In this document: piece by piece, positions 1-64,000 of the stretch
Layout of the letters: every line of letters starts with the position of its first letter
How positions within the stretch are numbered: the first letter of the stretch is position 1
NCBI GenBank assembly: GCA_002633005.1
Contig: NMRA01000251.1
Coordinates: 446,636 to 510,635 of the forward strand
Length of the DNA stretch: 64,000 bases
Direction: 5' to 3'
Source: Phoronis australis
Lineage: Eukaryota; Animalia; Phoronida
Translations under genes and position numbers: made by a program
Notes under the pieces: generated by a model
Databases searched by the model: none
Told to the model about the DNA's origin: nothing
The model's input: the letters and a program-made list of their open reading frames with translations, nothing else

Positions 1-200
1 CTACGCGTTCCGAGTACGAGGTAAGATTAACCGCCCAGGGCGGTTGCCTGTCGTAATAAGCGCCCATGTTCGGTTAACCGCCCACCCTGGATTTCTTGAA
101 ATTTCACGTTTAAGCGCCCATGTCTGGTTAACCGCCCACCCCCGATTTTTTGAGTTTGCCAATTTAACCGCCCAGGGCGTTAACCCGAACGATTACGGTA
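1..200. mobile_element. Right end of a non-autonomous DNA transposon (TA-CCGTAA terminus, pogo/Tigger-like)
   Basis: Repeated subterminal TAA(C/G)CGCCCA motifs ending in TTACGGTA; related to the ends of the 19011-21957 element. Confidence 0.6.
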
Positions 201-2152
201 AATGCCAAATATATGTATAAAATCGTTACTATGATCTTGATTTTTTGGCATTTTTTCGTGTGACTTGTGACAAGCACGGCACCTTCTTTCATTTGGTCAC
301 TTTCCCTCCAATAAATAAAAATGTGGTCCAAGTATCGAAAAACCCAGGCAGCAGTTATGGTGGACTTCAAATTTGCAAATTTCGTAAAAACTGACCAACA
401 CGTTGTGGAAAAATAAGCCCGAGAATCTTGACCCTATCGTGAAATCATTAGCCAAGAAAAACGGTTTTGAAGTTAAGCAGGCGTCGCTTGCCACTTGCAT
501 CAAAGTTCGTTCAGAATGCGCGGTAATAATGTTCTGATTTCTGTTAATGTTATAGAAATAAAGATGATGTTTACTTTATGGTTAGAAAATATGACATACC
601 TGTTTGTATACAGTGTAATTTCAATCATTTTTGCAAACTTGTGAATCACCACATAAGACCACAACAAATATGGCTGACACGTGGGCAGAGGCTCTTCTGG
701 GGAAGGCAAGTCCACACGCTGTCCATTCCGAACTGTGGCCTCAAACGTTTCCCTGTTGTAAGGTATAGGTGCTGTGGTATTGTCAGTGATGTTTTTTGCA
801 GTTTTCATAAAATAAAAGTTTATTGTATTCTCATTGACATCTTGTGATTTCTTCAGAGTTGCAAAAGGTTGACAAAACAGTTTTGGAAAAAGGCAGCACA
901 CATTGGATACAGCGTACTTTTGAGTTTACTAAACAGGAATTAGCGCACGACTTCCATTAATGCTGCCGCATACTGAAAACAAACTTGCTCTTTTTATTAG
1001 CGAGAACATTTTGTGTATTTACGGGTTATTTGCTGAATAATGCCTCCCACTCCCCAGCATATCTGAACCCTACTCTATTGTTTGAAGTTGAACTTTAAAG
1101 CAATAGTGATAAATCGCAACAGAAAAGGCCTAATATTTGTGAGGCACACTCGTGAAACTTGTACATGCGAATAACATCACAGTCTGATACAAATTATTAT
1201 TTCTCACGGTGGGTTTATCGACGTTGTCACTAAAATGGAAGGATGAGGACGGAGAAAAAACAAAATAACTGCTCGCCACCAAGTTAGCTTGGTAAAAAGG
1301 AATTCCTGAATGTTCCAGTGGGTTTTTGCTTGTACAGATTTTTAACATATTTTATTTTTCACAAAACAGCCAAAATACCAGGGCGGTAATAGAAAGATGT
1401 AAGTGGGAATTATTTTTCCAGAAATTTTTTTTTACAAAATCAGGACGACAAATCGTTAACTTACTTGGTAAGTTTTAAAAGAAATTGCCTGGGGTGAGTG
1501 TTTGGAGCACATGACCCAAGACTGTCATGGTTCCAGGAATGGGAGCACATCCATTCAGTTGGTTATGAATAGCAAAAAATACGCCATTTCATCACAAGGT
1601 AGGGCCAAATTTAATCTCTGAACAACGACTAATCTCGTAGTAGACTAGCACCACTTCTATAAAAATCTATGGAGTAGGCCTATATAATTTAATAAAAAAT
1701 CAGTTGATTAGTTTTAAAAATTTCAGTTGATCCATTCTTGTTGTTTTATTTACTTATATATAATAAACAGGAAAGGTAGAATATAATGTTATCGTGTACA
1801 AAAAGTTATGACATCCAGCACAAAAAGCATCCCTCTTTACTGCACCTCACGACATACCCGTAAACCACAAATGCTAAACCATGCAGTTACTCAGACACGC
1901 GGAATTTGTTGTAAATGATGTCTTTCTCAATACTACATGGCAGAAAATAATTGAAATCTCAATGCAAATTGAGAGACAAAATGGTCAACACATACATAAT
2001 AGGACCTCAATGTATTCTAATTGCGAGGTCAGCTATGATTAAAATCTCACCTGATCATTAAATTAGATTTGATTATAAAATTTAATTAGTTATAACAGGG
2101 ATATTTTGAAGTTAATCAGTCATTTCCATGGTTTTCATGTTAACGGCATGAG

Positions 2153-2372
2153 GGAAAGTCCCTTGAACAAGATTTAAAAAAAAAACAATTGGGCAACGAA
2201 TGACTTTCCAGGACATTGTCATAGAAATATTAATTTTAATTGGTAAATCTGACAATAGTTTACAAGGATATGGTCCCAGTTGGTTACTAGTAGCTCAAAA
2301 GGAAAACGCCAAATAGACATTAAACTGTTCAAAGAAAAATTATATAGTAATAAATGACTCAGGGAAATTTCC
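2153..2372. promoter_or_regulatory. Candidate NF-kB sites (2153-2162, 2362-2372) and adjacent AP-1 site (2355-2361)
   Basis: GGAAAGTCCC is the reverse complement of canonical GGGACTTTCC; TGACTCA is immediately followed by GGGAAATTTCC; 330-550 bp upstream of the gene 1 ATG. Confidence 0.45.
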
Positions 2373-2702
2373 TGAAATAATGAATGCATAAAAGACAATA
2401 GGCATTCAAAGACTGAAAATGTCTGGATAGCCTTTAGAAAGTTATCAAAAGAATTCCACGCTTCAATTTACCTGGGCACAAGTTAAATATGATTATAAAG
2501 CTTAAACAAACAAAACGATATGTACCCTTTTCAGTTACTGATAAAAGAACATGTGACGTAGCAAAAATTCCTGGCTGTAAAATCAAGACAGTCTCAGCGT
2601 GTCAGCTTCCATAGGTGCTGAGAAAAAGATAGGGGGGGAATACTTGGGGCAAAATGTAACAAACGACTCAGAAATCTCACGTGGAGACCACTAGGTGACA
2701 AC

Positions 2703-2849
2703 ATGCCTCGGCAGATGACAAGACGGCACCAACAAGTACTAAACAAGCACATGACATTCCTGCAAGAGAATGTGATCCTTGTTGGAACTTTCTACGGCAG
2801 TCTGGTGGAGAAGGAGGTCCTTAGTGATGAAATGATTGAGAAGATTAAG
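2703..2849 (+). CDS. CARD-coiled-coil gene 1, coding exon 1 (CARD N-half)
   Basis: ATG at 2703; 49 codons MPRQMTRRHQQVLNKHMTFLQENVILVGTFYGSLVEKEVLSDEMIEKIK, then donor AAG|GTAGGA (phase 0). The pattern resembles helices 1-3 of RAIDD/caspase-2 CARDs. Confidence 0.85.
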
Positions 2850-4154
2850 GTAGGATAGATAATGGTGTACACGAAGGAGTGACTAGGGAACATACAGTGA
2901 AAGGGACTTACACCGTGTAAACTGTTAAAATGGTCATTTTTATTACTTTTCAGTAACTCTCTTGTTGCTACAAAAGTTCAACCTGTTTCCAGGTATTGTC
3001 ATGTTGAGTTGCACTGTACACAATTTGGGAAAGGAAGAAAATGGTTCTATTAGTGTTTCTTGTTGAGAAACTTCAAGCGTGAAAGTAAAATTCAACTCGT
3101 GTACCTTATTGTGTTCCAAAATAAAACAACTTTACTATCTGGATACAGTCACATAGACACAAGATGAAGATTCTTGGGAATGTAGTACTGTAGAGTGTAA
3201 GGAATGATGGCAAGCAGCAATCTAAACATTTAAAGTTAAAATTAAAATCATGCAATTATAATAAATAATTATTGTGAACACTAAGCCACACCAGCTTGCC
3301 AAGTGTTTTAGTTAGACCAGACAATCAGACAGCCTGAAAGAACCAATAAGTAAATTAGAAAACAATAAAACAAAATACTGATGCAACACAAAACAGTACA
3401 GGTACTAAATCTTGCCTTGTCACACTGTAGAAATAAACATGAAGGTGTCTAATCCCAGCAAACAAAGTGAATATCCATGTAAGATGAACTATAACAAATA
3501 TTTGTACAATAAAGTTGTTGACTTTGCAATAGATTTATGGAAGACTTGACCTTCAGTTGCACAATGTTGCACCCCACCATTGTGTCTATTTAAATATAAA
3601 TCACACTGATCCAGCAATGGTACTTTGTTAGCATAGAAATCTAGGTGTAAAAGGATTTGTGATGAACTAAAAATGTAGTTTCTCACACATCAGCAGAAAA
3701 CGATTTGCTTGTAAACTGACTTAAAATCACTTTCAGCTCATAAGAAGAAAAATGTCTATAGTATTTCATGAATATGTTTTACATTCTGAACTATTTTTGA
3801 AACTTAACAGCATCACTTAATGGGTCCACCCAGATGAATCAGAACAAAACATGACTCCATTGTGACCCTTGGCCTTCTTAGAAGACACCGGCATGACTTC
3901 TGAGAGCAAATGATAAGGAATAGCCTATCGTTCCAAGTTAACACTTAGGGTGCCTAGATGTTAGACGACTAAAAAATCAGGGGATGGAGTTGAAGCCAAG
4001 CATGCACATTTAAAAACAAAATTTTTAAGTAGAAGGTGGGAGTAGGTGGGCCCAAATGGTCTACTCTCCAGCACTCATTAGTTATTTAGTATTCAGTATT
4101 ATTACTAATTCATCAGATACAGAGGTCTTTACCCGTATTTCCCAACTATTTTAG

Positions 4155-4311
4155 GCTGAGAAAACCACAAGTGACAAGATCCTAAGGCTAATCACTCTCC
4201 TCAAGTCATGTGGACCAGATGCATTTGACAAGTTTGTAGCCACTTGTGAGAGCACGGGTCAGACACACATCTCAGAGACGCTGCAGACCGCCGACATTGA
4301 ATCACTCGAAG
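4155..4311 (+). CDS. CARD-coiled-coil gene 1, exon 2 (CARD C-half)
   Basis: Acceptor TTTTAG|; AEKTTSDKILRLITLLKSCGPDAFDKFVATCESTGQTHISETLQTADIESLE contains the CARD motif LL..xGP.AF..F; donor G|GTAAGC (phase 1). Confidence 0.88.
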
Positions 4312-4923
4312 GTAAGCATGTGAGAGACACGTTGTCATGATTTGCTCAACATTGCATGAACTTGCCTACAAATCATTTTATGACAATTACATATGAGGGG
4401 GCACATAGTACTACCAGATGTAAAATGCCTTATTACTGACGTGAAGCCAATGCCATTGTTTAAAGACAATAAATATGCCTAATGGTTGTATTCAACTGTT
4501 CTCAATTAACTAGGCCCTAGTATGGTTGTATTCACTGGCAGTTTGCCATCGCATTTCATGCAACAAGCTTCGAGACCAGATAATTTTACACAAATACATG
4601 AATAATGCGATAATTCATTAGTAATACTTGTGTATCAGATAAACAAGTTTTCCGAACTTATTTCAAAGCAAAAACAAACAAACACATTTAGATGACAATT
4701 GTATAGACACAGGATCTCTTCATCATCACAAGTATTCCATTGATGGCATACTTTTGAAGATGAACAGTGTCGTTAATTTTTCAATATGCAATAATAGAAT
4801 TAACAGATATTGATCCACTGTAACATATATGGAACTTGAACAACATCTTATCATATTTTGCAACACACATAGATCCATTGTCACATGTGGATCCTAATCA
4901 ACGTCTTGTCTTATTTTCCCCAG

Positions 4924-5077
4924 ACGTTCCCTATGACAAATCTCGACAAGTGGAAGAAGTGATTGAGAAGACCCTTGGACAGAGAGTGATGAAGACCATT
5001 GGAATGCAGCAGATATCAGAGCTGGTGAAACATCTTGTACTGAAGGCCGACTTTGAAAAGGAGAGGGAGGAAAATAG
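4924..5077 (+). CDS. CARD-coiled-coil gene 1, exon 3
   Basis: Acceptor TTCCCCAG|; DVPYDKSRQVEEVIEKTLGQRVMKTIGMQQISELVKHLVLKADFEKEREEN; donor AG|GTAGCT (phase 1 to 2); homologous to gene 2 exon 3. Confidence 0.85.
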
Positions 5078-5721
5078 GTAGCTCATCGCAACAATACGTG
5101 AAATAATAATATCAATAAGTTTTAAAAGCTTTCATGCTTGGATAAAATTCCCTGTAACAGCCTACAGCGAAGTTAGACTTGACTCATTCGTTGAAGTGAA
5201 AGTAGAAGCTACATCCTTGATTGGTGCATTGTGAAAACAATAAACAGAAGGGATTGCAAATTGTAGAGGTTTCTGGGATCGCTTGGGGTTCAAATAATAT
5301 CCCTAAATTTCCAACGGATATGTGGATTTGTGCAAACACTGATGGTCTTTTCTTCTTCTGTTCTATCCAAATCACTACGACCAAAAGTCAACTTTTTAAA
5401 CTCTTCATTGAATTCTCAACATCATAGAAAATAAACAGGAACTTTTTTAACACAGAATTCAGAATTTAAGGACTACGACACACAAATGATTTTCAATAAA
5501 ATAAGGAATCAGTTTTCAGATATATTATCAGAAAATGTTATCAGCAAAACAGGTTTTGATAGAGCTAGCATGCTATAAAAAATAATATTAGTCCGCAAAT
5601 ACACAGAAGATTCAGGGAAAGTTATGGAGTTCTGCGAGAGTAAACTACATTTTGAACATTTATTGTTATTGAAAATAAAGAAGGAACTTCTCAAGGAAGG
5701 TCCCTAATTTAAGGACTCAAG

Positions 5722-5954
5722 GCAAAAATTCTTCAGTTTGGGGCACAATAAGGTACACAGGTGAAATTTTATTTTTCTAAATTTCTCAACAAAAAGTAAC
5801 TTTACCTGTAGCAAGGTTTGTATGGCTTAGCTTTTAACAAATAACAATTGATAAAATATTGACCATATGCAACAATGTGGTATGTCTTGGATAAATACAA
5901 AACATGACAATTTAAACTCTCAAATTTGTCCCAAACTGAAGATTTTTTACTGTA
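5722..5954. mobile_element. MITE of about 240 bp, copy 1
   Basis: TIR TTCTTCAGTTTGGGGCACA ... TGTCCCAAACTGAAGA; second copy at 7830-8078. Confidence 0.65.
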
Positions 5955-6177
5955 ATCCCGAAATATTTTCATTGAGAATAAGTGATTTTTCAGATATATT
6001 AGGACATGTCATAAGTAAAATAGCTCACAATAAAGATAAGGTGACAGAAAAATACAATACCATGTATTAGAGAATAGACAAATTGTACAAATGCTTTGAA
6101 AATTCTTAAGTTAAAGTCTCCATGAGGAGCCACTGTCCCTTATAAAAAGAATAACTAATTCTCAAATTTCGTTTCAG

Positions 6178-7456
6178 AATCCTGGCACAAGAAATCAAAG
6201 AAAACCTGGAAGATGTGGAAAAGCACAAGATAGAGTTGAAAGATGCCAACAGCAAATTGAAAAATGTTTTACGCTTGAATAAAAACCAAAAGGAGGAGAT
6301 AAACAAATACAAAGACCAGCTAGAAGACCTGTTGATGAAGAGAGAGGAGCCAGTGCCACCTATTGAGACAATGGAAACTAATGATGTGGGAAATACAAGC
6401 AAACTGGAGGAGGAACTGACAACAAAGAACCAACAAATCCAAGAGCTTGAAGACAGGCTGCAAAGTCAAGGCCAGGAGTTCTATGTCATGAAAGGCAAGC
6501 TACTCACTCAGATATCTGAAAGGAACCAGGCCATAGAGCAAGTCAATAAGCAGATGGCATATTTATGCGTGACTGAGACCCCAGGTGATGGTTGCCACGA
6601 CAACAACAACAACAAGAAAAGGAAAGAAGAGAGTAGACAGGTGATGCTTCTTCAAATGAATGTTGACTTCGTGATGAAGAAAATTGAGCGTATACAACGG
6701 GATTTGTTGAAGGCTAACGCAGATATTATCAACCTTCGTGAAGATGAAAAGAATTGTCTCCAATTACTCCACGTTGAACCAACGAAAGAACAAAATACAA
6801 CACTATTGGCTTATCTCAAAAGCTTCCTGTCGGAGAACGAATTGGAACTAGAAAGACAGCGCATACACATTGAAGATCTAAAAGAAAAGCTTATCAGTGC
6901 ACGGAAAACCAAGTCTCTTCTACAGAGAGAGCTGGAGACAATAAAATTTGATAAAGCGCTCATGAAACGTAACCTGCAGTTCCTAAAAGAACAAATGACC
7001 AAGCTGACCAATCCATCCAGCGGAAGTCCAACGACACATCGTAGCCACAGTGGCGGCAGCAACCGAACAGACGACAGCATGGTATCACTACCAAGTCTTC
7101 CAGGAGCTCAACGTCACTACCGTCATCCGGCACTACGTCGGACTGAGACAGAACCGGGAGAGTTAACACAGGGTATCCGCGGCACCTCACTAAAGAGGAA
7201 AGTACGCCATCTATCTATCAACGACTCACTTTTCCCGCTACAACAGCGAACAGTGTGTGTTATGTGTCAGTCTGCCTTCAAGATGGAGGACAATCATGAC
7301 AGCGCCTGCCGTTTTCATGACAACGTTTATGTTAAACAGGAGAGTGATAAAACAGCACGGTGGCAGTGCTGTTTCAAGACGTCGCCAAAAGCAACAGGCT
7401 GCCAAGTGGGCAGGCATCGGCTACGACAAGCCAGAAGCTTGGAAATAAACACATGA
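6178..7456 (+). CDS. CARD-coiled-coil gene 1, terminal exon: coiled coil, Ser-rich linker, CHORD/Btk-like zinc module (spliced CDS 1737 nt, 578 aa)
   Basis: Acceptor TTTCAG| in phase with ORF 6215..7456; long E/K/L/Q heptad-rich region; C-terminus has C-x2-C-x13-C-x2-H-x16-CC-x9-C-x4-H. Confidence 0.9.
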
Positions 7457-7513
7457 ATAGCTGACCAGATCAATGGGAAAATGGCCGACTTTATATCTTA
7501 GTGCTAGTCAGAT

Positions 7514-7665
7514 TTATTTATACTTTTACATTATTTATTCTTAAAATATGCCAAAAAAATATGGTTTTTGGCTTTTAAAAGTTTGCAATGTTCAAACTAT
7601 TTACACCGTGAGTGCTGTATATTGTGCTAAGTGAAGACCAAGTTTTGTGCTATGTAAATAATAAA
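7514..7665 (+). promoter_or_regulatory. Gene 1 3'UTR: ARE nonamers and polyadenylation signal
   Basis: TTATTTATA at 7514, TTATTTATT at 7531, AATAAA at 7660-7665. The AT-rich background lowers significance. Confidence 0.35.
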
Positions 7666-7829
7666 ACGAGTGCCAAAGTTAAGTCTAACCCAATAAGTGT
7701 TATTAAATTATTGCAACTTTTTTGTCACAAAACTAATGTGACGAGAAGCCAAATCAGACTTCGAGAAAGAAATCTGCATTAAAAATATACACTACAAATT
7801 TACCAAAATAGTGTTTCTTGACATCCATG

Positions 7830-8078
7830 TATGGTATAAGTTCTTCAGTTTGGGACACAATATGGCAGACAGGTGAAATTGCATTTTGTCAAATATATCA
7901 ACAAAAATGAGTTTTATAAAGGAAAACTTAGTTTGCTTTTAACATGATGTTTCATATGGCGTAGCTATCACCAAACAACATTTGGTAATGGTTACAGCAT
8001 TTACAACAATGTGGTAACCTTGTGAATAATACAAAATGTGCAATGACTTTTGTCCCAAATTAAAGAATTTTTACCGTG
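7830..8078. mobile_element. MITE of about 240 bp, copy 2
   Basis: Same TIR and internal sequence as 5722-5954. Confidence 0.65.
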
Positions 8079-8620
8079 GTCGGGAAGCTTGTAGGTCCAC
8101 TATCAGTAGTTAGAGATAAAACCTTCAAATAGAGGGCACTTTAAGCAATTTCATAGTCTAGGGTATAAGTACTTTGCAGGTGTCTTGCTAAATCCAAAAC
8201 CGAATTCATGAAAAAGAGAATCGTAATAAATAAAAACAAAAATTAGTAAGCCTAAAAATGATAACTCGGGAATTCATAACTACATGTAGGTTCAAAATAA
8301 GAGAATTTGATAATAAACACTCAATATTGGTAATCAGAACTTCCCTAAACAGATGAAAGCATCGTTCAGCAAAATTCTGACCTCGCTGTGTCAAAAATGG
8401 ATTCTGTGGGTTAAGGCCGCAGTCTTACCCCCAGTTGTCATTCACTTGTCTAAAGCTCGTCAAGTTGGCAACTCGTGAAAAGAAAGAAATGGTTAAGGTC
8501 TACAGATCATTGTTCTGCTTGAAAGATTTAAGTGTAAAGTTGGGTTAATTCCTACTGATAGTCAAATTCCAGGTTTAGCATCCTTTTAACCAAAATAACA
8601 AATGAAGCGTTTTGCTGTTA

Positions 8621-9675
8621 AGGTCTCAAAAGTTATTTAGTGGCCTCCAATCTAACTGATATATCAACAAAACTAGGCTTTGTCAACCAGCAAAAAATGT
8701 TTCATGAAAGAAACAGATCAGGGAATATAAAGACATGTTTTATATTTATGTACCACTGTTTTAGGTTAACACCTTTTTAAGTCAAATTCCATGTTGAAGA
8801 AAGGCAGATTACTAGCAAAATAACCCATTGGTCGATTTTAATAAAACATTTTTGAAATGAAAACCTCACCAGTTACCTCAAAAACGCTGCTAGAAATTTG
8901 CGATCAGCTTTTCGTTTGATTTCTATGACAAATTACCTCGCAAAACGTGGGTTTTTTGTAAAAAAAAATAAAAGTTGTATTCATCTTTGTTACACTACGC
9001 AAAAACTGTGCCTTAATGTAGAAAATCCTAACAGCATTATTGAGATTGATGAATAAATATTAAGTTTGGAAAGTTTCAGCAAAATCCACCATGCCATTTT
9101 CGAGAACTCGTGTTCTCAAGTTCAAATTAAGTCGATTTGCTGAAGCCGCAAAAAAAACGATTATATGCCAAGACATGAAAATCTCAAGGCCAAGTCAAGG
9201 TTGAAGGTCTTCAGTTAATTATTCGGTGAAAACTTGTTTTTGGTCAACATAACCTATACACCCCTTATCCACGTTCATTATTTCAACATTCATGTGCAAT
9301 GTCATCTGAATTTGCAGTGTGTAATTAACTTAATTACCACAACTTTTCATTTAAACCAGGTCAATCTTGTCACAAACAGTGCCAGCATGTGAAGTGGCTC
9401 AAGCTGGGGCATTGTGGTCCAGTTTAAAGTAGGTCAACAGTTCGTTGCTAGACACCCATGGCGCTGGGAGACTGATATGAAAACCAAGTGCAAAATGGTT
9501 ACACAAATCGGGTCGGTGGTTAAAGCACGTTGTGAGCATGAGATTGAAACAGCGAAATGTCAAATTACCCGAATTAAGGAATTAGGGTGAGGATTTATCT
9601 CTTTTCACATCTTGTTGTGTTCGTGAACATTAAGTCACAGAGGCGTGAGGCAACTCGTAGCATTAGTTCTCAACA
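8621..9675. mobile_element. Inverted, truncated copy of the 51108-52435 family
   Basis: TTAA|GGTCTCAAAAGTTATTTAGTGGCCTC start; extended reverse-complement similarity to 51.5-52.4 kb. Confidence 0.7.
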
Positions 9676-12600
9676 GTAAAAAAGGTTCCTCAACAAGATA
9701 CTTCTACATTATGTAGTCACCAATGACACCCAGACTGATAAGATGTCGGAAAATCAAAGGTCTTGCAGTCCCTTCTAAAATTTGATGCCTTCAACTAGAT
9801 CATGGATTATCTAAGTAAACATTCAAATCTATACTAGTCTAGCCTACTAGAAAGGTAAAGATAGGCCTTTTCCAGGGGCTTACCATCAGAAAATCCCTTT
9901 TAAGCACAGCACCACTGATACAAGCACATATGTAGCACTGCGGGTTAATTCCACAAAATTAGTGCTGTTAGTGGCATCATGGGAAGAAACTGGTACAGTT
10001 AACAAAAACTATTTTATCACAAGTAGCCAGGCTTAGATTAGGGATTTTCCAAAGCATAACATGGAAATAGCATTTACAAACTAACAACACCAAGACGTAG
10101 GCTTAAGGCAGGGTGGTCTCTTAGGACATCAAAGGAATTCTGGTGACAGCAACATATTAAAGAGATTTCAATAGCCTCCTTCTTACAAAGTAGTTATTCC
10201 TACCAGATTAGATTTATAGCATTAGAAACACTTAAGTCCTGTTAAGACATCAATTTATGGGCCAGCGCAACTGACATGGAGCAAATTGATCAGTGTCAAG
10301 CGGCCATTAACACACCCAACTCACTAACTATGGCAAGACGGAAGTTGTAGGTTGGAGAGTGGAATGCACATGTGCAGGTTTAAAACTGGCGGGAGTTGCA
10401 AAGACAGAGAACCCGTATGTAGGTCATTGCACAAGTACAGTAGAGATGATCCCTTCCACCTAGCCCCAGTTTCGAGTTTAGACATATAATTTGACACGGA
10501 ACAAGACGGTCACCGCGGTATCAATTTGGTCCAAGTCAGTCCTGTTTAAAGACATACTTGGGCTAGAATATCTCGTGTCAGCTGATTGCTGCCAACTATT
10601 GTAGTGTAAACGGCACTTAAGAGTAGGCTCTGCAGGTGTTCAGGCTGAGTGGGGTATAATTTGTAAATGCAAATTATGAGTTGTGTTCGTCAGGTTCAAG
10701 GTATTAAAAGTGCAAATTCTATAAGAATTTCTAGCACTACCAAAAACAGAATGCATACTGGTTTTGAGGCTAAAAACGTATCAAAGTCAGTGACTCAAAA
10801 ACGAGATTGAGGACATAAAAACATGGCAAGCCTAATGAAGTACCATATTCGCCCTAATAAGCACCCATGCCCCTATAAGTGCCCCCACGTGTTTTCAGTG
10901 TGGACTCTATCCAGCCAGTCAGCCAGCTGCCAGCCAATACTCAGCTCTAAAAACTTGAAGGGTTGGTTAGTTACCGACTATAGCTGTATGAAGACTATCG
11001 TACCACTGTATGTTGAGATCCGTTAGCCCCGAAATTTCAGACAGCCGTTGACTTAACCCGGGTATAGTTGATTTATGCTCGTCACCCCATCATAAAACTT
11101 AGGCTACCTCAACATATAAAGCTAAAAGACCAGCGGGGGCGCAAGCAAAATCTGGTATTCACCGACACTCACATTGTTCGTTGCAGCCGTTTAAGTGGAA
11201 AACAATCAAATAAACGTCATTTGGTAGCATATTGCCGCCTTTTGTAATAAAGAAGTGGGTCGTCCGTTTCAAAAACAGTACGCTCATAAGACACGGCGCA
11301 CGTGCCATTTCCTAAAAATTTGAAATGTCTTTCGGGACACGATGACAGCTTCGCGGCACCAAGGTTATTCTAAAATTCGTTTTTCTGGTATAAAAATACT
11401 AAAAACTTGTAACGAAATTGAACAAGTTCCGATAATTTGTTGTAACATATAGGCAACCTAGGTACCGGCAGCGACGAACACTTGATGAAAGAATCGAGGA
11501 AAAGAAACTGGTAAATGTCAGGTGACGTAATCGCAAAAAGCCGACTCAAGAGAACACATCACAATTTTAGCAGCAGCCGATGAACGATCGCTAACTTTTC
11601 CAACACTGGTAAATACTGAAGTTAGTTCTAGGAGCCTGGTTCCTAGGTTTACTCAAGGATGAGATTAGTTTGAATGGCATTAATTTTGGGTTAGATTTTA
11701 TTTGTCCATTTTTTACCCATATCGGCTCAAACCTGTAGAACTATATTTAGTATACAGCTTTGGGCCAAGGCTTGGGTAACCCGGCGATGGTTACCATGAC
11801 CATCCCTTTAGAAGACAACTTTTTCGAAGAGTTTGAGCAATCAGGTGCCATTCAAAAAGGTATAGCAAACCTTTTACAGCACTGTAGCAAACAATAAAAA
11901 TAAGGACGATTGATACAATGACATAAGCAATGAATGTGTAAAGCAGCCGATACCCTGCCATTCACGTCACTGACACATCAGCCAATCAGCGATCGCTTTC
12001 AGGATTCAGTGTTTTAACTATGAATACGAGTCGGCTTTTGTTTGGCACGCAAGTGAGTTTTGTTTGTATGTTAGAACCAATTAACTGCAACATTATTTTG
12101 AATACAGTCCCCTTTTAAAGAAAAGGTCGTTTCCAGAAACTCATTCAAGGCATTGCATCGGATATCCCTGGTAATCTGCACATCTATGTACAGAATAATG
12201 CCCCATAATTAAGCTTTCAAAGTATGTTATGGGGCAATGATAGCCTTTTGCGTCACCATTTTTCGGATACCAGGAATCAAGGATGTGCCCCAACTATTAA
12301 GACTATTCGCATTGAACAAATTCTCAGTCACTGACAACACAAAATTGCATTACCGTAAAAAGGTGCTGGGAAAAACCTAATCAAATGTATCATGTCAGTA
12401 GAGATTGATAAATCACAGCATTATCGTACGTGAGATTTGAATCATAAGTCTAGTTAGGGTCCATGAATCTGTTGCAAGCCAGATAAAATGGCCTACAGAA
12501 GCCACTACGTTGAACAAGGAAGAGCATTCCTTGACTGACAAGGAAGAAAGTCATCGCCGATCAATTTATGGTAAGATGATTGTGACAGTTAAAAGTATAA

Positions 12601-13007
12601 AATGCAGAGCGTCTATATGTGGCATAAGCCTGTTGGATGCCAAAACTCCTAAGAAATGGATAGAATGACAAAAGCTACCAAAACTGAATTGATTTTGTTA
12701 ATAGGCCCAAATGTAGAAACAGGTTTGTGTCAGTTGTTGTGTAATATCACATTGCACAGCAGCTTCTGCATTTACACTGTTGAAAGACATGAAGACCATA
12801 GCCAGTCACAGACTTTCACTCTGTGCCACAAGAACCGTAAGTCATAGCACGCAACAAGATGATACTTGAAACTGCACAGACTAATTCAGGTACTGGAAAG
12901 TTTTGGAAAAACTACAGGACTTATAACGCAAAGGCAATATCATAATGCTAAATCATTATGATATAATATTTTAAAAAATTATTGTTGTTTTCCTAGAAAG
13001 GCTTTAA

Positions 13008-13351
13008 AAGCATGCCAAACCTGGTTTTGGCTTACTAAAAATGACTTTCTTATACAGATCTCAGAAAAAAAATGTTGCCTTGTAACACTCGACAAACCTC
13101 AAAAGTTTGGAAAAAAAATTTAAACTTCTTTTGAAGTCTGCAAAACAGGCAAGTGTGACCCACGCATTTAGCAAAACAGCAACTGTAGGAAAAGACCATT
13201 TACCAAGGACCATAATGTGCAATTTGGGAGATAAGGTTATGAGTTTTTAGTTAATTCCTGCTTTTATCTTTCAAGATTGACGCCAATGATACATTAGCAG
13301 GTGACAAAATGAGGATTGGTTGAAATAATCAAAACAGGGTTCAGTATCCTT
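13008..13351. mobile_element. TTAA-flanked MITE (related copy from about 28687)
   Basis: TTAA|AAGCATGCCAAACCTGGTTTTG ... CAAAACAGGGTTCAGTATCCTT|TTAA; shares TGTAA..CTCGACAA.CCTCAAAAGTT with 28768-28797. Confidence 0.55.
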
Positions 13352-13764
13352 TTAAATTTACCTTCAAAATTAGCTCCAAAAATAAATGTTGGACAAGACT
13401 CTCTTAAATTTTGCTCTAATTTCTGTTTTTGTAGTCAATAGAAAGATTAGAAATTCTTTGGAAAAAGGGGTGCTGTCCTATTTTTTCCCAATAAAAAATT
13501 TTTATTGTTCACAAAGTGAATCCTAAATGTATTTCTACGAACTCGAGCTGCTGTGACTAATATTTTAGTACACTTTGACAACAAAAACTTCAAAGCCTAA
13601 TTTCTAATAGGCTATGCTACAGGCTTCGAAAGTACCTGTTCAAATACCTCAAAATAGGGCTCCGTACATTCCAAAATGCTAAGAATGACACAAATCCTGT
13701 ATGGCAATATTAATAGCAAGGTCAGCATCAGTTTTTACAATACCTTTCTCAGACATTCTCTTTA

Positions 13765-14372
13765 AGGTTATCCAAAACCTTGTCAAGAAGTGCGCACTTA
13801 GCCAAATATCTACATATTAAGTATAAAATTTAACTCGGTAATGGTATATATTTTCTAACAGTAGAAAGCCTGTAGATTTCTGATTATTTTAGTTTCTACT
13901 AATCTGCCATTGGTTGGGTCATGTGATCATGTGAAACAGTACAATCATGGCAAAAGGTGCCTGGACCATTAAATTCACGTCCCTGTGCTCAAATGGTTAT
14001 GTAAGTCCTTATTGACAAATCTGCGTGTTAAGACAATTGAAATATCTACATATCATTGATTTCAATTGAGTAAAAGCAAATGATTTTTAAAAGTAGAAAG
14101 CCTGTAGAATTTGTTTTGACTTTTTATCAATTAGGTCACACGACCGTGTCTTTCTAGTACATTTTATCACAAAAACAAAAATAAAGAGCTAGCAAAACAA
14201 TGGCATCAATAACAAGTCTTAATCAAATTTTACTTGATAAAAATGTTGAAGAAAAGGACTCAAAAACACTGGAACAGTTTTTTAAATTAACATTTGTTTC
14301 AATTTTATGCAGCTTTTGATTTTTATGAAAACGATGAAAGTTCTACTATTTATAATTCTAATTTGGATCACT
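13765..14372. mobile_element. TTAA-flanked repeat family (related copies at about 17400-17850 inverted and about 32020-32420)
   Basis: GGTTATCCAAA ... TTTGGATCACT|TTAA; shared GGTCA(C/T)(A/G)TGA(C/T)C and TTTAAAAACAATTCC motifs. Confidence 0.5.
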
Positions 14373-14632
14373 TTAAAAACAATTCCAAACAGCATTCAGA
14401 ATTCAATGCAGTGAGTAAACGATGTGTGTTGGTTCGGTACAGCTGAATAAAAGGAACAAATTTTCAAAAATTTGAACACTACTAGGAACATGATTAAATA
14501 CAAGAAAACTTATCTGTAAAATACTGTTGGAATTGCAGACAAGACATTCTAGCAAACGGTGAAACCATCACAGCCAACTTGAACACAGCAAGAAGATGGA
14601 CGATGCAAAAACCAGCTGAACAAGGGGCAGCC

Positions 14633-14776
14633 ATGTCTTCAAAGCAAAGGCGACAGAAGACTTTGCTTTTGAAAAAATTACCTGAGCTCTACCAGGATTT
14701 GGTTGTTGGATATATGCTTCCCGCAAAACTACATGCAACAGGAGCTCTTGATATAGAAGCGCTCGAAAGCATACAG
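14633..14776 (+). CDS. CARD-coiled-coil gene 2, coding exon 1 (divergent CARD N-half)
   Basis: GCAGCCATG Kozak context (an upstream in-frame ATG also exists at 14603); MSSKQRRQKTLLLKKLPELYQDLVVGYMLPAKLHATGALDIEALESIQ; donor CAG|GTACTT phase 0; similar size to gene 1 exon 1. Confidence 0.75.
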
Positions 14777-15109
14777 GTACTTCAATATTCTAAAGGAATA
14801 TGAGATCTTTGTTGCAGAACCATTGTTTCCATTAGGCGATATTTACAAAATGGCACCTGATCATGATATTCTTTTATGTAAACTTAAAAATTTTCTTAGA
14901 CTTTTCTTCACATTTGCTGCTGATGTAAAAAGCAAGTCCAACAATACACTTATTTTGCTGGACTTCTAGAAGAATAAACAATTGTAGTTTCTGTGGAACT
15001 TAAAGTGGTTAAAACCACTATTTAGCTGGTTTCTGAAGCGACTAGGCTGTCAGCATCATTTAACTTTCATTCATAGCATTTCATGTTGCAACTATAAGTT
15101 CAGTATTCC

Positions 15110-15354
15110 CAAAACAAAAAAAAAACAGAAGAAAGGTAAAAGTTTGTTAGCTCCAGGGACATGAGTGTGAGGCGTGAACATACTCAGCGCCAGTGTGTCA
15201 TGTCCACCAACATGCGCATTTCTAGTACAACATTGAGCCATATCTACACTTCTACGGACGGACGCCGTACGGACGCCGGACGGACACCGGACGCACGGAC
15301 AGACATAGATGACGGCATAATGCGTCCACACATAAATGTGTGAGCGCATAAAAA
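15110..15354 (+). mobile_element. HINE/Helentron-like non-autonomous element 3' end
   Basis: (CGGA)n-type microsatellite at 15255-15303, then hairpin ATGCGTCCACACA-TAAA-TGTGTGAGCGCAT and AAAAA. Confidence 0.55.
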
Positions 15355-15768
15355 TGCTTCAACAATCTTAAAAATTATTTGGAAAAATAAACAAGATAAT
15401 CAAACTTCCATTTTTTCAAAAACATTCAATATTCATTTATGTTATGTCAAGTTATGTCTATGGCATAACTTAAAAATGTATTATTTTTTAACAATCATAC
15501 AACTTGTTAGGGACGACTTCTGACATTTTCAGGCATTTTTTGAGACTTGAACAATGACTTGTCTAAACAGGGTGGGTTAATTTGCAAGATATTTTACAGT
15601 TATTCTATTGCCTATGGACAAGGGAACTGTCTCATATTTTCTATTTTCCTTCAAAAAATAGAAATCAGTGACCAAAAGAGAATAGGGATTTTTTAAAGAG
15701 AGCCTTTGATGGCCAATTCTTTACAGGTAAATCAAAAATATGAGACAAGGATTCATGAGTACTCACAG

Positions 15769-16009
15769 CAGTGGCAGATCTACATTTTCAGTAAGGGGGG
15801 TTTAGGATTTTGAGCGAATCCGAGGCGCGTAGCGCTGAGCAGAAGGAAGGTTGGGAGGGAGACCCCTCCCGTGTAAGATTTTTTGTGGTTTTTAGTAGCT
15901 GATTTCGTTTTTCTGGCAAAATTTTTTTCAATTTTGATTTTTGATCCTGTCCCAAGGGGGGGGGGGGTTTGAACCCCTTAACCCCCACCCCCCCGTAGAT
16001 CTGTCTCTG
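15769..16009. mobile_element. hAT-like MITE
   Basis: TIR CAGTGGCAGATCTA ... TAGATCTGTCTCTG; similar end at 20813-20826; no clear TSD. Confidence 0.5.
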
Positions 16010-16921
16010 CACCGTATATATTAAATCATCCATGCTTAAGATTTTCACATTCAGAGCAAAAATGAGTATATTCTCAAAGAATGTTAGTTTCATAATTATT
16101 AAAAAAAAAAACAGTGCAGGTGGTCTGATGTCATTTGCGGTGAATCAGAAGTGCGCATAATTATTAACAATGTACAATGTTTTAAGCTATGCATTATAAG
16201 GATTCAATCCAGGAAAATTTAGAAAGCATAAACCGTATTTGTCCAGGTTATCATCCATGGTGCTTAAATATACGTGTTGCCAACATTTGAATTCCTAAAA
16301 TTGAGAGGTGGCAGAAGCTGATGTCCGAAAATCCTCATCAGCCGGCCTCTTCACAGAAGAAACGTAACGGGAATTTTCAAAATCATCCTTAGTGTTTGGT
16401 TGATAGAAGGTAATAGGTAAAAAGCTTAATAGGAAAACATCTGACAAATCTCATCAAAGTCCTGGCGGGGGGTGGCAGAGACAGAGATAAGGGCGATATG
16501 CACCCACACATAAAAGTGATATGAAAAATTTGGTACCAGCAAACATTGACAATGAATTTTATTTTGAATACAGTACAATATTGACTTCTGGAATGTCTTT
16601 CAAATAAACATGTCATAGTGCGACCAAATTTTCCCCCGCCACCTTAGGATCCACACATTTCTAAGGTCGTCATTTTATTTGGTAATGCTCGTTCTGCAAA
16701 GATAAGCCAGATAAATCTCTTTGTAGAACAGTGTTGCCAAGAAATGTGAAAATTTTCACACAATTATAATTCTCAAAATATTTACATGAGAAAATGTTGG
16801 CGTTGTGTAGAATTTGGACTCTGCCAGACTTTGAATGTCGCTGGTCAGGTTTTCTTTTAGACATTAGACACCACAAACATTGTTTTTTATTCATTTTAAT
16901 GACACAAACTATTGATTGCAG

Positions 16922-17069
16922 AATGAAAACGAGAACAGAAGGAAGATATGGATAATGATAAAGAGTATGCAAGGTCCAAACGTTTTAGACACGTTTATTC
17001 AGGCACTTCAAGACACAAATCCGTTCGTGACCGAGATGTTACAGAAAGCTAATAGAAAGTCACTAGAAG
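16922..17069 (+). CDS. CARD-coiled-coil gene 2, exon 2 (CARD C-half)
   Basis: Acceptor TTGCAG|; NENENRRKIWIMIKSMQGPNVLDTFIQALQDTNPFVTEMLQKANRKSLE; donor G|GTTAGT phase 1; aligns to gene 1 exon 2 and both end in SLE. Confidence 0.8.
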
Positions 17070-17963
17070 GTTAGTCCTCGACAGTCAGTTCACAATATTT
17101 GATTTGCAAGCTCTAGGAAACAGCAGTAAAATAGATTTCTTTCCTTTTCAATTTACTACAATGTTAGTTGGTAATTGGAGGACAACCTTAGTTCTAAAAG
17201 GAACTGAACATGAAATCAATGTTCCACCTGAATTCCGACTCCATGATGCAAGCCTTTTGTTGGGCAGTTTACAATCAGTGCTGCTTGGATGGTGAATACA
17301 CACCTGGGGAACACTAATTAACACGGAAAATGTTCTTTGCAAAAATTCAACATAAAAATGGTTGCTTTAGTTTTAAAAGCAAAGCCCAGGCAGGCACTTC
17401 TACAAACTGTTGGGTTAAGATCATGCAAAAAGTCTGATGTTGTCCAACTTCTGAACATCATATCTCAGAAATAGCTCATTGGATTCACATGAAACTTTCA
17501 GATACTATGCTGTTGTACAAAATGCGGTTAAAAGAATTGTCTTTAAAATGTTCCACTTTTGCATGCAAAATAGAAGCTTATAAAATGAGTTGCATAAAAT
17601 CAAAATGGAATGATTAATTAAAAAAACTGTTAGTAACAACGTTTTTGAGATTTTATCTTGAATAATTGTATCATATAAAGTTTGGTCATGTTATTGGTCC
17701 TGTTGTTTTACTATGAATGTACCTTAACTTTTTTACTAAATTCCCTAAAAAGTAAGGTCACATGACCTAACTCGTGGCGCATTGGTATAATCTGTTTGCT
17801 GAGTAAAATAGTTTTGTAAATATTTGTCTAAATGTATAAACTTGTGCATAAGGTCCAGCATAACTTTAATGACCATTCAAATCGACTATTTTACAAAGTT
17901 AGGAATTAAAGCTAGGCAGAATTTGTGGGTTGCAGGCAAGCACGTTGTCTGCATTTCAGGAAG

Positions 17964-18030
17964 TACCGTCTTATCTTGATGTTGGCTCATTTCAGCAACT
18001 GAAATGAGCCAACATCAAGATAAGACGGTA
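17964..18030. repeat. Perfect palindrome: 32-bp arms with a 3-nt loop
   Basis: TACCGTCTTATCTTGATGTTGGCTCATTTCAG-CAA-CTGAAATGAGCCAACATCAAGATAAGACGGTA. Confidence 0.95.
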
Positions 18031-18462
18031 GTTTAAATTAAGGTTGGACATATAACAGAGCATGGGCTGTCAAAGGTGAAAATTTGGAAAATTGAGGTGT
18101 GAGAATGGAGTGAAGCATGGCTGTTTATCATTAACAACAAGGAGCAGATTGGAGGACTCCATATTTAACATACTGTTAATTGTCCACTGATTTTATCAGT
18201 AAACTCCTATTTTAGACACATTTGGCAACACTGATAATATCAGGAACAGCAAATCTTCAATTATTTTGAACATATCAAAAATGTTCTTACCCATAATGTT
18301 GATGAGAAATTTTCTCAGTTTCTTTCAATATACAATTATCAAAAACTGGATACTTTTTGAAATGCAACAGCAGTCAGGTTTTAAGATTTTATTTTAGATA
18401 AATAATAGCCATTAAAGCGAACGTAGTCAGGCGTGACTGGTTTCACTTTTGCATCCTGGCAG

Positions 18463-18601
18463 ACCTGTATCCATATGAGAAAGGCACCGAAGTAGCTGAA
18501 TTACTGGACGATGTCAAGACTTTGACTGAAGAGGAGAAGGACAAACTAATACACCATCTTGCACTGAAGGCTGACTTAAACAAAGAGAAAGAAGAGAATA
18601 A
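18463..18601 (+). CDS. CARD-coiled-coil gene 2, exon 3
   Basis: DLYPYEKGTEVAELLDDVKTLTEEEKDKLIHHLALKADLNKEKEEN; donor AA|GTAAGA phase 2; matches gene 1 LVKHLVLKADFEKEREEN. Confidence 0.85.
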
Positions 18602-19010
18602 GTAAGATCTGAAAATTATGTCCATGTTATTCAAGTGGCACTCACATCTTGTAACAAACTAATCGTCAACTGAAAACATTCAACAAAACAGACACCAGGT
18701 CACAGAATTGACATCTAGATCTTGCGCTCTGTAATCCCCAAGCCATCATAATTGTCACAGAATGCGAGTCGAACACTGCACAAGTGTGGGTCTACTAAAC
18801 AGCAGAGTTCAATAAGATGACATCACAAAAACTGCAGCAGAGCACACAGGTAGATCAAAGTTGTTTCTATGTAAGTAAGCCTTGTCTTCAATATAACTGT
18901 CCTCGAGTTTCTAGGCACCATTCTCTTTGATTTCAAGTCAATGTGAGGAAAACAATAAAATTTCCATCACAAAACCTAACTTCTGATCTAGCCCACTCAC
19001 CAGTATGAAG

Positions 19011-21957
19011 TACCGTAAACTCGCCGGTTAATGTCCATGCCCATGTAATCGTCCATCCCCGATTTTTGGTCAACTTTCGGTTTAAGCGTCCACTGCTTGG
19101 GTAATCGCCCATCCCCTACTTTGTGCTAATTTCCATGTAAGCATCCACCTCTCGGGTAATCGCCCATCCCCAACTTACCGTTTACAGAACTTGCACTTGA
19201 ACTCGTGCTTTTGTTCACAGCTTCGCCTCGGCCTCAGACTTCCGTGTGTGCAGAAATACGGCATGCTTACGCCTGTGTACAATTGTCTCGAAAAGTGTGT
19301 TTTGCAGCTGGCGTTTGTGAAATAATTCAAGCACTGCAACCACCTTTTTTAAACTTATCAACTGATCTTTTGTTAAATTAATATAGGCCTACTCCGTAGA
19401 TTTTTATAGAAGTGACGCTAGCCTACTACAAGATTAGCGTATGACGTCCTGGTCGTCATTGATGTAGGTTTGTCTAGGTGACAGGTTTTCGAATTACCTA
19501 GTCTAAATTTTCTTTTATCAGACACGCAGCATTCTTGGCACACCTTCGTCTGCGTTTCCAAGCCACCATTTTACCCGACAAACCACACGCAGTCGAGTAA
19601 AACTTACTTTAGTCTATAGCTCAAGAAATTGTCTGCTAAGAATGGAGAAACGGTGTTGATATGGTGTGTGTAGCACCGACAGTCGTTATGCTGCTCCAGA
19701 ATAATATCCCGTCATTTTATGGCATGTCCTAAGCCAAAAAATGATGTTGAAAAGCGTAAACTATGGATCAAACTGTACGGCCACACGAGCAGCTGAACTT
19801 AGCGATGTTGCTTGATAACTCGAAGGCTATAATAAACACAAACATATTAGTTCCAAGATACGCACTTTTCAGCTTGGTGGCTATGGTACAGGACTATCTC
19901 AGATTTTGACTCCCGAGTTTCCTACGTCTGGCCGCCTTGGTCTCGGCACCTGCTGGATCTTAGCACTCTAGTGGTAGTCCCCGGAAATTGTTGTTTTCAA
20001 GGACATTTTTATTTTATGTTTTTTTATTTATTTCAACCTAATGGACATTATTTTGTTTCGTATCAGAGGTACATTTTTGTTATTCATAAACCATAGGCTG
20101 GCATTCAACTGAACTTCTCTCCCGGTCAAAATTCAGAGATTCGATCGGCACAGGGAAGGGCACTGGATTACTGCCGCAACTCAAAGCCTTGGTCGAGCTG
20201 TTGTCACTAAAAATAAACTGTTGAATTACTTTTTGACGTGTACCTCTAGTATACACTATGTCTGTAGAGTTAGAGAGAGCTCATTTTGAAGTTATTCAAA
20301 CATGATATTTAGATTTATGAAGTTTTGAAAAAGAATTTGAGTTATTTTTGTAAATACTCTATTTTTGTAACTACCACACCAGACTTGTAATCTTTTGTAA
20401 CCATACCACGACTAAGTGATAATGCTACCTTCAAAATTAAATGAAAGCTACCTTTATACAATGAAACTACAAAAAAATGTCAAGTTCATAAGCAGGTAGG
20501 CCTAACTTAAATGTCTTAATGGTGCAAACCAACAATTCCATAGGTTGCCGCAAGCAAAATGAAACAGAAAGAGCGTGAAGCCTGAGGAAATATTGAGTTC
20601 AGTAACTAGGACCGGTAGCGGAAGAGGAGGGGGCTCAGACCACAGATCGCGGCGGAATTGTGTTCCTGTTTTTTTTAGTCCACCGATAGATTTTCTAAAT
20701 TGAGGTCCAAAGGCCTACATCCCTGGCCCTTGAAACTTTCAGGCCGCCTGTGCACATACAATCGCACTTTGCCCAATTCCACGAGGCAACATATGTGGTA
20801 CCTGTGGTATCCTAGATCCGCCACTGAATTCCAGACATTAATTTGACTTAGACACAGCCCTAGACCTACCGAAGCTAACTGTTTGCCTACGACTAGATGA
20901 GTGTGTACCTGAGCTATGAACCTGAATTTTTTGATCAAAATATTTCGTTACAAGATTAAAAAAGCATAAACAGTGCTATCGAGTTGACCTAGTCAGAGAC
21001 TATAGTGCATGTGTTGTCTGTAATATATGACCTACTTTACTCCAGGAGTCCTACCAGTTGTGACCTACTTTTCATTTGGCGAAATTTAGCAGAAGACAGA
21101 ATAAAAATATCGGTGAATCTTCACTGATTTTATTCGAAAGATCATGAAATCCCATATCATGAACGTACAATTCTCTGTTGAAAAGCAGCGCCTCTTGTCT
21201 CTGTCGAAGCGTTTTCAAATAGTGCAAAAAACACTCATCGATTCCACCAGGAATGTCGTTTAGCGACAATGTATTTGCCTCTGACATCTCATTCGATTGT
21301 CAGGTATCACGTGACTTTTCGCACAGGGGCAGAGCTTGCGATAGGTCAATTGCAAACGTTTAGTGTCGGTCAGGAACAAACAGTCCATGTTTTTAATCCA
21401 GCAACAGATAAACTAAACAGTGAATCAAAAGTATATCGCGTTTAATATGCAGATGACATAAACAACTATGAGATGGGACCTGAAGGGTTCCAACAAAACA
21501 CAATCATACGAACAACACTTACAATACAATGGCGCTGGAAACGACATGTAGTCCCGTTCACTGATCTGAAACGGTGCTCGCTGATACAGTAAGTAGACTG
21601 CCATGCAAGTTTCATAAAGCTCTGTGGCACAACATTTTGCAGCACGCTAATATATTTGAAAACATCGTACTTTATAACAACGTTCTCGCGAAATCACCCT
21701 TTCAAAGTTGAAATCCTGTTTCTGTTTGAGCCGTGAGAAACTTTGTGGTTGTCGGGTTCCACTGTTTGACCAAGCTTACCAGTTTCATGCTCGAATAAAC
21801 AACCCGTGAGCTTTCCCAGTTCGGCTAAAACTTGGACGTAAGCGGCCACTGCTTGAGTAATTGCTCACCCCCGACTTTTTGCCAATTTTTTCGGTTTAAG
21901 CGCCCACTTCTTGGGTAATTGCCCACCCCTCNNNNNNNNNNNCCCCCCATCTCAGGG
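19011..21957. mobile_element. Composite non-autonomous DNA transposon of about 2.9 kb in gene 2 intron 3
   Basis: Left end TACCGTAAACTCGCCGGTTAA; partial right end TTAACCTGTGAGTT; TAATCGCCCA-type subterminal repeats at both ends; N gap at 21932-21942. Confidence 0.55.
19642..19857 (+). pseudogene. Degenerate THAP-domain fragment (transposon-derived)
   Basis: MEKRC*YGVCSTDSRY ... PKPK..VEKRKLWIKLYG..HEQLN ... NKHKHISSK, with stops and frameshifts. Confidence 0.55.
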
Positions 21958-22290
21958 TTTCCCAATTTAAGCGACCTGGGTCTTAACCTGTGAGTTCCTC
22001 ATTCAAATTACAGATGATTTCAGGGCTTGACAAGAACTGACAGTTCTTTACTGCTGATGACCAGGATCTACAAGTAGTAGACTTGTCACGGCATGTCATT
22101 TTAGTTATGCGCCGGCCATGGTCTCAAGGAAAAGTTGAATTGTTAGATCTCTGGAAACCCAAAAAGTCACTTCTAGTCTGAGTAAAAGAACAAGTTGCAA
22201 GAGTGGCAAATGGTCTATATCAAAGATTCACTTCATACATTATGTTTAAGACTTCCTTAAGAGTAACGATGAACAACATCCTTATTACAG

Positions 22291-22608
22291 GTACTTGCAA
22301 CAAGAAATAGAACGCCTAAGATCTAATAGTGATGATCCTAACCACAAAAAGGTAGAAAACTTGGCAGTAGTAGGTGAAGATGAGGTACCTAAAGAGGATG
22401 TGTCGACCAGAACAACAGAGTCAAGTGAAACACTGAATGACCAACATAGGGAACTTGAACAGATTACTAGCGACCTAAAAGAATTAGTCGACAAAATAAA
22501 CTACATGGCAATACAGATACTTCGTCAACCAACAGATAACCTTAGCAGCCCTCCTGAAATCCTGAATCTGTTGGAGCAAAAGTTTCAGGGTCAAGGTGTC
22601 ACTGATAG
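22291..22608 (+). CDS. CARD-coiled-coil gene 2, exon 4 (coiled coil)
   Basis: Acceptor TTACAG|; (K)YLQQEIERLR... versus gene 1 (R)ILAQEIKENL; donor AG|GTGGGT phase 2; in frame with ORF 22295..22630. Confidence 0.78.
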
Positions 22609-22910
22609 GTGGGTGTACCAAGTTGACTAACAAAATAATAATCTAACAAGATGAAAGTTATGTAAGGCACTTTGTGTTGTAAAAATAAGACACTTGACCA
22701 TTTGTGCTAAATATAAACAGAATTTCTTTAAGTAGTGCACCACTGAATATCAAGTTATAGCGGTGCTTTGGTGACATAAAATCCTTAAATAACATCTGAT
22801 TTGAAACTTACTAAAAAATTAACAACTACAATAATTATTGTACCTGAGTACAGCTATTTAGTAACCACAGATCACAAAATTATTTTTGCCATGCATTGCT
22901 TTATTTTCAG

Positions 22911-24219
22911 ATTTCCAACTCAAGATCACCAATATTCCTGTGAGAGAAAAATAAGTGAACTGCAGCAAGAAATACAAAGATATCAGCAACAAATTGAAAA
23001 ATTAGAAAAAGACGCTGAAGATCGGCATGACATGGAGGCTACACTCAGAACCTGCACAGAAGAAAGGGACAAGAAAATTTATGATCTTCAAGGTACGGTC
23101 AAAGAGAATGATCAAATGAAAACAAAGTTGAACAGTCTCAGAGAAAGCAGGATGGAATGCATGGATTTGTTCTGTGAAGATTCAGAACAAAAGCAAACAC
23201 TGCAGCTATACATTACAGAACATAACTACCCACCAAGACAGATCACCGCAGAAATCAGGAAAACACTGTACATTACAAAACATGGATACCTTCCAAAACA
23301 GACAACCACAGAAATGAACAACAGCCAAAGACAACATTTCAACAATGACACAGTACACCTCTCGTACAATCAAGGATGTCAGAGTCTACAGCAAGATGAC
23401 AGTGAAAGTGGGTTACAAGAGCAAATAAGGCAGGAACCTCACAACCAATATAGAGCAGCTACAACACTGAGATCAAAAGCTCCTCCAAAACAAAGCCTGG
23501 GAGAACCAAATGTTGCAAATGAAGGGAGTTGCAGAGGACGACCTGCCAGCTCAGTACATCTTGCACTGCAGAACTCTGAAGAATTCCAACACGGTAGCAA
23601 TTCAAGGATCAGAACAGCATGTCCCAACCAACAGACTTCAGGAAAAAATATAACTGAAGGCAGCAACCGTAGTTACAACCACGACAACAACACTCAACAG
23701 CAAAGCTCAAGGAAAGTCATGGCTCACAGCAATGGCTGCAGCATGTTTCCAGAAATCAGTCCACGATCTTCCTCGCAACAAAGATCCAGCAAACACGAAG
23801 GCAGGAACAGGGAGGACAGTGTAAGGATGTCACAAACAGCAAGCTATTCTCCACACCAGAAAGGGAATAATGAAGTGTCTCAGCTTCCCATAGACCGTGT
23901 CACGCCAAAGAGTTCTGCCAATAGCAAAGGACTGTATAATGAGGATGTCCATCCACAAGCCCTTGTGCACCACACCAAACAACAGATCACAAAATCAGCT
24001 AAAAATATAAGGGGTCAAGAAACCATGAAAGTCAGCAACCTCTCCAACAAAACCCAGCTACCCATGCCATTAAATAATATCAAAACGACAAACAGTAACC
24101 TTAGTACAACAAAATCGACAAGAACAAGACAAGATCCTCATAAGATGAAGGTACAAAGGCAAAGAACTGGGAAATCAAACGCTGTGAAAAGAACCAAGAA
24201 TCAGTATGGAATCGGATGA
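22911..24219 (+). CDS. CARD-coiled-coil gene 2, terminal exon: coiled coil then Q/S/N/T-rich low-complexity tail (spliced CDS about 685 aa)
   Basis: Acceptor TTTTCAG| in phase with ORF 22801..24219; LRESRMECMDLF..EQKQTLQLYI aligns with gene 1 LREDEKNCLQLL..EQNTTLLAYL. Confidence 0.82.
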
Positions 24220-24799
24220 GAGCTACGAAGACTTCTGGTATGGGAGGCTTTATACTCTTAGTTTGTGACCTTGGTAGAAGACAAAAGTCCAACATATAAG
24301 GCACAACCTTGTCGACAGACATGGGGTAGAGTTACAGCTTAGCATCCTGCACAGGATTCAGTGTTAAGTGACTGTGGTTTGTATTGAATCACTAACAACT
24401 TCCCTTGGCACTGCAGTTACTGGGTGTATACAGGTGTGTTTCAAATAATATGCTGAGATTTTTTACAGGAATGCATCCAGAAAACTCAGTTTATAGCAGG
24501 CTGGTTAATTCTATTGACTTGGATGGTTGTATAGCCATTTATTTTGTGAAATTTTAATTATTGCCCATGGGTGTGTCATTTCCTTAGCACGACCCACTGA
24601 AACACTGAATACTAGACTCAATCATAGAGCCCTGAAAATTACTTGTAAAGACCTTACTACCATGTGTTCTGACCACCTTCCAACACTAGAATTTCATAGG
24701 ATTAGCAAACATGAGTTTGAAGTCTGTAAAAACATTGAGTTATATTACGTGTTGACAAGGTGTCCTTTCCACATGAATCAGTCTTTCAGCAGACCTTAA

Positions 24800-25200
24800 A
24801 GACAGCGTCCAGCGGATAAAACACCTTTTTGACACTAGAAATGTAAGTATTGTTCTTGCTTCTTACATACCACAGAAATTAATTAATTCCAATGCAAATT
24901 ACACTGCTCATAATTCGTAACCCCTTCGAGCGCCCCAGAAAAAATCTCAACCAATCAGCGTAAAGTGGCTCTTATGACATCATCGTGGCCATGATAATTA
25001 CTGGGAAGCCACACTGCGTAACAGCTGAGTGCTATTTCTTGGACGTTCTGTACTTGTTTATCTCTGGGCTAAAATGCCTCTTTGCGTGATGTGCGAGTGT
25101 AGAAATGTCAGCGACAATGGGATACATTTGCACAAATTCCCCACCGATCACGTCATGTGCCGTGCGTGGAATAGATTCGTATCCACGACAAGGACTGGCG
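24800..25200 (+). mobile_element. Kolobok-like element left end with truncated THAP ORF (25074-25193)
   Basis: TTAA|AGACAGCG terminus; MPLCVMCECRNVSDNGIHLHKFPTDHVMCRAWNRFVSTTR has the THAP C-x4-C, LHxFP and W pattern but lacks the CxxHF end. Confidence 0.55.
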
Positions 25201-27298
25201 ACAAACTTTCCCTATCGGCAAGATCTGTTTTGGGCTTGGTGCAGAGCTGTATACAAAATCTACAGCTTCGCGTTGATGTGGGTAAAAATGACTAAATAAA
25301 ATCTGACTCAGAAATAGTGTCATTAAAAGCTGCACCACTCTTTGAGTAAACCAAATTATTTACCACTGTTAGAAGAATTACTGTTCTACTGCTCATCTAC
25401 TGCTAAAATTGAGGTGCGCTCTTGTGTGTCGGCCTTTTGCGATTACGTCACCTGACCTGAACAGTTTCCACCCGGTTTATTCTTCTATCAACTGTTCTTT
25501 GCTGCCACGAGGTTGCGTACTGTCACAACAAATTGTAGGAACTGGTTTCATTTCGTTACAAGTTATTAGCATTTTTAAGACCATTAAACTGAATTTAGAA
25601 CAAACTTTACTGCTGCGAAGCTGCCATCATGTCCCAAAAGAAGTCGCAAAATTTTAGTACGGCGCGTGCCACGAGCGTATTGTTTTCACAGCGACGAAGA
25701 CTTTCTTTGTTACACAACTCAAAAGGCGCTGAGTACATGCTAGAAAATGATGTTTATTAGACTGTTCTTCCCGTAAACGACTGGCAATGGGCAAGGTGAG
25801 TGTCCGAATTGTCTCCCAGATTTTGCATGCACCCCGGCCGTTGGTCGTTGGCTCTGCTGTATAAGTTTCACGGCGAGGTGACTAACACAACTCATACCCG
25901 GCCAGTATGAGATTTATTCTATAGTCTATGGTTTAACAGAGCCCAATTCACAGTGTTACCTTGCTGTATTTTGGTGATAGTCTTCAAGCAGCTATCTGGC
26001 TGGCTACAAAAAAAATCGGCAGTGTGCACTTCGACATTTCAGGTTACTGTTCCGGCCCAGAGTATAAGGAATCCGGCCCAAATCCGGAATTTTCCGTCTG
26101 ATTTGGCTCCTTCCCGTAGGCCTAACAGAATTCTGATACTGAATTTAAAACATTTAAAAAAAGTTCAATTGGTTACAAATTCTTCCAATTAGGTATGTTT
26201 TCATGCAATCCAGACTTTATTTCATAGTTTTAATTTATCACAGACACCCACAATCTTGTGTTGCTATTAAATTTTCAATTTTTTTAGGATGACCGAGTCA
26301 AAATGGCGGCGATTAGGCTACAGGTTGTAGCATTTCAAGGCGACTTATTTTGAAAATTGAGTTTCTGATATCAAGTTTTCAATGAACTTGATTATAATTG
26401 CGTTGTACAAAAAGATCAAGCTGACGTGTTGTAACGTTTCCAAGTATTTTGCACCAAATTAAACAGCCTATTGTCGCCTATACCAATACGGAAACACACA
26501 CTCGACAGCCGCCCGCAGGCCTATTGGAATCGCGCAGCGTTCACACCTTCAGCTTCAAAAAGACATGAATGCAAAGCTCCTAACATTATTCGTGGTAACA
26601 ATGATGTCATAGACTTCGCTTGGCGCAAGCGTCGTCTCAAGTTTTTTTTGGCGCTAAATGGGGTTCGTGATGGGGCTACTGTCGAAGGCCTACTTAATGA
26701 ATGACTGAGGTATGCTATGACACATTATTTTGATGTTTTTCGTCAATAAATGTATTTTAGATGTAAAAATAGTCATTTTGGCACCATACTTGGCCTTTAA
26801 GGAGTGTTTATCCAAATGTCCTCCAGTTTTTATTGCAGGACTAGACCTCCATACCTACTACCTAGTTGATTTGATTTGGTGTTCACTTATTTATTTGTTT
26901 GTGCATTTTCTCCATCCTTATTTCAAAGTCAGTAAAATGAGTCCATGGTTCATGTTTACTATACCGACTAGCACAAAATATTATCTTGATACAATCACTG
27001 GCACAGAGAACTGTAACAAGCATCTGACATGATGCAAGTTACATATTGGAATGACTTCCTCCTAGACCAATTGGACATTAAGGTTAACAAGCTCAGTTTG
27101 GTCAGCATTTTTACCCATAGCAGAGGACAAAATGAGTGCCAGTAACTGCGAGTGCTCTGCTTATAATTTGTCGATAATATATCGAATTCTTGTTTGGTTA
27201 AATTGCTGCTCATTTTAAACAACAAAACACAGTGGCATTAGAATAACTTACTTTGAATCATTGACCACCTGTGACGTATGTTGTGACTTCAGCCTTAC

Positions 27299-27403
27299 CT
27301 GTGATATGAGATACTTTGTGATACGCTCAGATAGGCGGCCACGGGGGCTATTGAGAATCATCTCCAACATGTCACCTTTCAACTTCTCCATGACGACAAA
27401 TAT
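27299..27403 (-). CDS. PRKD: PRKD exon: kinase subdomain V-VIa (last PRKD exon found in the window)
   Basis: [35 protein letters not shown]; donor CAG|GTAAGG. Confidence 0.95.
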
Positions 27404-30400
27404 CTGAAAAGTAGACGTCATTTGTATACCATATCTCTGTAACATGTAATCACTCTCAATCATTATCACCAAGATATTGTTCAGCAATATCACACATATA
27501 CATTAAAATTCATATGTACATAATTTTTTTAAATTTATAATGGTAATCTTGTATATATCATTGAAATTACTGTGGCATTTGTACACTCATCTGTATATAC
27601 TGATATGTGTATGTTTCAAAACATCGTGTGTCTTGTAATTATGTTGCTAGGTCAGTTACTTTATCTATGTTCAGTTGAGAGTAGAGTTTTGTTTCACAGG
27701 TATGAACGTAACAGAATAAAGGCTGTGAACAATGAAAAGTGTCGTGCGTTTAACCAATTCTGTATAACTGATATGTGTGTGTATGTTCACCTGTGCGTGT
27801 GTATGTGATTCCCAGGTATGTTTTCTAGCGCTTTCTGTTACATTATATTTTCTGTAATTAACTTTAATGAAGTAGAAGTCAACTTCTGTAAAAGTAATCA
27901 GTCTTTAAAACTGCTGTTAACCAGCTGACTAACATTCCCTTAGTTAACTCTTGCACTAATAAGGAAATCCTAGTTGCCCTATGATTCACGTAAAGTACAA
28001 TGAACTCGTAGCCATCTTCAAAGATACTAGCAAACAGTACATTTTGCTGGATCTCTAAATGAGTGAGTGAAACTAGTGCAGTCCCCCAGTAGGTGTACTT
28101 CACTACGGTGACACACCAAGATAGAATTATTGATACGGTTACCACTAGTTTCCTATTGATAGTTAAACAGAACAGGGACTTTTTTCTATATCTCCAAAAA
28201 TGAAGGCATGGAAATACATTAGCGTTATGTGTTTGCATCTGTCATACCAAACTGGGCAAATCCATACACATCCCAGTGTTGTCTTTCACCAAACACAAAG
28301 TAATACAAGAAATTCCAATATTCCCAAAATGGGTTGAAAACCAGACACCAATCAAATTTACGTTGTTGAAGATATAAGTTCTTAACATACACCTTTAACA
28401 ATTAAGGTTTTTTGTCTATATTTAATCAAGCAAAATAGCATCTAAACTTGTAAACTTGTACCTATATAACATCATTTGAAAGTTTTGTTTTCACATCAGA
28501 CATTTCCATGGTTTCAAAGTTTTCTATAAAAATTGGCAAGCACACGCAGACATAGGTAAGGCTTCATTGAATCAGCGAGCTTGTAAACTGAGCATTGTGA
28601 CAATTTTAAGGCAAGAGGATAAAGCAGAAATGGTTTCCCAACTTCTACTTCTGTTGCAGTAAAAACAAAATTACTAAGTTATTTAAAGGGATACCGAACC
28701 CAGATTTGGACTATTAAGAGATAACAAAACAACTTTCCAATCCAGTTCCCTGAAAAAAAATAATGCCCTGTAATCCTCGACAACCCTCAAAAGTTGGAGT
28801 AAAATCCTTACAAAGTCTGCTAAATGGGCAAGCCTTACGTACGCTGTAGGCGAGTTACACAACAAATGTATGAAAGACCACCCACCAAGAATTTTTACTT
28901 GAATTCAGCTTTTTATCACTCATGTGGAATGCCAATGAGTAATGCTTTAGCAGGTGGCAGAACAAGGCCTTGATTGAAATCACCACAACATGGTTTAGTA
29001 TCCTTCTTACCATGTTTCACTAATAGGGAACATTCAACATACAATTTTTCAGTATCACGAGATTATGAAAGCGTCCTTCACCGAACCCCGTTTTTACTAA
29101 TTCTGGTGTGCACGGCAGGCCAAGTCGACAGCAACAAAATGCAAGATTTTTCATTCATGGACATTTCGAAATGGGACATTTTCATAGGAGTCATTAGATT
29201 CTTCCACTACACAAGAGTGGTAATTTAATGGCGTGATGACTGCAAATACAGTCAGACACATTGTGAAATGTGTGATGAAGTGTGTTAGGGCTCTTCGCAT
29301 GAAATGTTTTTATAAAACTGCTCAAAATCAATAAACTACAAACTGACATCCTTTTATGTAAAAAACGATGATTTTTAGCACTCAATAAAATTTGGACTGC
29401 ATTACAGTGATGTTTAAACTTTCATTAAAGTAAAGACATCAAATTTCCAAAATGCACATGGAAATTTGCCACGTGATCGTACGTCAGCTCATGGTAGTAG
29501 ATTGTAGCACAGCGTTTTTGACAGCCAATCTGTTGCAATAAATTCATCTGGACGAAGTTGATTAAGTCTGCAGTTTTCATCTTTATAATGCTGTTGTCAG
29601 AATCTTTTGATAATGTATTTGATTTGGTCACATACCGTAAAACCTCATCAATTTAAGACACAGTATAGCAGACACGTGAAATTTTATTCTCTTTTTCATA
29701 AATGATATACAGTATCAAAATAATGCTCGAACATATTCCAGTTCTCGGCTATATCTACCACCAGACAGCACTTTGAAAAAACGTGGTCGTTCACAACAAT
29801 GATAGAGAAGCCCTTGAAAACGAAAAAAACACAAGTTAGACAATTATTTTTCTCCAAAACTGCTGAGATATTACCATGGCACACATAGCCATCCAAAATA
29901 TTTGCATTGTCACATCAGTCTGACATGTCAGTTTGCAATGCACAATCAGCTGAATCAATCGTGAAATGGAAGCGATAAGTTTCCTTTATTTTCAGCGTGC
30001 CGGTGCTCGAACTACACTGAATAACCAATGCAACAAATCCAATCAATTAATAATCCATGCTTTTTGTTTGGCCTAACCAGTCAGAGATGGACAGACGGTA
30101 ATGCCATGTGCTTCTGGCTTCGTACACGGCACTTAACATGTGCAATATAAAACTTCATTTTTAATGAGAGTAAGTTGCCTTGTCATCTGTTTAGGCAAGA
30201 ATGGGATCAAAATGGGTTAACAGATGGAAACAATAAGGAATTTTGAGTCCATTAAAATGGCTATTCAGTAATCAATCATAAACATGCGGAACTTTTGAAA
30301 GCTGCCCCCTGGTGTCATGATTCATGCATTACACCAGGTTATTAATTTTGGAATGGAGTGTTGTTTCTGTGTTTAACACAAAGGGCTTGCCTAAATTGCT

Positions 30401-31858
30401 CCGACTTGATTTAAAATCAAAAATATTTCAAAAGCAGGCTGGATTGCACTCAAGTATAAGCTGTAAAAGTGCAAAAATCAAAAGTTATGTTTGTCTCTCA
30501 CATAGTTGTAGTTTAAACAAGCTATTTGACAGAGGTGGCTAATTTAATAGTATATGTATGATGTTCGTGGAAATGTCAAATCTTTAACAGAAGTTTTTGA
30601 ACCTACTTAAACATTTGTCAGTTAACGTAAGATCTGCAGGTAAGATTAAGTTTGTCATAACATGGGTAACATTAAATCATGAAACTATGTTTTGGTATGT
30701 CATTGTACAGATACTCATGTGGCTGGTGAGAAGACGATTCTAGCAAACAGCAGTTTCAATAACTGCAGCCTTTTGAATTAACCAGTACCTAAGATCACTT
30801 CAGAAAGCTGTTACAAAATGTTAGCTTGAAAAAGCAGTATAAAACTCCACACTATACTAATACAATTACTCGCTACTAAAGAAGGAAATATTAAATTCGA
30901 AATTACGCAAAGACAACAGATTTGAGTTAAACAAACATAAACGCAGGACTAAAACACCTCTATAGTCGTGATGCAGTTATTGCAAAAAAGTAGTTTTGAG
31001 CACACCAGGGCTAAAAATCAAACTTAGTGAAAATGAAAAAAATGAGGTCATGGAAAAGCAAAAAGCTAGGCAACTGTTGTCTGCAGATGTGCCGTTAAAC
31101 ATGGGGATATGGTAAATCTTGTCTTACTTTGAGAAAAAACATGCTATGATTGTCCTATTTCTTTAAGGTGGATTACTTTGTTTCAAAAGGGAACTTTGCC
31201 AATGTTTTGAATGACATTACGCAGCTCAAACTATGATAATGGTAGCATAAAATTTTCTATCTGTATTTTTGGTGAGCTCTCACTTGTCCATCATAATGTG
31301 AGCAGAATCGCAAAGAATTACCATACAATCACAGACAGAAGCAAGGCGAAACTGCAGGAGTTAACTCCCTTGTTAATCATGCATGAAACAAGGAAAATCT
31401 CTTCTGCGCAGCACATTATCAGAAAAACAGCACGCGAAAGGGGGACAGAACTGAGATGACTCTCAACTACTCTGAATGGATCATAGAAATGCAACCATGA
31501 AATCAGGTTATTGAAATAATAATAATAATAGTAAAGAAATCAAAATGTCAATTGAATAGTCATTCACATTCGCTGTGCTCTCTCACTCAGCAAAATGGTC
31601 ATACTCACTTTTTGGGGAATGACTCCCTGTTAATAAAAATGCTTGTTTTTACTTTTTGCCAACAAATAATTATGCAATATATTTTGCTTAAATTTTCCAA
31701 GAAATAATCAAATTCATAGGTTACCAAGATAGCATTAATGATAATGAAGTTATTCAAAACAAAACAACAACAAATCAAAGCAAAACAGTGCGGTCTAACA
31801 GAATAAGCCACAATATCAAAAGCCATCTTGAAACCAAACATGGTCGCCATATACCCAC

Positions 31859-31915
31859 CCTTTCTGGAGTCTCAAACATTTTTTCCAGGTTGACTACACC
31901 AGGATGGTGCAAGTT
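31859..31915 (-). CDS. PRKD: PRKD exon: kinase subdomain IV
   Basis: [19 protein letters not shown]; 57 nt, phase 0-0. Confidence 0.92.
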
Positions 31916-33182
31916 CTGTAAATCAGATCAAGTAATAAATGAACAACTTAAAATTTAGACATGAAGACATACAGAACATATTGCTTGATTGTAAGTGCTA
32001 AAGGTTAATATTTAGGACATAGTTGATAAGTCTGTGTAGTTGGCCAAATACTCAGTATATGATTTATTTTACGAATGCAAAAAGCTTGCGGACTTAATAA
32101 AATTATAGAAATGTCCTGTCTATTGGGTCACATGACCACGCCTTTAAAATAAAAATTAGCAAAAAAGAAAGGTAAATTTTCATATCAAAACCACGGTAAC
32201 AATAACAGGGCCAACTTTTGTTTGATATAAATTTTCAAGATGTGATCATAAAAAGATGCCATAGTTTTCTAGATTATCAAGTTGTTTCCGATTTATGCAA
32301 AAGTGGAACATTTTAAAAACAATTCCTAAGAGAGTTTTGGAAAACGGTGCATAAAGCATAAGTTTCGTTCAAATCCCATCCGCCATTTTTGAGATAAGAT
32401 GTTCCAAAATTAACCAAATTTGGACAGTTTTCCAAAGTTCCACAAAACCTCAAGCTTCAAAAATGTTCCTCCACTCCCTTGAGTCATCAGAATGAATAAA
32501 TTAGTACATTACAACTTGATCCACATCAGGCTATAACGTGCATGGTACAACTGAAATTGGTCCATAGCCCATGGAAAAAACCAATGGCACAAAATATCAT
32601 TTGCCGAGACCACCTCAAATTCCACTTACAGTAAAAATAACAGGTTATGACAAGTTTTTGAAACAACAAGTGAACCTAACAATAGAATAGCATTTCCACC
32701 ATTTAAACTTCCTCCATCATTCAAGGCAATGGCGGACAGTAACTACGGCCCTGCCTGTGCTCAGTGACCATGACAGGGAATTCTGGATACACTTAACATG
32801 TACTTCATAGTAATCATTACAAAAAATTGTGCATGTAATCAGCTTGCTTCTATGACAAAGACACCATTATTCATACAGAGCAAAAGATCTCATAAAAACA
32901 AATTCTTGAATTCATAGCAAGAACACTTGGACAGTAAAGTGAACAATTGATTTAAAGGAAAAACATCCATTTAACACAAATGGGTTATTAAAACATTCAT
33001 CCAAGAGATTTCATCCTTAAGCTTTTAACATTTAGTCCAACAATCTGACGGCAATTTAACAACATTTAATGTTTATCTAGCCGTAATACAAAAGGTGATG
33101 TGTCAGTATATTGAACAAACATCACTTTGTGAATGGATACCAACAGAAGGTGATGTTTCAGTAAAAATTTAACAGACATCAC

Positions 33183-33289
33183 CTTGAGAATGGAAACCTC
33201 AGTCTTGAGTTGGGCTTCTTCCTTTGTCGGGAACCTTAACTTGTCAATAACTTTAATGGCAACCTCACGTCCATCACGTCTGTTTTTAC
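33183..33289 (-). CDS. PRKD: PRKD exon: kinase VAIK and alphaC helix
   Basis: [36 protein letters not shown]. Confidence 0.95.
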
Positions 33290-33909
33290 CTGAAAACAAG
33301 AGAAGGGGGGAGGTCTAAATTTTTGGTAATTCAAACCTACAGTAGGTTTAACTCAATGTTCCTTTGTGACCTTTCACCTCAAATACAAGCCAGAAGGTAT
33401 GTATGTAAATGTGGAGACTTGCAACTTCGAAACTTATCATCATACATTCTACATCATATATCAAGGCTTAAATTAATGAAAATTGCAGTTGTGGTCAGGT
33501 AACAAAGTGCGAGTGTTCAAGAATGACTTACTGTTTTATCACGACCCTTGACTTATAATTCAGGATAACTTGAACAGAGACCAATTTGTGAGTGAAACAA
33601 AACCTTCCATTTATCCTTGATAAAGCACAAACTGAAGGAGGAATCTTCTAAAGAGGTGTTCATAAAAGTTTGGGCATTAGCTGTCCTACCACAGAACTCA
33701 TTAATAACTTAGTCAACAGCAGCAGATCCAAAGGGAGTTCAGGAGCAAATCTCAAGTGTTCCTTGTTGGTCCATAGTCATCAACTCGTAATCCAGATCCA
33801 GAATCCTCACTTGGTGAAGTAACATGGACAACCATCAATACACAGAGCCTCATACCTAGACACACTAGTGTCTATGACTGGTTCACTCTGAAAGCACTAA
33901 CCACCCTAC

Positions 33910-34023
33910 CTCCGTACACAATACCAAACTGTCCCGAGCCCAGCACGTCATCAGGGAAGATCTGGTACAGCTGACTCACATCTTGTTTCTCTTCTTCCTT
34001 CCGGCCCTCGTAGGTCGAAGTTT
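33910..34023 (-). CDS. PRKD: PRKD exon: kinase Gly-rich loop
   Basis: [38 protein letters not shown]. Confidence 0.95.
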
Positions 34024-35242
34024 CTAAACAACAACAGAACAGTTCAAATGAAAACAGTATTTCAGTTTAAGAATACTTCAAAATGTTTCAGAAAAATCTG
34101 ACTATAATGCAAAAGTCAAGAACATGGTTCCTGGCTTTTTGGCAATACATCAAAAGACATTAAAAAACAAAAACCATATTTGAAGAAACATTTGTTGTTT
34201 TTCTAATCAACCCGATCAAAAAGTTTTCAACAAAAAACTATGTGCAAAAATGGTGAAAATTTGCTGAATTGAACTGCTTTGAACAGTTTTCTCTGACTTA
34301 GATTGAGAAAAAAGTCAGAGAAGTGACTGTACAGTGAAAATTGGCAATCAAAAACAGACACCAGTATATTTTTATTTACGTCATTAATGTCATCAGAAAA
34401 AAAGCAAAACTACCAAGTTAATGGACACTCAAGGTCACTTTAGACAATGTGACATTGTTCTAAAGAAAAAGAATGAGCGCCCTATCTTGCAATGTTATTA
34501 GTAAGCAGATGAAAATAACGAAACAGTGTGTTGTGAAAATCCCACCCTCACATGTCAGCGTTGCCCATAGTGTCCTAAGCACTTGGTAGCATGTTGTTCC
34601 TGAAATGTTTTTAAGGGAGCGCCTTTGTGGCTTCGTTTTAAGAGTCCACTAAGACACAACAAATTAGAACCTGGGGTTAGTAAAACTCCTTCAAATTACA
34701 ACTTGGTCTTATTCTTGTCTGCAGACTGCGATTAAAGCTCGGCATGCGAGCTTTCACGTAAGGATGTTTAAACACCATTGATTTATCAATTTGACTGCAT
34801 CTATGGAAAACTTCCGGTAACTAAAAAAGTGGTCATTTCAAACTATCAATCAAAGGAAACTTCATACATGTGCGGCTTGTATTTATAAATAAAAATTGTC
34901 AAGCCCAAACAATATTATCAAATGGCTAAAAAGCCTTTCACTAGTCTATTCTCATGCACATTACGTGGGTTAATAATGGGTATTTAGGAATATATGCAAA
35001 TAGGTAGCAGAACAATGTACATACTTTATTCTATTGCACCTGATTGGCAGGTGCTTCAGGTCTGTGACCACAGGTGCATTCTGGTATATTGTGAGTTTTA
35101 CATGATCAAGCATTCTCAGGATATTGCGACGTATTAAAAGTAAACCACATGATCTCACTTGTTCTTGCTCCTGAGTAAGGCTACTGAGTAGACATGGATA
35201 ACATATGTACAGTGAACAGAGACTGGAGTAAAGATCACAAAC

Positions 35243-35495
35243 CTGCACTGTGCGTGGTTACAGGGAGAAGTGCCTGGCGAATGGCGTGTTCCAATGACTG
35301 AGCTTGTTCCAGGCCTATACCACTGTCTGACGACTGAGGGGGACACTCACGCGTCCCTCCACACGTGGGGTCTTCACCCACGTAATAAGATGTCTGGTCA
35401 CACTGTATCTCGAATACATGCGGGTCGCGAGTGGCGTCAACCGACTGTGGATCACGTGTAGTCTCAATATGGATTACGTCACTTAATGGGATCTC
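35243..35495 (-). CDS. PRKD: PRKD exon: PH domain C-part
   Basis: EIPLSDVIHIETT...HVFEIQCDQTSYYVGEDPTCGGTRECPPQSSDSGIGLEQAQSLEHAIRQALLPVTTHSA; phase 0-1. Confidence 0.92.
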
Positions 35496-35756
35496 CTGCT
35501 CAATAAAAAGAAAGATAATTGCTGCCCAGACGCATTAAATGATGTCTACCTAACTTACATTTAGTCATTATTAATATTTTCTTGTTATTATTATTGGCAT
35601 TACTATCATTACTATTATCATAACTATCATTACTATGAATAATTAATTTTACCACCAACCTTATGCATCAATAAACAATGTTATAAGGAGTTTGTTTCCT
35701 TCACAAGCAGTGAACATTTTTTAAATGAAATTAGAAACTTGCCAATTTCACCAACT

Positions 35757-36162
35757 AGGGGGAATCCACAATTGGCTAGACTTCAAAAACACTTGCCCCA
35801 ATTTCAAAAACTTTCTGCTGGACTGCAAAACCCAATGGGCGGTGTTCCAACTGTGTCATCAAAACGCAATGTCCAGTACCTAAAAACCAGATGGCCACAC
35901 CTAAAAAAACTGGTTGGCCGGCTCAAGCAAAACAGCTGAATAGGAAGTCTGGCCGTTGTGTTTGATCACTGACCAACTGGTTATAGCACCAATCATCGTG
36001 ATTTGGGTCCAGCCAACTAGTTTTTTAGGTGAAGTCTAAACAACACGTTTGATCACTGGCCATTGGGTTTTGCAGACCAGCCGCTTCGTTTTGAAATCCA
36101 GCCAAGTGGTTTTGAAGTCCGGCCATGTGGTTTTGAAGTCCGACCAATTGCTGAACCCCCCT
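35757..36162. mobile_element. Fold-back MITE
   Basis: AGGGGGAATCCACAATTGGCTAGACTTCAAAA ... TTTTGAAGTCCGACCAATTGCTGAACCCCCCT. Confidence 0.6.
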
Positions 36163-36707
36163 TGACCAAACCTAGTACTTGGCAAGATGAAACGAAGTTA
36201 AAACACGCAAAATACTGTACAACTATGGACAATCAGAACTTATGTCTGCTGACAAATGTAAGAATAAGACAAAATACAACCGAGATACATGTGTGCCCTT
36301 AACATAACAATCATCCCAGGTTTAAGCTAGGGATATCCACGTACAATCTTACACAAACAGCATCAGAGAATGTTTCTACAGTAGTTGAAAAGTAAATACT
36401 AAAAGCAAAACTTTTTGATAACGAGCATCACTGACGAATTTAAGTGCAAGTGGTAACTAGTAAACTGACAGTTTTACAGCATCTCAAATAGTAATTTAGA
36501 GCTGCATTTAATATTGCACGCTGAGACTGCATGCAAAACATTTGTCACTCGCTTCTATTTTCCTTAAAATATTTTCAAACTTACAAAATGAAACACTACA
36601 ATGCACACAGATACAAAAAACCTGATTGACTAAAATAAACCTAGATTCAAGCAATGACCAAGAACAGGTGGGGTCAGTGAACTGCCATGCACCACAGATA
36701 GTCTCAC

Positions 36708-36785
36708 CTTGAAATAACGCCCGACTTTCTCATTCTGATACAGGGTAATTGCCTTTGTGTCCAGCCGCCAATAGTGACGTTTTCT
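36708..36785 (-). CDS. PRKD: PRKD exon: PH domain
   Basis: RKRHYWRLDTKAITLYQNEKVGRYFK; 78 nt, phase 0-0. Confidence 0.95.
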
Positions 36786-37431
36786 CTACAAGCAAAGTTT
36801 CAAAATAGTAACAAAACTTGAAGCAAAAACTGCAAATTAATAGAAGGTTAGAAGATTTTTACCAGGATGTCCTGATGTTTTCTTCTCTGATATAAAAATA
36901 ATATGCCTATAAACCCCCCTTCAACCCCAAGTATGCACTAGACACCATTTAAAAACATGAAACTGGTTTTAACTTGTTCCTTGCTCAAATTGGAAAGACA
37001 TGACAGTTCATTTCTTGCTTGAGATCAGGTTAAACTTAAAGTCGCTTGTCATGATGGTTCATTTTATGTGCCGAGCATGGTCTCAAAAAATAAATGAAAT
37101 ATCAGTTCTTTAACAAACCAGAGGTAAAGTCTTATCTGAGCAAGGAACAAGTTGACAGCAGCTTTATAATAAATATAGTAAGTGGTCTAATTCAAAAGTT
37201 CCTACATTTGATGGATGTAGTTTCAAACTGTCATGTTTTTGCTGCCATCCCGAGGCATTACACAATTCACAGGTCACACTGAGCACATAATTGTAGATAA
37301 CAACTTTGTCACCACAGCCATCAAAAATCTATTTCTATTTACAGCAAGCAAATGCTGATATTATTATTGTGTAGTCAGCTCAGTAACATATACCATGATT
37401 TATGTCAATAGCAAGAGAGTGTAGTAATAAG

Positions 37432-38135
37432 TACAGAGTGGTCCTGGCTAGTGAAGTGTACCGTTGAGTTTTGATTCATGCCTAAAGTGGGGTGGGGCAT
37501 GTTGTTATGATTACTGTGTAGTCCCAGTTAGTGAAGTGTACCATTGAGGTTGATTCATGCCTAAAGTGGGAGGGGGTGTTGTTATTACTGTGTAGTCCTA
37601 GTTAGTGAAGTGTACCATTGAGTTTGATTCATGCCTTGAGTGGGGGGTGCTGTTGATTACCCTGTGGTCCTACTTGGTGAAGAGCACCATAGAGTTTGAT
37701 TCAACCCTAAAGTGGGGGAATATTATTGATTACAATGTGGTCCTAGTTAGTGAAGTGTACCATTGAGTTTGATTCATGCCTTGAGTGGGGGGTGTTGTTA
37801 TGATTACCATGTGGTCCTACTTGGTGAAGAGCACCATAGAGTTTGATTCAACCCTAAAGCGGGGGGAATGTTATTGATTACTGTGTGGTCCTAGTTAGTG
37901 AAGAGTACCATTGAGTTTGATTCATGCTTTGAGTGGGGGGTGTTGTTATGACTACCGTGTGGTCCTACTTGGTGAAGAGCACCATAGAGTTTGATTCAAC
38001 CCTAAAGTGGGGGAATGTTATTGATTACTGTGTGGTCCTAGTTAGTGAAGTGTAGCATAATGAGTTTGATTCAAGCCTAGAGTGGGGGAGAGATGTTGTG
38101 ATTACCGTGTGGTCCCGGTTGGTGAAGTGTACCAT
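37432..38135. repeat. Minisatellite with 72-80 bp unit, 9 intronic copies plus the exonic source, alternating A/B subtypes
   Basis: GTGAAG cores at about 37451, 37531, 37605, 37677, 37750, 37824, 37898, 37972, 38045 and 38122. Confidence 0.93.
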
Positions 38136-38229
38136 CCAGCCTTCACGAATGATCTTGGAGCCTGTTCTCTTGGTATGCTTCACTGATTGCACAATACGCA
38201 TGAGAGGAATCTGACTGCTTGAAGTGGGA
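38106..38229 (-). CDS. PRKD: PRKD exon: start of PH domain
   Basis: [42 protein letters not shown], containing the PKD signature [14 protein letters not shown]. Confidence 0.95.
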
Positions 38230-39082
38230 CTGAAACATGGAAAAGAAGTATTTTATATTTGTTGACACACAATAAATAGTATGCATACAAAACTTAATTC
38301 ACATATAATATTTCAATGATATCGGCCATGACAGATGGTATGAAGAATACCACATTTGACCGTAATGGTCAGATTGTTATAAACACCTCCTGGTTACAAG
38401 CATTAGCCTGCATTGACCCTTGAAAAAAAGAATAACAGAACCTCACCTTTACAATACATTTAAAGAACAAGTCAAACAATGGTTCAGATAAACAGAAATT
38501 GAATTCATGGATGAGCAGTGACCAAGTCTTGGGGAGACTTAAATGTCAAGATGACCGAGTCCATAAACTCAACTTCAATATGTCATGCTGCGATGTTATG
38601 ATATTTATATGCTCTTCAATGAGAAATGTCAACATCTTAGTGTTGTTTACAATGGAACACAGTTAGACAATTGACTATGTTACACAGTTATGTTGTCAAA
38701 ACTCCTGACCTAAATTGTTGGTTGATTTGTAGATTTTAAATATGACAAATTTATAATACTCAAGATCAATATAAATGTACACTGTGGGGTATTCCTCCGG
38801 AGAGTAAGGCTGTAACCCATTTACATGACGCAAACTGGAAAACAATAAACTCACCGTAGAAGACAACTGCAGGAAGATCTGGTCTCATTAAGGTTCGTTA
38901 GTGAGACTCTTCATGTATTTTTTGTTTAATGTATCATGTAGCCATAGATGGTTTGTGCATATTTTGAGCCAATATACACTGTGCACTACATTGTAACGTG
39001 ATGACCGAGATTAAAATAAAAATACAAAATAAGTAACTTGTGGTCTGTTCAGAATTTTTTAACAATGAAAGATGCGTGACAC

Positions 39083-39218
39083 CTGAGCGGGGGTTTCTGC
39101 TGCGTTGGCTCCTCATTTTCATTCTCCACCGACTCCTCTTCTTCCTCCAGCTCTGAAATCTCAGTCGAGTCAGTGTCCAAGTTGCTGTCAATCTCAGAGT
39201 TGAAGTCGAGGAAAGGAT
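39083..39218 (-). CDS. PRKD: PRKD exon: acidic region
   Basis: DPFLDFNSEIDSNLDTDSTEISELEEEEESVENENEEPTQQKPPL; phase 1-2 fits both neighbouring exons. Confidence 0.8.
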
Positions 39219-39969
39219 CTATAAGAGAAGTTCGGAAGGCCACTGAAACGAAATAAGTGCAGCATACAACACCAAGCAACGGCATGCAAGCAGTTATGGA
39301 AGAGGCAGAGAGGGAGGGTCAAGGGTCAAGGAGCGGCAGGCGACTGTAATTAGCACTACTAGCAGTTAATGAGGCAATTAACTTCAGTTCAAAATAAAGT
39401 TTTAGATATATGGAAACTTCAAGTATAACGTGTGGCTATGAATGATTCGATAATAAAAAGGACCCTCCTTCTGACATCTGAATAGACTGAGAGTAGAAAG
39501 CAGCATGGGAGTGTTCAAGTGATCAAGAAGACGCAAGATTACCAAAATTCATTCATATGGGATAGCCCTTGCTTCACTAGCGACACCTGGTGAATTTTCA
39601 GTTCCATGATTAAATCAATATTTAAAAATACTTGTCTTAATAAATGATCATAAGCGACTTTACACACAAACTCAATTTATACAATCAAAGTTTTTGGTTC
39701 CTAAAAACAATAGGTCAGTTCGTAAATGCTCATTTGAGCACCCGCATACAAACAATTCACTTGCTATTAACTCTAGAAGACACATTGTTCGCATTCTCAC
39801 CGGATCTTTATGTAATTCAGGCATACAAAGGGCTAATAAAAAAATAATTGCAGGCAGCCTGATACACATTGTACCAGACCTGCACAGGCCACGCATGTAG
39901 GCCCATTGCACTGATCCCATGGAACCATTTTTATGCTTTATTAATATAATTATGGTTAAAACTGACCTG

Positions 39970-40070
39970 AGGAGCTAGAAACCTGACTCAATGGTTTAGC
40001 AGTGTGACCCAGTGGGACTCAAACCCACGACCTCGAGTAAAGAAAACTGGCACTTTTCACACTAGGCCGC
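39970..40070 (-). mobile_element. tRNA-derived SINE head fragment
   Basis: Minus strand GGCCTAGTGTG (box A-like) ... GTGGGTTTGAGTCCCAC (box B-like); no intact cloverleaf. Confidence 0.4.
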
Positions 40071-41333
40071 ACTTCTTCCTCACATGAACCAGCTACACAG
40101 ATCTAACTCCCTGGTCATTCAACCAAAATTGGCAGTTCACGTGAACACTCATTCAAAAACATTTGCTTTTAAACACCCAAGGTTGGCTTCCAGTTATTCA
40201 GGACACCAGGAAAATTCCAATTTTGTAACATCGTGATCGGATTCCTATGAAAGTTTCTATCCAAACATGTTAATCAGGGAATAAAATCCTGTATCCAGGT
40301 AAGAAGTGGATAAGCATCACAAAGCAGCTTGTGCGTCTCAGGAACATGCGAGTACTGTGAAATTTGTACCCATGAAATTGTATTAAACCCCAACCTTAAC
40401 CCAAAACTTAAAAGAACACTCTATCTATAAGCGCGAGTCATTTTATCAGCTTACAACAATGTTACTGTCAACACCGACCATTACCTGTTTCCCCTCCCTC
40501 TGTATCTGATCGTTGCTATTTTTAGTCATGTTGTCCAATGGTCATGTTCAGTACATCAATGCACTACGAAACGATGAGGTATAATACATTTTTTATCTTG
40601 TGCTACTTAATGTCAATGCCCTTCTGGGTTTTTTGGAAGGTGATGGTGTTATTCCACTTGTTTGCATGCAAAAAATACACTATCACACCTACAAGGAACT
40701 GGGCTGACACACATGACCAGATGACATCAGCATGGGTCACTGACTTACATTATGTTTAAGTATTTGTTGACAACAGTGCCACATGTGGTCATATTCGAAT
40801 AACAAAAACAAAAACAAACCCAAAGTAATAATAGAGCATACCCTTAACCCTGGCCCTAACCTTAGACCTAGACAAAACCCTAACCGTAACCACTACCCTA
40901 CAATACAGACAGTTCATGAATGTTGGAACTAATAACATTTCCCAATGTGCATGTTACTCTGTGTAAGATCCAAGCCAGCAGTGGTTAAAGAAGATTATCG
41001 TGGAAATACAACGTTCATTTAATGTGAGTGTGGATTATGCATTGGCATGCTAAGTCAGTGCAACTAATACTTTTATACCAAACCATGCAGCAGGCACACA
41101 ATCTCAAGTGGGTGAAAACCTTACAGAAGTTTGAATCTGTGGACAACAAAGAAACAAAGTTAACGTACAAGATACGAAAACCTAAATGTGTCAAAACTTA
41201 AATGTTAATCAGTTGTTGCTCAGAATGAATATTTAAATGACTTTGCACGATCAGTTTGTCATAGTTAGCCGAACAAGTGAAGCAAATCTATCACTTCTAC
41301 ATGACAAACAGTTTCAGGTGTGAACTGCCTTAC

Positions 41334-41408
41334 CTCCAAATCGCGCCTCCCCTTGACAATCCTTAGCAACGAGGGGAACACACTTCTTGTGACAGTTGAA
41401 CTTACAAT
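41334..41408 (-). CDS. PRKD: PRKD exon: C1b C-half
   Basis: DCKFNCHKKCVPLVAKDCQGEARFG; 75 nt, phase 1-1. Confidence 0.92.
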
Positions 41409-41416
41409 CTGTGAAC

Positions 41417-41446
41417 ATACAATACAATACAATACAATACAGTACA
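41417..41446. repeat. (ATACA)n microsatellite
   Basis: ATACAATACAATACAATACAATACAGTACA, 6 nt from the C1b exon acceptor. Confidence 0.85.
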
Positions 41447-43151
41447 ACGTAACACTCACTTCCATCACCACTTCCTACAATGGAGCAGCCATAACCCTAC
41501 TGTAGCATACAGTATACAGAAATGACTTAGCACATCAATAAAATTTTACATCATCCAAAATATGTTCCAAATCTAATATTAGCTAAATATCATACTACTT
41601 CATTAAAAAAAATTACAATCACAAAAATTGTTATTGTGGGCTTCCTTCATACGACGTGACAGTTATACACTCTTATGAAAGTTGAGTTTGAATGTAAAAT
41701 GAAGATGACAACCATAAAACGTACAACTGATATCATTTCCATTCACTAATTCACCAATCACCTTTTTGATTTCTTGAAAATGCACAATTCACACTCAAAA
41801 TACAGAGCTGGGTAGTAGAAGTGCCCCCTTCTGGCACAAACCTCATCCAAAATCAAGCAAAATGGTTTGAAGAGAAAGTTTAGTGCAAGTAAAAAAGTAC
41901 TTAAGTATGCATGCCAATGTCATCCGTTGCTCATGTCGTATGACCTGTTGTCATAATTATGTTGTCTGCTGCTATTCGTCATCTGTTGCTTTACAACACC
42001 TATTTCCTTGAATCACAACTACCCGATGAATGATTCAAAATCAAAACAGAAGCTGTTTGTACGTCTTCCGAGAGGTTACCCATCAATTTCAGCGATCGCT
42101 AAAAACATCCTAACACTGAGCTCTGCTGAAATCACCAAAATTTTTGGAGTTCATTTAATTTTCTTGTATTCCGTGAAAATAATCCGGAAATCAGTATACC
42201 AGTACAAAATGGCGCCCTGATGGTTAATTGGAAAAAGTATGCACATGTTGTGGTATTTTTATCAATGGAAAATATTGGACGATAATTAAGACATGATGCC
42301 GATACGTTTCTTTATTCTCCGAGGCCCAAAACTCATTAAGGCCCTTGAGTCGTGAACCATTTTGTTTTTTTGATTCTGAGCATTGGCACGACATGTAACT
42401 TTGAAATTTCTAATTGTCGTCTGCTCACCACACTCATAAAAATACCTAGAGACATTGCTGGTCACCATATGAATCAAGACACTTTGTTAGATGTAGGTTT
42501 TTAAATGTAATCGATTTTACTGAATACAAGTTTTTGAGTACTTTCAATACAACCTTTTAATTATACAAAATGTTGGTTAGACTGAATGCAAGATGGCTCA
42601 GGGGATGTTTATGCAATATGTCAAACTGTCGCAGGGTTGATTTAGATTTGTGAAGCCACAGAATTAAAAAATTAATTCTAGGTCCTTAGCGGTAAATGAT
42701 GGCAATCATATTGAAATGTCTGAGTGTATACACAAAATACATAACAACTGTATTTAATTAAACTTGGATTAATATCCAAATGAACTCAGATTGTTGTAAG
42801 CACTAATCGCTCTTTTGAATGGCCTTACTACCCACATTCCAGTCTGAAGAAAATGGTCACAACTCAAAAGCCTGAAACAAAAGGGCAAACGAGTCAGTAT
42901 CGTACCAAAAACTGTGACTGTACATTGAAAACCACATGTTTGCAGTAATTGATTTATGTCAAATATAGCATATAATCAGATAGTGGAAGAATTCAAGGCA
43001 TATGATAATCAAGATATTTCAGGCTTTTGATCACAACTTTAGGCTCCCCTTGAACGCAAACACTGCAATCCATTGCACAGTCCGTTGCACAATGCAGCAT
43101 TTAGAGAAACCATAAAGTGGTTGACTGGACGCTAATCAGTGACCAACTGAC

Positions 43152-43374
43152 CTTTGCACTGAACCCCCTGCCTGAAGAGTCCGCGCAGTAGTTTCTTGCA
43201 GTGCTGACAAATGGTGGGCCGTGTATAGTTGTGCAAGATGAACGTGTGCGGCACCTTGATGCGACCCGCGTACTCCTTCTCCAGCCATATAGGTCGGCCG
43301 CTCCATGATTTTGACCGACTGTTACGTGACAGACTGCTAGTATCCGACGAGATGGAGAGAGAAGACAGAAGAGG
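43152..43374 (-). CDS. PRKD: PRKD exon: linker and C1b N-half (copy B)
   Basis: Same peptide as 47549-47771, with 2 synonymous differences seen. Confidence 0.85.
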
Positions 43375-43939
43375 CTAGAAAAGATGGAATGTTGATCGCT
43401 CGTTAAATCCTACATTTTGCGACATTTTCTGCTTGTGTGAAGCAGCTATAAGCCTTTGTTACTTCTAGACCACTAGATGCCGATATAAAATTGGTCTCAA
43501 TTAGGTCTTTACTCAGACGAGGTGTGAGTTTTGAGACTGCAAAAAGCTGAAAATTCATTATTCCTTGAGATTATGCTCACCACAAATTAAGACAAAACGT
43601 GATAAGCCAACATGTGGGGTCAGGTCTTAAGACCTACCAAACTATGAGTTCTTTCCAAACCATGAAATCACATCCAGTTTGACAAAGGAACAATGTAAGA
43701 CCAACTTCCTAGCGGTAAATGGTCTAAACCAAAATTTTGTTTCTTAATAAAAGACAGGTCAGTAGTCCACTCTAAAGTATTTTTGAACAATGTCTATCTG
43801 TGTGAAAGGATCAAGGAAGTTTCTTAAAAGATTGCTGATGTCTCTTAATTCTCCATGAAATAAGATTATTTACTGCTAAGCAGACTACCTGACTTCACTA
43901 GCATTTAGTCGACCTCTGACTTTGTGTGATCTAGTTTAC

Positions 43940-44100
43940 CTGGTCAGGAACCTCCAAAGTTGAGCCAGTGGACCGTGGTAGAGTGAACGCCTGACCTCCG
44001 CTGTTGGGCGATGATGTAGAACCCCTTCTAGAACCCCGGTCACGTGAGCAGTTATTGGGAATCCTGTAGGCGCAACGTTTATGGAAGTTGAGTCCACATC
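43940..44100 (-). CDS. PRKD: PRKD exon: C1a C-half (duplicate copy B)
   Basis: Same peptide as 48341-48501, with 4 synonymous differences seen. Confidence 0.85.
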
Positions 44101-47100
44101 CTGAAATAAGCAACAGGGACGTTGTTATGAATGTGATGTATGGTTGATACACAGATGTTGTACTTGATGAATTATTCAGAGTAAACATTGGTTTGTGCTC
44201 TTGTTCCCAGGTCCAATTTACATTTATTTCAAACACTTGTCAGACATAGTTCTTGTCATTAAGAACACTAACTGGCACAAGCGAAGCAGCGCAAACGCCA
44301 CAGAGTGGTGAGCATGGAAGGTTCTCAACCTAAAGGTCTAGACTTGCACTTCTAGCTACTGCGGTCATATAGTTTGTGTCTGACTGGGATTCATAAGTGA
44401 GAGTCACTCTTGACTGCCAAGTAACCTACAATACACCAGCATCCCTGACCAAGAGATTACTACAGAGCACTGTTTCATATACTCTACAGAACCTAGTGTT
44501 ATCAGACAGCCCAATATGAGTGGCAGTTATAACTGGTAAGTAACCTGCAATACACTAGCATCTCTGAACAAGAGGTTATCAAAGGGCGCTACCCTGTCCA
44601 TACACCCTACAGAAACCAGAGTTAATAGCCAGCCCAATGAACTTGATGGCAGGTGAAAATTTTTCTTTACTCTGTTGTGTTTGATAGAAACAAGGATGTG
44701 CATGGACACTATGACCAGACTATAACTAAACACAAGAATAATTCACCCACGCAATAACTGAAACAGCAACACCAGTCCCAACCCATAACTACATACATTA
44801 TCTACAAACTACAGATATTGGCTACATTAATTGTCTTCGACAATTCTGCCGTGCCAGTCAGCATAGGCATCTGATTGGTTCTCTACTTCCGGCTTTTAGA
44901 CCAATCAGATGTCTCAGCCAGTTGAACCGGCGGAACCGGCCAAGTCAATCAAGTGAAGTCATTGCTATGGTAACCTTCTTCAATTTAGCACACAATACAG
45001 TGGACAATAAGAAATTTTTATATCACCAATAGCATTATTTGTACCGCACACTTACACACTTAAATAAAATTTTTGAGCATTTGAACATGTAATAAGCCTT
45101 TAAAAATGGAAAATTTTCACAATTGCATGTTTTTGTACAAGATCACAGTATGATTATAATTTCTACAAATACCAAACCAGAGCCCTACATTAACAAGTTT
45201 CTTCCAATATTATCACCAATACATTGTGCATGAGCATGAAATATCAACTGCAGTCAGCTTTAATTGTTACGCTGAACCTTATTAACTATGCCAGGCAAGT
45301 AGTATGATGAGAAGACTGTCCATGACCTCATTAAAGAACCATTGTTTTTGCAAGACAGTTTAACACAAGACTTCACCTACTCCTGCCAATCATGTCAATA
45401 CCAAGAATAATAAAAACAACACACTGGCTTAACTGACAGCATTGAGACAATGAATCAATTAATAGGCTAACCTACATACTAAAAGGTTGAACCTGACCAG
45501 GATACAGATACAGCATCAATGTGCTTTGTCACCACCTCGTCAGTGACATCAAATCAATTTAAAACACAAGACCCGTTTTATCAAGATGGCTAATAACCAG
45601 TGAAGTCTTTTTGCAGTTGTCAGACCCAGTGTATTTTAATGATGAGTTAAAGACATAGTCATGGCGTGTAATTATGTTTTTAACCTGCCAACACACAGTG
45701 TCTTAAAGTAGAACTTGCAGGCTAATTGCGTATCTCTGTGATTGCTTGGCCAAATTAGTTAGAAAAACAACAAATAGCAATGATATTAATATGAAGTAGG
45801 TTGAAAATTACCAAATGTTTTTAAGAATGAGTTTTGTGGCGAAAATGATCCACCGCAAATCACTGAACCGTGTACATAACACTTCANCAGATACGTCATT
45901 GTTTTCACATGTACAAGTTGTCAATGAATATAGCTGCACTTTGTTTAGTGTAGATGATGTTCAAATTGCATTTCATTATCATTTAGTTCCTGCTATACAT
46001 TGGCACAGTTAGGAGAATCCAAATACATCTTTAACAGGGTTTTAAAGCAATTTATGTCAAAGCAGACCAGTCTCCACCATGTGAAGTGAAAAAAATTTCC
46101 TCATCTTTCCCAGTAAACTCTACAATTCTTCCTACAGTAAAAATAGCTTTGGAAGCAGGATCGTCCAGGGATTTACATTTCAGTTACATTGTTAATAAGA
46201 CTGGTAGACAAAAAGTAAACTTTAAGGTGTCTAAAATTGAGAAGATGTTAACATAATTTGGGCCTCTGCAAAATTGGAAATAATGGCAATAATTTTTGCG
46301 CCAAATACGTAATGAATGATCACATCTGAGTGACCACAAAATTAGCCAACGAGGACGGACGTATCCAGCTAAATAAATCGAGATATGAAACGTCCATGAT
46401 GTTTGTAAGGCTATCCAACTCATTAATGACCACTGTCTGACTATTGATATGACCTGATTCAGTTGTTGTATAAGCCAATAAAGTCAACACACATAGAGTG
46501 TTGCTGAGTTGTAGCCAGTGTGTGGACAAGCCATGATATCGTCATATTGATGAAGGATACAAAGCAAAGACAGCCAGGGTTAGAATGCGAAAAGAGATAC
46601 ATGACTCTGACCAGCAACTTGTGCATATCAACAAATAAAGATGAATTATATTCTGATTACCTGGCTAAAAAGGAAATTTAAGGTTATCTTCAATCTTATT
46701 CACAAAAAACGGCCATTTTTACAACATTTCACATGTATCTAGTAAAATACCTTATCTTCATTCTCAGTGAACTTCAAATACAAAATATATACTGCGTAGC
46801 GAGAAAAAAGATTTAACAGAACCACCTTGGAACCGCACAACCGCGTGGACATTTGTTTACTACTTATCCGAGGTCAAAGGTTTAAGGGCTTTCAATCAAA
46901 TCGAATCTCCCGCCAGGTACAAAACAGCCTTTCATTCACAAAATTGCCATAACATTGAGTAAACGAGGTGTACTTATGGTAGAATGGTGCCGGGGAAAAC
47001 AAAGACAAAACGTAGTTTTGATCCTAAATGAGTTGTGCGTCTACATGCATACGACCGTTGGCGTTGAGAACGCATGCTACTGTTGCCTAAGGCCTCCGTG

Positions 47101-47548
47101 GTCATGAAGACAGCAAGTTGTGAAAAGAGATAAATGCTCACCCTAACTCCTTCATTCAATTACTAAATTGACATTTCAATGTTTCGGTCTCGAGCTAAGG
47201 ACATGCTTTAACCACCGATTCGAATTTTGTTATCCATTTCTTACTTGGTTTCGTATCAAGTCTCCCAGCACGTGACGTGTANAACAAAAGGGCAAATGAC
47301 AGTCAGTATCGTACCAAAAACTGTGACTGTACATTGAATACCACATATTTGCAGTAATTGATTTATGTCAAATACAGCATATAATCACATACTGGAAGAA
47401 TTCAAGGCATATGATAATCAAGAGATTTCAAGCTTTTGATCACCACTTTAGGCTCCCCTTGAGCGCAAACACTGCTATCCGTAGCACAACGCAGCATTTA
47501 GAGAAACCATAAAGTGGTTGACTGGACGCTAATCAGTGACCAACTGAC

Positions 47549-47771
47549 CTTTGCACTGAACCCCCTGCCTGAAGAGTCCGCGCAGTAGTTTCTTGCAGTG
47601 CTGACAAATGGTGGGCCGTGTATAGTTGTGCAAGATGAACGTGTGCGGCACCTTGATGCGACCCGCGTACTCCTTCTCCAGCCATATAGGACGGCCGCTC
47701 CATGATTTGGACCGACTGTTACGTGACAGACTGCTAGTATCCGACGAGATGGAGAGAGAAGACAGAAGAGG
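47549..47771 (-). CDS. PRKD: PRKD exon: linker and C1b N-half (copy A)
   Basis: ...[52 protein letters not shown]; 223 nt, phase 0-1. Confidence 0.9.
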
Positions 47772-48340
47772 CTAGAAAATATTGAATGTTGATTGCTCGT
47801 TAAATCCTACATTTTGCGACATTTTCTGCTTGTGTGAAGCAACTATAAGCCTTTGTTGCTTCTAGACCACTAGATGCCGCTATAAAATTGGTCTCAATTT
47901 GGTCTTTACTCAGACGAGGTGTGAGTTTTGAGACTGCAAAAAGCTGAAAATTCATTATTCCTTGAGATTATGCTCACCAAAAGTTAAGACAAAACATGAC
48001 AAAACAACATGTGGGGCCAGGTCTCAAGATCTAGCAAACTGTGAGTTCTTTCCAAACCATGAAATCACATCCAGTTTGACAAAGGAACAATGTAAGACCA
48101 ACTTCCTGGCGGTAAGTGGTCTAAACTAAACCAAAATTTTGTTTCTTAATAAAAGACAGATCTGTAGCCCACTCTAAAGTATTTTTGAACAATGTCCATC
48201 TGGGTGAAATGATCAAGGAATTTCTTAAAAGATTGCTGATGTCTCTCAGTTCTTCATGAAATAAGATTATTTACTGCTAAGCAGACTACCTGACTTCACT
48301 AGCATTTAGTCGACCTCTCACTTGGTGCGATCTAGTTTAC

Positions 48341-48501
48341 CTGGTCAGGAACCTCCAAAGTTGAGCCAGTGGACCGTGGTAGAGTGAACGCCTGACCTCC
48401 ACTGTTGGGCGATGATGTAGATCCCCTTCTAGAACCTCGGTCACGTGAGCAGTTATTAGGAATCCTGTAGGCGCAACGTTTATGGAAGTTGAGTCCACAT
48501 C
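48341..48501 (-). CDS. PRKD: PRKD exon: C1a C-half (duplicate copy A)
   Basis: GCGLNFHKRCAYRIPNNCSRDRG...EVPDQ; 161 nt, phase 1-0. Confidence 0.9.
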
Positions 48502-51107
48502 CTGAAATAAGCAACAGGGAAGTTGTTATGAATGTGATGTATGGTTGATATACAGATGTTGTACTTGATGAATTATTCAGAGTAAACATTGGTTTCTGCT
48601 CTTGTTCCCAGGTCCAATTTATAATTATTTCAAACACTTGTCAGACATAGTTCCTGTCATTAAGTACACTAGATATACAAGTGTCCCTTTAACTGGCACA
48701 AGCAAAGCAGCGCAAACGCCACAGAATTGTGAGCATGGAAGGTTCTCAACCCAAAGGTCTAGACTTGCCCTTCTAGCTACTGCGGTCATATAGTTTGTGT
48801 CTTTGACTGGGCTGCATAAGTGAGAGTCACTCTTGACTGCCAAGTAACCTACAATACAAACGCATCCCTGACCAAGAGATTACTACAGAACACTGTTTCA
48901 TATACTCTACAGAACCTAGTGTTATCAGACAGCCCAATATGAGTGGCAGTTATAACTGGTAAGTAACCTGCAATACACTAGCATCTCTGAACAAGATGTT
49001 ATCAAAGGGCGATACCCTGTCCATACACCCTACAGAAACCAGAGTTAATAGCCAGCCCAATGAACTTGATGGCAAGTGAAAATTTTTCTTTACTCTGTTG
49101 TGTTTGATAGAAACAAGGATGTGCATGGACACTATGACTAGACTATAACACAAGAATAATTCACCCACGCAATAACTGAAACATCAACACCCTTCCCATC
49201 CCATAACTACATACATTATCTACAAACTACAGATATTGGCTACATTAATTGTCTTCGACGATTCTGCCGTGCCAGTCAGCATAGGCATCTGATTGGTTCT
49301 CTACTTCCGGCTTTTAGGCCAATCAGACGTCTCAGCCAGTTGAACCGGCGGAACCGGCCAAGTCAATCAAGTGAAGTCATTGCTATGGTAACCTTCTTCA
49401 ATTTTGCACACAATACAGTGGACAACTGAAATTTTATTTTCAGCAAATTTTCTTTTTAAGAAAAGCAGATCAATAAGAAATTTTTATATCACCAATAGCA
49501 TGATTTGTACCGCACACTTACACACTTAAATAAAATTTTTGAGCATTTGAACATGTAATAAGCCTTTAAAAATGGAAATTTTTCACGATTGCATGTTTTT
49601 GTACAAGATCACAGTATGATTATAATTTCTACAAATACCAAACCAGAGCCCTACATTAACAAGTTTCTTCCAATATTATCACCAATACATTGTGCATGAG
49701 CATGAAATATCAACTGCAGTCAACTTTAATTGTTACGCTGAACCTTATTATCTATGCCAGGCAAGTAGTATGATGAGAAGACTGTCCATGACCTCATTAA
49801 AGAACCATTGTTTTTGCAAGACAGTTTAACACAAGACTTCACCTACTCCTGCCAATCATGTCAATACCAAGAATAATAAAAACAGCACACTGGCTTAACT
49901 GACAGCGTTGAGACAATGAATCAATTAATAGGCTAACCTACATACTAAAAGGTTGAACCTGACAAGGAAACAGATACAGCCTCAATGTGCTTTGTCATCA
50001 CCTCGTCAGTGACATCGAATCAATTTAAAACACAATACCCGTTTTATCAAGATGGCTAATAACCAGTGAAGTCTTTTTGCAGTTGTCAGACCAAGTGTAT
50101 TTTAATGATGAGTTAAAGACATAGTCATGGCATGTAATTATGTTTTTAACCTGCCAACACACAGTGTCTTAAAGTAGAACTTGCAGGCTAATTGCGCATC
50201 TCGTTGATTGCTTAGCCAAATTAGTTAGAAAAACAACAAACAGCAATGATATTAATATGAAGTAGGTTGAAAATTGCCAAATGTTTTTAAGAATGAGTTT
50301 TGTGGCGAAAATGATCCATCGCAAAGCACTGAACCGTGTACATNTGTCAATGAATATAGCTGTACTTTGTTTAGTGTAGATGATGTTCAAATTGCATTGC
50401 ACTATCATTTAGTTCCTGCTATACATTGGCACAGTTAGGAGAATCCAAATACATCTTTAACAGGGTTTTAAAGCAATTCATGTCAAAGCAGACCAGTCTC
50501 CACCATGTGAAGTGAACAAATTTTTCGCATCTTTCCCAGTAAACTCTACAATTCTTCCTACAGTAAAAATATCTTTAGAAGCAGGATCGTCCAGGGATTT
50601 ACATTTCAGTTACATTGTTAATAAGACTGGTAGACAAAAAATAAACTTTAAGGTGTCTAAAATTGAGAAGGTGTTAACATAATTTGGGCCTCTGCAAAAT
50701 TGGAAATGATGGCAATAATTTTTGCGCGAAATAAGTAATGAATGATCACATCTGAGTGACCACAAAATTAGCCAACGAGGACCGACGTATCCAGCTAAAT
50801 AAATCGAGATATGAAACGTCCATGATGTCTGTAAGGCTATCCAACTCATTAATGACCACTGTCTGACTATTGATATGACCTGATTCAGTTGTTGTATAAG
50901 CCAATAAAGTCAACACACATAGAGTGTTGCTGAGTTGTAGCCAGTGTGTGGACAAGCCATGATATCGTCATATTGATGAAGGATACAAAGCAAAGACAGC
51001 CAGGGTTAGAATGCGAAAAGAGATACATGACTCTGACCAGCAACTTGTGCATATCAACAAATAAAGATGAATTATATTCTGATTACCTGGCTAAAAAGGA
51101 AATTTAA

Positions 51108-52435
51108 GGTTATCTTCAATCTTATTCACAAAAAACGGCCATTTTTACAACATTTCACATGTATCTAGTAAAATACCTTATCTTCATTCTCAGTGAACTT
51201 CAAATACAAAATATATACTGCGTAGCGAGAAAAAAGATTTAACAGAACCACCTTGGAACCGCACAACCGCGTGGACATTTGTTTACTACTTATCCGAGGT
51301 CAAAGGTTTAAGGGCTTTCAATCAAATCGAATCTCCCGCCAGGTACAAAACAGCCTTTCATTCACAAAATTGCCATAACATTGAGTAAACGAGGTGTACT
51401 TATGGTAGAATGGTGCCGGGGAAAACAAAGACAAAACGTAGTTTTGATCCTAAATGAGTTGTGCGTCTACATGCATACGACCGTTGGCGTTGAGAACGCA
51501 TGCTACTGTTGCCTAAGGCCTCCGTGGTCATGAAGACAGCAAGTTGTGAAAAGAGATAAATGCTCACCCTAACTCCTTCATTCAATTACTAAATTGACAT
51601 TTCAATGTTTCGGTCTCGAGCTAAGGACATGCTTTAACCACCGATTCGAATTTTGTTATCCATTTCTTACTTGGTTTCGTATCAAGTCTCCCAGCACGTG
51701 ACGTGTACAGGTTATGTGTATAACAATGAACTGTGAGCTATTTACATATAAAAGTAGGTCAAATGTCACGAACAACAGTAGTTAGCTTTGGAACGGTACG
51801 TTTTAATGATAATTAAGTTAATAACGCACTGCAAAATCAGTTGACATTGCGAGTGAATGTTGCAATAGCAAACATATTTAAGGCTTGTATAGGTTATGTG
51901 TACCGAAAACACGTTTTCACCAAATAATTAACCGAAGACCAAGATTTTCACTTGTCCCAGTTTAATCGGCTTTTTCTCAGCTTCATCAAATCGACTGTAT
52001 TTGAACTTAAGAATACAAGTTCTTGAAAACGGCTCGGTGGATTTCGCGGAAACTTTCCAAATTTAATATTTAGTAATCAGTCTCAAAAATGCTGTTAGGA
52101 TTTTCAATATAAAGGCCCATTTTTGGCGTAATGTAACAAAGACGAATACGACTTGCGTTTTTACAAAAATACCTTACGTTTTGTGAGTTGATTTGTCATA
52201 GAAACCAAACAAAAAGACTAATTGAAAATTCCTAACAGCGTTTCATTAAAATCGACGGAGGGGTTATTTTGCTATGAATGTACCTTTCTTAAAAATTTAA
52301 ATTTTGACTTAAAAAAGGTTTTTACGTAAAAATAATAATGGTACATTAATACAAAAAGTATTTTCATATTCCCTACTCTTTTTTCTTTAAATATACTAGT
52401 TAGAATAGAGGCCACTAAATAAGGTTGGAGATACC
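51108..52435. mobile_element. Complete 1.3-kb TTAA-flanked non-autonomous element (Kolobok-like)
   Basis: TTAA|GGTTATCTTCAATCTTATT ... AATAAGGTTGGAGATACC|TTAA imperfect TIRs; truncated copy at about 46682-47281. Confidence 0.75.
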
Positions 52436-53759
52436 TTAAAAGACATCTAATACTCTATTTCCTCAAAGTAACTAAGACTTGGCTTCTGTTACCAGGAAGA
52501 CAATAAAAGCCCACAAAAGGTCCAAAACACATTGGAAAATCGCCTTTTTGTAGGGGTCACCAAGACTCATGAGAAATATTTAGAACTTTACTTATAACTG
52601 GTTAGACACCAATTTGGGGTAGCTTCAACATGTCAATGTTTTCAAACGGTGAATCTTTTCAGTTAAGAGATCAAACTTTGTTTTAAGAGACAGCAAAATG
52701 AGACGAGACGCAGCTTTAACTATGACAAAGTTCATCAATTTCGGACAAAAATAATTGGCAAATTTGTTTTGTTTACATTTTTCAAGGGCTTCTAACATGA
52801 TGGTGAATGTTTACAATTTTTCAAAACATTGTTTGATGGCAGCTACGGTAGAGCACTTGGACAAAGAAAAGCATTAATTTGGTGATAGAAGTATTCTTTC
52901 ATGGAGAAAATGAGAAAATAAAAATTCCCATGTCCGCCATACTGTGTCCGTAGTTGGTGAAATTTTATTGAAACACATAGAAAGACTAAAATAAGTAGAC
53001 CGTAGTTCCATGCTGTTAATAAAAATCTATACGTATACAACTGTTCATAGCTTTGAATGCTTTACCCTGAAGAGCAATATTGAGGATGCGTGTAACCCAT
53101 CTCACGCCTGGCTAAAAGGTTTGATTAAATAATTGTACTTAGGCTTGCAATTTCAGTGTCAAGCAACACTACACGTTGAAATTACTGTCAGTCCATGCTC
53201 GGGTAAACCACCACGTTTTCAAAAATTTCCTGTTAATTGCATTCTATATTGTTCAGCTTAAGGCCACAAATTCATTTTAGACTTCTCAACGTAAATTCCT
53301 GGAAGTTCAACGGAATGGATGGAATGGACGGGTTAGTAGTAGGAGTAGCTATCATTTTGAAATTTACGTTAACAAGTTCAAATATTTGTCACTGATAAGT
53401 TTGTCGTTAACTAAACAACGTCAATCAACAACAGACCATAAAATATTATGAACTTGTTAACTTAACACTACCATCTAGTTCCCTTAGTTCTCATATTTTA
53501 TCTACCATTTACTGGTTGAAACAGTTTCTAATACAATGTTTACAGGAGAGGCACAAAGTTCGCAGGAGAGGCACAGAGTTCACACGACAGGCAAAGTGGC
53601 AGCATTATCACTAGCCTAAAAATGCCAGTGTTTTAATTTGTTGCCTCACAAGAATCGCCTTTAAGACATCTCAAAACATATTCAGTCTCTGCCATACATG
53701 AATTGATGAACACGGCTATAGATATAAGCATGAAAGTTTTGAGACATCCAATTGAGGTA

Positions 53760-54835
53760 TCAAAATACAGAAAATGAAAGTGCTCCGAGGAGCGACACTT
53801 GGCGAAATTAACCAAAAAAAACACATTAGAGATGACCCGAAAAGACGACGACAGAGATGATGACAAAGATGACTGATATGATGACGATGGTGACGATGAT
53901 GGACAATGCAAGTTATGATATTATTCATATGACGAACGTAGATGTCAGAAATCACTAAGAGATAGGCTACAGTCTTGAGCGACACTTGGCGAAATTAACT
54001 GAAGAGAAGACGACGTCGGAGATGGTGACCACGATGACAAATATGATGATGGTGGTGGAGATGATGAACATCATCGTAACATTCATATGACGAACTTAGA
54101 TGTCATAAATCATTAAGAAATAGGCTACAGTCTAGTTCAATAGAAGCTAAACCAACATCAATGCACTCAACAAAGGAACAGCGTTATCAGAAATCTCAAA
54201 TGAAATAACTCGAAAAGTAGACGTCTTAGCAAAAAATGAAAAACATCTTCTGAAAGCCCTTTCAAAACTATATCTAAATTGATAGTATCACACAATTCCG
54301 TAATTTTTTCGAAAAAAATTAAATTTCGCGTTTTTTTAAAGAAATTCAAAGTCAAATATCTCGAAAATGGTAAGTCTGAGAAAAAAGTGTTACAGTTCAT
54401 TTGAAAGGGTATACCTTAGAGAATTCACATGCAAAAATTCAAAGGAATTGGCCCTATATTGCGCCCTCTACAGGAGAAAACGTTTTTTTCCCGAAATCGA
54501 GGTGCGCATGCGCGAATGCCAATATTTCCGCCATCTTTAACCGGAAGTAAACAATTTCCGGTACACATGTAGTGCACATCTGGTCCATTAATTGGGCAGA
54601 GTTTCAAATCTGTACATAAAAAATTGTAGCCTCCAGAAGCCTTTGAATCTTAAAATGAAAACAAAATGGCCACCACAGCCGCCATCTTGGATCCTATTAT
54701 GACGAAAAACAATAGGCTTCCAGTACTTCCGCAACTACGTGTTATGTGTAAATTTCGTCATGATTGGACGAAAATTGCGACCTGTATCGTGGAAGAGCAA
54801 CTTACTTGGCGAAATTTAATTTCGCCAAGTAAAAA
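53760..54835 (+). mobile_element. HINE-like element with an internal tandem unit of about 190 bp and a terminal hairpin
   Basis: Two units starting GAGCGACACTTGGCGAAATTAAC (about 53788 and 53976); CAAAATGGC/GCCATCTTG motifs; end hairpin ACTTGGCGAAAT-TTA-ATTTCGCCAAGT followed by AAAAA. Confidence 0.55.
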
Positions 54836-54852
54836 TTAAGTCCAATACTCAA

Positions 54853-55111
54853 ATACCGGAATTAGCTTACTTGAGTTAGTGACGTTGCATCCATCTCTCA
54901 CGGACTTCAGTTTGGCTAGTGGTGTTGCTGTCGTTGTGGTCAATAGGTGATATTTAACCAGACGACACCGCATCGAAGTCATAGGGCAGTGTCCTGACCT
55001 AGATACCGCAACGTTGAAACACCACCTATTGACCAGAACAATACTAACACCACTAGCCAGTCCGTGAAAGACAGACGTAACATCGCTAACTCAAGTAAGC
55101 AAATTCCAGTA
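54853..55111. mobile_element. Fold-back MITE of about 260 bp
   Basis: GCTTACTTGAGTTAG ... CTAACTCAAGTAAGC, with nested pairs GGCTAGTGGTGTT/AACACCACTAGCC and CAATAGGTG/CACCTATTG. Confidence 0.7.
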
Positions 55112-56797
55112 TATGCCTTAAGTTTTTTCTGTATGGTGATACATAAACGTATGACCTAAGAGTGCGTGTCTTTTGAGGTAAGCGATCTGGATACATAATT
55201 GCTCACGATAACAAGATAACAACGTCAGTTTCCGAGTATTTCTAACTCCTGGCAAGGGTGACACTTGTAACCTTTCATATGATAGGTATTGCTAGAGAAA
55301 ACACTCGCCTTTTAGCCAGTTTATGAATGGGAGAGAGGGTACAACCGTTTGCCTCAGTCCAAAGTAGACAATTGTCAGTGAAGTTTTGCTTGCAGATTAA
55401 CTACCGGTGTTAACCTTTCCCACTTACCAAAACTTGGGTAAAAGTGAAGTTTCACCTCTAATGACAAAGCGACTTAAGTCAAGGTTTTAATGGTACACCA
55501 ATTAACTATCAGTATGCTTTAGAGACTGTTTAGAGTGTAATCAAGGTGATTACCTAACTAGCACGCAATTACAACAGAATAATGGAGTTTTACGTAATCA
55601 GTGGAAAGGAGGCGAAAAAACCTTTGACAATGAGATTCCTGTTGGAGTAATTATACACATATACAGAGGTCGGATGTTTACTTTCAACTTCAAAAATTTG
55701 TCAACAAGATAAGAAAATGTGAATTCATCACAAGTACATCTTGTGTAACAGCCGTAAAAATGGAAATTTGTAATATTTTGATTATTTGCCGCAAAGATAG
55801 TTAGCTTTTCAAAAATGAAAGATGAGAAAAGTATAAATTTTGTGCAAATTTTCTGAAAGAATACCGTATTTAACACAGCAAGGGTTCAATTTGTGATACT
55901 AAGGTGGGGGCTTTTTACAAACCCCTCTTTAACAGTAACAATGTCATGCAATTTTGACTTAAAGGTGTATTTGCATGCTCCTAACTATGCTAATGTATAA
56001 CAATGCTATTTGAACATCATCTATGCTAAACAAAGTGCAATTGTATTCAATGACAACTTGTACATGTGAAAACAACAAATTCTGCAAATAAGTGACCCTC
56101 GCACTAATGACATACCTTGAGGGCTCACATAACCCGCATCATGCAGTGTTATTCCCCAACACCATGTCACGATACTTACCGGACACGGCTGAGTAATTTA
56201 CGGCGGATCACATTCCATGTAAAACTCGTTTTTAAAACTTTTAACAATTTTCAACCTACTTCATACTCATATCGTTGCTATATGCTGAGTTTCTAACTAA
56301 TTTGACCAAGCAATCACAGAGATAAGGAATTAGCGTGCAAGTTCCACATTAAGTGTCATAAAAAGTTGGATCATGTATCCATTACATAAAAATTTAAATT
56401 CAACAGAAAAAGGTTTTCTTGAACTAATATTAATTTCTCACTGGACCCATGATTTCTATTTGCCAGTTAGTGGCATTAAAAGCACTTTTCAAGGCAAGCA
56501 GCAAGTTGTGCACTAATTTTGAACAAAAATATTTGCCTAAATTGTCCGTTTTCAATTTTCAAGGGATTCTGACACTATAGTGAGTGGCTTCAATTTTTCG
56601 AAATGTTGTTTGCTGGTAGCTCCACCTCAAGTCCGTAATACTCCTCTCTTACTCCTCTCTTGGTGGCTAAATGTGAAATTTTACTGTATTTAGGTACTGG
56701 GCATGAAAGACGAAGCATTGCATTCTTTAACCTGAAGGAATCAATGATCAAGCATGACTATAACTGTTCTCATGAGAAACAGAAGCCAACCACTTAC

Positions 56798-56929
56798 CTT
56801 CACACTTCAACCCCTGTCTAACCAACCCCCACAGCATTTCGCCACAGAAGTCACAGAAGTGCGGAGACTTGTATGAGTGTACAAACAGCACATGAGGTCG
56901 TATCTGTAACTCCTCGATGGACGTGTTGG
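56798..56929 (-). CDS. PRKD: PRKD exon: C1a N-half
   Basis: [44 protein letters not shown]; phase 1-1. Confidence 0.95.
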
Positions 56930-57896
56930 CTAGAAAGGAACAAGTTTTTTGAATACTAGCGAAATATGTCATACAAAAATTGTGACCATTACATGACGCA
57001 TACCAACCGACATCGGTGTGTATGTATAAGGAAACACACACATACAAGTCACACAATATACAAGTTTGCTACTAAATCCAGATTAGTAATATTTAAGCAA
57101 AAAAACAGTTGAAAGATGGCAGAACCCAAGCTCAAAACACATTTGCAGAGAGCCAGTGAAAATATAAGTCAGTGGAACAAGCATACAAACTTACCCAGAC
57201 TGCACCACATGTTGGCATATTGCTTGTGATAGAACTTCACATACACAAGAAAACGCGAGAATGAGGATATTTTTTACAACCTTACACTTCAGTTTGAATA
57301 ATGACTGACTGACCAATCAACTTTCGAATTTGCCATTAAACAAATTACTACCAGTATTCATTTAATGAAACAACAACTGAATGTGGAAACAGTGCCATTG
57401 TTCAATATGATACAGAGGTCAACGAAGTTAACATACAAACCACCATGCATGACATGTATTAGTTTCAAACAACATGATTTAAAAATGTGAAATAAACAGA
57501 AAAAAACGATAGACAGAGAAATTGGGAAATAACGTGAATTTCAAACAGTCTGCACGATTTTACAAACAAAAGGACTTGCTTCAGTAGACCCAGGAGGTCA
57601 CAAAGTAAGTCAGCTGTATGATAGTAACAACAATATTAGGACAATGGAGCCATAGGCACATTTCACAGTAAATACGCGCCCCTGTGTTAAACAAACCTAA
57701 ACCAGAAGCTTTCACCTCCAATTGGCCTCTGTACAAAATACTTAAAAACAAAAAAATTGTGATAGCTTAGTTTTAAGGGTATATTTTTCCTATCAGGAAT
57801 TGCCCTCATAGAATCAAATGGATGGGATCATTGCCACTGGAAACTCTGCGTAACTACCAAAGACACGCTAATATCCTACAAGAGAAGACATCTTAC

Positions 57897-58035
57897 CTGA
57901 CAAGACGACCTCAATGAGGACACCTTCAGTCACTTCGCTAGCGTTGGTGACCAGTTTAAGTAGTTCAGCCTCGGCACCGTCATGACGGAATAGTAAGATC
58001 TTATCGCTCAGGCCATAGAAGTTATGCTCCGGAAA
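57897..58035 (-). CDS. PRKD: Protein kinase D exon: ubiquitin-like dimerization domain
   Basis: [46 protein letters not shown] matches the PRKD1 N-terminal [19 protein letters not shown]...IEVVLS; AG/GT flanks. Confidence 0.93.
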
Positions 58036-58636
58036 CTAGAAAGGAAATGAACACGTGAACAAAATGGTGTTAGACAGGACATCATATTAAACACTGCAGT
58101 TCTGCTAACCATAAACACACCGTAGTCCTGTAAAATGACAGATTTGTAGAAATTTGTATGAGGGCCGGTCAAATATCTTATCTAAGAACAAGGCATACTT
58201 CATTGTGATCATGCCATTCCTATGGTAAGTAGACATCTAGACACAATCAAAATTTAACTCTATGATTTTCTTTTTCTTTTCTCCTCTTCACATTGTTGAA
58301 ACAAGTCCGCAGGACACCGTTAATTAACTACTGTACAAATCACATGTATGGATTGAAAATACCACAAAAAGTTCAAAACTGCAGAGATGAACACACATTT
58401 CATTAATTAAAAACAACTGCATTCTTCGTGTCTATAGAGAACCATGTATAAGCCATTACAAAGACCTAAAGTAATAGTGCCAACCTGGCTGTTTTTAATA
58501 CATTTACAAAGGCACACTCTCAGACTTCCACCAACTTTCTACGGTAATTTTGCACTTATTAAAACTCACCACATTTACCACATCCAAAATAACCTGTAAA
58601 AATATTAGTTTGTCCCTCATGTATTTTGCACATTAA

Positions 58637-59138
58637 AGGGCCGGTCATACTAACGTCAACACGTCGATGGTTTGGGGAGTTGCGGTCAGTATGAATGCTT
58701 AACTCCAGTCCTGGATCAAAGTAAACAGCTCCAGTTAACATCGCTGTTAACAGGTGGATTTAACAGCGCAGCAACAATGCTGCAGTGCAGTATGAACGGT
58801 TAACTTTGGTCCAATCGAAGTTATCGCCAGGTGTCACTGTTATTGTCAACAGTTACAGGGTAGTGCCACCACTAATAGCTGCTTATATTTTGCTCTAATA
58901 ATAACCAATCGATTTAAAAATAACTTCAATGTCAGTCAGCACATGTAAATGTTCCCAAATTGTCACATTGAAAAAAATCCTAGCGTGCAGCGCTACCTTG
59001 CGATAACTTTGATGACGACAGCGTCACCTACTGTTTACTTCGATGTACATTAACTACCGGAGCCAATAAGAATGGTCCAGTTAACTTCGCTGTTTACGTC
59101 AACGCTCAGACCGAAGTTAAGTCAATATGAAAGGGCTT
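58637..59138. mobile_element. MITE with short TIRs and internal palindromes
   Basis: TTAAAGGGCCGGTCATACT ... AATATGAAAGGGCTTTAA; repeated CCAGTTAAC.TCGCTGTT. Confidence 0.45.
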
Positions 59139-59244
59139 TAAGGCTACTTTGTGAGAATTTCATTCCTCACCAAATTCACACAGCACAAATTTGAAAATAT
59201 CAAGGCAAAGCCTGGTCATTAATTCTAGCAATACGTACCTCTTT

Positions 59245-60488
59245 AAGGTTACTTATTTCAAACCCTTCAAAACCTTTGTTCTAATCCCTATACCAAAAAC
59301 AGGCTATGTCAACTAGTAAAAGTATTCTAAAAGAAAAAAGATCAGTGATGATGATAATATGTTTAATATTTATGTGTCATTATTATTAATTCGTAATCAC
59401 CTCTTAAGTCAAAATTTCATTTTTAAGAAAGGTACATTCACAGCAAAATAACCTCTTGGTTGATTTTAATGAAACCCTTTTTAAATGAAAATTTCAGAAT
59501 TTATCTCGAAAACGTTGTTAGGGATTAGGCGTTTAAAAGGAAAATCCAAACAGCGTTTTTGAGATTCATGAATGAATATTAAAATTGGAAAGTTTCAGTA
59601 AAATTCACCAAGGCGCTTTCAAGACCTCGTGTTCCTAAGTTCAAATTAAGTCAATTTGCTGAAGTTGCGAAAAGCAGAAAACATTGCTTGTCTTCAAAAT
59701 CAGGCACTTATCACTTAATTATTCAAAGAAAACTTGTTTTTGGTCAATGTAACCTAACCATGTTCGCTACTTCAACATTCACTCACAATGTCAACAGATT
59801 TTGCAGTGCGTAATTAACTTAAGTATCACTAAAATGATTTAACTTTGTGAACATATCTGGAGTATAACTAAGACAAAGGTGGGGACAGGTAAGTTGTGAT
59901 ACACACCACACACCGAGAGTCTGATATCAAGAAACCTAGTAAGACATGGACAACAGAAATCGAGTCTGTGGTTAAAGCACGCTGTGAGCACGAGATCAAA
60001 CAGCGAAATATCAAATTACCGATTAAATTAATGAATTTGTGTGAGGGTTTATCTTTTTTCACAACTCGCTGTGTTAGTGAACACTAAGTCACTGAGGAAG
60101 GGCGGCGACTCGGTACACTCGCTCTCAACAGCTGTATCCATGCAGACGAAAACTCCCTCAGGATCAAAACTATGTTTTGTATTAGTTTTTCGCGGCATCT
60201 TTCTATGCTATGTACACATCACTGACAAAATATTATGGCGACTCACTGAATGAAAGAACTGATACAGAGCTGCTCTGTGCCTGACAGGAGACTCGATTTG
60301 AGTGACAGCCCTGTAACCTTTGAACTTCGATAAGCACTTAACAAATTTCCTAGCGGTTGAAGGTGGTTCTGTGAATCTTTTTTCTCGATATACAGTATGC
60401 ATTTTGAGAATGAAGATAAGGTCTGTTGCTAGATATATTTGAAATAATGTAAAAGCTGCTAATTTTTATGAAAAATGTTCAAAATAAC
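59245..60488. mobile_element. Third copy of the same family, same orientation as the 8621 copy
   Basis: Shares TTCAAATTAAGTC.ATTTGCTGAAG and GGTTAAAGCACG.TGTGAGCA.GAGAT with 9120-9640. Confidence 0.7.
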
Positions 60489-60600
60489 CTGAACAATGCT
60501 GGACGACCTTTACTATCCGTTTAGTTACCGTTTAGTTATATGATTAAACAATGAACTCAGGTATGATACGCACTTGTATAGTATCAAGTACCTAAATCAC

Positions 60601-62023
60601 AGGCGAGGAACAACATGACCGCCAGTCCTCCAAATCTGACTCACCACAAAACAGTACCTACGGGGATCAAATGGGACCGCCGCACCAGAAAATGGACCAA
60701 CGCACCTAACAACATGACCACCCACCAAAAAAACAGGACCGCCAGGGACTGAAACCACAATAACAAACAGGCTAAGTTTTATTGCCAGTCAATTACTGTA
60801 GGCCTACACAGATCATACAATGGGTCTTTATACATATGCATATGCAGGTCGTATGATGATTAAACCACCAAAATCTTTGGTGCGGAACAGGACACTTCGC
60901 TTTGTAAAACGCGGCGCTTTTGAGTTTTATTTCGCCAGGCTCTGCTGCGGTATGCGACTTAACAACTGAACGAAGGTCAACATTTAAAATTAATAAATCT
61001 AACCACAAATAAACCACATTGCACGCTTTTGAGCTAAATAATTATAATTTTATCTACTACTTAAGTTTTAGAATAAAATGAAATTCATTTTCTCCAATTT
61101 GACGTTTTAGTCAAGTAAAACAAAAACGGACATTCTGGCTCTCGCGTGAAGCATCATCATTACTAGCCCTTGTGTAAAAAACTGATCAAGTAAAATCTTC
61201 ACAGAATTAGATAAGTGTAATTAAAGACACTCTTCCTTGAGTAACTAAATTATTATCGGCGCTCGGGAAAAATTGTCGTTATTCTGCTGCTAAAATTGTG
61301 ATGTGTTCCATTAGGTCGGCTTTCAATGGCTAGTTTCTTTTTTCCCTGATTCTTCAATCAGCTATTCTTCTCTTTTACGAGGTTGCATACATGGCACAAC
61401 AAATTATCGAAACAGGTTTTTTAGTTATTAGATTTTAGTATTTAATACGAGCAGACCGAATTTGAGAACAAATCATGCTGCGGCGGAGTTGTCATCATCT
61501 TACGAAAGATGTCGCAAAATCTTAGGAAATGGCGCGCTTCTTTGTTACAATTGGCAAAGAATTATGAAAGGAAATGATATTCATTAAATTGTTGTTCACT
61601 CAAATGGCCGCAACCTGCAAGGTGAGTGCTAATTTACTCCTAGATTTTGCATGCGCCTACATGTTGATATAAGTTTTACGACAAGGCAACGAGCAGAACT
61701 ACCCGGGCTGTGGAAAATTTCGGGGTCTAACTACTCTAACAGAGCTCAACACGGAGTGCTACCAAGCTGTATTTTGACGACAGTCTTTACACAGCTAGCT
61801 GATCAGTTACGTCATAACCCGCAGTATCACACAAAGGCATTGATAACTACATTTTGTCTGGCGGTCATGTTCAGTCTCCGGCAGTCCTGTTTGTGGTGGG
61901 GCGGTCATGTTTTTAGGTGCGTCAGTCTCATTTTTTGGTGCGGCGGTCCCATTTGATCCCCGTAGGTCCTGTTTAGGGTGAGTCGGTCCGATTTGGAGGA
62001 CTGGTTGTCATGTTTTTCTCACC
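60601..62023. mobile_element. 1.4-kb element with TIRs of about 150 bp
   Basis: CCTACGGGGATCAAATGGGACCGCCGCACCA at about 60656 is the reverse complement of TGGTGCGGCGGTCCCATTTGATCCCCGTAGG at about 61936. Confidence 0.75.
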
Positions 62024-64000
62024 CATATAAATAATAGCTCCCAGTTATAATAACAGTTGTCAACTTAATACAAGCCTGGAGATAATGACTTTGTTAACCC
62101 ACACCATGAACCATCAGCCAGCAACGAACATCCATATTATTCATAGCATTACATGACAACACCTGCGACCAACAAGCTACAGAAAAACAAATCCCCACAG
62201 TTTCATGCAAACTCAAGGTTTCTATCCGTGTGAGGATGGTCTCTAGACACCACAAATCCCGGTATTTTTCACAATTTTGTCATTGATGTGGGAAGGTTTT
62301 TTGGCAATTTTACAAATGAAATGGGTAATCATCTTAAAATTTGGTTACTGATTTTTGGGTCATTTTTTCAAACTAAGCTATCTGTATCTAACTAACACAG
62401 ATCTTACTCTCGACTTATGGAGCATACTTTATCCAAAATCTCCACACAACCATCAACCAGAATACAGCTAGGCACTGAAATGGGGATATAATTTGATCAA
62501 ACTAAAAATATCAATAAGTAACTTCAGTTCCAAAAAGTTGAAAATACAAAAAGATTTGGTTTAGACCACTTACTAAACTCGCACTAGACGTTCAATGCAT
62601 TAGCCAAACAGGCTAAAATTCTTCAGATATTACCGGGTATTAGCCAAACATTATGCTGTTTACCAATACCCCTTGAATGATAAAATGCGATGTTGCAGTG
62701 ATCACATCTTTTGTTATAACACGCCAATGGTTTTTTTACAAGAACACGTAGCAGCGAGTCTGTTATCTTCAGCTGGAATGAGAGTACAAAACCAGGCAAT
62801 TCTCCTTGTGGTAAACAAAAGTTGTTTTCGTAGCAAAAAACAATGACGTTCATGCACCACAGGCGGATCTCGGATGTTGCAATTACACTTATTAACAGAA
62901 ATGTCGGCATCGTTTTTTCCCGCCATTTGTGGAAGGGTAGGCGTAACTACCTATAGCTGCCTATGTCTAGAAAGGCCAATTTACTGAGCCTCAATACCAA
63001 GAATGATTAGCCTGTTCTTCCCCACAACTAAAAAGTAATTCAGCCTGTCCAAAGAACAAATTGCATCAACGTTACTGTTGCACAAGAGGTCCCATTCAAA
63101 ACTTGGTTGGTACCATAACAGGGCATAACTTTGCAATGTATGCCTGAAAATGAATTTGCAATTAAATAAAAAAATCCTGTCGCCACTGGTGATTACAGAG
63201 CATGGCTTCATAATTTTTTGAACGAATTATGAATTGATGTGATGTTAGCAGACAATAAAGTCAGGATGAATATCTTCTCAACAATATACAGAGCATGTGT
63301 AAGCCAAGGTTTAACCAGTAGACTCAATGGCATGAGCATGGTATAAAATTTCAAAAGGTAGTTTTTATTTTCATAATTATGCAACCGCAGGCACCAACTA
63401 CACTAACCACGGCATTTTCAAATAAGGTTAGCACTTAAAGTTATAGATTCGTACCCCTGGAATTGGCAGCATTTTCTTGTGTCTAGGTCACTATGGGTGT
63501 CCAAAGACTCTTTGGAAAAGTCCACAAGCTATACCCAGCTTGATGCTTTAAAATAAAGGTGCTTTTAGCAGCTTGCAACCATTGCAGATTATTACTTAAA
63601 GTTTATTTGAGTTCGGACATAAATAACCAGGGCGCTTGGCAGAATGCAACTTGGTGTTGATTGGTCGATGTCTAAGTTTTGCATAATGATGCCTGAAATT
63701 CAGTTTTCTGGTGAATAATTAGCATTAAAATACAGACGAGTACTGAATAATATGACTTATTTTTGATTCGGTATCACAAGTATTGCATAATGATATAACT
63801 GCCACAGCAATACTAGCGAGGTCTATGAGCCACTCGCGTAACAGCTTGTGTTTTCTGGTATCATGCTGAACTGTGCATATACTTAGATAGCTGTGTAGCC
63901 AATCTCATAATTATTTTAGCTTGCCTCAATTTTTTTGGCAGCCAGTTAAAAGTTGTCAGCAATCCATCTCAACGCATGCAGACACAGGAACTAAGAACAC

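What the first reader, a model, noticed from the sequence alone, without database searches (positions are those of the whole stretch)
1..27298. Two CARD-coiled-coil paralogs appear nested antisense in a >27 kb intron that splits the PKD kinase domain
Seen: PRKD exons run down the minus strand to ...KYLISQ|GTAAGG at 27299. The next expected exons (HCDLKPEN catalytic loop, DFG, activation loop) were not found by eye in 1-27298. That interval instead holds two complete plus-strand genes. Other PRKD introns seen here are under about 8.3 kb. Established: PKD signals to NF-kB, and PKC-family kinases activate CARD9/CARMA scaffolds by phosphorylation. Inference: a host kinase with nested CARD adaptors, possibly co-regulated or subject to antisense interference. 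This is the best candidate for an undescribed system in the window.
Basis: partly seen in the sequence, partly recalled or inferred. Interest (0 to 1): 0.78.

Follow-up and report, generated by a model that had tools for sequence, protein, structure and literature searches.

The report
Ancient CARD genes inside kinase intron
In a marine-invertebrate-type genome, the protein kinase D message is spliced across a stretch of more than 27 kb that holds two opposite-strand CARD genes; one has a relative apparently next to the same kinase in a brachiopod, and it likely encodes an undescribed cell-death-type adaptor whose link to the kinase is untested.

Summary
Thirteen PRKD exons end at 27299. No C-lobe exon lies anywhere in the window, and in three RNA runs 21 reads leave at 27299 straight into the catalytic-loop exon, with none running into the intron. 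So PRKD is intact and the interval is very probably one intron of more than 27 kb. Two plus-strand four-exon CARD genes lie in it (same phases 0,1,2). Gene 1 is CARD, long coiled coil, then a CHORD-like zinc module. Gene 2 shares only the first 153 residues and was almost silent where PRKD was expressed. New: gene 1's best relative is the Lingula protein with the next accession after the PRKD isoforms, on a scaffold of the same length, so the linkage looks ancient. The CARD9/CARMA analogy is weak: the family's CARD ranks with caspase-9, Apaf-1 and RAIDD, and a published screen saw no PRKD activation of CBM signalling. All three orthologs keep an aligned PKD-consensus site, a testable lead only. 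Verdict: a real nested arrangement, common as architecture, holding an apparently undescribed adaptor family; functional coupling to PKD is not shown.

The parts
27299..58035 (-). PRKD (protein kinase D) host gene, 13 coding exons: 58035-57897, 56929-56798, 48501-48341, 47771-47549, 41408-41334, 39242-39083 (or 39218-39083), 38229-38106, 36785-36708, 35495-35243, 34023-33910, 33289-33183, 31915-31859, 27403-27299. The first coding exon and the C-lobe exons were not found in the window.
27299..27403 (-). Last PRKD exon in the window; spliced in RNA to the catalytic-loop exon, which is not in the window
   Evidence: 21 loose-end reads in 3 RNA runs, both edges sharp
1..27298 (-). PRKD intron of more than 27.3 kb; its acceptor lies left of the window (inferred)
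2703..2849 (+). Gene 1 exon 1, first half of CARD (phase 0)
   Evidence: Pfam CARD positions 2-40, E 0.014
4155..4311 (+). Gene 1 exon 2, second half of CARD (phase 1)
   Evidence: Pfam CARD positions 42-83, E 2.5e-4
4924..5077 (+). Gene 1 exon 3, helical segment leading into the coiled coil (phase 2)
6178..7456 (+). Gene 1 exon 4: long predicted coiled coil, linker, CHORD-like zinc module, stop
7133..7156 (+). Aligned L-x-[RK]-x-x-[ST]-x-P site in the gene 1 linker (aa 472-479); PKD-type consensus, predicted only
   Evidence: consensus from PMC3262827
7199..7219 (+). Second aligned basophilic site, [RK]-x-R-H-x-S-hydrophobic (aa 494-500)
7256..7418 (+). CHORD-like / Btk-motif Cys-His module (C513, C516, H526, C530, H533, W548, C550, C551, C561, H566)
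14603..14776 (+). Gene 2 exon 1, first half of CARD (phase 0)
   Evidence: no Pfam hit alone
16922..17069 (+). Gene 2 exon 2, second half of CARD (phase 1)
   Evidence: Pfam CARD positions 42-84, E 5.3e-4
18463..18601 (+). Gene 2 exon 3, paralogous to gene 1 exon 3 (phase 2)
   Evidence: 38% identity over 50 aa
21932..21942 (.). 11-N assembly gap in gene 2 intron 3, at the repeats of a roughly 2.9-kb mobile-element-like insert that starts at 19011
22911..24219 (+). Gene 2 exon 4: short coil, then a long S/N/Q/T-rich tail; no zinc module, no aligned PKD-type site; near-zero RNA

Best explanation
PRKD is intact and splices over the whole interval, and the two opposite-strand CARD genes inside it are likely an ancient nested adaptor gene plus a later partial duplicate, likely kept in place by physical entanglement rather than by a pathway shared with the kinase. 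Gene 1 likely works as a death-fold adaptor: its caspase-9/Apaf-1/RAIDD-like CARD would bind a CARD caspase or CRADD, its coiled coil would cluster the CARDs, and phosphorylation of two conserved basophilic linker sites (by PKD or another kinase with a similar consensus, with 14-3-3 docking) would gate it. Shown: exon structures, the PRKD splice, domain order, aligned motifs. Inferred: conserved neighbourhood in Lingula (from accession order and scaffold length), physical position of the C-lobe exons, every protein interaction and phosphorylation.
For: Splice from 27299 into the catalytic-loop exon in 3 of 3 raw RNA runs. C-lobe absent from the window with working controls. Gene 1's best hit among 1.84 billion representatives is Lingula XP_013409868.1 (E 7.8e-37, 34%); Lingula PRKD isoforms are XP_013409859-865 and 867, and both lie on a contig of 327,119 nt. 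A full-length annelid ortholog (Owenia CAH1792893.1) has CARD plus coil, 25% over 547 aa. CARD ranking. Long helices at pLDDT about 80 in the Owenia model. Linker motifs align in 3 of 3 orthologs. Nesting is common: 17% of human and 12% of mouse genes host a nested gene, preferentially in the largest intron, and about a third of testable pairs are conserved between mouse and human (bioRxiv 2023.05.02.539096, section heading and section 6).
Against: No read or contig links the window to the C-lobe exons at DNA level, and there is a gap at 21932. Accession adjacency shows neighbourhood, not nesting, and rests on my recall of how RefSeq numbers are assigned. The Lingula model lacks the CARD (it starts at gene 1 aa 250) and the Owenia protein lacks the zinc module, so the full architecture is seen only here. 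CARD-subtype tests were run on the Owenia protein or a 5-row alignment led by it; gene 1's own CARD halves gave no CARD hit in the PDB. MDA5 (Z 14.0) and CED-4 score about as well as Apaf-1, so fold does not name the partner. The motif was defined after seeing the alignment, and such a match occurs somewhere in 2-5% of shuffles of each protein. Retention over such a long time could itself reflect shared regulation.
Confidence: 0.55

Rival explanations
1. Functional host-guest module: PKD phosphorylates the product of its own nested gene at T477, which recruits 14-3-3 and gates CARD assembly; nesting is kept because the two share regulation.
For: An L-x-[RK]-x-x-[ST]-x-P site aligns in gene 1, Lingula and Owenia, with L472 and P479 among 12 invariant positions of an 86-residue linker. 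The PKD consensus is LXRXXS (PMC3262827). Linkage appears ancient.
Against: Only gene 1 has R at -3; the other two have K. Other CaMK-group kinases share this consensus (recalled). The motif is post hoc and absent from gene 2. There are no co-expression data for gene 1.
Confidence: 0.17
2. One reading: these are CARD9/CARMA-type scaffolds activated by PKC/PKD to signal through BCL10-MALT1 to NF-kB.
For: Same gross order of CARD, coiled coil and linker with basophilic sites. Invertebrate CARD-CCs exist in annelids and molluscs (PMC5978004 section 5). CARD9 is a structural match at Z 11.0.
Against: CARD9 ranks 21-22 and BCL10 26, about 5 Z units below caspase-9. RAIDD and caspase-9 are the top sequence hits. 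PRKD clones did not drive CBM signalling in a human-cell screen (data not shown in the paper). Gene 1 ends in a CHORD-like module.
Confidence: 0.1
3. Not a single giant intron: the C-lobe exons hide in the 11-N gap, or the scaffold is misjoined in the repeat-rich 24.6-26.7 kb stretch, so gene 1 is a convergent neighbour rather than nested.
For: The gap at 21932-21942 sits in repeats. High-copy repeats lie between gene 2 and PRKD. The same scaffold carries a probable allelic duplication at 42.9-51.7 kb. Lingula adjacency fits a neighbour as well as a nested gene.
Against: Gene 2's exon 3 and exon 4 phases match across the gap and mirror gene 1. There is no N between 21943 and 27299. About 230 codons plus introns would have to fit in a gap sized at 11. 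A misjoin would not by chance place PRKD beside the ortholog of its Lingula neighbour.
Confidence: 0.12
4. Gene 2 is a decaying or chimeric partial duplicate and not a working paralog; only gene 1 is functional.
For: RNA depth on exon 4 is 0 in X6 and X7 and at most 0.45 per strand in X5, against 5-14 on the PRKD exon. No significant similarity to gene 1 past aa 153.
Against: It has a 589-aa open frame, intact GT-AG sites and conserved phases. Only three samples of unknown tissue were read, at 18-19% each. This rival is compatible with the best explanation.
Confidence: 0.25

Closest known systems
CARD-CC scaffolds (CARD9, CARD10/11/14 and invertebrate CARD-CC; PMC5978004)
   Same: N-terminal CARD, long coiled coil, linker with basophilic kinase sites
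   Different: The CARD ranks nearer caspase-9, Apaf-1 and RAIDD than CARD9; gene 1 ends in a CHORD-like module; BCL10 binding is untested
CRADD/RAIDD and Apaf-1 (activators of CARD caspases)
   Same: Best sequence hit of the CARD is RAIDD; best folds are caspase-9 and Apaf-1 CARDs
   Different: No death domain, NB-ARC or WD40 was found; clustering would have to come from the coiled coil
CHORD proteins (RAR1, CHORDC1) and the Btk motif
   Same: Cys/His spacing and W-x-CC; PDB hits RAR1 E 0.0017 and CHORDC1 E 0.0027
   Different: One copy only, below the Pfam BTK cut-off (17.6-18.9 against 24 bits), no CS domain, fused to CARD and coil
Ordinary host/nested gene pairs (bioRxiv 2023.05.02.539096)
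   Same: Nested genes fully inside the host's largest intron, on the opposite strand
   Different: Apparent retention between this animal and a brachiopod whose PRKD is only 63-65% identical; the guest carries a site matching the host kinase's consensus
Lingula XP_013409868.1 (labelled 'interaptin') and Owenia CAH1792893.1 (unnamed)
   Same: Probable orthologs of gene 1: coil register, both linker motifs; zinc module in Lingula, CARD in Owenia
   Different: Each lacks one end in its record; no paper in the library cites either accession

Membership tests
Nested gene pair | Host transcript is spliced across the interval | tested here: met
   21 reads in 3 runs go from 27299 to the catalytic-loop exon; that exon is absent from the window
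Nested gene pair | Downstream host exon is physically linked beyond the guest genes | not testable with these tools
   no genome held; indirect support from Lingula accessions
Nested gene pair | Guest genes are transcribed | tested here: inconclusive
CARD-CC (CARD9/CARMA) | N-terminal CARD | tested here: met
   Pfam CARD halves on exons 1 and 2; Owenia ortholog 30.8 bits over a cut-off of 23.9; model pLDDT 83.6, Z up to 15.8
CARD-CC (CARD9/CARMA) | Long coiled coil after the CARD | tested here: met
   gene 1 and orthologs by a simple heptad score and the Owenia model; gene 2 has only a short coil
CARD-CC (CARD9/CARMA) | CARD9-type CARD is the nearest known CARD | tested here: not met
   on the Owenia ortholog: CARD9 Z 11.0 (rmsd 2.3, 88 aligned) against caspase-9 Z 15.8 (rmsd 1.4, 92 aligned); top sequence hits RAIDD and caspase-9
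CARD-CC (CARD9/CARMA) | Groups with invertebrate CARD-CCs in a tree; LATCH region | not tested
CARD-CC (CARD9/CARMA) | Recruits BCL10-MALT1 after PKC phosphorylation | not testable with these tools
   needs experiments
CRADD/RAIDD | CARD followed by a death domain | tested here: not met
   exons 3 and 4 of both genes give no death-domain hit and read as coil and linker
Apaf-1/CED-4 | NB-ARC ATPase after the CARD | tested here: not met
   no such hit in any exon; the region is coiled coil
CHORD proteins (RAR1/CHORDC1) | CHORD-type Cys/His zinc ligands | tested here: met
   conserved in Lingula
CHORD proteins (RAR1/CHORDC1) | Tandem CHORD domains (recalled as defining) | tested here: not met
   one module only
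Protein kinase D | C1a, C1b, PH and CaMK-type kinase in order, with an intact catalytic loop | tested here: met
   the first 10 residues of the catalytic-loop exon are seen in RNA only

The most novel reading that the evidence does not exclude
Gene 1 is the missing oligomerising activator for CARD caspases in lophotrochozoan groups reported to lack both APAF-1 and PIDD (PMC11463336): a CARD-coiled coil-CHORD scaffold, switched by phosphorylation from the kinase whose intron has housed it since the split from brachiopods.
Probability: 0.08. Interest if true: 0.88.

Novelty: new variant of a known kind. Interest (0 to 1): 0.5.

Why it matters
Nesting alone is ordinary. What matters is the guest: a CARD-coiled coil-CHORD-like protein with relatives in a brachiopod and an annelid that I could not find described. 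PMC11463336 reports no APAF-1 in molluscs, annelids or Lingula and no PIDD in lophotrochozoans, which leaves open what clusters their CARD caspases; this family is a concrete candidate. The aligned PKD-type site makes a host-phosphorylates-guest link testable with one kinase assay.

Tried and rejected
No genome was held, so adjacent sequence could not be read. Word-indexed homolog searches with the PH exon and with gene 1 exon 4 found nothing; the full HMMER search did. Pfam on the 150 longest of 309 N-free minus-strand frames of 28 aa or more in 1-27298 gave no kinase hit; the other 159 were covered only by the profile and tblastn searches. The run search with gene 1 listed no RNA holder, which is no evidence on expression. 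CARD9, CARD11 and BCL10 were not listed to E 10 in the PDB sequence searches, which does not exclude them. Gene 1's single CARD exons found no PDB CARD. The full-length Owenia model had a poor CARD and was not fold-searched. ESM Atlas hits were all under 0.9. The metagenome scan found no relative. Owenia PRKD was not among the named hits nor in the look-up of 9 unnamed ones, so linkage there is untested. A coiled-coil dimer prediction was not run. Of one search's 7 hits I dropped P0122 (fibronectin repeats, taken as spurious) and used P0123 and P0125-127 only as zinc-module matches. The 126-codon frame at 22250 was considered as a third paralog and rejected: no clear similarity and about 1 frame that long is expected per shuffle. 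Earlier scan findings: none in 3 look-ups. My notebook's remark that the 8.3-kb intron is inflated by the duplication is wrong: removing one copy shortens the 6.1-kb intron to about 1.7 kb and leaves 8.3 kb.
Full report
1. Host gene. The C1a exon finds PRKD proteins, best Lingula anatina. Thirteen minus-strand exons from 58035 to 27299 join without a stop into 576 aa, 63% identical to Lingula PRKD 48-645. Among the stored full-length proteins the five best matches are Lingula isoforms at 63-65%, so the animal is probably a lophotrochozoan but not Lingula. The 12 introns are 569 to 8,296 nt. The first coding exon was not found.

2. The C-lobe is not in the window. No DFG occurs in any frame of 1-27298. 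A profile of 95 C-lobes scores best E 4.1 among 4,043 frames; the N-lobe control finds its 4 exons at E 1e-10 to 1e-19. Seven of 7 planted pieces of 15-34 aa are recovered, six at E 2e-11 or better and the 15-mer at E 0.0013. The 10-residue junction peptide has no match with 3 or fewer mismatches.

3. PRKD is intact. In raw RNA runs X5, X6 and X7 (18-19% of each read, one study) the exon 27299-27403 has depth 5-14, all with the first mate on the plus strand, as expected for a minus-strand RNA. Five, 6 and 10 reads leave at 27299 with the same 30 letters, which translate ILVALKHLHS, and depth just inside the intron is 0. That matches the Lingula PRKD residues that follow the junction. Truncation is refuted, and so is a C-lobe exon at 24.3-27.3 kb. 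The DNA link from the window to those exons is not shown.

4. The two guest genes. Gene 1 (2703-7456, 578 aa) and gene 2 (14603-24219, 589 aa) each have four GT-AG exons with phases 0,1,2. Pfam CARD halves fall on exons 1 and 2 of gene 1 and exon 2 of gene 2, each under the cut-off because the domain is split. The genes are 31% identical over 153 aa; beyond that 6 of 300 shuffles reach the score. Gene 1 continues as a long coil, a linker and a Cys/His module that matches RAR1 and CHORDC1 CHORD domains (E 0.002-0.003) and weakly the Btk motif. Gene 2 has a short coil and a low-complexity tail. Its last exon had depth 0 in X6 and X7 and at most 0.45 per strand in X5.

5. Conserved neighbourhood. 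A full HMMER search with gene 1 exon 4 gave 7 hits. The best is Lingula XP_013409868.1 (E 7.8e-37). Lingula's PRKD isoforms carry XP_013409859-865 and 867, and all are on a contig of 327,119 nt. I infer that they are neighbours, from recall that such numbers run along a scaffold; 866 is unaccounted for, and nesting in Lingula is not shown. The Lingula model starts at gene 1 aa 250 and has no CARD. Owenia CAH1792893.1 aligns over 547 aa at 25%, has a CARD above the Pfam cut-off and lacks the zinc module. Its position relative to PRKD could not be checked.

6. What kind of CARD. With the Owenia CARD alone and with a 5-row alignment that adds the window's four CARD exons, the PDB hits are RAIDD and caspase-9. 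A model from that alignment (pLDDT 83.6) ranks Apaf-1 and caspase-9 first in Foldseek, none at E under 0.001. In the wide structural search it gives caspase-9 Z 15.8, Apaf-1 14.5, MDA5 14.0, a CED-4/CED-3 complex chain 13.8, CARD9 11.0, RAIDD 10.5 and BCL10 10.2. It is a CARD, and CARD9 is not its nearest type; the fold does not name a partner.

7. A possible kinase link. An L-x-[RK]-x-x-[ST]-x-P site aligns in 3 of 3 orthologs, and so does a second basophilic site. The first fits the PKD consensus LXRXXS (PMC3262827) and, from recall, a 14-3-3 docking pattern. Only gene 1 has the arginine. The pattern was chosen after seeing the alignment, occurs somewhere in 2-5% of shuffles per protein, is shared by other kinases (recalled) and is absent from gene 2.

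8. Assembly. An 11-N gap lies at 21932-21942, in 55-nt repeats at the right end of a roughly 2.9-kb insert. Gene 2's phases match across it. One contig of DNA run X1 covers 22487-24634 with no differences, but that run may be the source data. A 4.4-kb tandem copy at 42876-47281 and 47283-51707, 94-99% identical with a single N at the junction, is probably two alleles placed in series. I put the chance that the interval is not one intron at about 12%.

9. Context. Nested genes are common in mammals and favour the largest intron. PMC11463336 found no APAF-1 in molluscs, annelids or Lingula and no PIDD in lophotrochozoans, while CRADD and CARD caspases are present. I did not test this for the window's animal. 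Searches for a nested gene in PRKD, nested microsynteny with Lingula, CARD with a Btk motif or CHORD and the accessions returned no listing that describes this locus or family; the library lacks most subscription papers.

10. What I saw of each paper. PMC5978004: passages, section 5 and one short supplement text, no figures, so its invertebrate CARD-CC list was not seen. bioRxiv 2023.03.06.531260, PMC3262827, bioRxiv 228767 and bioRxiv 046789: passages; their supplements were not seen. bioRxiv 2023.05.02.539096: abstract, headings and section 6. PMC11463336: passages, section 7 and a supplement term search. All other papers: search listings only.

11. Verdict. The arrangement is real and probably old. 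As architecture it is ordinary. The guest family appears undescribed, is not a CARD9/CARMA member on the tests I could run, and most likely works as a coiled-coil adaptor for CARD caspases or CRADD. Coupling to PKD is a testable lead, not a finding. Interest 0.5.

Noticed in passing
window 31609-31626, minus strand: An 18-nt PRKD microexon (ag...gt, 6 codons) between the exons ending 31859 and starting 27403. It is included in the one X8 contig and skipped in X5 and X7 reads. Two of 105 stored PRKDs, from Tubulanus and Nucella, have an insertion at the same place in the kinase N-lobe.
   Followed up: partly
window 42876-47281 and 47283-51707: A 4.4-kb tandem copy with two PRKD exons (161 and 223 nt; 4 and 2 differences), single N at the junction; probably two alleles. 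If real, the 384 extra nt keep frame and would add a third C1 domain. Not tested with reads.
   Followed up: partly
window 22250-22627, plus strand: A 126-codon coil-like frame in gene 2 intron 3, with a possible phase-1 acceptor at 22251 and phase-2 donor at 22609, so it could replace exon 3. Its length is within chance.
   Followed up: partly
window 19011-21931, also 1-200: A mobile-element-like insert with a TACCGTA end and 55-nt subterminal repeats; the assembly gap falls in its right-hand repeats, and a right end of the same family lies at 92-200.
   Followed up: partly
window 25029-25295, plus strand: A THAP-domain fragment (Pfam E 4e-4, under cut-off) in a repeat-rich stretch; a related repeat lies inverted at 11312-11576.
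   Followed up: no
window 37414-38135: A 74-nt minisatellite of about 10 copies whose unit resembles the end of the adjacent PRKD PH-domain exon and its donor site.
   Followed up: no
window 39083-39242, minus strand: Two in-frame acceptors 24 nt apart (39242 and 39218) for one PRKD exon; both give an open frame.
   Followed up: no
window 23190-23320, plus strand: Gene 2 exon 4 has a short internal duplication of about 20 residues, seen by eye in the translation.
   Followed up: no
window 2535: A good splice acceptor 168 nt upstream of gene 1's ATG suggests a non-coding first exon further left.
   Followed up: no
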